A DNA stretch of 64,000 nt from a virus (taxonomy: Duplodnaviria; Caudoviricetes). Each line of letters begins with the position of its first letter. Positions within the stretch are counted from its first letter, which is position 1. The stretch lies in IMG/VR virus record IMGVR_UViG_3300033145_002422; one strand, 5' to 3'. Position numbers and translations under genes: made by a program. The notes under the pieces were generated by a model. The model was given only the letters and a program-made list of their open reading frames with translations. It was not told the origin of the DNA and did no database searches. Below, piece by piece: positions 1 to 64,000 of the stretch.

Positions 1-1449
1 TTGGTTTCTGAAATTGTAGATAATTATAATAAAACGTATTCTCAGGTTTTGGGAAAAATAAGGTTTGCTTCGTTGGTTGATTTTAACGATCAGGTATATA
101 CCATATTTAATTTTGAAAAAGTTCTAAGTAGCCTAACTAGTTCTTTATTATCTAAATATGAGCTGGTTTCTAACTTGCCAGCGATACAATTATCTGCAAC
201 AACTGGAACTATGAATATATCAGATGGGGTAATTATATTTGGAAGCCCATTTAATAAATATGATATTTTAAGAATTACTATAGAAGGAACTTCTTTGAGC
301 AATATTGGAAGCAATACCCACACAGAAATTGACGATCATATAGATGGTATCAATTCTGGGTTGAGTATGTCATTAGCCGATGTTCATCAAAGTAATATAT
401 TAAAAATGGAAATGTTTTTTGATAGAGAAATAGAGGATTCTGCTACTGTTTCTAATAATGTATATAATACATATTATGTTTCTCCTATTTTGTCTTCTGA
501 AATTGATACTCTAAATTCCACTGTAGGATATACCGTAGAGAATGAAAATTCAGAAATTGCTTTTACAGTAAAATATCCAACTGCTGTAGAATATCTAGTA
601 AATGGAGGAGTGGTTGCAGTTGGTTACGATAAAGGAATCATATATGTAGATACCGTAAATTATTCATTATCTGCTGTCATTTTTAATGAATTTGGGGATG
701 ATGAATTTGTTAGAGATTTATATTACGATAATGAGAATGAAAATTCATATTTATTAACAAATAGAAATCTTTATATTAGTAGTGACGGTGGAGTTTCTTG
801 GAATAGGCAACAGAATGTAGGATTAGATACTCAATTGAGAAAAGTTACATTTATTAGAGATAATATTATTGTGGCTGCTGATGATGGAATATATTACAAG
901 AGTCCTTTGAATTCTGATTGGAAGAAGAGCTTAAATATCGAGAATACAAGTATTCTTCTTCCATCTACTGTTTTGTATGTGGTTGCAAATAATACTCTTT
1001 ATTATGGATATGACGGTATATCTTGGAGTAATGGTGGAAGTTTTGGAGATACACAAATTAATGAGATGGTCCCATACAGATGCGATATAGCCATGGCTAC
1101 AAGCAGCGGTTATAGACGGGGTTCAGGAACCATGTTCGGGAATGTTGCTCAAGCTTCTATGGTTGATTTATTAAGCGATGTTTCACAATCTGAATCTTTG
1201 GAATTCAATGATCTTGATGCTGATAATCACAGCCCCGCATCGACATCTTCAGAATTAACGCTTGGAGCTAATGATGGAACGTATTGGATTATAAATGGAA
1301 ATTCTTACACTCAGTATACAGATTCAGAGTTAACCTGTATACATAAAGTTTTATATGTTGGTACTGATGCGTGGTTGTTTGGTTTTGATAATTTAAAGTT
1401 ACCAGGAGTCGTTGATCCGATAAAGTTAAGTATAGGAATGGCATTTTAA
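1..1449 (+). CDS. Putative virion/structural protein with BNR/Asp-box beta-propeller (5' end outside window)
   Basis: Open from window edge; Asp-box-like SSDGGVSW and GYDGISW motifs; N/S/D/Y-rich; next to other large beta-rich genes. Confidence 0.5.
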   Translation: MVSEIVDNYNKTYSQVLGKIRFASLVDFNDQVYTIFNFEKVLSSLTSSLLSKYELVSNLPAIQLSATTGTMNISDGVIIFGSPFNKYDILRITIEGTSLSNIGSNTHTEIDDHIDGINSGLSMSLADVHQSNILKMEMFFDREIEDSATVSNNVYNTYYVSPILSSEIDTLNSTVGYTVENENSEIAFTVKYPTAVEYLVNGGVVAVGYDKGIIYVDTVNYSLSAVIFNEFGDDEFVRDLYYDNENENSYLLTNRNLYISSDGGVSWNRQQNVGLDTQLRKVTFIRDNIIVAADDGIYYKSPLNSDWKKSLNIENTSILLPSTVLYVVANNTLYYGYDGISWSNGGSFGDTQINEMVPYRCDIAMATSSGYRRGSGTMFGNVAQASMVDLLSDVSQSESLEFNDLDADNHSPASTSSELTLGANDGTYWIINGNSYTQYTDSELTCIHKVLYVGTDAWLFGFDNLKLPGVVDPIKLSIGMAF

Positions 1450-1450
1450 T

Positions 1451-2299
1451 ATGGGATATTTAAAAACAAAATTAGCGCAGGTTTTTCCGGTGTATAATAA
1501 TTTTACGCCTTCTAAGGCATCTGTTCATTTGAAAACTTCTCTTCATGCAAATGAAACGTTTTTTTCATATAAGGGAGTTGATATAGTAATTGATGCTACT
1601 AATTTTTCAGAATTAAGTCAGGGTGGTTATAAGATGATATTTGGAGATTCATATATAGAATATACAGGAAAAGGATATATGGAAGTTTCTAACATATCTA
1701 CAGGTACTTATTCTATTATAAGTTTTCCAGTAAAAGTAGATGTTACTGATACCTATTATTTTTATTTGAGAGTCAGAAATCCAGGCGTAGGATTAACCAT
1801 AGATGCATATTTAGATGGTGAAGTTTATTCTAGTCAAAATTATCCTGCTGTTGGTGCAGCATGGGATTGGGTCAGGGTGGATTTTGATCTGGACGCAGAC
1901 ACGGAATATAAAATAGGATTTAAATTGAAAGATTCTGGAGCAATGGTTGATAAAATTGTCATGACGAATACTATAGGAGTCCTTGTCGGTTCAGGACCGT
2001 CGTATTCTGAAAGTCCATATTTGACCATTCATATGAGATTATTTTCAGTAGATTCAGATACTTTGCCAAAAACTCAATATTTTGTTTATGATTATAAAAC
2101 AACAATATCAGAGGTTGTTCAAGATGGATGGTATAATTTTAATATAAGCTTTTTGCATGATGATGGAGTCCAGCCGTATACAGATTTGTGCGCTATCGTC
2201 TTATCTACTACTGGTTCCAGTAATACTAATTTTATGTTTTGGGATTTAACGGATTCTACGGAATATTCATTAGAACCCTCTTTATATTTTGAAGGGTAA
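1451..2299 (+). CDS. Putative virion protein with carbohydrate-binding (CBM6/CBM35-like) beta-sandwich
   Basis: YYFYLRVR...WDWV...LKDSGAMVDKIVMT resembles galactose-binding-like jelly-roll modules. Confidence 0.45.
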   Translation: MGYLKTKLAQVFPVYNNFTPSKASVHLKTSLHANETFFSYKGVDIVIDATNFSELSQGGYKMIFGDSYIEYTGKGYMEVSNISTGTYSIISFPVKVDVTDTYYFYLRVRNPGVGLTIDAYLDGEVYSSQNYPAVGAAWDWVRVDFDLDADTEYKIGFKLKDSGAMVDKIVMTNTIGVLVGSGPSYSESPYLTIHMRLFSVDSDTLPKTQYFVYDYKTTISEVVQDGWYNFNISFLHDDGVQPYTDLCAIVLSTTGSSNTNFMFWDLTDSTEYSLEPSLYFEG

Positions 2300-2304
2300 T
2301 AAAT

Positions 2305-5300
2305 ATGTGGAAAATAAATTATTTTAAAAAACATTCGTATTTAATATCAAGTGATAGTCAGTTAGCTAATGAATATACTGGTGGAGTAGTTGTCCCTCCA
2401 GGAGTTCAATCTTCAGTAGAAATTAACAATTTTTCTTCTAGTAATTCTGATTTGTATAATACTTCAATTATTAATGATGATAAAGGCGGTCATGATATAT
2501 CTCTTAGTCTTTCTGACAAGATAGTTAGTATCATTATAGATAAAAGCGGTAGTATGAGTTGGGCTGATATTGATAATTTTAGATATGAATTAGTGAGGAG
2601 ATTTGTACACAGGGTTGCTGCAACATACCCAGGCGATATAAGTTTTAATTTATTTAAGTTTTGTGGAAAACAAGTTGGAATGTTATTTTCAGCTTCGTTA
2701 GATAGTAATAATTTATTTGATCCTACTAGCGGTCTTCAAGATTGTTTTAATAAAGATATATTTTTTGATTATGCGAATAATTTATATGGAGTTAGAGTTG
2801 TAAGAAATGAAAATGGCTGGCCATCTAGCCCTATAGATGGAGAATTGGTTTTTGACGGGAATGCATCAAGTATTATAGATAGTGGTCTCACAGCGGATAA
2901 AATTTATTATTATACATTATTTACATTTGATGAAAACTATAATTTTAGCGATGGGATAAATATAAAAGCCGCTTCAAGAAATAAGATAATTCCAAAAGGT
3001 ATAAAGACATTTTCTTCTAGCGTCTTAAAAGGAACTGGAGTTGTTTTAGATGATTTTGTGGATGGTTCATGGCATTTTGATGAAGGGGAAGGAAACGTAA
3101 TTTATGACTTTACAAGTCGTGGTGACTTTAGTTTTGATGAAGCTAATGCTCCTATTTGGCTTAATAAAATAGATGTTCCAGTTGGCGTTTCTGGGTTAAG
3201 GATGAATGGGACGGAACGTGTTACGACGGGATTAACTAATAGTTTTGTTCTCAATAATAAGAAAACTATTATGATGTGGATTTATCCTTTTGAAACAGGA
3301 ACATCTAATAGGGTTTTGATAGCTAGGAGAAATGGATTAGCAGATCTTAATTATGTATTATATATTAATGTTAACAATGGTCTCTCTTTTTCAAATAATG
3401 TGCTTTCAACAGTTTCTTCTAATAATAATGTTATTAATGTAAATGAATGGAATTTTGTAACATGTACTGTTAATATTATAACTGGAGATGTAAATTTTTA
3501 CGTTAATAGAACAAACGTAGGAACTGCTGTATTGCCAAGTTTAGCTACGAATGTTGATCAGCTATATTTAGAAGTAGGTTATGATAGTTCTGGTATTTTA
3601 GAAGGATTTTTTGGACAAATAACAGAGTTAAGTATACACGATACAATTAGATCTCAGTCTTATATTTCTTCTTATTCTATACCTAGTATAAGAAGCGATG
3701 ATGATAATGGAGACAGACTGGTTGTATTGAAATACTCTGTTCCTAACAATCTAGTTTTATTACCAGATAGAATAAGTATTGTGAAAAAATATAATAATGC
3801 TCCTTATTATGAAGAAGATGGAGATATATTTTATGATGTTCCGGCTTCTGTAGGAAATTATTATACGACAGATCAGGATAATTTTGTTGTTGGTTCTACT
3901 GTAAATTACAGAATATTTTCATATAATTCAATTAATAATTATAGTTATATTGATGATTCTGAAAATTTGAATGTATTAATTGATGGAATGTCAGAAGAGG
4001 CAAGGCAACATGTTGAGGCAATATCTTCTTCGTTGCCATATCCATTGAACACATCTGTTCAAAGCGGAAATGCAAAAAATTATGTTAAATGGAGTATGAG
4101 TTCTTATGATTACAGAATAAAGAGAACAAGGATATATGTTTCAAATATTTCATATCCCATAGTTTCTGATAATAGTTTTGAAGATGGTATATCTGGTTCA
4201 GAATTAATATATGATGAGGATGATGTAACTGTAAATGGTTTTGTTCATAGAAATTTGGTTAATGGAAATGTTTATTATTATTCTATAGTTTCTGTTGATA
4301 AATATAATAGGGTATCTCAAGTTGCTAATGCTGCTGGAACTCCAGATGCTAATGTTTCTGATATAGGTATTCCTTTATTAGATTTGCCAAGTGCTAATTA
4401 TGAAATCATAGATAACGATTCTTTAAAAATAAGTTGGGAATATCCTCAAAATTATAATGTGATTAAGGGATATTTGGATGATGATGTAGTGTTGTTTGCA
4501 AAAATGATAGACCAATCCGGCAATACGGTGGAATATAATGATATCGAGGTTTCAGCGGATATCCATCCAGAATATGAACTGGATGAAAATATATCAGAAG
4601 ATATATTTATCGGAGAAACTTCTTTTACTCCTGAGGATATAAATTCATCTTATAATTTTACTATTTATGAAGAAGACGGTTTGGTTAAGGGATTCCTTAA
4701 TATCAAAAATCCTACTAGTAATAATATAGTATTTAAAAATATAAAAAAATTAATATTTACAATATATATAAAAATAGCTATTCCAAATAAATCTAGTTTG
4801 AAAGATTCAAATGGAAAATATACTGCTCATTTTTTTGAATATACTTCTAAACCAGTTATTGTTGAATTGGTTAATCCATTTTATGTAGAGATAAAAAATA
4901 GAGATCATAAGAAGGTAGAAGTAAAAACAAATGGAGTAGTTACTGCTTTAAATAACGGCATAGTTGCACAAAAGTATTTATATGATGGAACATATATAAG
5001 ATCATCAAATCAATTTGTAGTAAGAGTTAAAATGAGTTATAGAGAACAGATTTTACTAGGATTGAATAAGGTTTATGTTGTTGCTTATAACTCAAATAAA
5101 GATTTAAAAGATTTTAACTCTGTTCCGCAAAAAACAACAATAAATAATGATATCGTTTTGAAAAATAATGGAGTATATGAAGTTTTAAAAACTACTGAAG
5201 AAGTTTTAGATGATAACGGAAATTCAACTGATGTTTTTGAAGAGATATCTTATGTTGATATTAGTATATCTCCTCCGTTATTCGCACAAAATATTATTTT

Positions 5301-8300
5301 GTATATTAAAGCGGAAAATAATGGGTATTGTTTTGTTAAAAATATATTTATAGTTTTCGATGATATATTAAAGATAGAAATTAATCCAAAAGTTCCTTTT
5401 GCAAATGGTTTAGATACGATGGAACAAACAGCATTAGTCTACTTACTTGATCCGGATGATCCGTATAATAAATCAAAGAGATTGTATCCTCCGCAAACTA
5501 CGGTAGTTAAATGGGAAATTAATAAAATTGTAGGAGAAGTAGATAGGGCTTTATATTATTCTGGTTATAATCAGCCACCATTAACTAATGGTGTTTACAC
5601 ATATTTATTATCAGGAATATCTAATCAAGTTTATCTTGGTCCTATTTCTAATGCTATTTTATACGGATTTGATTCTTCTGGGAACGTTCAATATGAAACA
5701 CACGAATTAAAAGCTAGTGTATTTTATAATAATATTCAGGCTGTAGATACTCAAACAATTAGTATACTTCCGTTATCTATGAGTGGGCATACTTCTGTTA
5801 GATCGAATTTCTTAATGGAATTTGAAGATATTAAGAAAATATTCTGGGCAGATGGAAGAAATTATGCCAGAATGACGATTACTCATGATCCATCCACTTC
5901 TTCAACAAAGTACTCTTCTTGTTTTAGAAGCTGTATGACAGAATTAGATAAGACAATATATCCGTTGCAGAATGGTCAATTGGTAAGTATAAGAGCGAGC
6001 GATCAAGATACGGAAATTATTTATGGGGATGTTAGGGAATATGTTGACCCATATACTGGCGAATGGCTTTTGGATATAAAAAATGCTTATCTTGGAAACG
6101 GTCATATATATGCACCTTTGTCGGACGATACTATAACTTATATATATTTTAGAATAAATAAGTTATATGACGAACAAAGGTCTGTTGGCTTTGAAGTATC
6201 TGCAAATAATTGTTCTTGTCTAAATGGCCAGGAATTTATAAAATATGATAGTGAAATAACCATATATGGAGAAATAGTATCTCTAGTTGATGATGATGTA
6301 GTCTCTATGTCTGGTGGAGGAGGAATTAATGACGGAATCCTTCCAACAATTATTATACCAAGGGAACCTTTGAATGTTTCTGTAGTTGGTAAAAAATCTA
6401 ATGGTGTAGCAGTAGATTCGATTGTCGTAGATGGAAAAAATGAAAATGATATTATTTTAGATATATCTTTATCTAATGTTCCTGTTCCTAATGATACAAA
6501 AATATCTGTTTCTATTATCAATTATAATGAACAGTATGCTATTAAAACCACGGCAAGTGAATATTATACAGAAATTTCTACGGATGATGATGTTAATCCG
6601 AATGCGATAAGATCTTATGCTACAATGGTTTTGGAACCGCTACAACCGAATACGACAGTTGAAGGAGATATTGTCTTATCTGTTTCATATGATAGGACAG
6701 GAACAATAACTAGAAATAGAACTTTTTGTTTTTCTATATCTTATGATTCCGAAGATGCTCAAGAATTTTCTGGTAATCAGGCACCAACAATATTTAGTGG
6801 GGATGTAGAGAGGACACCTTTGGCAATTATAGATTGGGATGATTCGGTGGCTTCGATGACATACCCAAGAGGTCATTTGTGTGTTGAACCTGTAAATGAT
6901 ATTATCTATGCTATAGGAGGAGTAAATGCTTCTGAAATAACTAATGTTGTTGAATCATATAATCCAACAACAAATTCATGGACGGAGCAACATTCTATGC
7001 CTACTGCTAGAATGAATTCAATGTCAGTGGTTGTTGGTAATGATATATATATTATTGGCGGGATTGTATATGATCAATTGTCTAATTCGATGTCTATTAG
7101 CAGAAAATTGGAAAAATATGATACAGTCGGAAATCTTTGGGAAGAACTAGAAAATATGCCATTAATCACTTCTGGTTCGGAATCCCTTACTTATGGTATA
7201 GCTTATGGAGTGGCTAAATATATTAGCGGAAAAATATATGTACTTAGCGGAATTAGGGAAATTTCTTATGATGGACTTTCATCAATCTATAATAATAGAA
7301 TATTATCTTATGATGTAGCGGCAGATAGTTGGTCATATACAGATATTGTTGAAGATATGGAGTTTTATGAATATTATAGGATATCTCCAGAAGCTTTTAT
7401 TGATGGAAATGAAATTATTATTTTTGGAGGAATTTCACAGATAGATGGAATAGAGATGAAAAGATTAACAGATAGTTATTCTTATGATGTTTCCACTTCT
7501 TCTATGCAAGAATGCCATGGAAGATTTGATAATATACCGCAACTTAGGTATGGGTCATCGATTTCTACAATTGGTGTAAATCATTTTGTTATTGGTGGAA
7601 GTTCCAATTATACAAATAATTCAAGAACTGTTGAAAAAATTAATGATACTCTGGCAATCGTTAATCCTATTTATGCTGTTACAAAATTATCTAATTTGGG
7701 ATTTGGCAGAAACGGCTCAGGAACAGCTATTATTAATATAGATGGAAATGAATATTTATTTGTTGTTGGAGGAATTGTAAGTGGAAAGAGTCCTTATTTC
7801 TTGAGAATAAAAACGGAATCTTCTCCATCAACTATGATTTTGAATGGAAAACAATATGTAGAGGCGAAAATAACATTAGAAGATGATAATGGAGAAAATC
7901 CTTCTGGTAATATACCAATACTATTAAATGGTTATCTCCAATACTCTACTGCTTTATCTTCTCAACAACATATGATAGATAAAAATCTTTTAAAATATCC
8001 TGTTAAGTTTGATAATACTACTATACAATCTGCTGACGGAAGTGGGATAGCGATACTTATGCCACGTTCAGATGATTGGATGGATAAGATATCGGAAACA
8101 GGAATAATTAATGGAGAGGATGGAACGATAAGGTATAAGATTGCCGTACAATCTACTATTGATCCGAAGGAAACTTATCATGGAAGAACATTTATTAATG
8201 TATATGATGGAGTTCTGCAAAATATTACTTTACCTACTGTTTGTGTTTCGTTACATTCTAATTGCGTTATAGATGCGTTAAATGGTGTATTTTCGGACGA

Positions 8301-9681
8301 AAATGGCATTGACATGCTCACTCCATTTTTAAGACAGAATCCAGTAGAATTGTTTAATTGTTATATTGATAAAATGTGGATTCCAAATATAGAAAATTTA
8401 AGTGGAGATTCTTCAATAACTTCTTCAAGAGTAGAGGTCATTATCGATGATTTGTATGATGAATTTGCAGTTGGATGTTCTCCATTGTATGATGCTATAG
8501 GTGAATCAGCTAAGTTTTTATCAGGTACTGATTATGACCAAATTGATAAATCATTATATATTTTTACAGATTCTGAATCCAATTGTTCATTTATAACAAT
8601 AGATGATGCAGTATCATCTATTAAGTCTATTAATTTAAAAAAAATTCCAAGAGTTATTATTTCTAATATGGATGTTAACAATCCATATTTACAAGCATAT
8701 AATTTAAACGGTATTAATTCTACTGAATTAAATTATATTGCTGCGCAAACTGGTGGAAAAAGTTATTCATCAGTTTCTGAGTTAATAGAAAATGACATTG
8801 TAAAAATGTTAGTTGGTGTTTTAACTGGTTCTGTTGGTTATGGAAGGGCTATATATATAGTGGATTTAGGAGAAGAATATATAATAGATTCTTCTAGGGT
8901 TTTCTTCGACCTTCCTACTAATACAAATGGGTTTTGGTCAGTTTCTGGAAGTATCGATGGATATAATTATAATTCTGTGAGTGAAAAGTTTCAGGCAAAT
9001 TACGAGGCGGCATTTGATTCTTTATATGCTAGATATTTGAAATTTGATATGGAATTAATGAGTGGTTTAAGCGAATCTAATGAAATGGTGTATGAGGATA
9101 CTCCTGTAGCCAATGCTCCTGCTATATTAGAAATTGATATCACTAGAACAAAACCAAATATAGATTATATATATACAAAAAATCATCAATTGAGTATAGA
9201 GCCTAGACAATTTGTTGTAACTTTAGATGCGGATAATAAATGGACAGAAAATGTGAAAATTGATGTTGGTGTAACTACATCTGATTCATATCATTGGGAT
9301 GATTTTGACAACTCTTCTAAGATAGCCAGGGAAAATGGAGGAAAAATTATTGTTCCTTTGAGAAGAGAAAATATAGGTATTGACAGGGTTGAACCGTTAA
9401 TTAATGTAGATGGATTTATGTTTAAAGCAATCTATGGATCTTGGTCACAAGATTCGACAGTTAAAGTCTATGATGAAAACAATAATAAAGTAGGTTCTGA
9501 ACGATACGAGGCATATCCAAGATTAGGATATATTGTATTTTTAACAAAAAGAAATGAAAATTATTTAATAAAAATAACAAATCCGAATGTCGCTACTATA
9601 GGTTCAAGGATATTAAATGCTAGCGATAAAGCAATAAATATTTATGGCTTGGGCTATATATATTCTCAAACTGTTAAATAA
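2305..9681 (+). CDS. 2458-aa multidomain virion/adhesin-like protein: interrupted vWA, FN3-like repeats, LamG, Kelch propeller
   Basis: MIDAS DKSGS at aa 79; LamG (GSWHFDEGEG...WIYP...NEWNFVT...FFGQITELSI); Kelch repeats (IYAIGG...VESYNPTTNSW, IYIIGG); C-terminal vWA half SPLYDAI...IFTD...IAAQTGG. Confidence 0.7.
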   Translation: MWKINYFKKHSYLISSDSQLANEYTGGVVVPPGVQSSVEINNFSSSNSDLYNTSIINDDKGGHDISLSLSDKIVSIIIDKSGSMSWADIDNFRYELVRRFVHRVAATYPGDISFNLFKFCGKQVGMLFSASLDSNNLFDPTSGLQDCFNKDIFFDYANNLYGVRVVRNENGWPSSPIDGELVFDGNASSIIDSGLTADKIYYYTLFTFDENYNFSDGINIKAASRNKIIPKGIKTFSSSVLKGTGVVLDDFVDGSWHFDEGEGNVIYDFTSRGDFSFDEANAPIWLNKIDVPVGVSGLRMNGTERVTTGLTNSFVLNNKKTIMMWIYPFETGTSNRVLIARRNGLADLNYVLYINVNNGLSFSNNVLSTVSSNNNVINVNEWNFVTCTVNIITGDVNFYVNRTNVGTAVLPSLATNVDQLYLEVGYDSSGILEGFFGQITELSIHDTIRSQSYISSYSIPSIRSDDDNGDRLVVLKYSVPNNLVLLPDRISIVKKYNNAPYYEEDGDIFYDVPASVGNYYTTDQDNFVVGSTVNYRIFSYNSINNYSYIDDSENLNVLIDGMSEEARQHVEAISSSLPYPLNTSVQSGNAKNYVKWSMSSYDYRIKRTRIYVSNISYPIVSDNSFEDGISGSELIYDEDDVTVNGFVHRNLVNGNVYYYSIVSVDKYNRVSQVANAAGTPDANVSDIGIPLLDLPSANYEIIDNDSLKISWEYPQNYNVIKGYLDDDVVLFAKMIDQSGNTVEYNDIEVSADIHPEYELDENISEDIFIGETSFTPEDINSSYNFTIYEEDGLVKGFLNIKNPTSNNIVFKNIKKLIFTIYIKIAIPNKSSLKDSNGKYTAHFFEYTSKPVIVELVNPFYVEIKNRDHKKVEVKTNGVVTALNNGIVAQKYLYDGTYIRSSNQFVVRVKMSYREQILLGLNKVYVVAYNSNKDLKDFNSVPQKTTINNDIVLKNNGVYEVLKTTEEVLDDNGNSTDVFEEISYVDISISPPLFAQNIILYIKAENNGYCFVKNIFIVFDDILKIEINPKVPFANGLDTMEQTALVYLLDPDDPYNKSKRLYPPQTTVVKWEINKIVGEVDRALYYSGYNQPPLTNGVYTYLLSGISNQVYLGPISNAILYGFDSSGNVQYETHELKASVFYNNIQAVDTQTISILPLSMSGHTSVRSNFLMEFEDIKKIFWADGRNYARMTITHDPSTSSTKYSSCFRSCMTELDKTIYPLQNGQLVSIRASDQDTEIIYGDVREYVDPYTGEWLLDIKNAYLGNGHIYAPLSDDTITYIYFRINKLYDEQRSVGFEVSANNCSCLNGQEFIKYDSEITIYGEIVSLVDDDVVSMSGGGGINDGILPTIIIPREPLNVSVVGKKSNGVAVDSIVVDGKNENDIILDISLSNVPVPNDTKISVSIINYNEQYAIKTTASEYYTEISTDDDVNPNAIRSYATMVLEPLQPNTTVEGDIVLSVSYDRTGTITRNRTFCFSISYDSEDAQEFSGNQAPTIFSGDVERTPLAIIDWDDSVASMTYPRGHLCVEPVNDIIYAIGGVNASEITNVVESYNPTTNSWTEQHSMPTARMNSMSVVVGNDIYIIGGIVYDQLSNSMSISRKLEKYDTVGNLWEELENMPLITSGSESLTYGIAYGVAKYISGKIYVLSGIREISYDGLSSIYNNRILSYDVAADSWSYTDIVEDMEFYEYYRISPEAFIDGNEIIIFGGISQIDGIEMKRLTDSYSYDVSTSSMQECHGRFDNIPQLRYGSSISTIGVNHFVIGGSSNYTNNSRTVEKINDTLAIVNPIYAVTKLSNLGFGRNGSGTAIINIDGNEYLFVVGGIVSGKSPYFLRIKTESSPSTMILNGKQYVEAKITLEDDNGENPSGNIPILLNGYLQYSTALSSQQHMIDKNLLKYPVKFDNTTIQSADGSGIAILMPRSDDWMDKISETGIINGEDGTIRYKIAVQSTIDPKETYHGRTFINVYDGVLQNITLPTVCVSLHSNCVIDALNGVFSDENGIDMLTPFLRQNPVELFNCYIDKMWIPNIENLSGDSSITSSRVEVIIDDLYDEFAVGCSPLYDAIGESAKFLSGTDYDQIDKSLYIFTDSESNCSFITIDDAVSSIKSINLKKIPRVIISNMDVNNPYLQAYNLNGINSTELNYIAAQTGGKSYSSVSELIENDIVKMLVGVLTGSVGYGRAIYIVDLGEEYIIDSSRVFFDLPTNTNGFWSVSGSIDGYNYNSVSEKFQANYEAAFDSLYARYLKFDMELMSGLSESNEMVYEDTPVANAPAILEIDITRTKPNIDYIYTKNHQLSIEPRQFVVTLDADNKWTENVKIDVGVTTSDSYHWDDFDNSSKIARENGGKIIVPLRRENIGIDRVEPLINVDGFMFKAIYGSWSQDSTVKVYDENNNKVGSERYEAYPRLGYIVFLTKRNENYLIKITNPNVATIGSRILNASDKAINIYGLGYIYSQTVK

Positions 9682-9712
9682 AGTGCTGCAAAAAACCGAT
9701 ATAATATTCATT

Positions 9713-10501
9713 ATGGAGCCATACTACAAATTAAAAGTTATTAAAAAATCTTATAAAATAAGACCAGTAGATATTATCGTTTTATCTAATAACGGGTTAT
9801 CTACAACAAAGGAATTTTTGGATTTTCTTTATACGAATACAGATTCCGAAGATTTTAGACTTATTTTTATAGACAATGGTTCAATTGATGGTACTGTTGA
9901 TTTTTTGAAAACATTTTTTAAAGATTTAAAAGATGTCATTTTTATATCTTCAGAAACTAATTTAGGAGTTATAGATGGTAGAAATGTAGGATACTATTTT
10001 TCTACTTGTACTTCTAGAGAAAAATCAAAATATATAATTCATTTAGATAATGACCAATTTGTAGCAGATGGTTGGTTAGATCACCATTTAAGTGTTTTAA
10101 ATAGCGGTTATGATGTAGTAGGTGCTGAAGCTTGGAAAATGAATAAAATGTTTATTCCCACTGATAAAATTGAATCATTAAATAAAGATTTTAATTATGT
10201 TGGATGCGGAGGAATGCTTATAAAGAGAGAAGTTACTAAAAAAATAGGAATGTTTGATTGCGCTTTTAACCCTTCTTATTTTGAAGATCCAGATTTTTGT
10301 TTTAGAGCATTTGATGCTGGATTTAAAATTGGATGGAATTTAAAATCTAAAATAGTTCATATGCCTCATAGAACACTTGGTAATTTAAGTCAAGAAGAAA
10401 AAACAAAAAGGTTTACTAAGAGTTGGGATGCATTTAGAAAAAAATGGGGGACCAGACGATTGCCAGTTTTTAGACAAGAAGATTTAAAAGAGTTTCATTA
10501 A
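9713..10501 (+). CDS. Glycosyltransferase family 2
   Basis: IDNGSIDGT, HLDND (DXD), FEDPDFCFR; start placed at ATG 9713 after upstream stop. Confidence 0.85.
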   Translation: MEPYYKLKVIKKSYKIRPVDIIVLSNNGLSTTKEFLDFLYTNTDSEDFRLIFIDNGSIDGTVDFLKTFFKDLKDVIFISSETNLGVIDGRNVGYYFSTCTSREKSKYIIHLDNDQFVADGWLDHHLSVLNSGYDVVGAEAWKMNKMFIPTDKIESLNKDFNYVGCGGMLIKREVTKKIGMFDCAFNPSYFEDPDFCFRAFDAGFKIGWNLKSKIVHMPHRTLGNLSQEEKTKRFTKSWDAFRKKWGTRRLPVFRQEDLKEFH

Positions 10502-10506
10502 ATAAA

Positions 10507-11640
10507 ATGAAAAAATTAGTTATAGGAGTCAATCATTCACATCCTGAATCTACAGGGGGTTCAGAGAGGGTTGTTCAGCAAATAGCTGAAGGGCTTTCTT
10601 CTTGTTTTGGATATGAATGTTTTATACTTTCTAATACAGCAAAGAATGAAAGAATTATAAATGGAGTAAAAATAATAAAATGTTCTATAGTTTTATCAGA
10701 TTTTTTAAATCAGTTAAATAGAATTGATCCAGATCATTTTTTTATTTATGGAGATTTGTTTTATCAATGGCCTTTGATTTTACAAAATGTAAAAAAAATG
10801 CCATTTAGTAAAAGTATAGCATTGGTTGGGATGAACGGTATGTTATCTAATAATTTTTTGTTTTCTCAATTTAAAAGAAATATAAATTATTTTTCTGTTA
10901 TTACTCATTCTGATAATTATCAGGATTTTATAGAATGTAGAAATAATTCTATTCCTGTTAATGTTGTACCGAATAGTATCAATTTGAAAGAATTTGATAT
11001 ACAAAATGATTTTAGAAAAAAATATAATGTGACTGAAAAAAATATTATACTCTGTGTCTCTAATTTTTTTCCAGGAAAAGGACAGGAGTTTTTAGTTCCT
11101 ATTTTTGAAAGATTGGAAAAGAAAAGAAAAGATTTTATTGTTGTTTTCGTAAGTTCTAATTGTTCATGGAATATTGTTGAAGCTAGAAGAAAGAGTATTA
11201 TGAGTAAAGTTAATTCTTCTAAATTTCGTTCTTTATTTCTTAATAATATTTCTAGAGAAGATGTTATATCTGCTTTTTTGTCTGCTGATGCATTTGTTTT
11301 TCCTTCTCAAAAGGAAGTCGCTCCTTTAGTTATTTTAGAATCTATGGCTTCGAGAACTCCATGGATTAGTATGCCAGTTGGAAATGTAAGGGAGTTAGAT
11401 GGAGGAATTATAATTGATTCAAATAAAAAAGAATTAGATGGTTCTCTACTTTATAGTAATGATATATATCAGTTATTTTGCGATGGTATTGATAAATTAT
11501 TATCTAATAGGAAGTTTAGAGAGTCTTTATCTTACGATGGTAGAAAACAAATAGAGGAAAAGTATGATTTTAGAGAAATTATTAAGGTATATAACAAAGT
11601 TTTTTCTGAAGCAATAGATCAATTTAATTTCTCTAGGTGA
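10507..11640 (+). CDS. Glycosyltransferase family 4 (GT-B)
   Basis: GGSERVV N-terminal motif; KGQE; FPSQKEVAPLVILESMAS (EX7E). Confidence 0.85.
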   Translation: MKKLVIGVNHSHPESTGGSERVVQQIAEGLSSCFGYECFILSNTAKNERIINGVKIIKCSIVLSDFLNQLNRIDPDHFFIYGDLFYQWPLILQNVKKMPFSKSIALVGMNGMLSNNFLFSQFKRNINYFSVITHSDNYQDFIECRNNSIPVNVVPNSINLKEFDIQNDFRKKYNVTEKNIILCVSNFFPGKGQEFLVPIFERLEKKRKDFIVVFVSSNCSWNIVEARRKSIMSKVNSSKFRSLFLNNISREDVISAFLSADAFVFPSQKEVAPLVILESMASRTPWISMPVGNVRELDGGIIIDSNKKELDGSLLYSNDIYQLFCDGIDKLLSNRKFRESLSYDGRKQIEEKYDFREIIKVYNKVFSEAIDQFNFSR

Positions 11641-11690
11641 AATAAATAGTATGTATAATAAAAAAATATTTTACAGAAGGAGAATTTTTA

Positions 11691-12947
11691 ATGAGTAGAT
11701 CAAGTCCTAAAAAGAAAACAGGCGGAATTTCTAATACTGGTTTTATTAGAACTATAAAAGATAAGAATATTAAATGGGAAGAAGGAGAAGAAGCTTTTTT
11801 ATATGCTTGTAGGGAAGATGCTGTTCCGTACAGACTTATAGCAATGGAATTAGGAAGAAGTTCTAGGTCTTGTGAGGCAAAATATAATAATACTAATTGG
11901 AGAAAAACTAGATTTTTTGATTCTGTAAAAAATAAAATGAAAGAATCTATTAAGAGATCTTATAGAGAAAGAGTGGTAAGATTGCAGGAAAAAAAAGTTA
12001 CAGCGGAACATATAAAAGCAGATATTATAGCTGATAGAATAGAGCAATGCGTTAGTTCTCTTCCAACTGTCCAAAAACTAGTTTATAAGATATCTAATAG
12101 AAAAAAACAAATTCATTCCCCAGAAGATGTCGGTCTTATATTAAGTGATGCTCATATAGGACAAGCACATAGTTTGGAAGAAACTGGAGGTTTCGGAGAA
12201 TATAATATAAATGTTTTTAAAGATAGAGTAGAAAATTTAAAAGATGCAACTACTGAAATTGTAGAAAGACATTCACAGATTTATAATTTGCCTAATTTAC
12301 ATATATTTTGTTTGGGAGATATGGTTGCTGGTATGAATCAGGTAGGAAACTGGTCACCAACATATATAAATACACCCATTCTTGATCAAGTTTTAATAGG
12401 ATTTGAAGCTATAGCTGATATGATATATTATTGGCTTGGTCTTTTTGAACAAATTAATTTTTATGGTTTAGGTGGAAATCATGGGCGGGCGGCTAGTAAG
12501 GGAACTGAAAAAGAATATGTTAATTGGGATATAGTAATGTATAAATTTTTAGAAGCTAGGTTTAAGGATAACCCTAGGGTTAAGTTCACTGTTCCTTTGA
12601 CTTGGTGGATTATGACTGAAATAAGAAATCATAATTTTCTTCTTCTTCATGGGGATGATGTTAAAGGAGGGTCTTATCCAATATTGCAATTAACTAAATC
12701 CGAAGATAAGATGATGGGTCTTTTACGTAAAGTTCCTGATTATACTCTAGCTGCTCATTTTCATTCTGCGAGTGAATTTACTACTAATCATGGAAGGGTT
12801 ATAATTAATGGGTCTTTTATAGGATCTGATGTTTATTCTTTAAAAACTCTTCAAAAAGGTAGTAAGCCAGAACAAAAAATATTTGGGATACATGATAAGC
12901 AGGGAATAACATGGACTTATAATCTTAATCTTGGGGTAAAAAGATAA
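11691..12947 (+). CDS. Calcineurin-like metallophosphoesterase with N-terminal Myb/HTH-like domain
   Basis: SDAH, LGD, GNHG, HGD, HFH motifs; N-terminal W...IAMELGRSSRSC. Confidence 0.75.
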   Translation: MSRSSPKKKTGGISNTGFIRTIKDKNIKWEEGEEAFLYACREDAVPYRLIAMELGRSSRSCEAKYNNTNWRKTRFFDSVKNKMKESIKRSYRERVVRLQEKKVTAEHIKADIIADRIEQCVSSLPTVQKLVYKISNRKKQIHSPEDVGLILSDAHIGQAHSLEETGGFGEYNINVFKDRVENLKDATTEIVERHSQIYNLPNLHIFCLGDMVAGMNQVGNWSPTYINTPILDQVLIGFEAIADMIYYWLGLFEQINFYGLGGNHGRAASKGTEKEYVNWDIVMYKFLEARFKDNPRVKFTVPLTWWIMTEIRNHNFLLLHGDDVKGGSYPILQLTKSEDKMMGLLRKVPDYTLAAHFHSASEFTTNHGRVIINGSFIGSDVYSLKTLQKGSKPEQKIFGIHDKQGITWTYNLNLGVKR

Positions 12948-13011
12948 TATTCAAGGATTTTAGTTTTAAAAAAAGTATTATTACATATACCTAATTTGGA
13001 GATTATACGAT

Positions 13012-13482
13012 ATGAAAAAGGTTCCAGAGTGGTTAGCAAGTTTGGCAAAAGATTATGAATGCCCAAAATGCAATTTACCTATAAATATTGATAGGATAAT
13101 AAGTTTGGGAGTGAAGGAAAGCCATAAATACAAAAAAAGAGAGGTAGTATTTTTTGAATATTTTTGTGATAATTGTCAAGATGCATGTATTTTTGAGTTA
13201 GATTTTACTGATTCTGAAGATTTTATACCAAAAATGGTTGATTCTTTATTTGAGAAGCAGGACGATGAACAAATTGATGAACAAATTGATGAAATGGTAG
13301 ATGAATATTATGGTAGAAATAAGGAAAAAATGAAAGAAAAAAGAAGTGGAATAACAGATATAGAGATTAAAAATATGAAAAAGTTTTTATCTAATTGTAA
13401 AAATTGGGAAGCTTTTCTTAAAGAAATAGGATTAACTACAGAACAGATAGAAAAATATTCTGTCGTAGATAAAAAAGAATAA
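13012..13482 (+). CDS. Hypothetical zinc-ribbon protein
   Basis: CPKC and CDNC pairs; SD ggaga. Confidence 0.6.
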   Translation: MKKVPEWLASLAKDYECPKCNLPINIDRIISLGVKESHKYKKREVVFFEYFCDNCQDACIFELDFTDSEDFIPKMVDSLFEKQDDEQIDEQIDEMVDEYYGRNKEKMKEKRSGITDIEIKNMKKFLSNCKNWEAFLKEIGLTTEQIEKYSVVDKKE

Positions 13483-13483
13483 A

Positions 13484-14563
13484 ATGTATAAAATAAGTGA
13501 TTTTATTATTCCATTAAGGGTTCTTGAATCTGCTTGTAAATATAAATGCATGCCATTTATAGATTTACAAGTAGAGTTTGACGATAGGGAATCTCCATGT
13601 TTTGAGGATGGCAGGATATATGTTGGAAAAACTATATCTGCTCCACATACGATGTATAATATAGTTTATATATATTTTGATAGTTTTGAAAAGATAAATG
13701 GAATATCTCTATTTCAGAATGATGCTCAAAAATCAGATGTTTTATTGCTTTTAGCTAATTTTTTAAGAAATTTTTCCTATTCTTCTTATTCTTTTGCTAA
13801 ATCTAAGACAGATTCTCCAGTAGTCAACTATTTATATAGATGGCCTATTCCTTGGCTTATAATGAAGGATTTAATTTGTCCAGTATTTCAGGTTCCTATA
13901 AAAAATTGTAAAATTATATCTTCTTGTTCTCCATTTATAGATATTTCTGTTTTTGTTGACGATTTTTATATGAAACAAAATAATATTGTTAATGGAAATG
14001 CTCCATTTATTTTTGCAAATTCAGATATAGAATATTCTCCTTGTATGAATGCAGGAATACTTATATCCGCTATAAAAGCACATGGGTTAGAGCCTATTGA
14101 AACGATATCAAATATATATAGTTCATCTTTAAGAGATCAACTGCTAGGATTCTCTGAATTATCTTTTTCTGGTGGAAAGAAATCTAAGGATTTTATTTCT
14201 TTGTTACTTACTATGGCTGGTGTAGAAAATAAAAGTAAAGAAATGATGTCTAATTCTAAAAAAGTGGCAGAAGTTTTTGATATAATTAAGGAATCTCAGT
14301 CATTCGATCAGGTTTATGGAAATTGGTGGTATTTAGGTCTTATTGAAAAAATGTTAGAACCAGTTCGCGGTGCTGATTGGTCAACACACCAGAGATTACA
14401 ACCATTTTTAGATGAATTATGGAATAAGATAGAGGTAGAGAGAAAGAAGAGAGGGCGTGAAGGTTTGACTTATGAATCTTTATTAAGAATAAAAGATGGA
14501 GAAAATGATCCTAGTAAAACAGTTGTGTTTGAGAAAATGCTTGCTTCTGATAGAGTATGGTAG
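13484..14563 (+). CDS. Hypothetical protein
   Basis: 359-aa ORF tightly packed with neighbours; no recognised motif. Confidence 0.6.
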   Translation: MYKISDFIIPLRVLESACKYKCMPFIDLQVEFDDRESPCFEDGRIYVGKTISAPHTMYNIVYIYFDSFEKINGISLFQNDAQKSDVLLLLANFLRNFSYSSYSFAKSKTDSPVVNYLYRWPIPWLIMKDLICPVFQVPIKNCKIISSCSPFIDISVFVDDFYMKQNNIVNGNAPFIFANSDIEYSPCMNAGILISAIKAHGLEPIETISNIYSSSLRDQLLGFSELSFSGGKKSKDFISLLLTMAGVENKSKEMMSNSKKVAEVFDIIKESQSFDQVYGNWWYLGLIEKMLEPVRGADWSTHQRLQPFLDELWNKIEVERKKRGREGLTYESLLRIKDGENDPSKTVVFEKMLASDRVW

Positions 14564-14585
14564 TTGAGAAATAATGGAGGATATT

Positions 14586-14756
14586 ATGGATAATAAAGAG
14601 ATCTCAAAAGAAGTTAAAGGTATTATGGTGAAAATGCAGGGAGCGATGAATTTGTTAAAAGATGGTAAACAGATTTTGGTTAATAATAAGCTTCTTGGTA
14701 TACAACAAAAATTAAATATTTTATTGTTAAATTTAAATAAAGAATCTGATAAATGA
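14586..14756 (+). CDS. Small hypothetical protein
   Basis: SD ggagg 5 nt before ATG 14586; ATGA overlap with next gene. Confidence 0.5.
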   Translation: MDNKEISKEVKGIMVKMQGAMNLLKDGKQILVNNKLLGIQQKLNILLLNLNKESDK

Positions 14757-14992
14757 AAATAATACTTACTTCTTCGTTATTAAATAAAAAATCATATGGT
14801 CCATCAGTGGATGACCAACCTAATCTTGTAAATAGAGATACAAAGCAAGAAGGGGATGTTCTTTTTTTAAAAGATCCATGTCCAGAATCAGAAAAAGAAG
14901 TTAAAAAAAGATGGTTTAAAAAACGCAAATCAGTTAAAGATGATTCAGTTAAAGATGATATAGTAGAAGAAATGCCAAAGGAAAGTTTATAA
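14753..14992 (+). CDS. Small hypothetical protein
   Basis: Translationally coupled ORF; 15-bp tandem duplication near 3' end. Confidence 0.5.
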   Translation: MKIILTSSLLNKKSYGPSVDDQPNLVNRDTKQEGDVLFLKDPCPESEKEVKKRWFKKRKSVKDDSVKDDIVEEMPKESL

Positions 14993-14994
14993 TA

Positions 14995-17985
14995 ATGACA
15001 AATCAGCCAATCGAATTACTGGTAACAAATACAGTAACTTATATCCGTGGGAAATTAGATAAAGGGATATACCAATTGTTTAAAAAGCATTTGGGATATA
15101 AAACTGATGATGCCATTTTTAGAATCAAAAGTTTTTCTCAAGATGAAAAAAATAGTTGGGCATCTAAATGGGATGGAGTTATATCTACTGTATGTTTTAA
15201 TAAAACATGGTGTAAATGTGCTATAAAAAGAGATGGAACACATTTTCCTACTGGTTTGCTAAGTTTGGCAAGAGAGTTTTTTGATGCTAATGGAATACCA
15301 TATAAAAGGATAGACAGAAGAGAGGTAGTAGGAAAAAACATTCAATTAGAAATGTCTGATGATTTTGAACAGAGAGATTATCAATTAGACATAGTTAATA
15401 AGGCTGTTTCTCAACAGAGAGGAATCATAAAGTTAGCAACCGGTGGTGGAAAAACCAGCGTTGCTGCAAATATTATTAAAGAATTATCTGTTTCTCCTTT
15501 CATATTTTATGTTCCATCTATAGATTTGTTACAACAAGCTCATGATGAATTATCTAGATTTATTAAATGTTCTGGTTTTAATTTAGAAGTTGGAATTATA
15601 GGAAACATGAAGTGTGATATTAAAGATGTGAATATTATGACTGTTCAAACTGCTGTGAGAGCATTAGGAGAAAAATGGAAAAAGTTTGATAAAGAAGAAC
15701 ATTCAGAAAGTAAAGTTTCTGAGTTGGATGACAATGCTAAGAAGCTTGTTAAAGATTTAATAATGTCTTCTAAGGGTATGATCTGTGATGAAGTACAGCA
15801 TTGGGCATCCGAAACATGTCAAATAATCTCTGATTATTCCATGTCTGCAAAATACAGATATGGCATGAGCGCGACTCCTTTCAGAGATAAGGGAGATGAT
15901 ATATTAATAAATGCTTGTTTCGGGAAAGTTATTGCTGATGTAAATGCATCATTTTTGATAGACAGGGGTTATTTAGTTCCGCCTACAATTTATTTTGTAA
16001 AGATAGATAATATGAAAGGAACAGCTTTCCCAACATATGAAAAGGCGTATAAAAGTGCTATAGTTGAAAACGGTTTAAGAAATAGTTATATAGCTAATAT
16101 AGCAAATGGAATGAAAGAACAGGGAAAGGTTATATTGATTTTGTGTAGGCATATTGCTCATGGTAAAATGTTAAGCGATATGATAGAAGGAAGTGAATTT
16201 TTGCATGGTTCATGGACTGGAAAGAAAAGAAAAAAGCATTTGGATAAAATGAGGAACAGGGAAGCTTCTGTGACCATTGCTTCGTCTCTTCCTTATGGAG
16301 AATGGATTTATATACGAGATAGATTTGGATTTATAAGACAAATTGAAATAGGCGATTTTTGTGAAAATTATAGTAACTATACTAAAGATGATACTTTTGA
16401 GACCTTATGTTCTTTAGATGGGAAAACAACGACATGGAGGCCAATAATTCAAGTTCATAAACATTTAAGAAAAAATAATGTTTTTAGAGTTATTACTGAT
16501 AAAAAAGACGAAGTGTATGTCACTGAGAACCATTCGCTGGTTGATGAAAACCTTAATCAAACACTTCCTCAAATCGACAATAGAGCATCTTGTCCTGTCT
16601 TTGAAAATTTTTCAAATACAGATAGTGTAGAATATTTAGATTTATTAGATTTATTTAGCAAAATTGATGACGATACAATGGAAGTTGAAATATTAGGTAT
16701 TTCGCAGGGAAAAAGCAGAACTTTGAAGAGTGATGCTAAATATATTGATGATAAGAAAAATGTTTGCAAAGATACCAGAATACAATGTAAAAAGAGGTTG
16801 TCTAATGTTGAAGATATTAAATTATATAGAGAGGCAATTCGTGAACTTTTTAACAATTTTTCTTATTATAAATATAAATATAGAGCAAAATTAAAATCTG
16901 TATGTAATCTTAAAAATATTTTTAAATATTTTGATGCAAGAATATATATACGAAGAAGTAGAAAGAATTTTTCTTTGCCTATAACCCTTCCAATTACTGA
17001 GTCTCTTGCTATTATTTCTGGGTTGATGATTGCTGAGGGGCATATTAAATATGAAACAAGTCTCAAATCTAAATCTCAATACCATTTTACTTTTACATCT
17101 TTGGTTGGTAATAAAACGGACGGACGACATGATATAGATAAAAGGAATATTAGAAAGATTTTCTGTAGTAATTTTAAATCTGTTTTTGGAAATGTATATA
17201 TTTGGAAAAATAATAAACAAATAAATTGTCACTCTAAATTATTATATTATTTGTTTAAATCATTGAGCCATATAACATCTGATGGGGAAAAAAGAATACC
17301 AGATTATATTTTTAACTCTGATAGAAAAATTCAAGAAGCATTTTTATGGGGGTTTTATTTAGGAGATGGGAGTAAAAAGCTAGATTACAGAGATGGGAAG
17401 ACCAAAAGCAATTCATATTCTTCAATAATTATGATTAATACTAGCAGGCCATTTATATGTGGTTTAACAATTTTGTTGAAGATGATGAACTTGAGATATT
17501 ATATCTATAAGAAAAAGTCCAGAAATAATAATGCGGAATGTTATTATGTAAATATCATAGATGAATTCTATGGAATGGTTCCTACTAGATTATTAGATAA
17601 GGTTGGATCGGTTGGATGTGATAGAATACAATTAGAAGTCGATAAATTGTCAAATCAAGAAAATTTTGAATATGTATATGATATATCGGTAGATGGTGCT
17701 CATAATTTTATTGCTGGTATCGGTGGAGTTTTATGTCATAATACTATATTCGATGAAGGGATCGATTGCCGCCCCTTGGATACCCTTATCCTTGCCGGAA
17801 GCGGTATAAGCCAAACCAGAGCGTTACAGAGGGTTGGTAGGACTCTCAGACCATATCCAGGTAAAACAGACGCTACAATTATAGATTTTGAAGATAATTG
17901 CAAATACATGTTAAGACATAGTAGAAAAAGAAAAAAGATTTATCAAACTGAACCACGTTTTAATATAAAGTATTTGGATATATAA
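14995..17985 (+). CDS. SF2 (UvsW/XPB-like) helicase with intein
   Basis: QRDYQ, ATGGGKT, DEVQH, SATP, DEGID, QRVGR motifs. Confidence 0.9.
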   Translation: MTNQPIELLVTNTVTYIRGKLDKGIYQLFKKHLGYKTDDAIFRIKSFSQDEKNSWASKWDGVISTVCFNKTWCKCAIKRDGTHFPTGLLSLAREFFDANGIPYKRIDRREVVGKNIQLEMSDDFEQRDYQLDIVNKAVSQQRGIIKLATGGGKTSVAANIIKELSVSPFIFYVPSIDLLQQAHDELSRFIKCSGFNLEVGIIGNMKCDIKDVNIMTVQTAVRALGEKWKKFDKEEHSESKVSELDDNAKKLVKDLIMSSKGMICDEVQHWASETCQIISDYSMSAKYRYGMSATPFRDKGDDILINACFGKVIADVNASFLIDRGYLVPPTIYFVKIDNMKGTAFPTYEKAYKSAIVENGLRNSYIANIANGMKEQGKVILILCRHIAHGKMLSDMIEGSEFLHGSWTGKKRKKHLDKMRNREASVTIASSLPYGEWIYIRDRFGFIRQIEIGDFCENYSNYTKDDTFETLCSLDGKTTTWRPIIQVHKHLRKNNVFRVITDKKDEVYVTENHSLVDENLNQTLPQIDNRASCPVFENFSNTDSVEYLDLLDLFSKIDDDTMEVEILGISQGKSRTLKSDAKYIDDKKNVCKDTRIQCKKRLSNVEDIKLYREAIRELFNNFSYYKYKYRAKLKSVCNLKNIFKYFDARIYIRRSRKNFSLPITLPITESLAIISGLMIAEGHIKYETSLKSKSQYHFTFTSLVGNKTDGRHDIDKRNIRKIFCSNFKSVFGNVYIWKNNKQINCHSKLLYYLFKSLSHITSDGEKRIPDYIFNSDRKIQEAFLWGFYLGDGSKKLDYRDGKTKSNSYSSIIMINTSRPFICGLTILLKMMNLRYYIYKKKSRNNNAECYYVNIIDEFYGMVPTRLLDKVGSVGCDRIQLEVDKLSNQENFEYVYDISVDGAHNFIAGIGGVLCHNTIFDEGIDCRPLDTLILAGSGISQTRALQRVGRTLRPYPGKTDATIIDFEDNCKYMLRHSRKRKKIYQTEPRFNIKYLDI
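16285..17742 (+). mobile_element. Intein (486 aa, Ser1, LAGLIDADG endonuclease) in SF2 helicase
   Basis: TIAS|SLPYGEW...VTENH...YVYDISV...LCHN|TIFDEGID; GLMIAEG and GFYLGDG motifs. Confidence 0.9.
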
Positions 17986-17986
17986 A

Positions 17987-19144
17987 ATGAAAAAAAATAA
18001 GATCTATTCTCCAATAGAATTGGATTTTGATAGCGGAGAGTGTAAAGAGACATTTGAATCAAAACTTTCTTATGTGTGTAACCAAGTTAGATACATAAAA
18101 AATCCATATATTGGAAACAAATCTAAAATATTAAAATATATTATAAGAACAATAGAAGAGGAAGGTATAAAATACAATTCTGTTCTTGATTTATTTAGCG
18201 GTAGTGGATGTCTATCATTAGTAATGAAATTAATGGGGAAGAGGGTAGTTGCTAACGATTTATTGGCTAGCTCTTATGTTTATACGCATGCTTTTGTTGA
18301 AAATAATACAGAAGAATTGACAGAAGAAGAAAAAGAGTATCTATTAACAAATAGAAGTGAAAAAGAAGGTTTTGTACTTTGGAATGATGATGGAACAGAA
18401 GATATTAACAAATTTACAAATGAAGAATTGAATTTTCTGATGGATTATCGTGAGAATGCTAATTTTTTGTTTTATGGTCTTCCAAATTCTGGTAATCTAT
18501 ACAATCCATATAAACTTTCTTTGGCTTTAGCTTGTTTACAACTTTATGTTATGGACAGGGTTTTTGTTGGCGGTAGATTATATAGCGGACAAATTATAGC
18601 AAGATTAGACCATAGGTTAGAACATCAAAGAAATCAAGGTAATGAAATGAATTTTGAAAAAATACGTTGGTATGATTTCAGAATAAAAGATGATAAGAAT
18701 CAGCATAAGGCGTATAAAGAAGACGCTTATAATTTACTTACATTATATCCAGAAAGGGTTAATGGATGTGAATTGGCATATATAGACCCTCCATACGGAG
18801 GAGAACAAAGCAATTATTTTAAGATGTATGATTTTTTTAATTATTATAGTTCAAGCGGCGCATCTGACAGTCATTTTGAAGTTTTTAATGAAGGTGTGGA
18901 TAGATTTATAAAATCAGATAATTATAAAGATAATTTTATAAAATTATTGGAAGCGCTGCACGAAACAGATATACCAACTTGGGTAATAAGTTATAATGAT
19001 TCTAGTTGGGCAGATATAGAAACCATAAAAAATATTTTATCTAATTTTAAAAACAATGTGAAAGTTTATGACTTAGACTATAAATATAAGTATAGGGACG
19101 TAAAAAAAAGTTCTGGTACAGAATATCTTATTATTTCTAGATAA
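17987..19144 (+). CDS. DNA adenine methyltransferase (D12/Dam-like, alpha class)
   Basis: YIGNKSK, DLFSGSG, YIDPPY, ISYN. Confidence 0.85.
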   Translation: MKKNKIYSPIELDFDSGECKETFESKLSYVCNQVRYIKNPYIGNKSKILKYIIRTIEEEGIKYNSVLDLFSGSGCLSLVMKLMGKRVVANDLLASSYVYTHAFVENNTEELTEEEKEYLLTNRSEKEGFVLWNDDGTEDINKFTNEELNFLMDYRENANFLFYGLPNSGNLYNPYKLSLALACLQLYVMDRVFVGGRLYSGQIIARLDHRLEHQRNQGNEMNFEKIRWYDFRIKDDKNQHKAYKEDAYNLLTLYPERVNGCELAYIDPPYGGEQSNYFKMYDFFNYYSSSGASDSHFEVFNEGVDRFIKSDNYKDNFIKLLEALHETDIPTWVISYNDSSWADIETIKNILSNFKNNVKVYDLDYKYKYRDVKKSSGTEYLIISR

Positions 19145-19158
19145 AGGAAGATATAAGC

Positions 19159-20010
19159 ATGGGGAAAAAAATTGAATCTATTTTGAAAAAAGCAGTTAAG
19201 AAGTCTAACTCTGAAATTAATGATAATCTTAAAATAGAGCCAGTAGAGTTGACAGGTAAGAAAATTCCAAAAGAAAGAATTGGATATAATAAAATAAGAA
19301 GCAATAATTTTTATATCATTAAAGAGAATATACTAGATTGGTCAAATAAAGATTTTGCTTTGTATACTTCTAAGAAATTTTCTGAAAAATATAGTGAATA
19401 TTGGGATGTGAGAATTATGGGAGTTACAACATATATTGGCAGAATTAAAGAAAGCCTATTTGATGCAATAGGTTTTTGCGACAACATAACCTTAAAAAAC
19501 TATATAGATTTCTTTTTTGATAATTATATAGATCAAATTAAAAGTGAAACTGGAGGTATGTTTTTTATTAAGAGTTTGAGAAGGTCTTATATTATAGAGG
19601 CTTTTTTTGAAAACTATAAGTATTCTCCATCTCTTCCTATTAAGTTAATTGTTATTGATAAAGGAAGTATTAAGGAATTAGATTTGGAAAAATCATATCT
19701 TATTGGTAATGAGTCCATGGTACTTAAATATGGGATTGTTTTGCCAATAAATTATTTAATTATTAAAAAGTTATATAGTAAAGAAAAAGCAATTGATGTA
19801 ATTGGTTCTGCTGTAAGAAATATAAAAAATGTGTCTGGTTTGGGAGTTATAATTAATAGAACTGCTGATTTCTCTCCTTATCCAAAAAGATTTCCATTTA
19901 ATGATTTTAATGAGGTTGTTTCTATTTTGGGAAAATCAGATTTAATAAAAAAGAATATATTTAAAAAAACGAAATTATATGAGTTTTTAAGGAGTAAAGA
20001 AAGAATATGA
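19159..20010 (+). CDS. Hypothetical protein in replication operon
   Basis: 283-aa ORF, SD aagga, coupled to infC. Confidence 0.6.
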   Translation: MGKKIESILKKAVKKSNSEINDNLKIEPVELTGKKIPKERIGYNKIRSNNFYIIKENILDWSNKDFALYTSKKFSEKYSEYWDVRIMGVTTYIGRIKESLFDAIGFCDNITLKNYIDFFFDNYIDQIKSETGGMFFIKSLRRSYIIEAFFENYKYSPSLPIKLIVIDKGSIKELDLEKSYLIGNESMVLKYGIVLPINYLIIKKLYSKEKAIDVIGSAVRNIKNVSGLGVIINRTADFSPYPKRFPFNDFNEVVSILGKSDLIKKNIFKKTKLYEFLRSKERI

Positions 20011-20504
20011 AAGATTATGTAGTTAATAGACAAATAAGAAAACCTTTTGTTTTTCTTGTTATGCCAGATGGTAGTAAAAAGGAAAGGGTCAAGATAGAAG
20101 AGGCTATATCAATTGCTGAAGAAATGGGATTAGATGTTATTCAGGTTTCAGAAAATACAGGTTCTGTACTTCCAGTGTGTAAAATAGCTGATCTTGGTAA
20201 AATAAAATATCTTGAATCAAAAAATAAAAAAGTTTCTCATGATACTGAAAAAGAAATAAAAATAAGATATAATATATTTAAAAATGATTTAAATGTTAAA
20301 TTAAAAAAGATAGAAGAATTTTTACTTAAAGGGTATAGGGTAAAAATATTAATAGACTATAGGAAGGCGAGATCTCTTAGAATAAATGAAAAAATAAATC
20401 ATTTTAATAATATTATAAGTAAATTTGAAGAGTATTCAGCCTCATCAAGAACAGATGTAAGGGGAACATTCATATCTATAGTTTTAATGCCAAAGAAAAA
20501 TTAA
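20007..20504 (+). CDS. infC: Translation initiation factor IF-3
   Basis: VNRQIR..VFLV..DG...EEAISIAEEMGLDVIQVS...PVCKIADLGKIKY; KEIKIR...DLNVK...FLLKGYRVK. Confidence 0.9.
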   Translation: MKDYVVNRQIRKPFVFLVMPDGSKKERVKIEEAISIAEEMGLDVIQVSENTGSVLPVCKIADLGKIKYLESKNKKVSHDTEKEIKIRYNIFKNDLNVKLKKIEEFLLKGYRVKILIDYRKARSLRINEKINHFNNIISKFEEYSASSRTDVRGTFISIVLMPKKN

Positions 20505-20515
20505 TTGGAGAAAAT

Positions 20516-22201
20516 ATGGCTGTTAAGAAGAGAAATTTTGTTGAATCTGTTAATGAACAGAAGAAGCATGAAGAAACATTGCAGATAATGGCTACTCCGC
20601 AGTTTTTTACTGAATTTTCTTCTCTATTAAAAAGTAGAACTTCATTGATATATCTTACATGTAATGAAGAAAAAAGAATGCTATCATATTTTGAACATTT
20701 GACATGTGCTAGGGGATATAAAACATATGTTTGGGATTGTTTTAGAGGATTGTATGATTTGGTTTCTGGAGAAAAGTCAGAGATAGTAACAGAAGATGTA
20801 ACAGAAGTTAATGTCATATTAGATAAGATTATAGAACAGTCTGAAATAGCGATACAAAATGCCCAATCAATGATTAATAGCGGAGTTTCTGGCATTATAT
20901 TTATATTGTTGGATTTTCACAGATTTATAGAAGATGCCACGCCGGATATAGAAAGAAGATTGAAGAGAATATCTCAATTAGAGTCTATGATTAATGTAGT
21001 CGTTGTTGCGCCTCATTATGTATCTACTCCATCATTGGAAAACGAATTTTCTCTAGTTGATTTCCCATATCCAAATAGAGAAGAGATATCTATAGAGTTG
21101 GATAGTATTGTAGAAAAAGTATCCAGCAAACAGGGAAAATTACCGAATTTAAAAAAGGAAGTGAAAGAAGGTAGAGATTCTATTATACAGGCTGTTAATG
21201 GGTTAACTTGTAAAGAAATACAAAAGGCGTTTTCTAAATCTTTGGTAATTCATAGAAAGTTTGATATCCCTACTATATTAAGAGAAAAACAACAGATTAT
21301 AAAGAAACATGAGGTTTTAGAATATTATGAACCTGAAATAACTCTTAATGATATTGGTGGTTTGGACGTAATGATTCAATGGTTACTGTCTAGAAAAGAT
21401 GATTTTACTCAAAGAGCAAGAGATTTTAATATACCATTTCCTAAAGGGTTATTAGTTTTCGGGTTTCCGGGTGTTGGTAAAAGTTTAACTGCAAAAGCAA
21501 CTTCTAGTTTATTTAATTTACCATTATTGAGATTGGATTTTGGAAAATTATTTCATGCCCATATGGGAGCTTCAGAAAGTAAATCCAGGGAAGTTATTAA
21601 GCTTGCAGAAGCGTGTTCTCCTTCGATTCTTTGGATAGATGAAGTTGAGAAGGGGATATCAGGTATTAAATCAAGTGCTGAAACTGATGGCGGAACTACT
21701 GCCAGAGTTGTTTCTACATTTCTTACTTGGATGCAAGAAAAGAATTCTCCAGTATTTATGTTTTGTACTGCTAATGACCATTCTAAAATTCCTCCTGAAT
21801 TTATGAGAAGATTTGATGAAGTGTTTTTCGTTGATTTACCTAATATATATGAAAGGGTACAGATTTATAAAGTTCTTTTGAAAAAATATGATAGGGAGCC
21901 AGAAAAATATAAGATTGATTTAATGAAAATTGCTAGTAAGAGTGATGGCTATTCTGGTTCAGAAATAGAGAAATCTATTAATGAAGCGATACATATCTGT
22001 TTTAACGACGGATGCAGGGATATAACAACAAATGATATTGTTTATGCATTGGGAAGTTTTCATTCATTATATAGAATGAGGGAAAGTGAATTTTCCGATA
22101 TGAGGGAATGGGCAAAGGGTACGTGTAGATTTGCTAATTCTAAATCTGATGGGAATTGTAAGGCTGATGATAACTCGAAATATGAGAACTTAATTTTATG
22201 A
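20516..22201 (+). CDS. AAA+ ATPase, Ycf46-like
   Basis: DIGGLD, GFPGVGKS, LRLDFG, LWIDEVEK, TAN..PPEFMR.FDEVFFVDLP; degenerate N-terminal AAA domain. Confidence 0.85.
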   Translation: MAVKKRNFVESVNEQKKHEETLQIMATPQFFTEFSSLLKSRTSLIYLTCNEEKRMLSYFEHLTCARGYKTYVWDCFRGLYDLVSGEKSEIVTEDVTEVNVILDKIIEQSEIAIQNAQSMINSGVSGIIFILLDFHRFIEDATPDIERRLKRISQLESMINVVVVAPHYVSTPSLENEFSLVDFPYPNREEISIELDSIVEKVSSKQGKLPNLKKEVKEGRDSIIQAVNGLTCKEIQKAFSKSLVIHRKFDIPTILREKQQIIKKHEVLEYYEPEITLNDIGGLDVMIQWLLSRKDDFTQRARDFNIPFPKGLLVFGFPGVGKSLTAKATSSLFNLPLLRLDFGKLFHAHMGASESKSREVIKLAEACSPSILWIDEVEKGISGIKSSAETDGGTTARVVSTFLTWMQEKNSPVFMFCTANDHSKIPPEFMRRFDEVFFVDLPNIYERVQIYKVLLKKYDREPEKYKIDLMKIASKSDGYSGSEIEKSINEAIHICFNDGCRDITTNDIVYALGSFHSLYRMRESEFSDMREWAKGTCRFANSKSDGNCKADDNSKYENLIL

Positions 22202-22998
22202 TAGAAATTGCAAAATATAGAGATAAGATATTGAAAGCGATGATTCTTAGAGATAAGAATAGAGGGAAAACCTCTTATACTACAGATGAAGAACAGTCTA
22301 TGTCTCTTATAGCAGAAAGAGAAGCTATAAGAATGGAGATTGTACCGAAAGGATATAGGAAGTTTGATATAAACAGTTTAACTGGTTTTTCAGAAAGTAG
22401 CGAACAGATTCTTAATGATGATTCTGCTTCTGAAGCTAAGAAAATTATATCAAAGTTTTTATGGTCTTCTTTGTCCATGGAAAGTTTAAGAGAAATGAAA
22501 TATGAGTTCATGAAAGAAAAGTTTTGTTCTATATCTAATGTGGATTATCGCTATGAAGATGGAACAAATGTAGTAATTTATGGTGGACATCAAAAAGGAA
22601 AGACTTTGTGTGCTTCTATTATAATGAATCATATTATAGATATGCATACGTATAATTCTAAAAATTATTCTCAAATTTATGATTGGATTTCTTTTGGTAT
22701 ATTAAGAGAAAATCTTAGAAATAAGAATGATGAAAATCTTACTTACTTAAAGGGAGTAGATTGGTTAGTTGTAGATGATATAATCGTCTTGGAGGGAAAT
22801 GCCAGGCAAGCAAAAAAATATGATGCATATCTTTTAGATTCGTTCTTTTTATCTAGAATAGAAGATGAATTGCCAACAATATTTGTTTTTAATTTTGATA
22901 TAACAGGTAAAACAAGTACGGCTTGGGAAGATTTATATGGAGTAGCAATTAATAAAATTATATCTAATAGCAATACTATAAGGATAGGTTTATTTTAA
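22198..22998 (+). CDS. DnaC/IstB-like ATPase (putative helicase loader)
   Basis: YGGHQKGKT Walker A, LVVDD Walker B, SRIEDELPTIF; directly upstream of DnaB. Confidence 0.65.
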   Translation: MIEIAKYRDKILKAMILRDKNRGKTSYTTDEEQSMSLIAEREAIRMEIVPKGYRKFDINSLTGFSESSEQILNDDSASEAKKIISKFLWSSLSMESLREMKYEFMKEKFCSISNVDYRYEDGTNVVIYGGHQKGKTLCASIIMNHIIDMHTYNSKNYSQIYDWISFGILRENLRNKNDENLTYLKGVDWLVVDDIIVLEGNARQAKKYDAYLLDSFFLSRIEDELPTIFVFNFDITGKTSTAWEDLYGVAINKIISNSNTIRIGLF

Positions 22999-24548
22999 TG
23001 GTTAATGAAAAAGAAAAAATTCAGATAGAGAGAGATTTTATAAGTCTTCTTTTATCTAATAAATCATTAGTTTCTAGTTGGGTTGAAAAGGGTCCAGAGA
23101 TAGAATTTTTTGAAGAATCTAATCATTCTATTTTGCATGCAATTACTTATTCTTATAATCAAGATGTTTTATTAACTAAAGGAAGTTTTCTTGATTATTT
23201 GAAAAGAAATAAGTTTAAGAAATTAGATATTCAATCGAATGAACATTTGTTTGATATACTTTCAATTTCATTGGTAAAAGAAGATGACTTCCCGAATCTA
23301 AGACTTAAAATTATGGAGTCATATGTAGGAAGGAATTCAATTCTTTATATGGAGAGATATAAAGAAAATGTTAAAAATGGTGGAGAAATATTTGCTTCTG
23401 AAAAATTAAAAGATCAAATTGCATCTTTATTGGAATTTTCTTCTGTAGAAAAACCCGTTATTTATGAATCTATTTCTGATTATGCAGTTGAATTTATGGA
23501 TGAGTTGATTAGGAAAAAAGATACTAAAGATGAAGAATCTATAAAATGTCATATTAAAGAAATTGACGATACGATGGTTGTAGGATTTTTTCCAGGGACT
23601 TTAACTCTTTTTTGTGGAGATGTTGGAAGTTTTAAGTCAACTATGATGCTTAACACTGGTATAAATATTTGGAAATTATCTAAGAAAAATGTATTGTTTG
23701 TTCCTTTGGAAATGCCAAGAGATAAGTTGTATCAAAAACTCTTATCAAGGGAGAGTGGAATTCCTTTTGATAGAATTGAGCGACCTAATAAATTGGAAGA
23801 AAAGGAATGGGATATATTAAAAGCTACCAGCAAGGAATGGGATGATTGGGATCATAAGTTTTATATTATGGATGTTCCGGAAAGAGTTCCTGTATCTTTG
23901 ATAAAAAGATCAATAGAAAAGAATATTAATATATTTAAACCAGATGTTGTTGTAATTGACTATATAGCAAACTTAGTTGCGGAGAAAAAAGCCGAATCAA
24001 CCAGAGATGATTTGAAAATAGGTGAAATGCTTAAAGATTTAAGACATATGGGTAGAAAGAATAGTGTTCATCCAAAAGGATTCGCTATTATTTCAGGCGC
24101 TCAGATAGGAAGAGAGGCATTAAAGAGAATAAGGAAAAGTACTAATAAAGCTATGTTTTATTCTGAAGACCTTCGCGGAAGTCATGAATATAGCGCTGAT
24201 TCTGATAATATTTATGCCCAGATGCCAGATCCTCAACAGCCAGACAAGAAACTTCATTTGTATGTAATTAAAGCTAGATATGGAAGAAAAACATTTTTGA
24301 ACGGTTCTTCAAAAGCGGTTTTGGATGTAAAACCAGAAACCAGTTTGATAAAAAGCATAGATGATTCATTCTTCCACAATCATCAAAAAGATATTCTTGC
24401 GAAGATTGATGATAATATACTTAATTTTGAAGATATATTGAATGATTCTCCTGACGAGGTTGATAACGATGAAGCTGCCAAAGTTCTTGAGGGTAAAGCT
24501 TCTAATGTAGATATTAGTGAATTTGATAATGATTTATTAGGTTTTTAG
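22998..24548 (+). CDS. dnaB: Replicative DNA helicase DnaB-like
   Basis: GDVGSFKST, PLEMP, VVVIDY, AQIGR, IKARYG. Confidence 0.85.
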   Translation: MVNEKEKIQIERDFISLLLSNKSLVSSWVEKGPEIEFFEESNHSILHAITYSYNQDVLLTKGSFLDYLKRNKFKKLDIQSNEHLFDILSISLVKEDDFPNLRLKIMESYVGRNSILYMERYKENVKNGGEIFASEKLKDQIASLLEFSSVEKPVIYESISDYAVEFMDELIRKKDTKDEESIKCHIKEIDDTMVVGFFPGTLTLFCGDVGSFKSTMMLNTGINIWKLSKKNVLFVPLEMPRDKLYQKLLSRESGIPFDRIERPNKLEEKEWDILKATSKEWDDWDHKFYIMDVPERVPVSLIKRSIEKNINIFKPDVVVIDYIANLVAEKKAESTRDDLKIGEMLKDLRHMGRKNSVHPKGFAIISGAQIGREALKRIRKSTNKAMFYSEDLRGSHEYSADSDNIYAQMPDPQQPDKKLHLYVIKARYGRKTFLNGSSKAVLDVKPETSLIKSIDDSFFHNHQKDILAKIDDNILNFEDILNDSPDEVDNDEAAKVLEGKASNVDISEFDNDLLGF

Positions 24549-24549
24549 C

Positions 24550-25230
24550 ATGGAACAGAATATATATATTAAATCGAAGTATGTAATAGATTCTATAAGA
24601 GATAAATATTCTATAGTAGAATATTTATCTTCTATTGGGATACATCCTCAAAGAGAATATGATGAAAAATATATTTATTTATGCCCATTTAAAAATCATG
24701 TAGAAACAAAACCATCGTTTACAGTTTATAGAAAACCTGATGGGCAGGAGGATTTTTTTTGTTTTGGATGCAAATCTTCAGGAAATTTTATAGTTTTATA
24801 TGCTAAGATGCATGAAATATCTTGGGTAGATGCGATAAAAGAATTATCAAAAGATTTTGATTTTAAAATTAGTGATCATATAGATTTTGTTATTAAGCAG
24901 TTGAAAGATAGTTTAGAATCAGATGATATAGAAGAAAATGCTAGAGATATATTTGGTTTTGTTTCTCTTAATCTAAGTACTATTGGATATAATTATTTAG
25001 TTAAAACTAGTTTTGATCTAGAAGAATATTCGTTTTTAGAAAACTTCTATAAAAAGATAGATCAATATATAGAGCAAGAAGATATCCATGGGCTTATAAA
25101 AGTAAATGAATTTGTTAATGGAAAAAATAAAATGAAGAAGAATCTTTTTAATTTAAGACTAGAAAAGTGGATTAAACAACAAAGAGAAAAAATGAAAGAA
25201 AAAATAGTTGGAGAAAGAATTAATGGATAA
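24550..25230 (+). CDS. Primase CHC2 zinc-binding domain protein (stand-alone N-terminal part of DnaG)
   Basis: CPFKNHVETKPSFTV...FFCFGCKSSGN; no TOPRIM motifs. Confidence 0.85.
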   Translation: MEQNIYIKSKYVIDSIRDKYSIVEYLSSIGIHPQREYDEKYIYLCPFKNHVETKPSFTVYRKPDGQEDFFCFGCKSSGNFIVLYAKMHEISWVDAIKELSKDFDFKISDHIDFVIKQLKDSLESDDIEENARDIFGFVSLNLSTIGYNYLVKTSFDLEEYSFLENFYKKIDQYIEQEDIHGLIKVNEFVNGKNKMKKNLFNLRLEKWIKQQREKMKEKIVGERING

Positions 25231-26008
25231 TTTTATTAATAAAATAATATGCGATGATTGTTTAACAACGTTGTCAGCGATGCCTGATGATTTTATATCA
25301 TTGACTGCTTGCAGCCCTCCTTACAATTTATCGATAAAATATGGAAATCACCAGGATAATATGCCATATGATAAATATTTAGAATGGTTAAAAGATATTT
25401 TTACGCAGGTTTATAGAATAACTAAAAGTGGTGGAAGAATTGCTATTAATATAGATTCTATGACTAATAGGCAAGATGATAAAGATGAAGAATATATAAG
25501 AGCAATTTATCCGCATTTATATCAGATTATGAAAAAAATAGGATGGAAATTCAGGACAGAGATATGCTGGTATAAGCAGAATGCGGTTGGCAGAAAAACA
25601 GCTTGGGGAAGTTATAAAAGTCCTTCTTCTCCTATTATTAGAAGGAATCATGAGTATGTTTTAGTATGGTCAAAAGATAAGTGGAAATTAGATGGAGATA
25701 AATCTCTTATTGATATAACTGCTGAAGAGTTTCAAAAATGGACACTAAGTACTTGGTTTATATCTCCAGAAATAAGAAATATGGGAAATCATCCAGTTCC
25801 GTTTCCAACTGAATTAGTAAGAAGAATAGTAAAGCTATTTTCTTATAAAGAAGATATAGTTTTAGATCCATTCAATGGAAGTGGAACAACTACTTATGTA
25901 TCTAATTTGCTTAAAAGAAAATTTATAGGAATAGATGTTAACCCTGAATATTGCAAATTTGCTAGAGATAGAATAGCTTCTTCAAAGGATTTATTTGAAA
26001 ATGAGTGA
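25223..26008 (+). CDS. DNA methyltransferase N4/N6, beta class (SPPY suggests N4-cytosine)
   Basis: SPPY before HPVPFP...VLDPFNGSGTT. Confidence 0.9.
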   Translation: MDNFINKIICDDCLTTLSAMPDDFISLTACSPPYNLSIKYGNHQDNMPYDKYLEWLKDIFTQVYRITKSGGRIAINIDSMTNRQDDKDEEYIRAIYPHLYQIMKKIGWKFRTEICWYKQNAVGRKTAWGSYKSPSSPIIRRNHEYVLVWSKDKWKLDGDKSLIDITAEEFQKWTLSTWFISPEIRNMGNHPVPFPTELVRRIVKLFSYKEDIVLDPFNGSGTTTYVSNLLKRKFIGIDVNPEYCKFARDRIASSKDLFENE

Positions 26009-26468
26009 TTTAGAATTTAATATAACTTTTTCTGATAATACCCTTATTGAGGGAAATGGAAACTATGAAGTTATAAAAAAAATTATGTCTGAAGATTTTG
26101 CTAATGATAGGGGGTGGATGTTAAGAACAATATGTACGTTAGAAACTGTTTCTGGTATTAGTGAATTATTATTGCATTTTTATAGTGATAAAAAAGTATA
26201 TATTATAGAATATATACCTTCGATTAAAGATGTTTTTTATAATCCTGATATCCAATGTTTGAATTTGTGGTTACAAAATAGCGGTTGGAAAGTTCCAAGG
26301 CCCAGCAAGGATTTAATTAATTCAGATAAAGAATTATGGAAGCATTTTTGGGAGGTTTATTTAATAGATTCTGAATATTTTGATCAACTATATGGAGAAA
26401 GAGAAAGTATTTATTTAAGTGATGGTGAATATAATGATAAAGATAATGATGATAATGAATTGGGGTAA
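26001..26468 (+). CDS. Hypothetical protein
   Basis: Coupled ORF with acidic C-terminus. Confidence 0.55.
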   Translation: MSDLEFNITFSDNTLIEGNGNYEVIKKIMSEDFANDRGWMLRTICTLETVSGISELLLHFYSDKKVYIIEYIPSIKDVFYNPDIQCLNLWLQNSGWKVPRPSKDLINSDKELWKHFWEVYLIDSEYFDQLYGERESIYLSDGEYNDKDNDDNELG

Positions 26469-26473
26469 ATTTA

Positions 26474-26698
26474 ATGAAAATTATTATATGTAAAAATTGT
26501 GGGCATGAAATGGTTGGATGCGATAATCATTATGGAAAATTATGTTTGAATTGTGGGTTTTTTATAGAGCCAGAATCTGATATTCAATTAGTAAGAGATA
26601 ATAAAAAAGTTAAAGAAAAATATTCATTAATTGCGATAAATAATATTAAAGATAAGTTCTTAAATAGAGGAGATAAAGATGACAATAAAATCGGATAA
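26474..26698 (+). CDS. Small zinc-ribbon protein
   Basis: CKNCG and CLNCG. Confidence 0.55.
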   Translation: MKIIICKNCGHEMVGCDNHYGKLCLNCGFFIEPESDIQLVRDNKKVKEKYSLIAINNIKDKFLNRGDKDDNKIG

Positions 26699-27242
26699 GA
26701 GTAAAGTTACATTAGATTTTGAATGTGAAATTAACAAAGAATCATATCTTGTCAAATTCCATTATACAGAAGAATTAGGGCAAACTATTTCTATATGTGA
26801 AAATAGTAGTGTTTCTACTGTTTATACTGGATACCCTGTAGATCTTTTTACTGAAATAGTTGATTTTTTACGAGCACAAAAAGTTATAGGTCATTCATCG
26901 GATATAGTTCCATCTATGTCAAAATCAAAGGATAAAGAAACTATAACTGGGAAAGAAGATAGTCCACTGCCACTGCCAATGCCTAAAGTAGATGAAGATA
27001 CCGCAGGAGATTCCGAAGTTGATGAAGTTGTATCTATAGTTGGAGATCCGGTACAATCATTTTCATCTGCAAAAACAGCTAATACTGATAAGAAACAAGT
27101 AGTTTCTAAAAATAAAGTAATTATTGAAGATGATTTAGATGGTAATGATTCAAAGATTGTAGAAGAAAGAAAACTCGCTGCTGAAAAAGCTGAGAATTCT
27201 TCTAGGAAATCTATAAAAAGATTAGATGAAAAAGAGGAATAA
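26679..27242 (+). CDS. Hypothetical protein
   Basis: SD aggag; charged low-complexity C-terminus. Confidence 0.55.
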   Translation: MTIKSDKSKVTLDFECEINKESYLVKFHYTEELGQTISICENSSVSTVYTGYPVDLFTEIVDFLRAQKVIGHSSDIVPSMSKSKDKETITGKEDSPLPLPMPKVDEDTAGDSEVDEVVSIVGDPVQSFSSAKTANTDKKQVVSKNKVIIEDDLDGNDSKIVEERKLAAEKAENSSRKSIKRLDEKEE

Positions 27243-27244
27243 TA

Positions 27245-27466
27245 ATGGAATACAATTGTAAATATTTTCCAATTAACAAATTAATTGTAAATGAAAAAGG
27301 AAACATAGAATCATTGTGTACAAAATGCCAATCAAAGGATTGTTCTAATCCAATAGAGTATAGAAAAATTAGTATTTTTGGAATAGTTCAAGAGGTAAGA
27401 TTATTTGTTAGAGGGATAGATCCAATGATTGTTTTACAGTGCGAAGGGTATGTTGATGAAAAATAA
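27245..27466 (+). CDS. Small Cys-rich hypothetical protein
   Basis: CTKCQSKDC...C; SD gagg. Confidence 0.5.
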   Translation: MEYNCKYFPINKLIVNEKGNIESLCTKCQSKDCSNPIEYRKISIFGIVQEVRLFVRGIDPMIVLQCEGYVDEK

Positions 27467-28259
27467 AAAACCATCTCTTTCTGATTATATAAAATTTAAA
27501 AAAAATCAAAGAGAAAAGTATCAAAGAGCAGCAATTATATCGGTAGATCATATTAATAAAATAAAGAAACATAATTCTTCTAAGGAAATCTTTTATCCGG
27601 AATATAAAGAATCTTTTGATTATGTTAATAAGATTTTTCCAAAAGCTAAAGTAAAAAATGTGTCTATTTTAATTGCTGATAGAAAGTTTTTAGATAGTTT
27701 GGGATATTCGTCTGCAAAAGGTTTTTTTAATAGATTAGAAGGGATTATAGTATTGCCGAATACGGACAAAATTGATGATAAAAAAGCATGGAAAAAGGTT
27801 ATATCATTGAGTAAGCAGGATGAAACAATAGTTCATGAACTATTACATTTTGTTTCTTCTACTCTTTCTGGGCCACCAACGAGTATGTTGGCAGAAGAAG
27901 AGTTCGCATATGGGTATTCCATTAATTATTTAAGAAGTAAAGGATATTCTGATGAATATATTATTAAGAGTATTCTTATGCCTTATTTAATTAATGATGC
28001 TATAGATAGAAGTAAAATAGCGAGAACAGCCTTAGTAAAATACGGATATGATTTAAATAAGTTTTCAATTTTATCCGATAATAAACAAGATGAAATATTG
28101 GATGAACTGGTGAATAAGAAAGATGTTTATGATATGATTGTAGAAGAAGCGGTAAAGAAGGGACAAGAACTAGTTAATGTATATTCAAGAAAAACAATTT
28201 ATATTCACGAAGACTACGATGATATAGAAAAAACAAAATATGATTTGTTAGATATATAA
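27456..28259 (+). CDS. Putative zincin-type metallopeptidase
   Basis: IVHELLH (HExxH) followed by EEEFAY. Confidence 0.55.
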   Translation: MKNKKPSLSDYIKFKKNQREKYQRAAIISVDHINKIKKHNSSKEIFYPEYKESFDYVNKIFPKAKVKNVSILIADRKFLDSLGYSSAKGFFNRLEGIIVLPNTDKIDDKKAWKKVISLSKQDETIVHELLHFVSSTLSGPPTSMLAEEEFAYGYSINYLRSKGYSDEYIIKSILMPYLINDAIDRSKIARTALVKYGYDLNKFSILSDNKQDEILDELVNKKDVYDMIVEEAVKKGQELVNVYSRKTIYIHEDYDDIEKTKYDLLDI

Positions 28260-28270
28260 GGAAAATAAAA

Positions 28271-28612
28271 ATGGCAAAAGCAAAAAATAGTTCCGCTAAA
28301 AAGAAAACTAGTTCAAGAATTAGAACTGCAAAAAAACCAGTTAGGGATTTCAGCAGTAAAGAATCTATAGATATTATAAAATCTATATTTACTCCTTCAG
28401 TTGATATAGATGAAATTAATCAATTGAATAAAAATAAAGAAAAACGGAAGGCGATGGATGAAAAGAATAAAATTTTAGACGATATGATAAAAATGGATTT
28501 AATAGATGAGAATATTACTCATGAATTTAGAAAAGAAAGACTCGAAAGACTAGAAGATGCTGAGAAAGCGTCTATAGCATATCGGGAAGAAATAACAGAT
28601 GATAGGGTTTGA
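28271..28612 (+). CDS. Hypothetical protein; frame stays open past TGA to 28786
   Basis: SD aagga; 57 further sense codons after TGA 28610-28612. Confidence 0.55.
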   Translation: MAKAKNSSAKKKTSSRIRTAKKPVRDFSSKESIDIIKSIFTPSVDIDEINQLNKNKEKRKAMDEKNKILDDMIKMDLIDENITHEFRKERLERLEDAEKASIAYREEITDDRV

Positions 28613-28791
28613 CCAACTCATGGTAAATATGCTGATATAGTAAGCAAGATGATACAATTTAATGATATAAAAACACACGGTTCTGAAAAAGAAAATATGA
28701 ATATTTTAGATAAAACTCATCAAGATTGGCCGCGTGGGCAAATTGATGATCATATGGCTTGGGTTAGGAAGCAGTTGGAGAGTTAATAATT

Positions 28792-29076
28792 ATGCCAATC
28801 TACATTTATCGACATCCTAAAACCGGAGATTTAATAGAAGAATTGCGTCCTATGAGTGAATGTAAAAAACCATTGGTATTGGCAGATGGTACAATTTGCG
28901 AAAGAGTTTTCGGCGGAGAACAAACCATAAATAATAAAAGAAGAAGACAGTATAGGGGAGTTAGAGGGCATGAAGGTTTTGAGGTAGATCCAGATTATTA
29001 TAAGGCTTTGAATCCTAAAAAAGTTCGCTTCAAAGATGGTCATACAGAGCCGTATAATCCAGATAAGCACTGTTAA
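28792..29076 (+). CDS. FmdB-like zinc-ribbon/regulatory protein (degenerate)
   Basis: MPIYIY...ICERVF N-terminal pattern; most Cys missing. Confidence 0.45.
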   Translation: MPIYIYRHPKTGDLIEELRPMSECKKPLVLADGTICERVFGGEQTINNKRRRQYRGVRGHEGFEVDPDYYKALNPKKVRFKDGHTEPYNPDKHC

Positions 29077-29137
29077 ATGTATTTTAAAGAAATAGTGTTG
29101 AATTAAAATCTATAATAATCCAGATAAACATTGCTAG
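29053..29137 (+). repeat. Imperfect 24-bp direct repeat of a gene 3' end (NPDKHC-stop twice)
   Basis: 29053-29076 tat aat cca gat aag cac tgt taa; 29114-29137 aat aat cca gat aaa cat tgc tag. Confidence 0.8.
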
Positions 29138-29146
29138 GAGATAATA

Positions 29147-29386
29147 ATGAATCCAGAATGGGTCTACTGCGAATTATGTGATTGTGTTGCCATGATATGT
29201 CCAAAATGCGGAAATAATTGTTGCAATGGAACGTATGGGCTTGAGGGGAAATGTGATGTATGTCCAGAAGTTTACGATATGCAAGATAAGGCTTATGAGG
29301 AAGGAACTAGACCTTTAAAAGATGGTTTAAGAGTTTTACCAGATTCAATGAAAGCATTATTAGATGAATTAGATAATTCAAAATGA
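29147..29386 (+). CDS. Small Cys-rich metal-binding protein
   Basis: CELCDC..CPKCGNNCC...CDVC; SD aggag. Confidence 0.6.
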   Translation: MNPEWVYCELCDCVAMICPKCGNNCCNGTYGLEGKCDVCPEVYDMQDKAYEEGTRPLKDGLRVLPDSMKALLDELDNSK

Positions 29387-29739
29387 AATATACAAGAAAA
29401 CAAATAATTGCTACCACTGTATTCGATGATGATATTTCTGACATGGAAACTATTGTTAATTTATTTAATACATTTTTTAAATCTACAGTTGATATATCCA
29501 TGGAAGTAAGAGATACAAAGACTAAGAATATAAAGTTTTATGAAAAAGTAAGAATTAAATCAGTAAATGAAAAAACAATAGACATTTTGATTTTTCAAAA
29601 AAGTTTTAACCTTTCTGTAAAAAGTATTCCTTTTGAGAATATCATTTCTATAAAACTTGTGACGGAAAAGCAGAATATAATAGCTGGAGATGATAAGCTT
29701 TCTAAGTTTGATTTTATAGATATCCAAGAAACAAAATAA
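29383..29739 (+). CDS. Hypothetical protein
   Basis: Coupled ORF (ATGA-type overlap). Confidence 0.55.
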   Translation: MKYTRKQIIATTVFDDDISDMETIVNLFNTFFKSTVDISMEVRDTKTKNIKFYEKVRIKSVNEKTIDILIFQKSFNLSVKSIPFENIISIKLVTEKQNIIAGDDKLSKFDFIDIQETK

Positions 29740-29759
29740 TTTATTTTAAGGAAATTATA

Positions 29760-29963
29760 ATGCGTGAAAATAAAACCAATTCTGTAATTTTAAGTGAAAG
29801 TAACATAAAGGCTTCTTCGCTTTTTTCAATGTTGTCTTATTTACATGATAAGGGTCTTATAAGTTCTAAAACTTTTTTAGAAACGTTTTCTATAGATTAC
29901 GATCAAGAACTTAATCAAATAGCTAAAGAGAACAAAGGTAACAAAGGTAACAAAGGTAAATAA
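29760..29963 (+). CDS. Small hypothetical protein
   Basis: SD aaggga; ends with (aacaaaggt)x3; stop abuts dnaE ATG. Confidence 0.5.
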   Translation: MRENKTNSVILSESNIKASSLFSMLSYLHDKGLISSKTFLETFSIDYDQELNQIAKENKGNKGNKGK

Positions 29964-32507
29964 ATGGAAATAAGTAATAAAGATTTCGTGCATCTGCATG
30001 TACATTCAGAATATTCAAAATTTGATGGTTTAGCTACTATTAAGGGATTAGTTGCTAAGGCTAGAGAAATGGGATTTCCAGCATTGGCGATAACAGATCA
30101 TGGCAATGTTGGTAGTTTTATTAAGTTTATAAAAGAGTGTAAAGCTACTAAAGATAAAAATGATAAACTATTAAAATATCCGCCTATTAAACCTATTTTA
30201 GGAGTAGAGTTATACTTTTGTCGGAAACATACTGCTAAAAGTAAGGCAGAACAACCAGAAGAACGTTTTGGTAACAGCCATATAGTATTGTTGGCTAAAA
30301 ATTGGGATGGATACCAGAATTTATGTACTTTAGACCAAATAGGATATACTCAAGGTTTTTGGTATGATCCTAGAATTGATTTTGATCTATTAGCAAAGCA
30401 CTCAAAGGGCTTAATTTGCTCCACAGCTTGCTTAGGTGGCATTATAAATAAAAATTTGCTTCATGATAGGTATGATCAAGCTAAGAAGGCTGCTGGATTG
30501 TTTAAAGACATTTTTAAAGAAGATTTTTTTATGGAAGTTATGTTTCATGGTATGGCTGCTGAAAGAAGTATTATTCCTGATATATTCAAATTATCAAAAG
30601 AATTAGATATACCAGTCATAGCTACAAATGATTGTATATCAGGAGACTCTATGATTGTAACGGGGTCTGGGCTAAAATCTGCTACTGAAGTAAAGGCAGG
30701 AGATTTTTTATTAACTCACAATGGCAGAATGAGAAGGGTAGAGTTTGTTAACAGAAGAAAATCTAATAATATATATACTGTTCATGGGTATATGGGAGGA
30801 GAACTAATAAGGGCCACTGGAAATCATCCCATTTTGGTAGGAATGAGGAAAAGGAGTGGGACAAAGAATGTGATTCGATCATTACAGTGGATTAGTGTAC
30901 AGGATTTAACTCCAAATCATTATTTTGCCATACCAAAAATCCATTCAGAAGATATATTCTGCTCCGCGTCAGTCGAACAATCTCACATTGATGTTTTAAA
31001 ATATTATGATATTAAAAAATATCGTAGATCATCTTTCATGGAGAATGATGTTGAATATGTTTATTCTGGAAGATGTATGGATAAAAATATTCGTATCCCA
31101 CGTTGTTTACCGCTTGATAAAGCGTTTTTTGAAGTATTAGGTCTATATATAGCGGAAGGATGCGTTTCGACAGACGGATTGCAGCAACTGAATTTTGGAT
31201 TACATAAGGATGAAATTCATCTAAAGAAGAAACTTGTTGATTTTTTCTCATCTTTTGGTTTGCATCCATCAGTAAGGTGTCATGGTAATGGAGTTTGGAT
31301 TAGAGTTGTTTCAACGGTTTTTGCAGAATTATTTTCTAAATTATGTGGCAATTCTTCATCTCAAAAGCACATGCCTATATTGGAAAATAGGAATAGCTTT
31401 TTTGGTTGTTGGACAAGAGACCAGGTATCTTATATTCTATCAACATATATAGAAGGGGATGGTCATGAGCCTCTTGGCAGGAAGGCGATTTCAATCGCTT
31501 CTACATCAAAAACTCTTATTTTTGAAATCTCAGCTATATTAAATGCGTTGGGCATTTTATCGTTGCCAACAGAACGAGATTACCAGAATAGGAACAGTTT
31601 TAAAGAATGGAAGCATAAGAATCCTAATGCTAAATCATCTAATTGGAATAATACGTTTATTTTACATATATCTGGGAATAACAAATTTATACTACAGCGG
31701 TGGATTCATAGGCATAAAAATCAAGAAGTTCTTAAGGGTAAACAAAATTATTGTGAAGATGATAATTATTATTATGTAAAAATAAAGAAAATAAAGAGTA
31801 TAGAAAACGAAATGGAAGTTTATAATTTTCAAGTAGCCGAAGATGAATCCTATACAGTTAATTTTGTTTCTGTACATAATTGCCATTATATAGAAAAGAA
31901 ACATGCTAAATCTCAAGAAGTTTTGATGTGTATGTCTTCGTCTAAATGTATGCATGATCCAAAAAGACCAAAACTACCTACGGAAGAGTTTTATCTTAAG
32001 AGCGCAAACGAGATGTATAAGATGTTTCAGGTTTATCCTCAGGTAATTACAAACACGGTTGCTCTTGCTAATCGAATTGATAATAAAGATATTGACAATC
32101 ATTTATTCGGAGGAATGAGATTGCCAAAGTTTGGTATTCCAGAACAATATGAAACTCCTTTTGAGTATCTTAAATTCTTAGCGATAGATGGATTGAAAAA
32201 ATTAAATTGGGATAAAAGTAAACCTCATGTTGAGGCTTTGAGAAAAGAATTGATAGATGTTAAAGTAGCGTTGGATAATAATAATTATGATTTTTCTACA
32301 TATTTTCTTATAGTAAGAGATATTATACAATTTGCAAAGAGTAAAGAAATTATGTGCGGTGCTGGCCGTGGTTCTGGGTATGCTAGTATTTTGTTGAGAT
32401 GCTTAGGAATAACTTATGGAGTAGATCCGATAGAGTATGAACTTTTGTGGGAACGCTTTTTAGGATTTGATTCTGCCCACTTCATAAAAACCACAGATTT
32501 CTTCTAA
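29964..32507 (+). CDS. dnaE: DNA polymerase III alpha, N-terminal piece (PHP plus start of palm), with intein
   Basis: FVHLHVHSEYS, AITDHGN, PRID, STACLGG, ATND/CHY, GRGSG, WERFL then stop before PDID. Confidence 0.95.
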   Translation: MEISNKDFVHLHVHSEYSKFDGLATIKGLVAKAREMGFPALAITDHGNVGSFIKFIKECKATKDKNDKLLKYPPIKPILGVELYFCRKHTAKSKAEQPEERFGNSHIVLLAKNWDGYQNLCTLDQIGYTQGFWYDPRIDFDLLAKHSKGLICSTACLGGIINKNLLHDRYDQAKKAAGLFKDIFKEDFFMEVMFHGMAAERSIIPDIFKLSKELDIPVIATNDCISGDSMIVTGSGLKSATEVKAGDFLLTHNGRMRRVEFVNRRKSNNIYTVHGYMGGELIRATGNHPILVGMRKRSGTKNVIRSLQWISVQDLTPNHYFAIPKIHSEDIFCSASVEQSHIDVLKYYDIKKYRRSSFMENDVEYVYSGRCMDKNIRIPRCLPLDKAFFEVLGLYIAEGCVSTDGLQQLNFGLHKDEIHLKKKLVDFFSSFGLHPSVRCHGNGVWIRVVSTVFAELFSKLCGNSSSQKHMPILENRNSFFGCWTRDQVSYILSTYIEGDGHEPLGRKAISIASTSKTLIFEISAILNALGILSLPTERDYQNRNSFKEWKHKNPNAKSSNWNNTFILHISGNNKFILQRWIHRHKNQEVLKGKQNYCEDDNYYYVKIKKIKSIENEMEVYNFQVAEDESYTVNFVSVHNCHYIEKKHAKSQEVLMCMSSSKCMHDPKRPKLPTEEFYLKSANEMYKMFQVYPQVITNTVALANRIDNKDIDNHLFGGMRLPKFGIPEQYETPFEYLKFLAIDGLKKLNWDKSKPHVEALRKELIDVKVALDNNNYDFSTYFLIVRDIIQFAKSKEIMCGAGRGSGYASILLRCLGITYGVDPIEYELLWERFLGFDSAHFIKTTDFF
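30633..31880 (+). mobile_element. Intein (416 aa, LAGLIDADG) in DnaE PHP motif ATND|CHY
   Basis: CISGDS...ATGNHP...LGLYIAEG...YIEGDG...VYNFQV...SVHN|C. Confidence 0.92.
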
Positions 32508-32552
32508 TTTTAGCCTAAAAACTCAATATTTTGTCAAAACTAACAATAAAAA

Positions 32553-32627
32553 ATGATAGTATTTAATATCATATTGTATATTTTCGGAGTTTTAACTACA
32601 GTTTTAATAACAATGTTTACTTCTTAA
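32553..32627 (+). CDS. Possible 24-aa hydrophobic peptide MIVFNIILYIFGVLTTVLITMFTS
   Basis: Short ORF read manually; no clear SD. Confidence 0.25.
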   Translation: MIVFNIILYIFGVLTTVLITMFTS

Positions 32628-32677
32628 CTGCAAGAGCTTAGAAACAATATTTATAATTTTTTTAGCGGGATGAGAAT

Positions 32678-33070
32678 ATGTTAGTAATAAAAATAAGAGA
32701 CAATTTATACATATCGGGTTGCAAGGCAACTGAAGATGATTTAAAGAAACTAGGTATTAACTGCATTCTCAATGTTGCTGATGATGCAAAAACTATTTTA
32801 ACAGCATATGGTTCTGGAATACAAAGGAATACCTGTTCATTTGCTGATGATACAGAATCAGCACTAAAAAGAGGAGCTATGGCTGTTGAATTAGCTGTTG
32901 ATTTACTGAATGAAGGAAAGATTTTACTTATACATTGTAAAGTTGGTAACAGTAGAAGCCCTCATATAGCTGCTTTAGCATTATCTCAAATTGAGAAAGT
33001 TAGCTACGATCAGATATATGAAGAGATAAGAAGGTTTAGACCTTCTGTAATGAAGTATAGTATGCGATAG
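32678..33070 (+). CDS. Dual-specificity protein phosphatase
   Basis: IRDNLYISG, GINCILNV, HCKVGNSRS (HCX5R), RRFRP. Confidence 0.85.
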   Translation: MLVIKIRDNLYISGCKATEDDLKKLGINCILNVADDAKTILTAYGSGIQRNTCSFADDTESALKRGAMAVELAVDLLNEGKILLIHCKVGNSRSPHIAALALSQIEKVSYDQIYEEIRRFRPSVMKYSMR

Positions 33071-33121
33071 TCTTTAATTGATTTGGATGCAAGTTGGATA
33101 GATAAATTAAGGGATATTTAA

Positions 33122-35110
33122 ATGGATAAATATAAAAAAATAAGATCAGAAATTTTGAGTTCTGTTATAACTGATGATGCTGATATTCTAAAGAAAGTTG
33201 ATAAGGAGTTGGATTTTCTTGAAGTAACGGAGGGAATTCACGATGTCAATAATCTTGAGAATTTTTATGATATATGGAAAGAGCATAAGGGAAAAACTGG
33301 TACTAAGAATGAAGTAAATAGCTGGACTGCATGGGCTGTTGGATTAACAAATAAAAAACCAGACGTTGATGCTGAGTTTATAGCCGAGAGAAGAATTTTT
33401 GCCAGGGCAGGATTCCCTGATATTGATATGGATTTTGATTATTTTTATCAGAATGAAATATATGATTATATTGTTGAAAAATATGGAAGAGAAGTTGTTG
33501 GTAACATAGGAACATACCAAGGTGTGAAATTAAAATCTGCTGTTACAAGAATAGGAAAAGTTCTTGATGTTGCTGGCGCTTTTTATAAAGGAAAAGAAGC
33601 ATATGTATCTGAGAATGAAGCTAAAATTAGAGAGATTATAGATTCTTCTTTGCCTAAAGGTGGAATAGTAAAAACGAGAGATAAAGAAGGAAAAGCTGTT
33701 ATTGTCAAAAGTATAAAACAAGCTTATGAATGTTTTCCAGATTTTAAATATTATATGGATAAGTTTCCAGATTTATATAAACATGCAAAGCAAATTGAAG
33801 GAATTAGATCAATATTTGGAGTTCATCCTGCTGGTATCGTAATTTCTAATGTTCCTTTAGAGGGTATAGCCCCTATGAGAAGAGCAAAAGAAAATTCATT
33901 AGCTACTCAATATGATATGGAAGATTTAGAGTCTGTTGGTTTAATTAAGATGGATATATTAGCTTTGTCAACTTTAACGGTTGTTTCTCAGACTGTTAAA
34001 ATGATTAAAAATAACTATGGAATAACTATAGATGTAGAGAATTTACCAGTTACTGATGAAAAAACATATGAATTGTTTAGAAGGGGAGATCTAACTGGAG
34101 TTTTTCAATGTGAAAATCCTGGTATGCAACATACTATGAAGGATATTAATGTAGACAAATTTGATGATATTATGGCTGCTATAGCATTATATCGTCCAGG
34201 TCCAATGGGTTCTATTCCAGATTATTGCATGAGAAAGAAGGGAGAAGCTGATATAGATTATTTCCATGATTCTATTGAACCATATGTTAAAAAATATCTT
34301 CAAAAAACTTATGGTATTCTTGTATATCAAGAACAATTGATGCAGATATGTAATTCTTTAGCTGGATTCTCTATATTAGATGGATATGTTCTTATTAAAG
34401 GCGTTGGAAAGAAAAAGCAAAACCTTATAGACAAATTCAAAAAACAATTTATACAAGGTTGCGTAAAAAATGGTGTTCCAGAAAATATAGCTGAAATATA
34501 TTGGGACAAGTTTATAACTCCATTCGCTTCTTATGGTTTTAATAAATCGCATGCATGCTGTTATGCTTTTTTGTCTTATATTACCGGATATTTAAAAGCT
34601 AACTATCCAGATGAGTTTTTCTGCGTTTATTTAAATGTTGAAAATCAAAGAAAAAATCAAGATAAAATAGATGAATTAATGAAAGAGATGAAAAAGTTTA
34701 ATATAAAGGTATCTGATAAGAATATAAATGATTGTGAAGAAGATTATAAAATAATTCAAAAGAAAGATGATTTGTCAGGTGTTCCAAAAACTATTATAAG
34801 TCCTAGTATTATGTGTAAAGGAGTAGGTTATAATGCTGCAAAAGAAATAGCATTGTATAGGCCATATAATAATTTAAGAGATTTGGCAACAAAAACATCA
34901 TCTACAGTTGATCAAGATATAGTTGGTTCTTTAGTAGATTTTGGTTTTTTTAGTAAGCAATTTAAAGGAACAAATAAGGGTAAAAGTAAAGCAAAAAAAA
35001 TTACTATTGAAAAGTTTAGGCAAAATGTGCAGTTAAAATTTGCTACTATAAGAAAAGATTTGAAAGCAGCTTCTAAGAAGGGTGTATTATCTGGAGATTT
35101 GTTTGAATGA
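33122..35110 (+). CDS. dnaE: DNA polymerase III alpha, C-terminal piece (catalytic palm, fingers, HhH)
   Basis: FPDIDMD, GVHPAGIV, GLIKMDIL, GVFQCE, ALYRPGP, TYGILVYQEQ, YGFNKSHA, KGVG. Confidence 0.95.
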   Translation: MDKYKKIRSEILSSVITDDADILKKVDKELDFLEVTEGIHDVNNLENFYDIWKEHKGKTGTKNEVNSWTAWAVGLTNKKPDVDAEFIAERRIFARAGFPDIDMDFDYFYQNEIYDYIVEKYGREVVGNIGTYQGVKLKSAVTRIGKVLDVAGAFYKGKEAYVSENEAKIREIIDSSLPKGGIVKTRDKEGKAVIVKSIKQAYECFPDFKYYMDKFPDLYKHAKQIEGIRSIFGVHPAGIVISNVPLEGIAPMRRAKENSLATQYDMEDLESVGLIKMDILALSTLTVVSQTVKMIKNNYGITIDVENLPVTDEKTYELFRRGDLTGVFQCENPGMQHTMKDINVDKFDDIMAAIALYRPGPMGSIPDYCMRKKGEADIDYFHDSIEPYVKKYLQKTYGILVYQEQLMQICNSLAGFSILDGYVLIKGVGKKKQNLIDKFKKQFIQGCVKNGVPENIAEIYWDKFITPFASYGFNKSHACCYAFLSYITGYLKANYPDEFFCVYLNVENQRKNQDKIDELMKEMKKFNIKVSDKNINDCEEDYKIIQKKDDLSGVPKTIISPSIMCKGVGYNAAKEIALYRPYNNLRDLATKTSSTVDQDIVGSLVDFGFFSKQFKGTNKGKSKAKKITIEKFRQNVQLKFATIRKDLKAASKKGVLSGDLFE

Positions 35111-35456
35111 GTAGTATGGAATTTGAAAACGGAAACGAAATAGAAGGTACATTCTCTTCTGCGACTCAAAGTGGTTGTGTTTAGAGGTAGTATTTTCAAT
35201 AAGTAAAACGGATTCTATGAAAATAAGTTCATGCGTTGAGGTTAAAGATGTTTTAATAAAAGCAGTGAATATTAATATTGAAGAAAATGGTTTAAGGTAT
35301 GAAGGAAGTTTTATAGTTTCAAAAATATTTTTTGATAAACATTTTGATTATATTACAATAATGTCAAATAATTATAAAAATGTAGATGCAGTAGACAAAT
35401 TTTTTATTTTAAAACAGAAAATAAATAAAATAAAACAACATATTGGAGGAATATAA
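35107..35456 (+). pseudogene. Hypothetical gene apparently broken by a frameshift near 35175
   Basis: ATG 35107 overlaps dnaE stop and reads 25 aa to TAG; the 93-aa ORF continues in the -1 frame. Confidence 0.4.
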
Positions 35457-35457
35457 A

Positions 35458-35730
35458 ATGAGCGAAAATGAAGAGGGCGTAAAGAAGGAAAGACTTTCGA
35501 AGATATCAAAGAGTATTTCAAGGAAGTTTAATGTTGCAAAGTATGAAAATTTAGTTATTCATGTTTCATACGAAGAAGAGGTAGAGTGGGGTGATCTTAA
35601 GACGAGACAGAAAAAATCAGAAGATGTGACTAAACTTTTGTTAATTGATTTTGAGCAAACGAAGAAAGAGGTTTTTGAAGAGCTTGGGTTGGAAGAAAAG
35701 ACAGCTTTTATGGAAAATCCTCTTGAGTAA
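35458..35730 (+). CDS. Hypothetical phage protein
   Basis: SD ggagg; SRKFNVAKYEN motif. Confidence 0.55.
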   Translation: MSENEEGVKKERLSKISKSISRKFNVAKYENLVIHVSYEEEVEWGDLKTRQKKSEDVTKLLLIDFEQTKKEVFEELGLEEKTAFMENPLE

Positions 35731-35759
35731 AAAATGAGTAAAAAATAAGGGAGAATTGA

Positions 35760-36923
35760 ATGAGTAATTCAGATAATGAGTTAAGTGATATAGAAGATAT
35801 CTTTGGAATCTCCAAAGATATGAAAAATGCTGAAGAGCAAGATGATGTGGTTGATTTTGATATGGAAGTGGAAAAATTGAATTTAACTATGTCAAAGGAA
35901 GAGACAGAACAGCCTTTAAAAGAATTGGAAATTGCTGTAAAAAAGAAAGAGAAAAAAACTGTAGAAAGCATAGAAAAAACTATAGTTCAGAGTATAAATA
36001 AAACTAATTTAGAAGATCAAAAAAATAAAGAAATTAGTGTAGAAAAAACTATAGAAATGCCGATAAATATAGTAGAGGATGAGGAAATTAAAGACGAAGA
36101 AAAGTATGTTAATCAAGTTTTGGAAGAGGTAGATGTGATAGAAGAGAATCAAAAAAATAAATTAGATGAAAATGAAAATTGTGAGGAAGAAATTATTGAT
36201 TTTGATATCCCAAAGAGTACAGAAATAGAATGGATTATTAAAAGTACTGATAGCAGATTTGAAAATTTTTATGCAGAAAAAAGGTTATTGTTAAAAGATA
36301 TTCTTGTTGGCGGTGTTCTTCCGTTTAAAGATCTAATGAAAGAATTAAAAGGAAGTTATGTAGATATATCTCATCCTACATTTGATACTGAAATGGCATC
36401 TATTAAAATGGATAGAGTTCAGAAAATGAGAGATAGGATATCTCAAATTGCTATAGATTGTAATCAGCAATATTATCCATGGAAGAGGGGAGTTGAATTG
36501 ATGCAGGGTCTTCTTGCAAGAACTCAATATGAAAAGCCTGCTGCAAAACAAGATGGTCTTATTTATGAGCATATGAAAGATATAGAAGTTTATTTTCATA
36601 AATTAGAAAGTCTTCATTATTCCATAGATGCAATTACAAGAAATCTAGATGGAGCATTCGATTGTTTATCAAGGAGGGCAACGATAGCTTTACCCTCAAG
36701 ACCTGTAGAAAGAAAATATCTAAGTTCATATGAACATGTTCAAAATATTAATGTAAGTGATCCTAAAGAAAATCCTAAAGAATCTAAATTTATTGAAGAT
36801 GTTCCAAATGTTTTATTAGAATATGATTCTCTTCCAGATGATGCTAAAGATAAGGTTACAGAAAATATTCCTTTTAAGAAAAAACTTAGAAAATCTGGAA
36901 AAGTGTCGTGGAATGAGATATAA
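35760..36923 (+). CDS. Acidic/coiled-coil hypothetical protein upstream of SSB-RecA (possible recombination mediator)
   Basis: SD gggag; helical C-terminal half; function inferred from context only. Confidence 0.45.
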   Translation: MSNSDNELSDIEDIFGISKDMKNAEEQDDVVDFDMEVEKLNLTMSKEETEQPLKELEIAVKKKEKKTVESIEKTIVQSINKTNLEDQKNKEISVEKTIEMPINIVEDEEIKDEEKYVNQVLEEVDVIEENQKNKLDENENCEEEIIDFDIPKSTEIEWIIKSTDSRFENFYAEKRLLLKDILVGGVLPFKDLMKELKGSYVDISHPTFDTEMASIKMDRVQKMRDRISQIAIDCNQQYYPWKRGVELMQGLLARTQYEKPAAKQDGLIYEHMKDIEVYFHKLESLHYSIDAITRNLDGAFDCLSRRATIALPSRPVERKYLSSYEHVQNINVSDPKENPKESKFIEDVPNVLLEYDSLPDDAKDKVTENIPFKKKLRKSGKVSWNEI

Positions 36924-36969
36924 TAATATAATTAACACAAAAAACTTTTTTTATTAAGGAGAATTATAG

Positions 36970-37656
36970 ATGACTAGCAAATTAGATTGGAATTCAGTAG
37001 GATCAAATAATAAGTCTGGTTCTGGTGGGAAGAAGTTGAAGAATTTAGAGTTTATTAGATTTACTGGTGGGTCAAATTACAATATTAGACCTTTAGGTTG
37101 TCCGATTGTTTTTTTGAAGGCTGGTATGATGGTAAATGGCTCTTATCGCTCAGCCATTATTGAAGATCCAGATAGTCCAGTTGTAAAAAACTTTAGCAAC
37201 ATGAATGTTAATGAGAGGTATGCTGTTAATGTTCTTGATAGATTAGATGGAAAAATAAAAATTATGGAGGGTCCGCTTTCTATTTTTGGCGAGTTTAAAA
37301 GCTATTCAGACCATACTCAAAAGAATCCCGGTTTGTCAGTAGGTGCAGATTTTAGTATAAAGGCCGATGGGGACGGGAAGGAGAGAAGGTATACAACTAA
37401 GTTCTTTAAAAATACTACTCTTACAGATGATGAAAAAGCTATGATTAAAGATCAAGGTTTGTATGATTTGGAAAAGGTATTTAAGGTAGTTCCTGATGAA
37501 GAATTAGAAAATAAGCTTTTAAATACATCTGGTCAACAACAGTATAAGAAGAATGATAATACTGTAGTTGAAGAGTTGGGTTTGGATGGGGATATTACTA
37601 AGACAGCAGATATAGCAGATACAACAACTAGTGATGATTTAGATTTGGATTTTTAA
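36970..37656 (+). CDS. Putative single-stranded DNA-binding protein (gp32-like)
   Basis: IRPLG...RYAVNVLDRLDGKIKIME...ADFSIKADG...Y; acidic tail ending DDLDLDF; precedes recA. Confidence 0.65.
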   Translation: MTSKLDWNSVGSNNKSGSGGKKLKNLEFIRFTGGSNYNIRPLGCPIVFLKAGMMVNGSYRSAIIEDPDSPVVKNFSNMNVNERYAVNVLDRLDGKIKIMEGPLSIFGEFKSYSDHTQKNPGLSVGADFSIKADGDGKERRYTTKFFKNTTLTDDEKAMIKDQGLYDLEKVFKVVPDEELENKLLNTSGQQQYKKNDNTVVEELGLDGDITKTADIADTTTSDDLDLDF

Positions 37657-37690
37657 TTAATAGTAATTTATAAAAATGGAGAGACTTTTT

Positions 37691-40012
37691 ATGTCAAAAA
37701 ATGTAGGTAAAGATATTGTTTTGGAAAATTTGAAGGGTTTCATTAAAAAAGGAGCGTCATCAAATATAATAGGTTGTGTTCCAACTGGACATTTTAAGTT
37801 AGATTACATTATACATCATGGAGTTTCTCCAGACGAAGTTGATCTTAGCGAAGACAGTGATTACGATCCGTCTAAATTTTTGGGCATACCTCTAGGAAAA
37901 GTTGTGGAGATTTTTGGAGAAGAGGGAGGAGGAAAATCTTCACTTGCTTATCGAATTGTTGGGTATGCTCAAAAGATGGGTTTAGATTGTGCATGGATTG
38001 ATACTGAGAGATCATTTTCTGATAACTTAGCTTTAATCAATGGCGTTAATAGGGATGAGTTATATTATTCAGATATGATAAATCCAGAGAATCCTGATGA
38101 GCCGTATTATGCTGAAAATGTTTTCGATGCTATTACTACTTTATGTAAAAGCAATATGGGAGTTATAGTATTAGATTCTGTTGCTAATTTGGTTCCGAAA
38201 GCTAGAATGGAAAAGACAGCAGAGCAGGCTACGGTAGGAATTATTGCTAAGCTAATGTCTGAGAATATGGGAAAGATAGTTAATTACGCTGCAAAGCATA
38301 ATACATTAGTAATTTTTATTAACCAGCTTAGAGAAAAAATAGGTATTATGTTCGGATGTTTCCATTATAATGCTAGAGTTGTTCTAGAGGATGGCTCAAC
38401 TGAAAAGATCGGCAAAATTGTAAATAATAAGATGGATGTAAAAGTAATGTCTTATAATCCCAAGACTGGAGCAATCGAGCCTAAGAAGATTATAGATTGG
38501 CATGATAATGGCAACTTAGGAGAAGATGAATATTTTCTTCAGATAGTTGCTGAAAAACATGGGGGAAATGGGGTATCTAATATTTCATGTACTCCCAATC
38601 ATGTTATTTTTGCTGACCCTATTTTCGATATTAAAAAGAATAGGTGGTTAGCTAAAGAAATGAAAGCGGAAGAACTCCAGATTGATGAAGAAGTTTTAGT
38701 TGCTCAGCCTTACTATTTGAACGATATTCAAAAGCAAGTTGTTTATGGTTCTATTTTGGGAGATGGCAGCATAAAGGGTGGTAAAAGGGATGATTCTTGT
38801 TCGCATTTGAGACTAGGACATGGAATAGATCAGAAAGAATACTTGGATTGGAAAATTGATATTCTGTCTCCATGGATAGGATGGCAGGGAGGAAAGAAAA
38901 ATGGGAAAGCGGTTTTTGCCGACACTATCCCTATGTTTGAACTAAACAAGTGGAAATATAAAACAAGTTTTGGAAATAATTGCTGCAATGTTATTCCAAA
39001 TGATGTAGTAAATAATTTAGATGTTTTAGGTCTTTCTATTTGGTATCTGGATGATGGTAGTTTTGGTGGAAACTATTCCAAGTGGGGAAATGGGAAATCC
39101 TATATAGCGTGTACAAAATTTGCAAATAGAGGAAACATGATGGAAGCATTCTATAGACTGGGATTGTCTCCTAGTTTTAGAGATAGAGGTTTTGTATTTG
39201 ATTCTGAAAATACTAAGAAGTTGCATTCTTTGATTTGTAAGTTTGTTCCACCTTGTATGGATTATAAATTGCATCCCAACTTCAGGGGAAAATATGATTT
39301 TGTTATAGATGATGATGAACCTCAAATTCGATACGAAGCTGTACCAGCGAGAATTATTAATATCTATAAGAAGCCAGAGACAAGAACAAAGAAGAAGTTC
39401 GATTTGACTATCGAAGATAATGCTACATATTTAGTAGATGGAGTTGTTGTGCATAATTCACCAGAAACAACTCCAGGTGGAAGAAGTTTAAAACATAATT
39501 CGTCTTTAAGAATAAAAATTTCTAAGAAAAGTGGTAAAGATGCTAATATTTATACTACTAACGATAACGGAAATGAAATTCTTATTGGCAGATATGCTTA
39601 TGTTAGGATAGAAAAAAATAGATTTGCAAAACCTTTTTTTGATTCTTTAGAAGTTCCTATTTACTATGAACCATATTTCCCAGATGTAGAAGAAATTATG
39701 TTTGATGTTGGTCGCCAAATAAAATTGATTTCTGTAAGAAAAGGTATATATAAATGGGGAGAAAATATTAGAGTAGAAGGGAAGAAAAATTTTATTGATT
39801 ATATTCGAATGAATAATTTACAGTTGCAACTTGCAAAAGAAATTGAAGAAAAATCTAAAGAATCAGGAGTTATTTTACCACCAGAAATAGTGAAATGGAT
39901 TAGCGATAATAAATTAGAAGAGACAATTATAAAAAATGAGGTTGGAGAATTAGATGAGAAATCAACCAATGAGAAAACTTCTTCCAGAAGTAGAAAGAAA
40001 GAAAATAGTTGA
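37691..40012 (+). CDS. recA: RecA recombinase with intein
   Basis: GKVVEIFGEEGGGKS, IDTE, VLDSVA, IFINQLREKIGIMFG/SPETTPGG, KNR. Confidence 0.95.
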   Translation: MSKNVGKDIVLENLKGFIKKGASSNIIGCVPTGHFKLDYIIHHGVSPDEVDLSEDSDYDPSKFLGIPLGKVVEIFGEEGGGKSSLAYRIVGYAQKMGLDCAWIDTERSFSDNLALINGVNRDELYYSDMINPENPDEPYYAENVFDAITTLCKSNMGVIVLDSVANLVPKARMEKTAEQATVGIIAKLMSENMGKIVNYAAKHNTLVIFINQLREKIGIMFGCFHYNARVVLEDGSTEKIGKIVNNKMDVKVMSYNPKTGAIEPKKIIDWHDNGNLGEDEYFLQIVAEKHGGNGVSNISCTPNHVIFADPIFDIKKNRWLAKEMKAEELQIDEEVLVAQPYYLNDIQKQVVYGSILGDGSIKGGKRDDSCSHLRLGHGIDQKEYLDWKIDILSPWIGWQGGKKNGKAVFADTIPMFELNKWKYKTSFGNNCCNVIPNDVVNNLDVLGLSIWYLDDGSFGGNYSKWGNGKSYIACTKFANRGNMMEAFYRLGLSPSFRDRGFVFDSENTKKLHSLICKFVPPCMDYKLHPNFRGKYDFVIDDDEPQIRYEAVPARIINIYKKPETRTKKKFDLTIEDNATYLVDGVVVHNSPETTPGGRSLKHNSSLRIKISKKSGKDANIYTTNDNGNEILIGRYAYVRIEKNRFAKPFFDSLEVPIYYEPYFPDVEEIMFDVGRQIKLISVRKGIYKWGENIRVEGKKNFIDYIRMNNLQLQLAKEIEEKSKESGVILPPEIVKWISDNKLEETIIKNEVGELDEKSTNEKTSSRSRKKENS
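38357..39457 (+). mobile_element. Intein (367 aa, LAGLIDADG) at RecA GIMFG|SPETT site
   Basis: CFHYNARV...CTPNH...GSILGDG...WYLDDG...VVHN|S. Confidence 0.93.
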
Positions 40013-40679
40013 ATTATCTCAGCATGAACTTAAAACAAAAGAGGGAAAAAAAGCTTATGAATATTTAAAAGAAGAAAGAAAAATTACAGATAAAATAATA
40101 GAAGAATTTAGAATAGGTTATATTCCTAATTGGGTAACTAATTTGCATGATGATAAACACGAATTTGCTGGAAGAATAATATTTCCCATATATAATCAAT
40201 ATGATGAATTAGTTGCATTATCTTCAAGGGATTGGAGACAGGATACTGGAATGAAATTTTTTCATGAAATGTATAGAAAAAGAAATTATTTATATGGATT
40301 AAATGTAGCTAAGAAAAATATTTTACAAAATAAAAAAGCAATAGTTGTAGAAGGGGAATTTGATGTTTTATCTCTTCATTCTGTTGGAATCGATTGTGCA
40401 GTAGGTATGTTAGGGAGTTCTTTTCATTTGGAGCAAATTTCTTTATTAAGTAGATATTGTCAATATATATATATGTCATTTGACGGAGATTCTGCTGGAG
40501 CAGAGAGTATGAAAAAGGTTTCACTTTTATGTAGTCAAAGAAATTTTAGAAGTATGTTTGATTTGTCTTTAATACCATCTATTTTACCAGAAAAAGTTGA
40601 TCCTGATGAATTTGTACATAGTTATGGAGCAAAGAAGTTTATAGAATTATTAATAAAATCAAAAAATGAATTTTTATAA
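39954..40679 (+). CDS. dnaG: DNA primase catalytic core (TOPRIM), lacking zinc-binding and helicase-binding domains
   Basis: YLKEERKI...FRIGY, FAGRIIFPI, LYGL, VEGEFD, FDGDSAG, KVDPDEF. Confidence 0.88.
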   Translation: MRNQPMRKLLPEVERKKIVELSQHELKTKEGKKAYEYLKEERKITDKIIEEFRIGYIPNWVTNLHDDKHEFAGRIIFPIYNQYDELVALSSRDWRQDTGMKFFHEMYRKRNYLYGLNVAKKNILQNKKAIVVEGEFDVLSLHSVGIDCAVGMLGSSFHLEQISLLSRYCQYIYMSFDGDSAGAESMKKVSLLCSQRNFRSMFDLSLIPSILPEKVDPDEFVHSYGAKKFIELLIKSKNEFL

Positions 40680-40695
40680 ATACAAAGGGAATTAA

Positions 40696-41715
40696 ATGCA
40701 TATTTTTTATGAATCAATTTCAAAAAAGTCTCAAACTATTTTAGAGTTAATAGATACGTATTGTAGATGGAGAAAAAAAAATGAACCTCCTAGAGGATAT
40801 GAAATTTTTCATCCGTCTGCTTTTGGAAAGTGTCTTAGAAATATGCAGTATTTGCAGTATTCTGAGAAGGGGATTAAAGGTATGACCCTTCCAGAAGAAG
40901 AATTTTCTGGAAAACAAATACGTTTATTTGATAAAGGCAATGGGATGCATAGTAGATGGGCAAAATATTTTGAAGAAATAGGGATATTAAGGGGAGTGTG
41001 GCAATGTTCAAATCCATTATGTAAATTGGTAGATGATGATGGTATAATTAGAGGGACATCTTCCGCAGATGGAGTTTCTGCTATAGATATATATAAAAAA
41101 ACTTCAAGATTTTATGGAAAAGAAGAAATACATGGAGTGTTTAAACCTAAAGTTTGTGTTTGCGGGTGTAGGGATTTTAAATATCATGAGGTAAGTGTTA
41201 AGAGTAAAGAATTAGGAATGTATGGACATGCAGATATGATTTTGGATTTTTCAGTTTTAGAAAAAGATAAGTTTGATAGCGTTAAAGCCACTTTTGATAT
41301 AAAGGAATTTCCTACTAAACCAATAGTTATTGATATGAAAACATGTAATAATTTTGCATTTTCAAAATTAAGTAGTAATGGGCCTTATTCTGCGTATCAG
41401 ATACAGTTAGTAATTTATTCAAACATATTAGATTGCGAGTTTGGAGTTCTAATTTATGAAAATAAGGATAATTCTGAAGCTAAGGCATTCCAGATAAATA
41501 AGAGCACAGATACTGCTTTTGCTGAAATTAAAAAGCAAGCTAAAACAATGATAGAAATGTCAAAGCATAATATCTTGCCGCCACCAAGACCAGCATCTAA
41601 AGATTGTTTTGAATGTAGAAAATGCCAATTTAGAACTTTGTGTCATAGTTCTAAAATATGGAATGATGATAATCTTAATAAATTAAGAAAAGAGTTTTAT
41701 GGAATTTTACTGTAA
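40696..41715 (+). CDS. Cas4-like PD-(D/E)XK exonuclease
   Basis: PSAFGKC, GNGMH, GHAD, IDMKT, YQIQLVIY, CFECRKCQFRTLC. Confidence 0.8.
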   Translation: MHIFYESISKKSQTILELIDTYCRWRKKNEPPRGYEIFHPSAFGKCLRNMQYLQYSEKGIKGMTLPEEEFSGKQIRLFDKGNGMHSRWAKYFEEIGILRGVWQCSNPLCKLVDDDGIIRGTSSADGVSAIDIYKKTSRFYGKEEIHGVFKPKVCVCGCRDFKYHEVSVKSKELGMYGHADMILDFSVLEKDKFDSVKATFDIKEFPTKPIVIDMKTCNNFAFSKLSSNGPYSAYQIQLVIYSNILDCEFGVLIYENKDNSEAKAFQINKSTDTAFAEIKKQAKTMIEMSKHNILPPPRPASKDCFECRKCQFRTLCHSSKIWNDDNLNKLRKEFYGILL

Positions 41716-41786
41716 ACTAATGGTTTTTGAGGTAATTATCGATATATTATTTGTACTTAATGTTGACTTTTAATGGAGGATAAAAT

Positions 41787-42143
41787 ATGAAAGATTATAG
41801 CGAAGAGAGTGAAGAAAAAATGGAAGTAAAAGGATCTAGACAGAATAGTTCTAATCTTCTTTTGATTAAGGGTAATTTTGATAGTAAGGAAGATGCAAAA
41901 AGTTATGTTAAAAAACTTTCTCAGGCCATTTTGGTTGTTATTCAAAAATATGGTTCTGCTAAGCTTAGATGTGTTGGGGCAGCAGCAATAAATAATGCGA
42001 CAAAAGCGGAAATTATTGCTAGCGGAGAAGCCAAAAAGAAAGGAACTAATTTAGCCATCATCCCTAGCTTTATGACAGTTGTTTTTGGAAAAAACGATGA
42101 AAGAACGGCAGTAGTTTTGGAAGTTATTAAATTACTACAATAA
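41787..42143 (+). CDS. spoVS: SpoVS-family (Alba-fold) protein
   Basis: LRCVGAAAINNATKA.IIA.G......G.NLAIIPSF.......ERTAVVL matches SpoVS signature. Confidence 0.8.
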   Translation: MKDYSEESEEKMEVKGSRQNSSNLLLIKGNFDSKEDAKSYVKKLSQAILVVIQKYGSAKLRCVGAAAINNATKAEIIASGEAKKKGTNLAIIPSFMTVVFGKNDERTAVVLEVIKLLQ

Positions 42144-42224
42144 AATTTATTAAATAAGGGGAAATAAAGCGATTGATATATAGGACATACTATCAATTGC
42201 TTCATTTTTATAGGAGGAAATAGA

Positions 42225-42830
42225 ATGTATATTAATAGACAAAAAATATTTGAAATAATGGATGATGAAAATGTTATACCATTAGAAAATGAATCTGAAA
42301 TAGAAGATTTGATAGTAACTATACATGGATTAAATAATAGATTAGATTTTCTTAAAAAACTAAAAGAAAATAGAATTGAAAAAATTAATGAAGATATAGA
42401 AAAATATAGTGTTAGAAAGAAAAGATTACAAGATGTAATTATTGCAACATTAGAAAATATTAATGAAAAATCTTTAAGTTTTCCAGGTATTGGAAAAGTT
42501 ACTGTTAAGCATCCAAAAGGAAAATGGGAAATAAATAATGAAGAAGAATTAATAGGATTGCTTAAAAAAGAATTAAGTAAATGCGATTTTGATGCAGTAG
42601 TTCCTTCTAAGCTGTTTATAGCGAAGAAGGAATTGAATAAAATACTTGATGTTTGGGAGAAGTCTGGAAAATTACCCATATCTGTCGAAAGGGAAAAAAA
42701 GGGTTCTTCTTTAACAGTTACTATAGAGAAAAATATATCTAGTGATATATTAGAAGAAGATGATAAGGTAGATGAGTCATTGGATGATAAGGATATAACA
42801 AATAAAGGATACGATAGTATAACGATATAG
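42225..42830 (+). CDS. Gam/Gp157-like coiled-coil protein (putative host nuclease inhibitor)
   Basis: Coiled coil then KSLSFPGIGKV...KKELNK; SD aggagg. Confidence 0.5.
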   Translation: MYINRQKIFEIMDDENVIPLENESEIEDLIVTIHGLNNRLDFLKKLKENRIEKINEDIEKYSVRKKRLQDVIIATLENINEKSLSFPGIGKVTVKHPKGKWEINNEEELIGLLKKELSKCDFDAVVPSKLFIAKKELNKILDVWEKSGKLPISVEREKKGSSLTVTIEKNISSDILEEDDKVDESLDDKDITNKGYDSITI

Positions 42831-42832
42831 CT

Positions 42833-44710
42833 ATGAAAAGATTTACATATAAAAAAGAACTAACAGTAGAAGATGTTTTAAAAACATTACAGAAGTTTTA
42901 TGATAAAATGCCAGAAACATCTGGATGTTTAGAAAATATAAATAAAGAGAATGGATGCGGAGGCTGGTGCTGCCTAGCCGAAGGCACTATGATATATACT
43001 CCATGCGGTCTCGTCTCTATAGAACAACTCAAGCCTGGAGATCCTGTTTTTACAAAAAACGGGTTGAGCAGAGTTGTTAGAACAGGTAGTAGGAAGATCG
43101 CTGAAGACGTATGCGAAATAACTACTTGTTATGGAAGGAAAATAAAACTAACCAAAGACCACAGGGTTTTTGTTGATTTTATAACTAGAAAGGGAAGATA
43201 CATATATGACAAATCTGAATTTGTTGAAGCTGGATCGTTGGTGTCAAAAAATGGAAAAACATTGCCAGGACATTATGTTATTTTTCCCAAGATTAAAATC
43301 AAAGAAAATAAAAATCCCATTTATATACAAGTCAGTAATTTCGCTAATGTTTTCGAATGTAAAGAGGGCGATAATTTTTCTAAAGATGAAATATATTGCT
43401 ACGCATCATCACAAAAAAGAGGTCATAAAATAAAAGATCATGTTTTGTTAAGTCAGGATTTTTGTTGGATTTTAGGGCTATATTTAGCAGAGGGGTCAAC
43501 TGGAGATAGCAGCATAGATTTTCATATAAGTTCAGATGAAAAAGATATATTAAATAAGATAGAAAAATTTGCTAAATTTTTTGATCTTTATTGTTCTAAT
43601 AAAATTAATAGAGGAAAAAGTAAAACCGTTAGAGTCTTCAGTAGAGTATTATCTAGATTTTTCAAAAGCGTTTGCGGTTCCGGATGTGAAAATAAAAAAC
43701 TAGACGATAAATTGTTCAAACTGATTGTATCAAACGAAAACTTGAGAATGGCATTTCATTCGGGTTTATATGCTGGAGATGGAACTAAAAAACTATCCGA
43801 AAAAATAAAATATTCTTATACTACAACATCTATCGCTTTGTCAAACCAAATTTTGTTTTTAAACTATTTAGAAAATGAGTTTCCTATTTTTTTTCACGGT
43901 AAACCCAAAAACAGAAAAGAATGTTTTACAATTTCAATTTCTGATGGAAAATTCAAAGATTATGTCGAAACAGATAATGATTTTAGGATTCCCATAAGGA
44001 ATATAGATATTGTAAAATATAAAGGTAATGTATACGATATAGAGGTAGCAAATGGAGAGTCTTTTTTAACCGAAGCTGGAGAGGTTCATAATTGCAAATA
44101 TCAGTCACCGCAAGTTCTTAATATAGAATTTATAAATACATGGGATTTTGTACTTAATAATTTTTCGAATGAAGAAATATTTGAGTTGCTTGAGAAATCT
44201 ATTAGAAATTATTTATCTAATGATTTTTCTAAAGGATGTATATTTTGGAATAAAGAAACTAAATTATGTAAGATACATACTGCTAGACCTTTTAATTGTT
44301 ATTTATACGGAATTACTCCGAAAGAAGAATTTACTGAAAGATACGATAGGATGAAGAGGGAACATAAGAATGAGTTTGGAGCAGTTATAAGACAACAATG
44401 CGATTTGGTTTCTACCGTTAATTGTGATATGCCAACAGTTGAAGAAACTGAAAAGTTGTGGAAAGAATTGATAGATATAGAAAAAAATATAGGTATAGAT
44501 GCAAGTTTAATACATGACGGAGATGGTGGAACATATAGAACTTATCATGATTACATTTTGATTAAGTTACTTCCAGAGAGTTCTTTAAGCGATATGACAA
44601 CATTGAGATTGTATGGAGAAATAGAAGAAAAAGAGCAATTTGTATGTAATTTTATGTCTTCTTTTAGAAAAGCATATACAAAAATCGAAGAAAAGGAGAG
44701 AAATAAGTAA
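42833..44710 (+). CDS. YkgJ/FliB-like cysteine-cluster (Fe-S or Zn) protein with intein
   Basis: After splicing CGGWC|C; later CIFW...CKIHTARPFNCYLYG typical of CxxCxxCC family. Confidence 0.75.
   Translation: MKRFTYKKELTVEDVLKTLQKFYDKMPETSGCLENINKENGCGGWCCLAEGTMIYTPCGLVSIEQLKPGDPVFTKNGLSRVVRTGSRKIAEDVCEITTCYGRKIKLTKDHRVFVDFITRKGRYIYDKSEFVEAGSLVSKNGKTLPGHYVIFPKIKIKENKNPIYIQVSNFANVFECKEGDNFSKDEIYCYASSQKRGHKIKDHVLLSQDFCWILGLYLAEGSTGDSSIDFHISSDEKDILNKIEKFAKFFDLYCSNKINRGKSKTVRVFSRVLSRFFKSVCGSGCENKKLDDKLFKLIVSNENLRMAFHSGLYAGDGTKKLSEKIKYSYTTTSIALSNQILFLNYLENEFPIFFHGKPKNRKECFTISISDGKFKDYVETDNDFRIPIRNIDIVKYKGNVYDIEVANGESFLTEAGEVHNCKYQSPQVLNIEFINTWDFVLNNFSNEEIFELLEKSIRNYLSNDFSKGCIFWNKETKLCKIHTARPFNCYLYGITPKEEFTERYDRMKREHKNEFGAVIRQQCDLVSTVNCDMPTVEETEKLWKELIDIEKNIGIDASLIHDGDGGTYRTYHDYILIKLLPESSLSDMTTLRLYGEIEEKEQFVCNFMSSFRKAYTKIEEKERNK
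42971..44092 (+). mobile_element. Intein (374 aa, LAGLIDADG) in YkgJ-like protein
   Basis: CLAEGT...LTKDH...LGLYLAEG...GLYAGDG...VYDIEV...EVHN|C. Confidence 0.92.
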
Positions 44711-45063
44711 TGAATGAACAGCAGAAGGTAAAAATAATAAAATCTAAATATCATAAGGAAAAAGATGTTGTAGAATGGTTGATAGAGTTTGTTTCTGACA
44801 AAAAAAGAATAACAATGGTTTGGCCTTCTAATGATTTGGGGATTGCTTTAGGAATAACTAAAGATATACCTATAGAGGAAATGGAAAAATTTTGTAAAGA
44901 TATAAAGGGAAAAGAAATAAATCTTGTTATAGAATCAGATATGAAGGATATTCCATCTTTCAAGGATGCAACAGATGATCAAATTGATAATATGAGTAAG
45001 GTTATCGATAAATATCCATTTTTTGAATCCATAGAAATACAGGGGGATACTGATTCGAAATGA
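44710..45063 (+). CDS. Hypothetical protein
   Basis: Coupled ORF (TAATG overlap). Confidence 0.55.
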   Translation: MNEQQKVKIIKSKYHKEKDVVEWLIEFVSDKKRITMVWPSNDLGIALGITKDIPIEEMEKFCKDIKGKEINLVIESDMKDIPSFKDATDDQIDNMSKVIDKYPFFESIEIQGDTDSK

Positions 45064-45464
45064 AATTATATTTTTTTGGTAGCGAAGAATGTGAGACATG
45101 TCAATTAATGCTTTCTATATTAGATAAGGGTGGTATATTTAATATAAGTAATCTTGAATTTGTTTCCATTGATGCTTTCTCTGAAGAACATAAAAGTTTT
45201 TGTGACGAATACGATATAGATGAAATACCTCATATGAAATTAGTTGATGATCGTAATGAATTAATTTTTGAAAGAATAGGAATATTTCATCCAGATATGA
45301 TAAAGGAAATCATTTTTGATGGAGAATATGAAAAAGATGAAGATAGTGATAGCGATTTTGATTATGATATAGAAGATGGTGATGTAGACAATGTAGAAGA
45401 TATGCTAGAAGACGATTTATATTATGATATAAGATATTTCCGTTCTAATAAAGAAGAAGAATAA
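45060..45464 (+). CDS. Thioredoxin-fold protein
   Basis: FFGSEECETC (CxxC), YDIDEIP cis-Pro motif. Confidence 0.7.
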   Translation: MKLYFFGSEECETCQLMLSILDKGGIFNISNLEFVSIDAFSEEHKSFCDEYDIDEIPHMKLVDDRNELIFERIGIFHPDMIKEIIFDGEYEKDEDSDSDFDYDIEDGDVDNVEDMLEDDLYYDIRYFRSNKEEE

Positions 45465-45467
45465 TAA

Positions 45468-48400
45468 ATGATAAATCTAAATGAGCAGCAAGAATTAGCC
45501 GTGAATCATCTAGCCGGCCCATGTTTAGTTACCTCCTGTCCTGGTTCGGGAAAAACCCGTGTATTGACTGAAAGGACAATTAGGCTTATACAACAAGGAG
45601 TGATTCCTAAAAACATACTATGTATTACGTTTACCAATAAAGCCGCAAATGAAATGAAGAAAAGAATTTGCGAACGTATTGGTTCAAAAGATATAGGTAT
45701 GTTTGTTGGAACATTTCACTCCATGTGTGCTATGGTTATTCGAGCATATTACAAAAGGCTAGGATATACAAGCCAAATTACCATTCTAGATCAAGATGGT
45801 CAGAAATCTCTTATGAAGAAATGTGCCAGGGCTCTTGACTTTGATATTAAGGAAGATAACATAGATGTCGAACACATTATGTACCATATCAACACTTCAA
45901 GAGAGTTGAGTGAAGATAATTCTGAAATGGAAGACAGGTTTAAAAGCAAAAAGGATCACTGGACAATTGCAGAAGAATATTTCAAGGTTTTGAAGAAATC
46001 AAATTTGATTGATTTTAGTGGATTGCTGTATGAGATGATTAGGTTGTTAGAAGAAAATCAGGTTGTGCTAGAGAAGTTACATAACATCTTCAAATACATA
46101 CAGGTTGATGAATCACAGGACTGTAACAAAATACAATATGATATTATCAATTTATTAGGAAATAAATATAATAATATATTTTTAGTGGGAGATATTAGCC
46201 AGTGTGTTGCTGCCGATTCTCTGATTAGTGTTCAAGTTGGTGAATCTGAAGAATGTAAAAATATAAAAGAAAATAGTACAATATTTTCGGCCAGTGGTAG
46301 TGGAAATTATTCTCTTTCTAAAGTCGAAAGGGTATATAAAAAATATTGTGATAATGAAGTTGCTATGAGTATAGAAACTGATAGTGGTAATAAGTTGGTA
46401 TGTTCTCCCGATCATATTGTCTTTGCTGGGTTTTCTGGGGAAAATAACACTATTAATAAAAATTATATAGTATATTTGATGGAAGACGACAACAGTAACT
46501 TCCGCATAGGTGTTACGAAAATATATAGAAATAAAAAGAATGGCTATATTTACGGTTTTAAACAAAGAGTTCATCAACAACATGCTAGTAGAATTTGGTT
46601 TATGGGTGTTTTTGCTAGTTTTGATGAGGCTTTAATATATGAGGATATATGGTCTTTACAATATAGTATCCCTAAAAATGTTTTTAAAACTTGTCATAAT
46701 AAAGATGTATTCCAGAAACATATTGATGCTGTTTTTTCAACGATTAATACTAAATGTAATGCACTTAAAATGTTAAATGATTTTGGGATTATGTATAGCT
46801 ATCCACACCATATCCCATATTCGTTTGGTAAAAATAAAGGCAGAAATTTTACTGTGACTATTTGTTCCCATAGCAACTCTGTATTTCATACATGTGCGAT
46901 TTATGGGGATGATATGATAGATTATCAGTTACTAAAAGATGCGGGAATAGCTGTTAGATTGAAATCTAATAAAAGAGGATGGAAATTTCAAAAGGGGAGT
47001 ATTAATTTAGATTTTATATATGATATTTTATTACAAATAAAACGTGTTTTGGGAGATATTAATATAATAGAAAAAGCAAAATTAGTTACTGGTCATTCAT
47101 TGCCATTCTGTCCTGTGTCTAATATATTAGAAGGAATGAATGTTTTTGTTTTGTTAGACAATGGACAGCTTAGTGTTGATAGAGTAAAAAAATGTAAAAA
47201 AATTGATTATTCTGGTTACATGTATGATTTTGACATAAATAGAACTCATAATTTTGTTGCGAATGGGATAGTGAGTCATAATTCTATTTACCGTTTTCGG
47301 GGAGCAAGACACGAAAATATTTTAGATTTTCTTGTTAAATATCCCGATTGTAAAAGAATATCGTTGGGAAAGAACTACAGGTCAACTCCGGAAATCATTG
47401 AGGCAGCAGATAAACTAATTAGACACAACGACAGTCATATCAAGAATGATTTCTTTACGGATAACTCGAATGGGGATAGGGTTATTTGCAACCATTTCAA
47501 CTCTCAATATGCTGAGGCAGATTGGGTCAAGGGAAAGATAAAGTCGTACATAGATGATTTGGGTTGGGATTATTCTGATGTTGCTATTTTGTACCGACTC
47601 AACAAACTATCTCTTGATATGCAAACTTCTTTTGCGAAAGATGGGATACCGTATTGTGTAATCGGAGGCCCGAATTACTTCAATAGAAAAGAAATCAAAG
47701 ACTGTATCTCTATGTTGGAATTTATGGTTAACCGCAGAAATACGGTAGCCTTTCATAGAGTTCTTTCTACAATGAATGATGTAGGAGATAAGACGGTTGC
47801 GGCTATCGAAGCGAAGGCAGAACTAGACAACGTTGACTTGTACGATGCTTGTGAATCTCTGGTCGATTCCAACTCAAAAAGGATACAGAAGGCTTCCAAG
47901 AAAATTTCTAACATATATGCAAAAGATTTTGCCGGCAAACATGGAGGTGAATGCCTAGAAGAGTTGACCAGTTCGTTTAATTATTTTCAATGTCTCGCAT
48001 CATTCTGCAAAACTGATGAAGAGTTTGAAGAGCGTAAAGATAACATAAACGAGTTGATTATTCATGCCACTGAATTTGGAAAGATTAACCCGAATGTGAA
48101 AGACTATTTGAATAATATATCTTTGATTACTGATGCAGACAAAGACGCAGAAAAGAATGCCGTTACCCTTATGACTGTGCATGCAAGCAAGGGATTGGAG
48201 TTTCCAATAGTCTTTATCGTCGGTGTCGAAGATGATATACTCCCTCATTATAGGGCGCTGTTAGAAGGAGATACAGAAGAAGAAGTCAGTGATGCTGTAG
48301 AAGAAGAGAGAAGAATATGCTACGTCGCAATGACAAGAGCTATGAAGTACCTGAGTATGACATATTGCCGCTATAGAAAACAAAGAATGAAGGGCGGCAT

Positions 48401-48485
48401 AGTAATTGACAAGAAGAAATGTCCGAGTAGATTCCTTCTTGAGTCTGGCCTTATTAAAAAGGAAGAATACGAAGGTCATGTTTGA
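45468..48485 (+). CDS. uvrD: UvrD/PcrA SF1 helicase with intein
   Basis: LNEQQ, PGSGKT, TFTNKAA, VDESQD, GDISQ/SIYRFRGA, NYRST, TVHASKGLEF, EERR..YVAMTRA. Confidence 0.95.
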   Translation: MINLNEQQELAVNHLAGPCLVTSCPGSGKTRVLTERTIRLIQQGVIPKNILCITFTNKAANEMKKRICERIGSKDIGMFVGTFHSMCAMVIRAYYKRLGYTSQITILDQDGQKSLMKKCARALDFDIKEDNIDVEHIMYHINTSRELSEDNSEMEDRFKSKKDHWTIAEEYFKVLKKSNLIDFSGLLYEMIRLLEENQVVLEKLHNIFKYIQVDESQDCNKIQYDIINLLGNKYNNIFLVGDISQCVAADSLISVQVGESEECKNIKENSTIFSASGSGNYSLSKVERVYKKYCDNEVAMSIETDSGNKLVCSPDHIVFAGFSGENNTINKNYIVYLMEDDNSNFRIGVTKIYRNKKNGYIYGFKQRVHQQHASRIWFMGVFASFDEALIYEDIWSLQYSIPKNVFKTCHNKDVFQKHIDAVFSTINTKCNALKMLNDFGIMYSYPHHIPYSFGKNKGRNFTVTICSHSNSVFHTCAIYGDDMIDYQLLKDAGIAVRLKSNKRGWKFQKGSINLDFIYDILLQIKRVLGDINIIEKAKLVTGHSLPFCPVSNILEGMNVFVLLDNGQLSVDRVKKCKKIDYSGYMYDFDINRTHNFVANGIVSHNSIYRFRGARHENILDFLVKYPDCKRISLGKNYRSTPEIIEAADKLIRHNDSHIKNDFFTDNSNGDRVICNHFNSQYAEADWVKGKIKSYIDDLGWDYSDVAILYRLNKLSLDMQTSFAKDGIPYCVIGGPNYFNRKEIKDCISMLEFMVNRRNTVAFHRVLSTMNDVGDKTVAAIEAKAELDNVDLYDACESLVDSNSKRIQKASKKISNIYAKDFAGKHGGECLEELTSSFNYFQCLASFCKTDEEFEERKDNINELIIHATEFGKINPNVKDYLNNISLITDADKDAEKNAVTLMTVHASKGLEFPIVFIVGVEDDILPHYRALLEGDTEEEVSDAVEEERRICYVAMTRAMKYLSMTYCRYRKQRMKGGIVIDKKKCPSRFLLESGLIKKEEYEGHV
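46203..47282 (+). mobile_element. Intein (360 aa) in UvrD motif III with non-LAGLIDADG central domain
   Basis: Q|CVAADS...CSPDH...MYDFDI...NFVANGIVSHN|S; centre YIVYLM...FRIGVT. Confidence 0.9.
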
Positions 48486-48496
48486 TTGGAAAAGAT

Positions 48497-49201
48497 ATGA
48501 AAAGCTATGAGACTCTTATAGATAAACATGAAGGTGAGACGGCGTTTGTTGTTGGAGCAGGCACAAGCTTATATGGAGTCGATTTATCTCCGATACATGA
48601 TCATGTTGTTATATCAGTTAACAGTAGTATTATATTAATGCCTTGGCAAGATGGAGATATAAAAAATAGATATTGGATTTCTAATGATAGTGCTGTAAGG
48701 GGATGGTCATATTGGGAAGATGTAAAAAAGTCTAAGGCAACAAAGATAATAAGAAATAGTTGGAAAAAATATTATGAAGAGATTCCTGATTTTTTGGTTT
48801 TTTCTCCAAGAAAAGAAGTATCTGTAAATATAAATCTTAGTGAAAAAGCTTTATGTTATTCTAGTAGTATTCCAAGCGCTATAGATTTAGCTATACAAAT
48901 GGGATGTAAAAATATATTTTTATTGGGTGTTGATCATTATTTTAGAAATGGTAGAAGTCATTTTTGGCAGTTGTATAATAAAGAATGTCAACCTGTACCT
49001 GTTAAAACTGTAGTTCCTCCGTTTGTTTTACAGCAGCATATGTTCAATGTAAATGAACATTCATATGATTTACTAAAATGGTTTGCAGATTTTAGAAAAG
49101 CAAAAATATATAACTGCAATCCATTGAGTATGGTTAAACCATTTGATAAAATAGAATATAAAAATGCATTAGAAATGGTAAAAGAATATGGAAAAGTTTG
49201 A
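48497..49201 (+). CDS. DUF115/Maf (MptE-like) family protein
   Basis: DKHEGETAFVVGAGTSL, VISVN, SND, AIQMGCKNIFLLGVD. Confidence 0.75.
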   Translation: MKSYETLIDKHEGETAFVVGAGTSLYGVDLSPIHDHVVISVNSSIILMPWQDGDIKNRYWISNDSAVRGWSYWEDVKKSKATKIIRNSWKKYYEEIPDFLVFSPRKEVSVNINLSEKALCYSSSIPSAIDLAIQMGCKNIFLLGVDHYFRNGRSHFWQLYNKECQPVPVKTVVPPFVLQQHMFNVNEHSYDLLKWFADFRKAKIYNCNPLSMVKPFDKIEYKNALEMVKEYGKV

Positions 49202-49967
49202 AATAAAGGATTTACAAAATAAGCATAAGGGAGAAATGGCGTTTATAGTCTGTGCTGGTCCATCTCTTCATTATGAAAATGTCAATCTTTTAAAAAATTA
49301 TGTAACTATTGCTGTTAATTCTTCTGTTTTGAAAGTCCCATTTTGTGACTATTTTGTATCTGATGATGAGGGTATAGCCAGATGGAATTATTATATGGAA
49401 GATTTGAAATATATGAATTGTTTATGTCTTTTGTATGAAGATAAGTTGAAGCGATTGACATCTCATCTATCTAAAGAAAGAGTAGTATTTTTTAAGCATA
49501 AGATTTGGTACGATATCTATAAAAGAAAAAAGTATCCAGAGGGTTTGATATTAACCAATGAAGAGCCTATTATTGGAGCTAGAACATCTACAGGGACAGC
49601 TATTCATATTGCATATATTATGGGATGTAATCCTATAGTATTATTGGCAAATGATTGTTGTTACGATGGAACTAAAAAATATTATTGGCAATTCGATACT
49701 GAAAAAAAAGTAATTGCTATGAAAGGAAACGATAGGGAATTTAGTTTTCCTAATAGAGTTTATGAAAAACATAATATGGATAGTCATTGTATAGATTTTA
49801 TAGAATATTTTAATGCTTTAGAAGATTCTATAGAAAAACAAAAAAGAAATGGATTAGATATAGAATTGGTGAATATACAAAAAGGTGTTTTTAAATTGAA
49901 GTATAATAACTTTGATAGTTTAGAGAAAGTTATAGAAAAATATGGAGGTAAAAAAAAATGTCGATAG
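49188..49967 (+). CDS. DUF115/Maf (MptE-like) family protein
   Basis: NKHKGEMAFIVCAGPSL, TIAVN, AIHIAYIMGCNPIVLLAND. Confidence 0.75.
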   Translation: MEKFEIKDLQNKHKGEMAFIVCAGPSLHYENVNLLKNYVTIAVNSSVLKVPFCDYFVSDDEGIARWNYYMEDLKYMNCLCLLYEDKLKRLTSHLSKERVVFFKHKIWYDIYKRKKYPEGLILTNEEPIIGARTSTGTAIHIAYIMGCNPIVLLANDCCYDGTKKYYWQFDTEKKVIAMKGNDREFSFPNRVYEKHNMDSHCIDFIEYFNALEDSIEKQKRNGLDIELVNIQKGVFKLKYNNFDSLEKVIEKYGGKKKCR

Positions 49968-50293
49968 AAGGCCGCAACCCATTAAAAGACACTTCGGCAA
50001 AAGAAGGTATTTTTTTTGATTGTGAAATTAATTCAAATTCAGATGTTTATTCTTATAGTAACGATAATTGGCAAATAACATATGGCGATAATAGTGGAAA
50101 TTCAACTGTTGTAGCTCCTGTTACACAGCATGTAGAATATTCTTATTCTTCATATGCTCCTAACCATACAACTGTTAAAATAAATACCAATGAATTACTG
50201 GAAATAAAATTTAATATATTTGATGATTTGTCTCCAAGTGGAAGGATTCATAAATTGTCTGAATACATAAAGAAATTGAGGGAAAGTATATAA
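49958..50293 (+). CDS. Hypothetical protein (possibly degenerate 3' end)
   Basis: SD ggagg; overlapping frames downstream suggest decay. Confidence 0.4.
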   Translation: MSIEGRNPLKDTSAKEGIFFDCEINSNSDVYSYSNDNWQITYGDNSGNSTVVAPVTQHVEYSYSSYAPNHTTVKINTNELLEIKFNIFDDLSPSGRIHKLSEYIKKLRESI

Positions 50294-50452
50294 CAGTGGG
50301 AAAAGTATGGACTCAATCTACTATAGATATTGTCGCAAAACAAATTCAACAGGAAGGGGGGATGGGAAGATATTTGAAACGTTAAAAAACCTTTTGCCAG
50401 ATTCTCCAATAATTAAACTTATTAATAGTATACAAAAAATTAAGGAAAACCT

Positions 50453-51172
50453 ATGATACAAAATTATAAAATACTTTCTATAGTTCCCTGTAGGGCTGGC
50501 AGTATGGGCTTACAAGGAAAAAATTATAAGGATTTTAACGGAAGACCTCTTTTCTATTGGTCTCTAGATGCTTCTATAAAAAGCAAATATGTTGATTTAA
50601 CAGTTGTTTCCACGAATGATAATAATGTTCAAGGAAGAATGTATGGATATATGCATTCTAATATTAAATCTGAATTGCAATGTATGTGGAGGCCAGAAGA
50701 ATTATGTACTGGAACTTCCAAGAGCGAAGATACTTTGATTCATGTGAGTAAAGAACTTAAAAACAAATATGATATTATTATTATGTTGCAGCCAACTTCG
50801 CCAATAAGGACTAATAATCTTCTTGATAGGTGTATAGAGAAATTGATAGAAGAAAAAGCAGATAGTTTATTAACTGTTGGAAAGGGGAATTCTTTTTTAT
50901 GGAAGATTATAGATGGAATACCAGTAGCAGATTATGATTATCAAAATAGACCTATGAGACAAGAAATAAAAGAAAATGAATTGGTTTATGCTGACGATGG
51001 AAATGTTTATGTAATGAAGAGAGATATACTATTGAAAAATAAATGTAGAATTGGTGGAAAAATTACATTGTTTGAGAGCGATAGTTTTCAGACTTTGCAG
51101 ATAGATACAATTGAGGATTTTCAAATAATGGAGAATATTGTTAAAATTATTGGAGGTCCATTGTCTGTTTAG
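50453..51172 (+). CDS. neuA: CMP-nonulosonic acid synthetase (acylneuraminate cytidylyltransferase)
   Basis: IVPCRAGS.G..GKN, VSTND, RPEEL, LQPTSPIR, RPMRQE, IDTIEDF. Confidence 0.9.
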   Translation: MIQNYKILSIVPCRAGSMGLQGKNYKDFNGRPLFYWSLDASIKSKYVDLTVVSTNDNNVQGRMYGYMHSNIKSELQCMWRPEELCTGTSKSEDTLIHVSKELKNKYDIIIMLQPTSPIRTNNLLDRCIEKLIEEKADSLLTVGKGNSFLWKIIDGIPVADYDYQNRPMRQEIKENELVYADDGNVYVMKRDILLKNKCRIGGKITLFESDSFQTLQIDTIEDFQIMENIVKIIGGPLSV

Positions 51173-51182
51173 GAATAGCTAT

Positions 51183-51422
51183 ATGTATAATAATTATATT
51201 AATGAGAAGGGAGAAGAACTATTTCAGAAGCATGGGTGTAGTGATGGAATACATCCACTAATTCCAATATATAGTTGCTCTAAAGCGGAAAGGATAGAAA
51301 CCGTTAAATGGTGTCCGATATGTGGCTCTTATATTATTGATATTGAATATAAAAATAATATTAGAATTAATGATATAGCTAAAATGAGAAAACCAGATAT
51401 TTCTATTAGAACAAAAGATTAA
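51183..51422 (+). CDS. Small zinc-binding hypothetical protein
   Basis: WCPICG; SD agga before ATG 51183. Confidence 0.45.
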   Translation: MYNNYINEKGEELFQKHGCSDGIHPLIPIYSCSKAERIETVKWCPICGSYIIDIEYKNNIRINDIAKMRKPDISIRTKD

Positions 51423-51436
51423 GGAGATTTTTTTTA

Positions 51437-51658
51437 TTGAAATTTATAGAGCGTTATTCTGATTTAAATCATCATGAGGAATTTGGTACAGAAAATGAAC
51501 GAAGTATTATAAAATGTTGTGGTTCAACTCCATGCTGTGTTTGTGGAGAATATTCATATTTTGTAGATGGAAGACTTTTAGTTTGTTTATGCAGCGAAGA
51601 ATGTCAGAAAAAAATATGGGAAGATCTAGATGAAAAAGGAAATAAAAAACAGTTATAA
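51437..51658 (+). CDS. Small Cys-rich protein (TRASH/MYM-like CxxC...CSEEC)
   Basis: CCVCG...CSEEC; SD aaggag, TTG start. Confidence 0.5.
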   Translation: MKFIERYSDLNHHEEFGTENERSIIKCCGSTPCCVCGEYSYFVDGRLLVCLCSEECQKKIWEDLDEKGNKKQL

Positions 51659-51872
51659 GTGGTTTACAAACAAGGATTGTGAATATTATCCTTGCAAAAA
51701 GGAGCCTATAAATTGTAAATTTTGTTTCTGCCCCTTATATAATATGAAAAATTGTCCAGGCACTCCAATTTATTTGGATGATGGAACCAAAGATTGTAGT
51801 AAATGTCGATTCCCACATAAACTAGAAAATTATGATAAGATTATGTCAATTCTGAAAAGCCTTAGCAAATAG
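51630..51872 (+). CDS. Cysteine-rich small domain (zf-like) protein
   Basis: NKDCEYYPC..NCKFCFCPLY..CPG...KDCSKCRFPH. Confidence 0.75.
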   Translation: MKKEIKNSYKWFTNKDCEYYPCKKEPINCKFCFCPLYNMKNCPGTPIYLDDGTKDCSKCRFPHKLENYDKIMSILKSLSK

Positions 51873-51900
51873 AATTACGGAGAAAAAGTGTTTTATTGTT

Positions 51901-51909
51901 TGGTATAAT
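51901..51909 (+). promoter_or_regulatory. Extended -10 sigma70-type promoter element
   Basis: TG-G-TATAAT about 35 nt upstream of ATG 51944. Confidence 0.5.
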
Positions 51910-51943
51910 AGGTTCAACTCGTTTTATAATTTAGGAGAAGATA

Positions 51944-52645
51944 ATGGTTAGAAATTTAATGCTATGTTTATTGGTTGTTGTTATCTGTTTAGGAACTTTT
52001 TTAGGAATTTTTGTCGGATGTTCTATGAATATCGATGAAGACGTTGATATTCAAAGAGCATTTTTGGGAAAGATTGTCAATCCTGCTAATGGCGAAGAAG
52101 GTTTTAAAGACGCTCGCTATTATGTTGAAGAAGTTTTTTCTGATTTTAGTAAGGTTAAAAATGGCAATAGGTTTGTGGCTACTAACCTAGCTGAATATAG
52201 CTATAACAAGAACAGCCGCCATACTTTGCATGATTTATATCCTGGGAACATAGTAGAAGTTTACGAAATGAGTAATGGTAAACATTTCTTTTCTATGACT
52301 CCAACGGTCATATTTTTCGTTGCTAAAGTTCCTACTGAGTTGGAGTTGAAAGATGAACTGTCTAAATGCTCGGATAAGCATAGGGAAAAATATCAAGCAA
52401 TCATCGAAGCTAAAGATTCGAGGTATGTTCTGATAAGGCAACAATATAATAATGGCTTTGGCAGAACTATTCCTTTTGATAAAGAAAGTTTGAAAGATTC
52501 TGGACAGGATGTTTTATATGCCGCTATTAACCTGTCTGAGGAGAATGGCAAAACTCACAATTTGAAGGCCGGAACGTATGTAAGCGTATTCTCAATTAAG
52601 AAATCGAATAGCGGAGGAATATACTTCTTTAATTCTACCCCATAA
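51944..52645 (+). CDS. Putative lipoprotein
   Basis: Hydrophobic signal ending IFVGC lipobox; SD aggag. Confidence 0.6.
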   Translation: MVRNLMLCLLVVVICLGTFLGIFVGCSMNIDEDVDIQRAFLGKIVNPANGEEGFKDARYYVEEVFSDFSKVKNGNRFVATNLAEYSYNKNSRHTLHDLYPGNIVEVYEMSNGKHFFSMTPTVIFFVAKVPTELELKDELSKCSDKHREKYQAIIEAKDSRYVLIRQQYNNGFGRTIPFDKESLKDSGQDVLYAAINLSEENGKTHNLKAGTYVSVFSIKKSNSGGIYFFNSTP

Positions 52646-52671
52646 AATTCCCCAAAAATAAAGAAGGAGTA

Positions 52672-52705
52672 AGAGCTATACATTGCCAATACAATGTATG
52701 GCTCT
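52672..52705. promoter_or_regulatory. 14-bp inverted repeat (candidate operator or hairpin) upstream of RHH gene
   Basis: agagctatacattg-ccaata-caatgtatggctct, one mismatch (G-U pair if RNA). Confidence 0.65.
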
Positions 52706-52723
52706 ATTTATTTGGGGAAAACA

Positions 52724-52882
52724 ATGAAAAAACCAATTAGCATGAGGATAGATAATGAAGTTTTGACAAAAGCTAAAAAAGTTGCAAAACTTCAGAAAAA
52801 AAGTTTTACCCAATTGGTTACAGACCTTTTATGGGAGTGTACCAAGGGCCATGGATTAGTTGATAAAAAACAAGGAGACTAA
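52724..52882 (+). CDS. Ribbon-helix-helix (CopG-like) DNA-binding protein
   Basis: KPISMRIDNEVLTKAKKVAK...SFTQLV..LL; SD gggga. Confidence 0.7.
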   Translation: MKKPISMRIDNEVLTKAKKVAKLQKKSFTQLVTDLLWECTKGHGLVDKKQGD

Positions 52883-52884
52883 AA

Positions 52885-53760
52885 ATGGCTATCGGAAAAT
52901 CGGTTAACATTGTTGCTGAGGCTTGCTGTAATCACCAGGGTAATTTAGACCTCGCTTTTGATATGATCAAAACAGCCAAGTTGTGTGATGTAGATTATGT
53001 AAAATTCCAAAAGAGGAATTGCGTTAAGGCTGTACCGAAGCATATGCATAATCAGCCTCATCCATATGCGGCAAATTCGTTTGGCGAGACCTATTTACAG
53101 CATAGGGAGGCGTTGGAGTTTACGATAGATCAGCATAAGCAGTTAAAAGATTATTGTGACTCTATTGGCATAAAATATGCCTGTTCGGTTTGGGATGAAG
53201 ATTCGGCAGCAGAAATTATATCTCTAAACCCTGAGTATATCAAGATTCCAAGTGCTATGAATTACAATTTTGAATTGTTGGATTATGTCTTTGATAACTA
53301 TGATGGAGATATACATATTTCATTTGGAATGATAACGAGAAATGAGATTAACGATTTGATTTCTCATTTGAAAGGACAAAAAAACCATATCGTTGCCTAT
53401 TGGACCACTAGTGGATATCCGGTTTCATTTGACGAATTGTATTTGTTGGAAATAGGAAATCTCAAAAAGTATTTTGAAGTTGGATACAGCGGTCATAATC
53501 TCGGAATTGCCGTGGACATGGCTACGATAGTTTTGGGTTGTACTTGGGTAGAAAGGCATTTCACTTTGGACAGAACAGCAAAGGGAACGGATAATGCTGC
53601 TAGTCTAGAACCAGCAGGCTTATCTAAGTTGGTTCGTGACTCAAAAGCTGTTATTAAGTCTTTGCAATATAAAAATATAGACTTAACTGAGGATGAAAAA
53701 GAAACTAGGGAGAAATTAAAGATATGGGAAAAAAAATTAATTCACCCAAACATAATCTAG
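52885..53760 (+). CDS. neuB: Nonulosonate(-9-phosphate) synthase, short form without SAF domain
   Basis: IVAEACCNHQG, VKFQKR, SVWD, IKIPSA, GYSGH, ERHFTLDR..KGTD..ASLEP. Confidence 0.92.
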   Translation: MAIGKSVNIVAEACCNHQGNLDLAFDMIKTAKLCDVDYVKFQKRNCVKAVPKHMHNQPHPYAANSFGETYLQHREALEFTIDQHKQLKDYCDSIGIKYACSVWDEDSAAEIISLNPEYIKIPSAMNYNFELLDYVFDNYDGDIHISFGMITRNEINDLISHLKGQKNHIVAYWTTSGYPVSFDELYLLEIGNLKKYFEVGYSGHNLGIAVDMATIVLGCTWVERHFTLDRTAKGTDNAASLEPAGLSKLVRDSKAVIKSLQYKNIDLTEDEKETREKLKIWEKKLIHPNII

Positions 53761-54368
53761 AAGGGAAAAGATTCGGTAAATTAGTCGCACAAAAAGAATA
53801 TAAAAGAGAAACCAAGGATCTTCCTAGCGGAAAGGCTTATTTCCTTTATTGGCTATGTAAATGTGATTGTGGAAATGAGAAATGGATTAATGCTAATCAT
53901 TTGAAAAGGGGACAAACTAGAAGTTGTGGTTGTTATAGCGTTGCTTATCGTTGCCGAGGGCGTTTGCTGGAAAAAGGATTAGCGGCAAAAAACAGATGCT
54001 ATGCTCAGTACGAGACAGTTGCTAAAAGAAATAATAGAAAGTTTGAATTAACTTTTGAGCAGTTTATCGACATTACATCTCATAATTGTTATTATTGTGG
54101 AGCAGAACCGTCTAATATGAGTAAATCTGGCAAATATAGCGGAGATTATATCTATAATGGTGTAGATAGATTAGATAATTCCAAAGGGTATATCCTAACT
54201 AACTGCGTGCCGTGCTGTAAGACATGTAACAAAACTAAATTAAAAATGTCAAGAAAAGAATTTGTGGACTGGGTTTCTAGGGTATATGACCATATAGTTA
54301 CCGGGGAGACTTGGGATGCCCACAGAAGCTACAGGAGACCCAGGGACGCATTTACTCCTTCTCCATAG
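53724..54368 (+). CDS. Free-standing HNH homing endonuclease
   Basis: GKRFGKL..WLCKCDCGN..SCGC N-terminal domain; CYYCG..NGVDRLDNSKGY...NCVPCCKTCN. Confidence 0.85.
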   Translation: MGKKINSPKHNLEGKRFGKLVAQKEYKRETKDLPSGKAYFLYWLCKCDCGNEKWINANHLKRGQTRSCGCYSVAYRCRGRLLEKGLAAKNRCYAQYETVAKRNNRKFELTFEQFIDITSHNCYYCGAEPSNMSKSGKYSGDYIYNGVDRLDNSKGYILTNCVPCCKTCNKTKLKMSRKEFVDWVSRVYDHIVTGETWDAHRSYRRPRDAFTPSP

Positions 54369-54559
54369 GAGTAACGAGGATTGGGATGCGGAAGCTGTTG
54401 TAGAGCCTCTGGGATGCATTCTTGAGGGTTTCTCTTTTGTAGCTTAACTGCATCTGCTCCAGAATTTTTCGCCAATTGAATAAGCATTTTGGCTCTATCC
54501 ATATTCCCAATATGTGTATTGCCTATTTCTGCTGTGATGAAAGGTTTTTTATATATCAT
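54329..54559 (-). pseudogene. neuB: Truncated, inverted second neuB (N-terminal ~67 aa)
   Basis: MIYKKPFITAEIGNTHIGN...GADAVKLQKRNP...PHPNPRYSYGE then stop; intact SD aaggagg. Confidence 0.85.
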
Positions 54560-54637
54560 ATTTAATGCCTCCTTATTATCTTTTTCGGAAAAAGTGACGA
54601 AAATAATGATAGAATAATAAAAACGGAGGATAATTAT

Positions 54638-54880
54638 ATGTATTATAAAGAGGCTATAGAAAAAGCAATACATTGGAGAAGCGGGGTCGAAGAAGTTGTA
54701 TTTCCAGAAATAATGTTATATTTAGCGGCAATTATTCATAATGATCCAGATGCTGAAGTTTTTCGTGAATTATGTAAGATAAAAGCAATGCATAGAGAAT
54801 ATTATGATTTATATGAAAAGTTAGATCAAAAATATTCAAAATATATTTATATTGATGGAGATAGTTATGAATCTGGATGA
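54638..54880 (+). CDS. Hypothetical protein
   Basis: SD ggagg; TGnTAGAAT extended -10-like element at 54607-54615. Confidence 0.55.
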   Translation: MYYKEAIEKAIHWRSGVEEVVFPEIMLYLAAIIHNDPDAEVFRELCKIKAMHREYYDLYEKLDQKYSKYIYIDGDSYESG

Positions 54881-55487
54881 TAAAGCAAAAAATATTAAAT
54901 TATTAATTATTGACATTGACGGAACGATTACCAACGGAGATTATCAGGTTAATGAAGATGGAAAGGTTACGAAATCTTTTTATACGAGAGATTTTTCTTA
55001 TATAGAAAAAATACTTAAAATGGGTGATTTTCCAATATGCGTATTACTGTTGACAAGTTCTTGGGATAATTGCATAGTTAATAAATATATGAAACTCTCA
55101 TATTGTGATAGATGGAACTTTTTACTTAAAATTCATATAGAAGATAAAAAGAAATATATCGAAGAAGAAATTATCCAAGTAAAAAATAAAAGTCCTTTTA
55201 GCATAGTTTGTGATAATAGTGATGATATGACAGTAAAAACAATAGAAAAGAAACATCCTTATTTAAATGTTTTTTCTAGAATTACTTGGGATAATATTGC
55301 CTATATTGGCGATGGCATAAATGATTTGGAGTCTATGAAATTGGCTTCTATAACAGGATGCCCAGAAGATGCTGAAGAAGAAATTAAAGAAGAATCTCAT
55401 TTTGTATCGAAATGTAATGGTGGAAGAGGAGCAGTAGCTGAATTTATAAAATATCTGATTTCTCTTAGGGAGACTAAAAATGAGTAA
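54867..55487 (+). CDS. HAD phosphatase, KdsC/YrbI (KDO-8-P/KDN-9-P phosphatase) family
   Basis: IKLLIIDIDGTITNG, KSFYTRD, AYIGDGIND, CPEDA, GGRGAVAEF. Confidence 0.88.
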   Translation: MNLDDKAKNIKLLIIDIDGTITNGDYQVNEDGKVTKSFYTRDFSYIEKILKMGDFPICVLLLTSSWDNCIVNKYMKLSYCDRWNFLLKIHIEDKKKYIEEEIIQVKNKSPFSIVCDNSDDMTVKTIEKKHPYLNVFSRITWDNIAYIGDGINDLESMKLASITGCPEDAEEEIKEESHFVSKCNGGRGAVAEFIKYLISLRETKNE

Positions 55488-55995
55488 AATTACTTTAAGA
55501 AAATGGCAAGAAGCGGTTTTTGATTGGTTTAACGAGTATGATTTGTATTCTGGGTCTGAGGCTATGCAGTCTTTGCAGCAGTTTGAAGTAAATTCCTTAT
55601 CATCTGTAAACATAAAGATGCCTAAAGGATACGGTCATACTTTTTTAACTGCATATTTGTCTGAGATGCTTCCTTTTAGTTGTGAAACTGCTTCAGTTGT
55701 GATTGTCTATTTTGATATGGATCATCTTAAAGAAATAGAAAAATACAAGAATGATATAGATAATAATTTAGATGTTATTTTAGAAACAGATAAAAAACCT
55801 ATTTATATTTCTGTTTATGAATTTTATTATGCAATAAATGAAAATTCTCATTCTCAAGATTCTTCTAATCTTATGAAGTTAAAAACAAAGATAAATGGGA
55901 ACATTATTGTTATTGATAGGGCGTCAAGTTTGCCAAATCAAGTGAGAGATTTTATATTAACTGTAGCTACTAATGCTACTGTATTTTTAGGATAA
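55480..55995 (+). CDS. Degenerate P-loop NTPase-like protein
   Basis: LRKWQ, MPKGYGHT (Walker A K>H), IIVIDRA (Walker B E>R). Confidence 0.45.
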   Translation: MSKITLRKWQEAVFDWFNEYDLYSGSEAMQSLQQFEVNSLSSVNIKMPKGYGHTFLTAYLSEMLPFSCETASVVIVYFDMDHLKEIEKYKNDIDNNLDVILETDKKPIYISVYEFYYAINENSHSQDSSNLMKLKTKINGNIIVIDRASSLPNQVRDFILTVATNATVFLG

Positions 55996-56006
55996 GGAGA
56001 AAGTCA

Positions 56007-56471
56007 ATGGCTATGAGTGTTACTAGTAAGAAGATAAGGGCAAAGAGACTTGGAGATGTAACAAAAGTTTTTAATAAAAAGAAGCATCATAAAGCTGCGC
56101 TAGAATACAATCATATTAGAGTACAGTTTCCTGATGGAAAAGAAAAGAGTCTTCTTTTTACGGATTTTCAATTAACGAGAGCATTTTATAGGGCGCAGAA
56201 AAATGAAGAAGATTTGCCAGCTAAAACATGGATTCATGATATGGTGGACGATATGGATATCGGAGATAGAATAGCTGATTTGCAGAAAGTTATTAATCAG
56301 AAAAAACTTCCAGCCGCTGCTGCAATTTATAATCATATTAGAGTTGATTTCAATGATTTGCATATTCATTTATTGTTTACTGATAATGATATTAAAGATG
56401 CATTGAAAAGAGCAGAAAAAAATCCTGAAGATTTGCCAAAAGTGAATTGGATAAGAGATATACTTGATTAA
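56007..56471 (+). CDS. Hypothetical protein made of two tandem ~70-aa repeats
   Basis: YNHIRV.F....LLFTD......RA.KN.EDLP...WI.D..D occurs twice. Confidence 0.7.
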   Translation: MAMSVTSKKIRAKRLGDVTKVFNKKKHHKAALEYNHIRVQFPDGKEKSLLFTDFQLTRAFYRAQKNEEDLPAKTWIHDMVDDMDIGDRIADLQKVINQKKLPAAAAIYNHIRVDFNDLHIHLLFTDNDIKDALKRAEKNPEDLPKVNWIRDILD

Positions 56472-56486
56472 TTAAGGAGAACTGTA

Positions 56487-56693
56487 ATGAATATTTGTGA
56501 TGATGGACACGATGAAGTAGTTTATAATTCAGATGATTGCCCTTTATGCCAATTAATGAAAGAAGTAGATGAATTAAATGAAAAACTTTCAGATAAAGAT
56601 GATATAATAGAATCATTAGAAGATGAAATTAATGATTTAGATCAAGATATAGAAAAATTGCAAGAGGATAAGTCGCAAGAGGATAAGTCATAA
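56487..56693 (+). CDS. Small Cys/coiled-coil phage protein
   Basis: CDDGH..CPLC then heptads; SD aaggag. Confidence 0.55.
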   Translation: MNICDDGHDEVVYNSDDCPLCQLMKEVDELNEKLSDKDDIIESLEDEINDLDQDIEKLQEDKSQEDKS

Positions 56694-56715
56694 GCTTAAT
56701 TTTAAGGAGATAATT

Positions 56716-56898
56716 ATGAGTGAACAAAAATGGAAAGAACGAGCTGAAGCTTTGTGGCAATTATTAGATGATATAGATACCTTAGATGATGCAGTAAAGA
56801 ATGATGATACAGAATTTCGCAGATTAGCGTTAGAATATTCTTATAAGAGGAATGCAATTCTTTACAGCCCAGATGGGTATAAACTTGTTGTAGATTAA
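56716..56898 (+). CDS. Small hypothetical phage protein
   Basis: LWQLLDDIDT..D motif; SD aaggag. Confidence 0.55.
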   Translation: MSEQKWKERAEALWQLLDDIDTLDDAVKNDDTEFRRLALEYSYKRNAILYSPDGYKLVVD

Positions 56899-56920
56899 TT
56901 TTGATATCTAGAAATTATAT

Positions 56921-57340
56921 ATGGGGGGGTTAATAGTTATTAGCGAATTTCATTCATGCACGATTTCTCTCACGGATAATCAATGTATTATAGAAGCATT
57001 GGTTGAAATGGGATATAAACCTAAAGTTAGCGATAAACCTCAAAATCTTTATGGATATCTTGGAGATAAAAGAGAACAAAAAGCTCATATTATAATTCCA
57101 CGTTCACAGATAACCAATGCCAGTAATGATATAGGTTTTGAGAAAATTGGTAAAAACTATATTGTTCATATCAGTCAATATGATGAACAAATACATAGTT
57201 TTGATATAGATAAGTTGAAGCAGTTATATGGAAAACACAGGATAAAGAAATTTGTTAAAATGAAAACTGGGAAATATAATATTAAGAGTCAAAAGGTAAA
57301 GAAAGATGGAACTATAGAAATAATTATTAGAACCTTATAA
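56921..57340 (+). CDS. DUF1257 (Ycf35-like) protein
   Basis: ALVEMGY...LYGYLGD.R.QKAHIIIPR......NDIGF.....Y..HIS.YD. Confidence 0.7.
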   Translation: MGGLIVISEFHSCTISLTDNQCIIEALVEMGYKPKVSDKPQNLYGYLGDKREQKAHIIIPRSQITNASNDIGFEKIGKNYIVHISQYDEQIHSFDIDKLKQLYGKHRIKKFVKMKTGKYNIKSQKVKKDGTIEIIIRTL

Positions 57341-57352
57341 AAGGAGAGCAAT

Positions 57353-57952
57353 ATGTCGCAAAAAATAAGCAGAAAAATAAAGGAAAGGCAAAAAAGAAAA
57401 AATAGAAAAAAGCAAGAATCTGAGTTACTTCAGAAAAATGCACAAATAAGAACAAGAGTCATTAAGTTTGATGCGCCAATGTTATATTCTCCAGCGTTGG
57501 ATATATTGGGTAAAGAACATTTTGAAAAGATTAACAGTGATTTTGGATTTAATATTCTTAATAGATTAAAGAGAACGGTTATCGCTTTTAAAAATGGTGC
57601 TGGACTTTCTGCTAATCAAATTAATCTTCCATATAATGTTTCTGTTTTAAGATTTGATACAAAGAATAATGATACATTTGTTATGATTAATCCAAAAATC
57701 GTTGAACATGGCGAAGACATGGAGGAAGAAATAGAAGGATGTTTGTCATTCCCTGAGTATTATACAAAAATTAAAAGATATCATAACATAAAGGTTGAAT
57801 ATTTTGATGAGAATTTTGAGAAGAAGACTGCTAATTATCATGGATATGAAGCGAGAGTTGTTCAGCATGAATTAGATCATAACCTTGGCAAGCCATGCCT
57901 TGGTGAATTTTATAGACAAGAGAAAGAAAAATCTTTATTAAAAAGAACATAA
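57353..57952 (+). CDS. def: Peptide deformylase
   Basis: GAGLSANQI, EGCLS, QHELDH motifs. Confidence 0.93.
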   Translation: MSQKISRKIKERQKRKNRKKQESELLQKNAQIRTRVIKFDAPMLYSPALDILGKEHFEKINSDFGFNILNRLKRTVIAFKNGAGLSANQINLPYNVSVLRFDTKNNDTFVMINPKIVEHGEDMEEEIEGCLSFPEYYTKIKRYHNIKVEYFDENFEKKTANYHGYEARVVQHELDHNLGKPCLGEFYRQEKEKSLLKRT

Positions 57953-57972
57953 AAATAATCCGATAAATATAC

Positions 57973-58755
57973 ATGGAGATTTTAACAAGAGATAGTTTTT
58001 TATCAAGAAAAAAAAGTGATACTATAGTTATATATGGAAGCGGTTATTCTATTAATGATATTACTGAAGATCAGTGGAGTAAACTAAACCAATTTGATAG
58101 TATAGGATTTAACTGGTTTCTTAAGAGTAGGAGACCAGTTACTTTTTATTTATTGAGAGAGCAGGATATTTGGAGGAAAAATGGAACAGGAGACGAATCT
58201 AGAAGAGAGTTAAGGGATATATTAAATCAGTGTTATATAGATACATGTTGCATAGTTGTTGATCTCTCTAAATCCCACCACAAGTGGCAAACGACAGAAC
58301 ACTATGGTAAACCTATATATCAAAAACATATTAATCTGTCAGGCGTTATTGTAAAGGAAATTTTTGCTAAAAAAAGTTTGACTAAATACATAAAAAATAA
58401 AAACAGTAAAAAAGTATTATGCGATTGTTTCGAATCCCATGATATATTTGATAATGGTCTTATATATGATTTTTGCTCCTTAGTCAGTGTACTCCATTTG
58501 GTTACTTTTTTACAATATAAAAGAATAATATTTGCTGGTATCGATTTATACGATCATAGATACTTTTGGCTTAAAAGTAATAAGTTACGAACTGCTACAA
58601 GGGAAAAGGGGCGATTATTAGATTCAAAACATTTTGTTGCTGATTATACGTGTAGAGTAGTTGGTACTTATAGTAAATATTTTAAAAATGTTGATATTTC
58701 GGTATTGAATCCGAAATCTCTTTTAACTAAAAAAATAAAAACATGGAGTTTTTAA
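57973..58755 (+). CDS. DUF115/Maf- or sialyltransferase-like protein
   Basis: TIVIYGSGYSI, SIGFN, LQYKRIIFAGIDLY. Confidence 0.6.
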   Translation: MEILTRDSFLSRKKSDTIVIYGSGYSINDITEDQWSKLNQFDSIGFNWFLKSRRPVTFYLLREQDIWRKNGTGDESRRELRDILNQCYIDTCCIVVDLSKSHHKWQTTEHYGKPIYQKHINLSGVIVKEIFAKKSLTKYIKNKNSKKVLCDCFESHDIFDNGLIYDFCSLVSVLHLVTFLQYKRIIFAGIDLYDHRYFWLKSNKLRTATREKGRLLDSKHFVADYTCRVVGTYSKYFKNVDISVLNPKSLLTKKIKTWSF

Positions 58756-59525
58756 TGAGCGATATAAGAATTGTAACATTGGCTGATTTTAAATATTTCA
58801 AGTATGTTAAAGCGCTAGTGAATAGTATAAGTCAAAATCTTTCAGTAGTAAAAGTTCATGTATATTTAGTTAATTTAACTAAAGAGCATGGACAGGTTTT
58901 GCAATCTATCCATCCTAATTTAGAATATACTATAGAGGATGTTAAGTTCCAGTGCGATTTACAAAAAAAGTGTTATTGTACTAATAGACGAAGTAAAATA
59001 TTAAATGATCTTAGGAAAAGCACTAAAGATATTCTGGTTTGGTTAGATGCGGATTCCTTGGTAGTAAAAAAAATTCCAGAGTTTATAGATTTTGTGCAAG
59101 ATTGCGATTTATCTGTTAGATTTAAAAATGATTCTGATTTGAATAACAATAAAAAAAAGAAGAAGAAGCCAAGAGGATTCATGGCTGGTTTAATTGTTGT
59201 TGGTAATTCAGAAAATGCAAGAATGTTTACCGAGATGTATGATGAAATGCTTTCTCAAAATAGTTATAAAAAAGTTAAAATAAATTATACATGTCCAATT
59301 GCCAGATTACCATTACCAATCAAAGTAGTATGGATGGCTAATCAGGATATATTATTTAAGGTTTATAAGAGAATAAAGGATAAGAATAATTTTTATTTTA
59401 AACCTCTTCCTCAAGAATATTTGGATTGTTCTTTTAGCGATAAAACTGCTATATGGTCGGTCAAAGCAAGTAATCGTAGTGATAAGAAGTTCAATAAAAT
59501 ATTTCAAAAATATAAAATAAAATAG
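58755..59525 (+). CDS. GT-A glycosyltransferase (GT8/GT77-like)
   Basis: WLDADS DXD, FMAGLI, NQDIL. Confidence 0.7.
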   Translation: MSDIRIVTLADFKYFKYVKALVNSISQNLSVVKVHVYLVNLTKEHGQVLQSIHPNLEYTIEDVKFQCDLQKKCYCTNRRSKILNDLRKSTKDILVWLDADSLVVKKIPEFIDFVQDCDLSVRFKNDSDLNNNKKKKKKPRGFMAGLIVVGNSENARMFTEMYDEMLSQNSYKKVKINYTCPIARLPLPIKVVWMANQDILFKVYKRIKDKNNFYFKPLPQEYLDCSFSDKTAIWSVKASNRSDKKFNKIFQKYKIK

Positions 59526-59539
59526 GAATTTAAATTAAT

Positions 59540-60373
59540 ATGAAAAAGAAAAAGACTATTAATAAGAAAATTTTATCTTCTCATGTTGTATTTTCGCATG
59601 ATACTAATAATACTGGAGATCTTTTTACTATTTTGACTGCTGCTCGAAACACTAAAAAATATTTAGATGATTGGGCTAGTTCTATAGTTGATCAGACTTA
59701 TAGACCTCTTGAAGTTGTAGTAGTAGATGATTGTTCCGAAGATGGTACTAAAAAAAAGCTCATAGAATTATGTAAGATTTTTGTTAAAAATAATATTCAA
59801 GTTAGATTTATTAGAAATTCTGTTAAAAGCGGTTGTGGTACTAGTTATGCTGTTGCTATGGATTATGCAAATGGAAAGTTTTTTGGAGTATTAGATTCTG
59901 ATGATATGTTGAAAAGTTTTTCGACAGAATATATTGTGGGACTCTATAGAGAATATACAGATGTAGCATGGATATATACCCAATTTAATAAATATAATGA
60001 AAAGATGAAATTTTTAAAAATAGGTTGTTCCAGGCACCCTGGACCACGTTCTTTGTTAGAACTGGGAGAAATACAAGCGTATTCTCATTGGAGGACTTTT
60101 TCAGATCGTATAGTTGAACGAGATACATTGTTTAAACGTGGTTTAAAGGGCGCTGTAGATAAATATTTAGGATATAGATTAGAAGAGTTAGGAACTGGTA
60201 TGTTTGTAGATAGAGTTTGTTATAAATACAGAAAACGTAAAAATTCTATAACAACTACTCCTCAATTATATATAAGAGGAATTTGGAGAAAAATGATAAA
60301 ATCATTCCGGAACAGTAGAAGCAAAAATATTAAGGTTTATCCAATTCTATTTTATGATGGGAAAAAGAAATGA
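59540..60373 (+). CDS. Glycosyltransferase family 2
   Basis: QTYRPLEVVVVDDCSEDGT, VLDSDD. Confidence 0.85.
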   Translation: MKKKKTINKKILSSHVVFSHDTNNTGDLFTILTAARNTKKYLDDWASSIVDQTYRPLEVVVVDDCSEDGTKKKLIELCKIFVKNNIQVRFIRNSVKSGCGTSYAVAMDYANGKFFGVLDSDDMLKSFSTEYIVGLYREYTDVAWIYTQFNKYNEKMKFLKIGCSRHPGPRSLLELGEIQAYSHWRTFSDRIVERDTLFKRGLKGAVDKYLGYRLEELGTGMFVDRVCYKYRKRKNSITTTPQLYIRGIWRKMIKSFRNSRSKNIKVYPILFYDGKKK

Positions 60374-61320
60374 GACCAGTAATCTATTTAGCTAAAGAAG
60401 GTTTTGTAGGAGGTCCGAGAAGTTTTAGAGATAGGTTACGTGCTATTTTGAAGACGATGCCAGAAGTATCGATAACGAATAATCTTGATAAGTTTGATGT
60501 TGAATTAGCTTTTATACGGTCAAAAAATAAAAGCAAGAAACCAACTGTTCTTAGAGTAGATGGGTGTTATTACCGCAAAAAAGATTTATTTAAAAATAAT
60601 GATATAATTAAATCTATAAAAAATGCAAAATATGTAATATTTCAATCTAATTTTTCTGCCGAGATGTGTAAAAAAATTATGAAAGTAAATCCTAAGAATT
60701 GTAGTATTATCTATAATGGTATTGATAAAAAGTTTATAGATTCTATTATTCCAGATAAAACTGTAGAACCTGGTTCTTTTGTGGCATGTTCAAATACATG
60801 GAAAAGAAGACCTAATAAAAGAGCAAAATCAATTCTTGGAGGATTTTTGAAAGCTGGAATAGATAAACATTTGTATATTATAGGAAAATATCATAATGAA
60901 TGGAAAGATTCTGAATATAAGCATCCACGTATCCATTTTTGTGGATTAAAATCCGCAAAAAAGGTGTTACCAATTGTTAAAGCTTGTGATTATCAAATTC
61001 ATTTATGTCATATTGATTCATGTCCTAATGCGGTTGTAGAGGGGCTTGCTTGCGGATTAAATGTTCTTTGTACGAATTTGGGTGGTACCCAGGAAATCGT
61101 TGGAGATAATGGAGTTGTTTTGGATGTGGATAAATGGGATTTTAAACCGCTATCTGAAGATATATTTGAAAATTTAGATAACCTTAATCTAAATGATGTG
61201 GCAGAAGGAATACATAGGCTTATGAAAATTACAGAAAGAACGAATAGGCCAGATTTAAATATTTATGGAAAAGCAAAACAATATGTTGAAATTTTATTAA
61301 AGGTGGGAAATGGAATATAA
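60370..61320 (+). CDS. Glycosyltransferase family 4
   Basis: GGPRSF, IIYNGID, DSCPNAVVEGLACG...GGTQE. Confidence 0.85.
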   Translation: MRPVIYLAKEGFVGGPRSFRDRLRAILKTMPEVSITNNLDKFDVELAFIRSKNKSKKPTVLRVDGCYYRKKDLFKNNDIIKSIKNAKYVIFQSNFSAEMCKKIMKVNPKNCSIIYNGIDKKFIDSIIPDKTVEPGSFVACSNTWKRRPNKRAKSILGGFLKAGIDKHLYIIGKYHNEWKDSEYKHPRIHFCGLKSAKKVLPIVKACDYQIHLCHIDSCPNAVVEGLACGLNVLCTNLGGTQEIVGDNGVVLDVDKWDFKPLSEDIFENLDNLNLNDVAEGIHRLMKITERTNRPDLNIYGKAKQYVEILLKVGNGI

Positions 61321-62020
61321 GGTATCTGTTGTTGTTACATTATATAATTACAAGAAATACATTGTTGATTGTATAAACTCTTTTATTAAGCAGGATTTTA
61401 ATGATTCCGAAATGGTTATTGTTGACGATGCATCAACTGATAATCCTCAAGATGTTATTAAACCATTTTTATCTGATAGGATAAGGTATATTCTACTGGA
61501 TGAAAACCAGGGATATTCTCACGCCAAGAATGTTGGGATTAAGGCAACTAAGTCGGAGATATTGGTTATGCTTGATGCTGATGATATGCTGACATTCAAC
61601 AGCATAACAAAGCGTTACGAAAAAATGTTGGAAGGTTTTGATTTTGTTCATGGGCCTGCTCTAGATTTAAAGAGGGGCAATCTATCCAAATCTAGAATGT
61701 GGAATGATTGGAAGAAAAAGCGTATTTTTAAGTATGTTCATGCTCAAAGTATCATGTTGAAAAAAGATATCCACAGAAAGATAGGGCTGTATGATGAGGA
61801 GTTAAGAAGCAAGTCAGATAGGGAGATGTTCGCTCGTATTTTTCATCATGGTTTTGCTACTTCTTTTGTCAAGAGTACGGTGGCTATTTATCGGCATCAT
61901 CCTAAACAGATGCATAGATCAAAAGAGAAGTTGCGTATTAATGAAAAGCTTCAACGTCAGGTTTTAAAAAAGATAAATAAAAGAAAGCATGATTTGTCTG
62001 GTTTGGAAATGCTAGAATAA
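61310..62020 (+). CDS. Glycosyltransferase family 2
   Basis: VSVVVTLYN, IVDDASTD, LDADD, GLYDE...DREM. Confidence 0.88.
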   Translation: MEYKVSVVVTLYNYKKYIVDCINSFIKQDFNDSEMVIVDDASTDNPQDVIKPFLSDRIRYILLDENQGYSHAKNVGIKATKSEILVMLDADDMLTFNSITKRYEKMLEGFDFVHGPALDLKRGNLSKSRMWNDWKKKRIFKYVHAQSIMLKKDIHRKIGLYDEELRSKSDREMFARIFHHGFATSFVKSTVAIYRHHPKQMHRSKEKLRINEKLQRQVLKKINKRKHDLSGLEMLE

Positions 62021-62037
62021 ATATAAGGGATAATTAT

Positions 62038-63039
62038 ATGCAGGTTAAACCTAGAAGTTATACTGAGTTAGTTGGTGCCAGCAATGGTAAGTTGCAGACA
62101 ATGAAAACTCTAGTTCTTCGCAAACCATTGAGCCTTAATAAGCAAAATCAGAAACTTAAAAAACCATCTATCTGCATTGTTTGTAATTATACATTTTATG
62201 AAAAAAAAATGAATTGGAGTAAAAAAGTAAAAGCTATTTGTCATCCATTCCATAATGATAATATATTCCCATCTTCAATTCCAAAGTTTTTGTTATCAGA
62301 ATCTGATTTTTGTGATCAATTAGTAACAGTTACTAATGTTAAAAAATCAAAATTTGAAAAAATGAAATATGATTTTATATATTTTACTTTACTATCAACC
62401 CAGGGAATAAATTGCAAAGGTTTGTATATGCTTGATATTATTAATAATGCGGCTGTTGACGCTGGACTTAAGGGGCTAATCGTTAATTACAATTCTGGTT
62501 CATCTAATACAAAAAAATATAAAACTCAACTTAATGATTTGAAATTAGCTAAAAGTAGATGGAAGAATCTTAGTAGTTGCAAATGTATGTCTCAATGTTT
62601 GACAGGTGGAAGCGTATGTGCAGCAATGAAAGCGGCAAAATTTGTTTTATTTCCTAATACATCAGATGCTAGCCCTCGACTTATCGTAGAATCAATAGTT
62701 AGAGGTAGACCAGTATTGGTTAATGAGAATATATATGGGGGTTGGAAATATATTAATAAAAATACAGGAAGGTTTTTTAAAGCTCCTTCTATTGAAGAAT
62801 ATAAGAAATGTGATTTATCTGCTTATACAAAAAAATTGAGTGAATCGATGAAATCTATGACTGAAATAGATCAAAAAAAAATAAAACCTGAATATTACAA
62901 AGAATATGGTTTTTTGAATACAAGTAAAAGACTTGCTGATATAATTTATCAGACAACTGGTGAAAAATATGATTTAGTTTGTTTTAAAGAATGGAAAGAA
63001 ATTTTGAGAGGAGTTGCAAAGAATGAAGGTTTCATTTAA
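62038..63039 (+). CDS. GT-B glycosyltransferase-like protein
   Basis: FPNTSDASPRLIVESIVRGRPVL..GG. Confidence 0.65.
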   Translation: MQVKPRSYTELVGASNGKLQTMKTLVLRKPLSLNKQNQKLKKPSICIVCNYTFYEKKMNWSKKVKAICHPFHNDNIFPSSIPKFLLSESDFCDQLVTVTNVKKSKFEKMKYDFIYFTLLSTQGINCKGLYMLDIINNAAVDAGLKGLIVNYNSGSSNTKKYKTQLNDLKLAKSRWKNLSSCKCMSQCLTGGSVCAAMKAAKFVLFPNTSDASPRLIVESIVRGRPVLVNENIYGGWKYINKNTGRFFKAPSIEEYKKCDLSAYTKKLSESMKSMTEIDQKKIKPEYYKEYGFLNTSKRLADIIYQTTGEKYDLVCFKEWKEILRGVAKNEGFI

Positions 63040-63937
63040 TATTGATATAGGTGCAAAAGATGCAGATTCTGGTAAAGGAAAGTTCCTTTTGAGACTTTCT
63101 CATGCAATGTCTGATCTTGGAGTTGATATCGTTAATAAAAAAGCAGATATTAATTTGATTTTGCCTTGTGAAAAAATGGATAAAAAAGCTAAGGTTAATA
63201 TTGTTAGGGTTGATGGGTTAATTTTGAATTCTGCTCAAAATTATAAACAGAAAAATAATTTATTAGTAAAATCTATGAAGAATGCAGATGCTATTATATA
63301 TCAAACAAAATTTTGTTACACAGCATATAAAAAATTTTTAAGAATAAAAAAAGAGTATGCTATTATTGTTAATGGAGCTGATCCTAACGAGTTTTTACAA
63401 AGGAATGTTAAAAACTTTTTTCTTGCTAGTTGTAAGTGGAGACCGCATAAGAGGCTGAAAGAAATTGTAAAGTGTTTTTTGTTATCTCTTGATTCTGGAT
63501 TAGATTCATATTTAATTGTAACTGGAAAACCAGATTATATAAAAAAACATCCAAGAATTAAATATGTTGGTTGGCAGGGAATAAATGAATTAAAGGTTTA
63601 TTTGTCAGAAGCAATAGCTAGTTTACATCTAACATGGCTAGATTGGTGTCCTAACTCTATGGTAGAATCTATTGTAGCTGGGTGCCCAGTTATTTATACA
63701 GATTCTGGTGGGCATTCTGAAATTGGTGGAGATAATACTGGTGTTTCTATTCCTGATATTCAATGGGATTTTAAACCATGTAAACTTTATAATCCCCCAT
63801 CTCTTAATTCCGATTTAGTAGTAGAAGCAATGCTTAGAATGAAAAAAGAAAAAATTGTTATTTTGAAGCCTGAACTTTATATAGAAAATGTTGCAAAAAA
63901 ATATATAGAGTATTTTAATTATTTATTGGAGAAATAA
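63023..63937 (+). CDS. Glycosyltransferase family 4 (paralog of 60370..61320)
   Basis: RVDG, VNGAD, WRPHKR, DWCPNSMVESIVAG...GGHSE. Confidence 0.85.
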   Translation: MKVSFNIDIGAKDADSGKGKFLLRLSHAMSDLGVDIVNKKADINLILPCEKMDKKAKVNIVRVDGLILNSAQNYKQKNNLLVKSMKNADAIIYQTKFCYTAYKKFLRIKKEYAIIVNGADPNEFLQRNVKNFFLASCKWRPHKRLKEIVKCFLLSLDSGLDSYLIVTGKPDYIKKHPRIKYVGWQGINELKVYLSEAIASLHLTWLDWCPNSMVESIVAGCPVIYTDSGGHSEIGGDNTGVSIPDIQWDFKPCKLYNPPSLNSDLVVEAMLRMKKEKIVILKPELYIENVAKKYIEYFNYLLEK

Positions 63938-63941
63938 CTGT

Positions 63942-64000
63942 ATGAAAGTTTTTATAGATTTAGGAGCATTTAATGGTGATACCATTAAAAAAGCTATAGT
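63942..64000 (+). CDS. FkbM-family methyltransferase, 5' fragment (runs off window)
   Basis: MKVFIDLGAFNGDT SAM-binding motif. Confidence 0.6.
   Translation, partial: MKVFIDLGAFNGDTIKKAI

Follow-up and report, generated by a model that had tools for sequence, protein, structure and literature searches.

Two adjacent genes encode the halves of a full-size DnaE-type DNA polymerase in an uncultured large phage

An uncultured large phage encodes its DnaE, a C-family replicative polymerase, as two separate ORFs in different reading frames, as established by ORF and motif analysis. The two polypeptides very likely associate without being joined and form a composite active site, with a conserved tail at the end of the first chain and a conserved leader at the start of the second chain probably serving for docking. 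The split is ancient and under selection. The locus lies in a window of 64,000 nucleotides, which is the whole stretch of DNA that was analysed (IMG/VR record IMGVR_UViG_3300033145_002422), and contains the following features.

29964–32507, plus strand: dnaE-N (gene 1), 847 residues, with PHP domain, intein, N-terminal part of the palm with GRGS, WERFL, and a 14-residue tail
30633–31880, plus strand: intein, residues 224–639 of gene 1, 416 residues, LAGLIDADG type (PF14890 and LAGLIDADG_3)
32364–32375, plus strand: GRGS loop, residues 801–804, on chain 1
32463–32504, plus strand: conserved tail GFDSAHFIKTTDFF, residues 834–847
32508–33121, plus strand: gap between the halves, 614 nt, stops in all frames
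32678–33070, plus strand: phosphatase gene in the gap, dual-specificity (Cys) type, PF00782
33122–35110, plus strand: dnaE-C (gene 2), 662 residues, with leader, catalytic palm strand, thumb, fingers, and C-terminal helical region
33122–33388, plus strand: leader of dnaE-C, 89 residues, conserved helical module (alignment A2)
33416–33436, plus strand: PDIDMDF strand with catalytic D100 and D102, invariant in 73 C-halves
33953–33955, plus strand: D278, third catalytic aspartate, in a K.D.L motif, invariant column (alignment A4)

The product of gene 1 begins with a PHP domain (PF02811, E 1.2e-45) and covers positions 2–97 of the PF07733 profile. It contains the GRGS loop, the triphosphate-binding motif of Pol-beta-like palms, and WERFL at residues 829–833, and it ends with the tail GFDSAHFIKTTDFF and a TAA stop codon, as an earlier note on this DNA had described. 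Both GRGS and W.RFL.F are invariant among the 91 N-halves of alignment A3. The tail is a shortened version of the clade motif GFD..RFIKESDFGF and lacks the acidic ...DDLGGVDRY end present in most relatives; in the 91 N-halves, tail columns F196 and D206 are invariant and F201 and F207 nearly so. The intein is inserted in a PHP motif at ATND|CHY, begins with CISGDSM, and ends with VSVHN followed by a +1 Cys, and the intein-free orthologues (L005, L006, L007, L001) read continuously as ATND-[CSV]H[YF]. The window as a whole is rich in inteins.

The product of gene 2 matches PF07733 positions 69–260 and the finger domain PF17657 (E 1.6e-51). It carries PDIDMDF and the catalytic aspartates, the third of which, D278, we take to be the counterpart of E. 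coli D555. The predicted structure of gene 2 has a pLDDT of 89.3, with a linker at residues 89–99 of pLDDT 38, and its residues 96–645 superpose on residues 398–910 of E. coli alpha (2hnh; Z 26.0, rmsd 4.6, 494 aligned). The two products contain the DnaE-type elements, namely the PHP domain, a Pol-beta-like palm with the GS loop and three aspartates, and a thumb and fingers with the DnaE fold, and these are the domains, motifs, aspartates, and GRGS loop of the single-chain enzymes of E. coli (2HNH/2HQA/5FKW), T. aquaticus (2HPI/3E0D/4IQJ), and M. tuberculosis (5LEW/7PU7). In contrast to those enzymes, the catalytic core is not on a single polypeptide: it is divided between two ORFs, and the 614 nt between them contain stops in all frames (22, 26, and 7 per frame). 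The phosphatase between the halves, also anticipated from the sequence, matches PF00782 with E 1e-10 and contains HCxxGxxR.

The spacing of about seven residues between ERFL and PDID given in the earlier note is exactly seven in 64 of the 72 unsplit DnaEs collected. The note placed the resumption of the polymerase at ARAGFPDIDMD in gene 2; the motif is there, but the conserved leader of 89 residues stands before it. Since the leader and the 14-residue tail are both conserved, the break, as read from the alignments, falls inside a clade-specific insert of about 100 residues formed by the tail and leader and not in the seven-residue loop, whereas single-chain DnaEs have one polypeptide with seven residues between the motifs. 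Leader residues E29, N63, A70, P80, and F86 are invariant (the C-half alignments comprise 73–99 sequences). Modelled alone, the leader is predicted to be all-helical with a pLDDT of 87.8, and VIA-align superposes 83 of its 89 residues, with rmsd 2.6–2.9, on the part of three DnaE structures that directly precedes the catalytic strand (Z 6.7 for E. coli 286–393, 6.6 for M. tuberculosis 315–420, and 6.4 for T. aquaticus 304–455). The next unrelated structure has a VIA-align Z of 3.7. The matched stretch of the palm is one that dnaE-N already carries at its end, so that the leader is probably a degenerate copy of it, produced by internal duplication. Positions 69–97 of PF07733 are matched by both genes, and BLAST and phmmer alignments to canonical DnaEs extend back to residues 51–65 of gene 2. 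For a helical module, a Z of about 6.5 is a modest score, and none of the duplication tests that use sequence only reached significance: an hhalign comparison of the leader with the gene 1 segment gave E 0.054, with 0.34 for the reversed control. Searched against PDB sequences, the leader profile matched no DnaE at E≤10, and Pfam found no match in leader residues 1–92. Foldseek with the leader model returned M. tuberculosis DnaE1 as the top match at E 1.4, and the usable Z values came from VIA-align alone.

The fold of the leader raises the alternative that chain 2 is self-sufficient, with the leader filling the missing position in the palm, and that chain 1 acts apart from it as a PHP exonuclease (proofreading) subunit with no share in catalysis. 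The leader not only has the fold of the missing segment but is strongly conserved, and its loop GTKNEVNS, with near-invariant G60, N63, N66, and S67, occupies the position expected for GRGS. However, GRGS itself is missing from the leader, and it is invariant in 91 of 91 N-halves, where it would be useless to a non-catalytic subunit. Furthermore, the leader occupies the canonical position in neither the monomer model nor the complex model; most top-ranked structural alignments of the gene 2 monomer omit the leader and begin at residues 89–98, and it is the GRGS loop of chain 1 that contacts the catalytic strand. We consider a self-sufficient chain 2 improbable.

A non-covalent two-subunit C-family polymerase with its active site formed across the chains, as proposed in the earlier note, is supported by the recurrence of the split, by selection, by the partition of the motifs, and by a model of the two chains in complex. 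The complex model, which the note had suggested as a check, reached an ipSAE of 0.85, compared to 0.00 for the best of three controls; 58 of 80 solved complexes attain this ipSAE mark, as do 2 of 110 mismatched pairs. The complex runs have at least 96% of contacts in common, and the partner pLDDT is at least 87. In the model, the GRGS loop of chain 1 touches residues 104–106 of chain 2, and the interface includes the entire tail and leader residues 32–76 and 87–95, from which we infer that the two chains bind each other. Since structures of single-chain DnaEs have already been solved, the pass of the complex model may reflect resemblance to them.

The same break recurs in public assemblies of several hundred metagenomic relatives. 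A search with the first 200 residues of gene 2 gave 160 matches; among the 120 matches listed, more than 100 are C-halves about 650 residues long with the same leader and without PHP. The N-halves recovered number 262 and, among the 120 listed, are mostly 430–490 residues long and end right after WERFL. Contigs carrying split halves reach 472 kb. Across the loci of eight relatives, the gap holds zero, one, two, or three unrelated genes, so that the recurrence of the breakpoint with differing intervening genes, which the note had named as a test, was found. The arrangements are as follows.

L005: gap of 12 nt, both genes in frame, TAA between them
L009: 1-nt stop/start overlap
L006 and L010: one ORF in the gap
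another relative's locus: an ORF of 131 residues and ClpP in the gap
L007 and L008: three ORFs in the gap
L004: single fused ORF

The phosphatase is missing from the gap at every other locus examined, and tblastn of the phosphatase against phages gave no match, as did blastn of positions 29000–36000 against GenBank phages. Repeats flanking the phosphatase insertion are short, chance-like matches only, and a scan of the gap for promoters and terminators gave a site count not above that of shuffled sequences.

Purifying selection acts on both halves, the tail and the leader included (pN/pS between the window and L005 of 0.232/0.742 in the leader and 0.097/0.583 in the rest of gene 2). A pseudogene or an assembly artefact has to be considered, because the exact locus occurs in one assembly only and the sole public run that shares part of it leaves the junction unbridged: the contigs of this sediment DNA run, which has a small share of the locus, cover a 33-nt piece and 269 nt of the phosphatase gene. 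However, hundreds of independent assemblies have the same break, and in them both halves are intact and under constraint; a broken gene or misassembly is scarcely credible. The two halves are thus intact, as claimed from the sequence, and the split, judged from the related assemblies, is neither a misassembly nor a recent break.

Some relatives have an undivided gene. The fused forms P0006, P0253, P0281, and P0282 keep the insert within one ORF, whereas L001, L002, and P0246 lack it and have WERFLAF followed by six to seven residues and KRVFARPGFPDID. These seven relatives are 55–76% identical to the window's halves and share the replication-gene neighbourhood. The records of L001 and L002, which are 20% and 6% complete, contain no match to PolA or PolB. 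Because the unsplit relatives and the four fused forms are nested inside the split clade on the tree, they look secondary.

Introns or inteins are common in phage polymerase genes, and the halves might be covalently rejoined by an unrecognised intron, by protein trans-splicing, or by read-through or bypass. The abundance of inteins in the window would suit such rejoining, as would the arrangement in L005, where the genes are in the same frame and separated by TAA and 12 nt. Relatives with split inteins exist as well: L002 has one at the SYGFN site, and the basal P0286 and P0290 have a true split intein at GRG|S, about 40 residues upstream of the break. However, the junction in the window does not have the Int-N and Int-C ends of a split intein but the 14-residue tail, the all-helical leader, and the junction ...FIAE|RRIF. 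Pfam detected no HINT or intein domain in leader residues 1–92, and there is no Cys/Ser/Thr +1 context, in agreement with the absence of intein motifs noted earlier. An Rfam scan of positions 29500–35500 gave no family at E≤1, although divergent introns can escape such a scan, and there is no RNA run among the public sequencing runs listed for the locus. The 22, 26, and 7 stops in the gap and the different frames of the two genes count against covalent rejoining. An intein or intron is hard to reconcile with junction pieces that are conserved as protein, and in relatives the gap narrows to 12 nt or to a 1-nt overlap, which could not accommodate an intron. The joining mechanism that the earlier note had offered as its second option is therefore highly unlikely.

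Among published systems, the one that comes closest is the split minimal Pol III alpha found in group 2.2 (T4-like) jumbo phages (Iyer, Anantharaman, Krishnan, Burroughs, Aravind 2021, Viruses 13:63, PMC7824862). Its N-terminal protein binds NTP and its C-terminal protein binds Mg2+ and the template; the split is intein-free, and the authors proposed that the two proteins reconstitute one enzyme (PMC7824862). Compared by the paper's description, the two systems share the same topological break between NTP-binding and Mg2+-binding parts and the lack of an intein. However, the jumbo-phage version is limited to a minimal core that lacks PHP, its genes are far apart, and it occurs alongside a family B polymerase (PMC7824862), whereas the phage studied here has a full-size DnaE with PHP, palm, thumb, and fingers encoded by neighbouring genes. 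It also has the extra conserved leader and tail at the break, and the paper describes no duplication (PMC7824862). The dnaE of cyanobacteria is likewise in two pieces, and in "fractured genes" neighbouring pieces have another gene between them; there, a split intein rejoins the pieces and the intervening gene encodes a homing endonuclease (Dassa et al. 2009, PMC2677866). In contrast, the locus described here has no intein halves, and its intervening gene encodes not a homing endonuclease but a dual-specificity phosphatase. Our literature search found no paper describing a full-size two-chain split of DnaE.

Based on the gene structure and the complex model, a mechanism of assembly of the two-chain polymerase can be proposed. 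The intein would splice out of chain 1, leaving a chain with the PHP domain and the GRGS-bearing first half of the palm. Chain 2 would supply the three catalytic aspartates, the thumb, the fingers, and the C-terminal region. The active site is predicted to be a composite of both chains, because GRGS is on chain 1 and the aspartates are on chain 2, with the break at a position equivalent to about residues 394–397 of E. coli alpha. The tail and leader, both in the modelled interface, probably provide the surface for docking. The intergenic gap has become a landing place for unrelated genes, here the dual-specificity phosphatase.

On balance, we favour the view that the full-size C-family polymerase with which a whole clade of large and huge phages replicates builds its active site from two polypeptides, that a degenerate copy of part of the palm, arisen by duplication, holds these together, and that the gap is a tolerated landing site whose inserts are perhaps co-expressed or modulating. 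If this is true, the replicase could be co-expressed with the gap genes (the phosphatase here, ClpP in a relative), and these might modulate its assembly. What is specific to the window is modest: the phosphatase in the gap, the intein in the PHP motif, and the shortened tail. Current annotations either leave the halves unnamed or call them "PHP domain-containing protein" and "DNA polymerase III subunit alpha"; such halves could be taken for broken genes. The locus would provide a case of gene fission linked to internal duplication, in which the tree also shows later re-fusions and one "healing" deletion. To our knowledge, the palm is on one chain in all C-family replicases that have been solved or studied. 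A natural, ancient, and widespread two-chain version would show where the DnaE fold tolerates cutting under selection, and would offer a natural system for studying the assembly of a composite polymerase active site.

The Pol III alpha subunit (DnaE) of this phage is encoded by two genes on the same strand, dnaE-N (gene 1) and dnaE-C (gene 2), which are separated by 614 nt and differ in reading frame.

29964–32507, + strand: gene 1 (dnaE-N), 847 residues, with PHP domain, intein and N-terminal palm
30633–31880, + strand: LAGLIDADG intein in gene 1, 416 residues (residues 224–639), inserted between ATND and CHY
32678–33070, + strand: dual-specificity phosphatase gene in the gap, 130 residues, with a PF00782 match and an HCxxGxxR motif
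33122–35110, + strand: gene 2 (dnaE-C), 662 residues, with PF07733 positions 69–260 and the finger domain

The first 97 positions of the PF07733 profile (Pol III alpha NTPase/palm family) are located on gene 1, which ends with GRGSGYAS...WERFL, the tail GFDSAHFIKTTDFF and a TAA stop codon. Gene 2 contains the PDIDMDF motif with D100 and D102, and also D278. The three frames of the gap contain 22, 26 and 7 stop codons, and the phosphatase is related to DUSP structures (E 1e-5). The open reading frames, domains and motifs are as described in an earlier note based on the sequence alone, and the seven-residue spacing from ERFL to PDID that it ascribed to ordinary DnaEs was found in 64 of the 72 sequences collected here. 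The phosphatase reading frame ends with TAG, and 16 more codons in the same frame lead to a TAA directly abutting the ATG of dnaE-C (33068–33121).

The split dnaE is part of a phage replication module, with genes for DnaB, a DnaG zinc ribbon protein, a methylase, intein-containing RecA, a Toprim protein and intein-containing UvrD as neighbors. The DnaG primase is likewise encoded by two genes about 15 kb apart, one for the CHC2 zinc ribbon protein (24550–25230) and one for the DNAG_N and Toprim protein (39954–40679), and the same layout occurs in the related loci L005, L006 and L009. An open reading frame of 2458 residues with Laminin_G_3 and Kelch repeats (2305–9681) is followed by two glycosyltransferase genes (9644–11640). 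Inteins are unusually frequent in the window: five genes carry one, each with a LAGLIDADG or Hint signal.

14995–17985: SF2 helicase
30633–31880, + strand: intein of dnaE-N, in the PHP motif, LAGLIDADG signal
37676–40012: RecA
42833–44710: CxxCxxCC protein
45468–48485: UvrD

The split recurs in numerous phages, although no sequencing reads were found to span the junction in the window itself. The search with residues 1–200 of gene 2 matched 160 proteins, and more than 100 of the 120 listed are about 650 residues long, start with the same 89-residue leader and have no PHP domain. The end of an intein-free N-terminal half matched 262 proteins with PHP and a partial palm, mostly 430–490 residues long among the matches listed. 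The contigs reach 472 kb, and the carriers are therefore large to huge phages. The proposal that the same breakpoint should recur in relatives with different intervening genes was borne out in the eight related loci viewed, in all of which the breakpoint is identical, while the gap contents vary.

Contents of the gap between the dnaE halves
Window: phosphatase gene
L005: 12 nt, in frame, TAA stop
L009: 1-nt overlap of stop and start
L006 and L010: one open reading frame of no known kind
JGI contig: 131-residue open reading frame and ClpP
L007 and L008: three small open reading frames
L004: no gap, halves fused

This comparison of loci is in favor of a conserved enzyme made from two genes, with a permissive gap between them. 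Purifying selection acts on the leader and on the rest of gene 2, as pN/pS values between the window and L005 are 0.232/0.742 and 0.097/0.583, respectively, with synonymous sites near saturation.

The earlier note had proposed, as an alternative to a two-subunit polymerase, that the halves are rejoined by an unrecognised RNA or protein mechanism. Such a mechanism is unlikely: the Rfam search for an intron gave no match at E ≤ 1, the halves of some relatives are separated by only 12 nt (L005) or overlap (L009), the leader is predicted to fold into four helices, and the terminal residues at the junction are not of the intein type. The search for a HINT domain on the leader gave no match either, in agreement with the reported lack of intein motifs at both ends.

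The two chains are predicted to fit together without being joined. The complex of the 208-residue post-intein part of gene 1 (alignment A3, N-half palm) with gene 2 (alignment A4, C-half) was modeled with an ipSAE of 0.85 in three runs, whereas the best-scoring of three controls gave 0.00, although this pass may only reflect likeness to single-chain DnaE, because such structures have been solved, and the score is a prediction and no measure of binding. Of 80 solved complexes, 58 attain this ipSAE mark, as do 2 of 110 mismatched pairs. At least 96% of the contacts are common to the runs, with a partner pLDDT of at least 87. In the model, chain 1 contacts residues 104–106 of chain 2 through its GRGS loop, and the interface includes the whole tail and residues 32–76 and 87–95 of the chain 2 leader. 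Gene 2 modeled alone has a pLDDT of 89.3, and its residues 96–645 superpose on residues 398–910 of E. coli alpha (Z 26.0, rmsd 4.6, 494 aligned). Most of the top-ranked structural alignments leave out the leader, and the linker 89–99 is the sole low-confidence stretch of the model (pLDDT 38), so the canonical palm position seems to remain free for chain 1, with the leader packing elsewhere against it.

Gene 2 begins not at ARAGFPDID, as previously thought, but with the conserved leader, which is kept across the clade with E29, N63, A70, P80 and F86 invariant (alignment A2, 99 sequences). The gene 1 tail is also conserved, with F196 and D206 invariant and F201 and F207 nearly so in 91 N-terminal halves. 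The natural fusion protein P0006 on L004, 76% identical over residues 1–200 of gene 2, is a single reading frame with the order WERFLGF, tail, 12 residues, leader and PDID. By this layout, the tail and leader form a single insert of about 100 residues in the loop between ERFL and PDID, with the break inside the insert. In most relatives the tail is 42–48 residues long, includes an acidic stretch and terminates in a conserved ...DDLGGVDRY; in the sublineage of the window it is a short form of 14–17 residues lacking this end. The re-fused P0006 belongs to this short-tail sublineage.

The leader resembles a palm segment that gene 1 already encodes. PF07733 positions 69–97 are matched by both genes, and local alignments to canonical DnaEs extend back to residue 51–65 of gene 2, pairing GTKNEVNSWTAWAVGLT..KP with GRGSAAGSLVAY.LGIT..DP of DnaE. 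The hhalign comparison of the leader with the gene 1 segment was not significant (E 0.054), the leader profile did not find DnaE among PDB sequences, and Pfam found nothing on the leader alone. Structure is more telling on the origin of the leader. Folded alone (pLDDT 87.8), it has M. tuberculosis DnaE1 as its top Foldseek match (E 1.4), and VIA-align superposed it on three DnaE structures over 83 of 89 residues: E. coli alpha 286–393 (Z 6.7, rmsd 2.9), M. tuberculosis DnaE1 315–420 (Z 6.6, rmsd 2.6) and T. aquaticus alpha 304–455 (Z 6.4, rmsd 2.8). The next unrelated match had Z 3.7. The superposed region lies directly upstream of the catalytic strand and corresponds to the segment encoded by gene 1 with its motifs intact. 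We favor the reading that the leader is a degenerate internal duplicate of this palm segment, but with moderate confidence, as Z values near 6.5 are modest for such a helical module.

A phage-specific minimal Pol III alpha split into NTP-binding and Mg2+/template-binding proteins was described by Iyer et al. 2021 (PMC7824862); its halves come from distant genes, and the jumbo phages that carry it encode a family B polymerase as well. Both enzymes have the same topological break. However, the minimal enzyme lacks PHP and its halves are not neighbors, whereas the window encodes PHP and the genes are neighboring, and the duplicated leader proposed here is not described in that study. The literature search for a full-size split of this kind found no paper.

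In the tree of 79 palm-to-C-terminus sequences, 70 form a clade (SH-aLRT 99), and 61 of these are split. The unsplit, insert-free L001, L002 and P0246 form one clade nested deep inside it, and four fused forms with the insert are scattered, each adjoining split forms. In L002 (6696–11339), the ERFL/PDID region is unsplit and dnaE is cut further downstream at SYGFN as a genuine "fractured gene", with an Int-N (CLDGSM...) at the end of the N piece, an Int-C ending in ...FSAN before SHSS at the start of the C piece, and a free-standing reading frame of 384 residues, LAGLIDADG-like by eye, between them. The basal group of the tree contains canonical unsplit forms, leader-type splits and the split-intein forms P0286 and P0290, cut between GRG and S. 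These two start with an Int-C of about 37 residues (...EGL.VHN, cut before S) fused to S..SL.LY.LGVT..DP...ERFL...PDID. Their cut precedes the intein-free break by only some 40 residues and may bear on the origin of the intein-free split. The simplest reading of the tree is that the split is old and was followed by several re-fusions and by one deletion that "healed" the gene.

What the first reader, a model, noticed from the sequence alone, without database searches (positions are those of the whole stretch)
48497..64000. Phage-encoded nonulosonic (sialic/KDN-like) acid synthesis, activation and transfer system
Seen: NeuB synthase, KdsC-type HAD phosphatase, NeuA CMP-transferase, three DUF115/Maf-like proteins, six further GT2/GT4/GT8-like enzymes and an FkbM methyltransferase start; two more GTs follow the giant virion gene at 9.7 kb. 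No NeuC epimerase is in the window. Known: synthase + phosphatase + cytidylyltransferase is the 9-phosphate route used for CMP-KDN in Bacteroides, and Maf proteins transfer CMP-nonulosonates onto flagellin. Inference: the phage builds its own sialic-acid-like glycan, to decorate virion proteins or remodel the host surface; DNA modification is a less likely target.
Basis: partly seen in the sequence, partly recalled or inferred. Interest (0 to 1): 0.8.

Follow-up and report, generated by a model that had tools for sequence, protein, structure and literature searches.

The report
Phage sialic-acid-like sugar gene island
A 256-kb uncultured phage carries intact genes that should make, activate and attach a nine-carbon acidic sugar of the sialic-acid family (most likely Kdn) and build a larger glycan around it; no such phage system has been tested in the laboratory, and what gets coated is unknown.

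Summary
Window 48.5-64 kb holds:
- a NeuB-family synthase without the usual C-terminal SAF domain
- a KdsC-like HAD phosphatase
- a CMP-sugar synthetase
- two short DUF115 proteins
- a third DUF115/GT42-like transferase
- six further glycosyltransferases
- a 19-residue FkbM-like gene start

There is no NeuC. None of these proteins has a membrane segment.

The synthase is 50-55% identical to Bacteroidota enzymes that sit in synthase/cytidylyltransferase/phosphatase trios, including the Bacteroides faecis counterpart of the characterised B. thetaiotaomicron CMP-Kdn cluster. In a tree it falls in a phage-only sister clade.

A model of one DUF115 protein (pLDDT 95) matches the catalytic core of the Maf glycosyltransferase (Z 17.2) better than the MptE pterin kinase (Z 11.5). 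Its family profile hits a bacterial sialyltransferase.

All 21 IMG/VR loci with a close DUF115 homologue also carry the synthase and the cytidylyltransferase within 10 kb. None of 80 bacterial loci carries the DUF115 genes.

Best reading: a phage CMP-Kdn-like pathway plus phage-specific "core-only Maf" transferases, acting in the cytoplasm. The sugar's identity and the target (virion or host surface) are inferred, not shown.

This scan has already reported the same module in at least 23 other genomes. I found no paper describing it. Specific to this window: a homing-endonuclease gene sits after the synthase gene, next to a reversed fragment of a second synthase gene.

The parts
48497..49201 (+). 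DUF115 paralogue A ('core-only Maf'), putative CMP-nonulosonate transferase or partner subunit
   Evidence: PF01973 at 30.7 bits, below the gathering score. 27% identical to paralogue B, E 2e-19. Homologues lie next to B-type genes in viral loci. The ORF opens at TTG 48482, but the N-termini of relatives (MKSY...) fit the ATG at 48497. It lacks the Arg and His that are invariant in the B type.
49188..49967 (+). DUF115 paralogue B ('core-only Maf'), putative CMP-nonulosonate transferase
   Evidence: PF01973 at 42.9 bits. AF2 model pLDDT 95.3. VIA-align: Maf 5mu5 residues 259-520 at Z 17.2, 204 aa aligned; MptE at Z 11.5; CstII at about Z 10. Family profile against a Pasteurella alpha-2,3-sialyltransferase gives E 3e-7; against MptE, 0.12. 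All 21 close viral homologues lie within 10 kb of NeuB and the cytidylyltransferase.
50453..51172 (+). CMP-nonulosonate synthetase (NeuA/PseF/KdsB-type cytidylyltransferase)
   Evidence: PF02348 at 56.6 bits. Best NCBIfam is PseF at 73.5 bits against a cut-off of 205.7. It keeps all 12 residues that are invariant among 17 phage and Bacteroides homologues, including R14, K23, N24, Q113, T115 and P117.
52885..53760 (+). NeuB-family nonulosonate(-9-phosphate) synthase without a SAF domain
   Evidence: PF03102 at 198 bits. TIGR03569 at 176 bits against a cut-off of 399.65, matching model positions 2-274 of 329. Best PDB hit is the 290-aa 6ncs. 50-55% identical to Bacteroidota enzymes that sit in trios. 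Falls in a phage-only clade beside the cellular clade.
53724..54368 (+). HNH-type homing endonuclease gene inserted after NeuB (not a pathway gene)
   Evidence: Cys-rich HNH-like motifs are visible in the translation. No Pfam hit. Homologues lie near NeuB in L001, L002, L003 (two copies) and other viral loci.
54359..54559 (-). Remnant: N-terminal ~67 residues of a second NeuB gene, reversed and cut off at the end of the HNH gene
   Evidence: BLASTP against the window's own NeuB: 41% identity, E 2e-12. 52-55% identical to the L003 and L105 NeuB proteins. tblastn finds nothing further downstream of it.
54852..55487 (+). KdsC-like HAD phosphatase, putative nonulosonate-9-phosphate phosphatase
   Evidence: NCBIfam KdsC 69 bits, Kdn-9-P phosphatase 66.6 bits, both far below cut-off. 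PDB hits include the 3ewi CMP-Neu5Ac synthetase C-terminal domain, KdsC, and the 164-aa chains 3e81/4hgq, deposited as 'acylneuraminate cytidylyltransferase', which I take from memory to be BT1713. DIDGT and GDGINDLE motifs present. Homologues follow NeuB in 17 of 21 close viral loci and 67 of 80 bacterial loci. Fused to the cytidylyltransferase in L006 and in B. faecis.
57973..58755 (+). Third DUF115-superfamily protein, GT42 (CstII)-like putative nonulosonate transferase
   Evidence: Family profile against CstII: E 1.5e-9 over almost the full length. 24 of 60 family members hit PF01973. AF2 model pLDDT 94.8. Fold matches tie at Z 11.8 for Maf, CstII and MptE. hhalign to the DUF115 profile covers only the GxD motif region.
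58743..59525 (+). GT8-like glycosyltransferase (weak)
   Evidence: PF01501 at 23.8 bits against a cut-off of 24.3.
59540..60373 (+). GT2 glycosyltransferase
   Evidence: PF00535 at 68 bits. Homologue in the syntenic L005.
60370..61320 (+). GT4 glycosyltransferase
   Evidence: PF13692 at 40.8 bits and PF00534 at 32 bits. Homologue in L005.
61310..62020 (+). GT2 glycosyltransferase
   Evidence: PF00535 at 100.9 bits. 56% identical homologue in L005.
62038..63039 (+). GT-B (GT4-like) glycosyltransferase
   Evidence: No Pfam hit. The Atlas structure search finds GT4 clusters at TM 0.64-0.74. Homologue in L005.
63014..63937 (+). GT4-like glycosyltransferase (weak)
   Evidence: PF13692 at 24.7 bits, below cut-off. 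45% identical homologue in L122.
63942..64000 (+). Start of a possible FkbM-type methyltransferase (runs off the window)
   Evidence: Only 19 residues are visible. Methyltransferases occupy the equivalent position in the syntenic contig.
9644..11640 (+). Separate GT2 + GT4 pair directly after the 2458-aa Kelch/LamG protein
   Evidence: PF00535 at 54.2 bits and PF00534 at 77.8 bits. The GT2 start overlaps the end of the giant gene by 38 nt.

Best explanation
This is a phage-encoded pathway for an activated nonulosonic acid, joined to transferases that use it.

Proposed steps, all inferred from homology:
1. The SAF-less NeuB condenses phosphoenolpyruvate with a host hexose 6-phosphate. Mannose 6-phosphate is the most likely substrate, which would give Kdn 9-phosphate.
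2. The KdsC-like HAD phosphatase removes the phosphate.
3. The cytidylyltransferase makes the CMP-sugar.
4. Three soluble proteins of the DUF115/GT42 sialyltransferase-fold superfamily transfer the sugar to its acceptor. Two are 'core-only Maf' paralogues and one is CstII-like.
5. Six ordinary GT2/GT4/GT8 enzymes, and at least one methyltransferase beyond the window's end, build the rest of an acidic glycan.

All the enzymes lack membrane segments, and no flippase, polymerase or initiating lipid-carrier transferase is present. I therefore think assembly happens in the cytoplasm on a soluble acceptor, most probably phage structural proteins. The target is the weakest, purely inferred step.

My sub-probabilities: makes a CMP-nonulosonate 0.85; the sugar is Kdn 0.55; the DUF115 proteins transfer it 0.7; the target is the virion 0.4.
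For: Gene content and intact motifs.

Synthase:
- It belongs to a large SAF-less family.
- The 80 best cellular members are mostly Bacteroidota. 77 of 80 have the cytidylyltransferase next to them and 67 of 80 have the HAD.
- In B. faecis the adjacent HAD scores 174.7 bits on the BT1713-based Kdn-9-P phosphatase model, whose cut-off is 180.
- The B. thetaiotaomicron and Prymnesium enzymes of this pathway use Man-6-P (PMC6200933).

DUF115 proteins:
- Fold: Maf core at Z 17.2 against MptE at Z 11.5.
- Family profiles hit sialyltransferases: 9c08 at E 3e-7 and CstII at E 1.5e-9.
- Some family members carry the CST-I domain PF06002.

Co-occurrence:
- Of 34 viral NeuB loci, 26 have the cytidylyltransferase nearby.
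- All 21 close viral DUF115-B loci have NeuB, the cytidylyltransferase and an A-type paralogue. 17 of them have the HAD.
- Cytidylyltransferase-HAD fusions link those two steps.

Other:
- No hydrophobic segments in any enzyme.
- Synteny with a second phage contig, which lacks the unrelated small genes found here.
Against: - Every specific NCBIfam equivalog score is far below cut-off.
- The phage synthase lies beside the clade that holds the Kdn cluster, not inside it. Substrate specificity is therefore extrapolated.
- Fold alone does not separate Maf, CstII and MptE for the third protein: all three score Z 11.8.
- Paralogue A lacks residues that are invariant in paralogue B.
- The island is broken up by unrelated genes and lies among replication genes, not structural genes.
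- Peripheral-membrane glycosyltransferases that work on host lipid-linked glycans also lack membrane helices, so the solubility argument is weak.
- No acceptor protein has been identified.
Confidence: 0.6

Rival explanations
1. Same pathway, different target. The glycan is added to host envelope structures (LPS or capsule intermediates, S-layer, pili or flagellin). This would block superinfection or keep progeny phage from sticking to lysed cells.
For: - Known Maf enzymes act on flagellin, and GT42 enzymes act on lipooligosaccharide (molecule names).
- One distant family member is fused to a Wzx-like Polysacc_synt domain (P0314).
- The island lies in the early/replication gene region rather than the structural region.
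- A lipoprotein-like gene sits inside it.
Against: - No membrane enzyme, flippase or initiating transferase is present.
- The phage DUF115 proteins lack the N- and C-terminal Maf domains (259 aa against 632 in the solved Maf chain 5mu5).
- The DUF115 genes are absent from all 80 bacterial Kdn-type loci, so they are not simply borrowed host surface enzymes.
Confidence: 0.3
2. The sugar is not Kdn. The synthase uses ManNAc-6-P (giving Neu5Ac-9-P) or another hexose phosphate, so the product is a different or new nonulosonate.
For: - The phage clade is separate from the cellular clade that contains the Kdn cluster.
- Identity to that clade is only about 52%.
- All equivalog scores are sub-threshold.
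- Related huge phages carry up to three NeuB paralogues, and one of them also radical-SAM and methyltransferase genes, which suggests chemical diversification.
Against: - The scanned ORFs of the window include no NeuC, NanE, aminotransferase, dehydratase or acetyltransferase that could supply an amino-sugar precursor.
- Man-6-P is available in any host.
- The characterised SAF-less enzymes of this pathway use Man-6-P, and the Prymnesium enzyme accepted nothing else among the sugars tested (PMC6200933).
Confidence: 0.35
3. The nonulosonate is attached to phage DNA as a base hypermodification that protects against host nucleases.
For: Phage gene clusters have been shown to put sugar acids, including the ulosonic acid Kdo, on hydroxymethylcytosine (10.1101/2023.12.21.572611). 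The island lies among DNA-metabolism genes.
Against: - The scanned ORFs of the window include no hydroxymethylase, TET-like dioxygenase or C5-cytosine methylase.
- The 385-aa methylase carries a DPPY motif, which is adenine type. The other methylase is N6_N4.
- The transferases here have the sialyltransferase fold, whereas the one DNA glycosyltransferase described in the passages I read has the T4 beta-GT (GT-B) fold.
- Only 64 of 256 kb could be inspected.
Confidence: 0.07
4. The DUF115 proteins are MptE-type pterin pyrophosphokinases unrelated to the sugar genes. The synthase trio merely boosts a host pathway.
For: The Pfam family is named after MptE. MptE is the second-best fold match at Z 11.5-11.8.
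Against: - Maf scores Z 17.2 with 204 aligned residues, against 157 for MptE.
- The profiles give E 3e-7 and 1.5e-9 to sialyltransferases against 0.12 to MptE.
- Co-occurrence with NeuB and the cytidylyltransferase is strict, 21 of 21.
- No folate or pterin genes were found in the window.
Confidence: 0.03

Closest known systems
CMP-Kdn pathway of Bacteroides thetaiotaomicron (BT1714 Kdn-9-P synthase, BT1713 Kdn-9-P phosphatase, CMP-Kdn synthetase) and of Prymnesium parvum (PMC6200933)
   Same: The same three enzyme families and the same logic: PEP plus a sugar 6-phosphate, then dephosphorylation, then CMP activation. The synthase lacks a SAF domain and is about 52% identical to the enzyme of the B. 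faecis counterpart cluster. No epimerase is needed.
   Different: It is encoded by a phage. The synthase sits in a phage-only sister clade. The phosphatase and cytidylyltransferase are only 25-30% identical and are separate genes rather than a fusion. The genes are coupled to DUF115 transferases, which are absent from the bacterial clusters.
Maf (motility accessory factor) flagellin nonulosonate glycosyltransferases, e.g. Magnetospirillum Maf, PDB 5mu5
   Same: The central catalytic domain has the same fold (Z 17.2, 204 residues aligned, rmsd 3.1 A) and belongs to the same Pfam family, PF01973.
   Different: The phage proteins are the core alone (239-259 aa). They lack the flanking Maf domains, they come as an A/B paralogue pair, and no flagellin gene lies nearby.
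GT42 sialyltransferases CstII/CstI of Campylobacter and the Pasteurella alpha-2,3-sialyltransferase (PDB 1ro7, 2p2v, 9c08)
   Same: Profile-level sequence similarity over the whole domain, including the GxGxS, GxD and C-terminal N-x-x-S-L-L motifs. Same fold at Z 10-12.
   Different: Identity is only 13-20%. Whether the catalytic histidine aligns is uncertain. Donor and acceptor are unknown.
Predicted Kdo pathway clusters of the giant viruses CroV and Fadolivirus; virion glycosylation by phage-encoded glycosyltransferases in mycobacteriophages (PMC9614988; Freeman 2023 as cited in PMC12619734)
   Same: A virus carries its own ulosonic-acid synthesis, activation and glycosyltransferase genes within a larger sugar island. 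Cytoplasmic glycosylation of virion proteins by virus-encoded enzymes has precedent.
   Different: Those cases involve eight-carbon Kdo made by a KdsA-type synthase in eukaryotic viruses, or neutral sugars in mycobacteriophages. Here it is a nine-carbon NeuB-type product in a tailed phage.

Membership tests
NeuB family (PF03102) nonulosonate synthases | NeuB TIM-barrel domain above the Pfam gathering score | tested here: met
   198 bits against a cut-off of 22.1.
NeuB family (PF03102) nonulosonate synthases | Conserved metal-binding His pair and catalytic acidic residues | tested here: met
   E12, K40, S202-G-H204, E223-x-H225 and D236 are invariant in 30 homologues and align with the PDB NeuB and PseI motifs. 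Assigning roles to these residues rests on my memory of the N. meningitidis structure.
Canonical NeuB/PseI equivalogs (TIGR03569, TIGR03586) | Full-length match including the C-terminal SAF domain, above the curated cut-off | tested here: not met
   176.3 bits against 399.65, and 124.2 against 340.25. The match ends at model position 274 of 329 and the protein is 291 aa long.
Kdn-9-phosphate synthase (BT1714 type) | SAF-less synthase clustered with a KdsC-like phosphatase and a cytidylyltransferase | tested here: met
   All three genes lie within 5 kb here. The trio is conserved in 67-77 of 80 bacterial loci.
Kdn-9-phosphate synthase (BT1714 type) | Falls inside the clade of the characterised enzyme | tested here: inconclusive
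   The window's protein is in a viral-only clade (support 92), in a polytomy with the clade (support 99) that holds all cellular sequences, including B. faecis. The BT1714 sequence itself was not available.
Kdn-9-phosphate synthase (BT1714 type) | Uses mannose 6-phosphate | not testable with these tools
   Needs an enzyme assay.
KdsC / Kdn-9-P phosphatase (HAD, C0 type) | HAD catalytic motifs | tested here: met
   DIDGT at residues 21-25 and GDGINDLE at residues 153-160. PDB hits to KdsC proteins and to the 164-aa 3e81/4hgq chains, which I take from memory to be BT1713.
KdsC / Kdn-9-P phosphatase (HAD, C0 type) | Score above the curated equivalog cut-off | tested here: not met
   69 against 208 (KdsC), 66.6 against 180 (Kdn-9-P phosphatase) and 62.6 against 106.95 (TIGR01670). 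The protein is 20-40 aa longer than most phage homologues of this gene (169-194 aa; one is 210).
CMP-nonulosonate/Kdo synthetases (PF02348) | Domain above the gathering score and conserved nucleotide-binding residues | tested here: met
   56.6 bits against 22.6. R14, S17, K23, N24, Q113, T115 and P117 are invariant in the family alignment and present here. The PseF equivalog cut-off is not met: 73.5 against 205.7.
Maf flagellin glycosyltransferases | Central DUF115 catalytic domain | tested here: met
   PF01973 at 42.9 bits for paralogue B. Z 17.2 to 5mu5 residues 259-520. Paralogue A is below the gathering score at 30.7 bits.
Maf flagellin glycosyltransferases | Flanking N- and C-terminal domains (about 600-aa protein) and linkage to flagellin genes | tested here: not met
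   The proteins are 239 and 259 aa long and cover the central domain only. No flagellar genes were seen in the ORFs of the window that I scanned.
GT42 sialyltransferases (CstII type) | Sequence-profile and fold similarity across the catalytic domain | tested here: met
   For 57973-58755: profile E 1.5e-9 to CstII residues 6-225 and Z 11.8.
GT42 sialyltransferases (CstII type) | Catalytic histidine (His188 of CstII) | tested here: inconclusive
   A nearly invariant His (H220) lies in the matching loop, but HMMER aligns it four residues from the position I take, from memory of CstII numbering, to be His188.
MptE 6-hydroxymethyl-dihydropterin pyrophosphokinase | Closest fold or sequence relative, and a pterin-pathway context | tested here: inconclusive
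   Z 11.5 against 17.2 for Maf. Profile E 0.12. No folate genes nearby. Activity not testable here.

The most novel reading that the evidence does not exclude
Huge phages make their own CMP-Kdn-type sugar and use phage-specific, core-only Maf transferases to coat their own capsid, tail or fibre proteins with an acidic, sialic-acid-like glycan inside the infected cell. That would be the first bacteriophage particle known to carry a nonulosonic acid.
Probability: 0.35. Interest if true: 0.8.

Novelty: new variant of a known kind. Interest (0 to 1): 0.6.

Why it matters
Sialic-acid-type sugars control recognition, charge and immune visibility on cells. They are known on bacteria, archaea and eukaryotes, and as receptors for viruses.

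A whole clade of large phages seems to make such a sugar from a central metabolite and to attach it with its own minimal transferases. If that is right:
- Virus-encoded glycosylation would extend to nonulosonic acids.
- The 240-260-residue DUF115 proteins would be compact, soluble candidate nonulosonate transferases. Few such enzymes are characterised.
- Two ecological ideas would become testable: shielding of the virion, or re-labelling of the host surface.

I found no paper describing such a phage pathway. Of 50,697 deposited phage records, only 3 have any NeuB match and none has the DUF115-B gene.

Tried and rejected
No whole genome is held.
- The search for related loci with the single NeuB protein found nothing. 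An alignment was needed. The broad DUF115 alignment was too diverse to scan with.
- megablast of the island against phage records: no match.
- Wang et al. 2008, the original BT1714 paper, is not held. I relied on PMC6200933 instead.
- Promoter and terminator scans gave counts at chance level. The CACCTGA word reported elsewhere in this genome occurs once in the window, which is at chance.
- I tested 53724-54368, 51944-52645 and 62038-63039 as further DUF115 proteins by hhalign. All were rejected.
- 55480-55995, which is conserved after the HAD gene in two phages, gave only a weak Atlas lead to ResIII/DEAD P-loop proteins. I do not count it as a pathway gene.
- The GT8 + GT42-like fusion protein P0244 links the two families only at family level. 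Its GT8 half is not detectably similar to the window's GT8-like gene.
- PDB sequence searches for the 385-aa methylase and its neighbour found nothing.
- The giant protein has no Ser/Thr-rich tracts that would mark an obvious O-glycosylation target.

Full report
**Setting.** The window is part of a 255,885-bp metagenomic contig (P0001). GC content is about 30%. Every convincing gene is on the + strand and GC skew is constant. Kilobases 11.7-48.5 encode replication and repair proteins, several interrupted by inteins: a split DnaE, RecA, UvrD, DnaB and helicases. No whole genome is held for it. No cultured phage is close: the best DnaE match is 33% identical. Earlier notes of this scan call it a 256-kb uncultured phage with tail genes upstream of the window. 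I did not test that.

**Observation.**
- Pathway enzymes: a cytidylyltransferase (50453-51172), a NeuB-family synthase (52885-53760) and a KdsC-like HAD (54852-55487).
- Transferases and sugar-modifying genes:
  - two MptE-like/DUF115 proteins (48497-49201 and 49188-49967)
  - a run of seven transferase genes from 57973 to 63937
  - a 19-residue FkbM-like start at the window's end
- No NeuC or other sugar-nucleotide enzyme turned up in any scanned ORF of the window.

The island is not a tight operon. Between the pathway genes lie these unrelated genes:
- three small Cys-rich proteins
- a lipoprotein-like gene
- a ribbon-helix-helix-like gene
- an HNH endonuclease
- a DUF1257 gene
- a peptide deformylase gene

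A related 68-kb viral contig (L005/L122) has the same order from UvrD through the island but lacks those inserts. It adds a sugar dehydrogenase fragment and three methyltransferases. This defines the core module and argues against contamination.

**The synthase.** It is 291 aa long and lacks the SAF domain. It matches positions 2-274 of the 329-position NeuB model and scores far below the equivalog cut-offs. Its best solved relative is a 290-aa protein, 6ncs.

It belongs to a very large SAF-less family. Thirty homologues share invariant residues at the positions of the metal-binding histidines and catalytic acids.

The 80 best cellular relatives are 48-55% identical and mostly from Bacteroidota. 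Of these, 77 have the cytidylyltransferase next to them and 67 have the HAD.

In Bacteroides faecis the adjacent HAD scores 174.7 bits on the model built for the B. thetaiotaomicron Kdn-9-P phosphatase, whose cut-off is 180. It lies in one open frame with the cytidylyltransferase. That pathway uses mannose 6-phosphate and needs no epimerase (PMC6200933).

In a maximum-likelihood tree the window's protein sits in a phage-only clade of eight (support 92). That clade is in a polytomy with the clade (support 99) that holds all cellular sequences. Both lie inside a SAF-less group (support 98), apart from SAF-bearing paralogues. Kdn is therefore the most economical reading, but it is an extrapolation.

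**The phosphatase and cytidylyltransferase.** The HAD keeps the catalytic motifs. It hits KdsC proteins, the C-terminal domain of mouse CMP-Neu5Ac synthetase and 164-aa chains that I take to be BT1713. It is longer than most of its phage homologues.

The cytidylyltransferase keeps all residues that are invariant among 17 homologues. Fusions of the two enzymes occur in a viral locus (L006) and in B. faecis, which ties them to one pathway.

**The DUF115 proteins.**
- A 66-sequence alignment gave an AlphaFold model of 49188-49967 with pLDDT 95.3.
- VIA-align ranks the central domain of the Maf glycosyltransferase first (Z 17.2, 204 residues, 3.1 A). It stands clearly above the MptE pterin kinase (Z 11.5, 157 residues) and CstII (Z about 10).
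- The family profile hits a Pasteurella alpha-2,3-sialyltransferase at E 3e-7, against 0.12 for MptE.
- Some family members carry the CST-I domain.
- Paralogue A is 27% identical to B but lacks an Arg and a His that are invariant in B.
- The third protein, 57973-58755, has no Pfam hit itself. Its family profile matches CstII at E 1.5e-9 over the whole domain, and 24 of 60 members hit PF01973. Its model has pLDDT 94.8 and ties Maf, CstII and MptE at Z 11.8.

**Context evidence.**
- 26 of 34 IMG/VR loci with the synthase have the cytidylyltransferase within 10 kb.
- In the reverse direction, all 21 loci with a close DUF115-B homologue have the synthase, the cytidylyltransferase and an A-type paralogue. 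17 have the HAD. Ten more distant DUF115 loci have none of these.
- None of the 80 bacterial loci has a DUF115 homologue.
- None of 50,697 deposited phage records does either.
- Many of the viral contigs are 200-550 kb long.

The pairing of a bacterial-type Kdn trio with core-only Maf proteins is therefore a feature of a clade of large phages.

**Target.** None of the enzymes has a hydrophobic segment. There is no flippase, polymerase or initiating transferase. This fits cytoplasmic glycosylation of a soluble acceptor, as in mycobacteriophage and giant-virus virion glycosylation (PMC12619734, PMC9614988). It does not exclude action on host lipid-linked intermediates.

A separate GT2+GT4 pair overlaps the end of a 2458-aa Kelch/LamG protein. 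That protein has no Ser/Thr-rich tracts.

DNA modification deserves a small probability, because phage enzymes can add Kdo to hydroxymethylcytosine. However, the scanned ORFs of the window show only adenine-type or N6/N4 methylases and no hydroxymethylase.

**Literature and earlier scan notes.** Eight full-text searches found no description of a phage nonulosonate pathway. The nearest published cases are predicted Kdo clusters in giant viruses and the myxoma virus sialyltransferase. This scan has already logged 26 similar findings in at least 23 genomes, with follow-ups reaching the same reading. My analysis agrees with them and was done independently of their details.

**Specific to this window.** An HNH endonuclease gene overlaps the end of the synthase gene. 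Directly after it, on the opposite strand, lies the first ~67 codons of a second, more bacterial-like synthase gene, cut off at the HNH stop codon.

**Verdict.** This is a real, intact phage island. It most likely performs Kdn-type sugar synthesis, activation and transfer. It is a new variant of known enzymology in a new carrier. The sugar's identity and the target remain open.

Noticed in passing
window 53724-54559: An HNH-type endonuclease gene overlaps the 3' end of NeuB. It is followed, on the minus strand, by a ~67-codon N-terminal fragment of a second NeuB gene, 41% identical to the resident one and 52-55% to others. Homologues of the HNH gene lie near NeuB in several related phages. NeuB may be a homing target, and the fragment may be a scar of such an event.
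   Followed up: partly
window 29964-32507, 37676-40012, 42833-44710, 45468-48485: Four intein-containing genes in one window: the N-terminal DnaE piece, RecA, a Hint/LAGLIDADG protein with a CxxCxxCC motif, and UvrD. This is an unusually high load of selfish elements.
   Followed up: no
window 51138-51872: Three consecutive small Cys-rich proteins (94, 73 and 80 aa). The last matches PF04071 'cysteine-rich small domain' at 72.7 bits. They sit between the cytidylyltransferase and NeuB and are absent from the syntenic contig L005.
   Followed up: no
window 51944-52645: A 233-aa protein with a strongly hydrophobic N-terminus ending in a lipobox-like ...FVGC. It looks like a phage lipoprotein inside the sugar island and could be a superinfection-exclusion candidate.
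   Followed up: no
window 56921-57340 (DUF1257) and 57353-57952 (peptide deformylase): DUF1257 homologues lie within 10 kb of the module in 11 of 31 viral DUF115 loci, and deformylase homologues in 7 of 31. The link to the sugar genes is unexplained.
   Followed up: partly
window 56007-56471: A 154-aa protein made of two copies of a ~45-residue repeat (YNHIRV...LLFTD...AxKNxEDLP...W). It is conserved after the HAD gene in L005. No family match.
   Followed up: no
window 2305-9681: A 2458-aa protein with Laminin_G_3, a Kelch beta-propeller and weak VWA hits. The propeller also gives a faint, sub-threshold hit to the sialic-acid mutarotase family NANM (28 bits against a cut-off of 45). A GT2 and a GT4 gene follow it directly.
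   Followed up: partly
G001 (547-kb phage, L003/L120/L121) and G002 (351-kb phage, L004/L118): Each of these related huge phages has three NeuB-family genes. In G002 a second island (L118) holds two of them (one with a SAF domain), another cytidylyltransferase, a B12-binding radical-SAM enzyme, FkbM methyltransferases, GT4s and a 2-hydroxyacid dehydrogenase. One phage may therefore make more than one nonulosonate.
   Followed up: partly
L006:10860-11993 and L051:9177-10340: Cytidylyltransferase-HAD phosphatase fusion proteins occur in a viral contig and in Bacteroides faecis. In the tree, the viral L006 synthase groups with a Muribaculum sequence, which suggests a recent transfer between host and phage.
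   Followed up: partly
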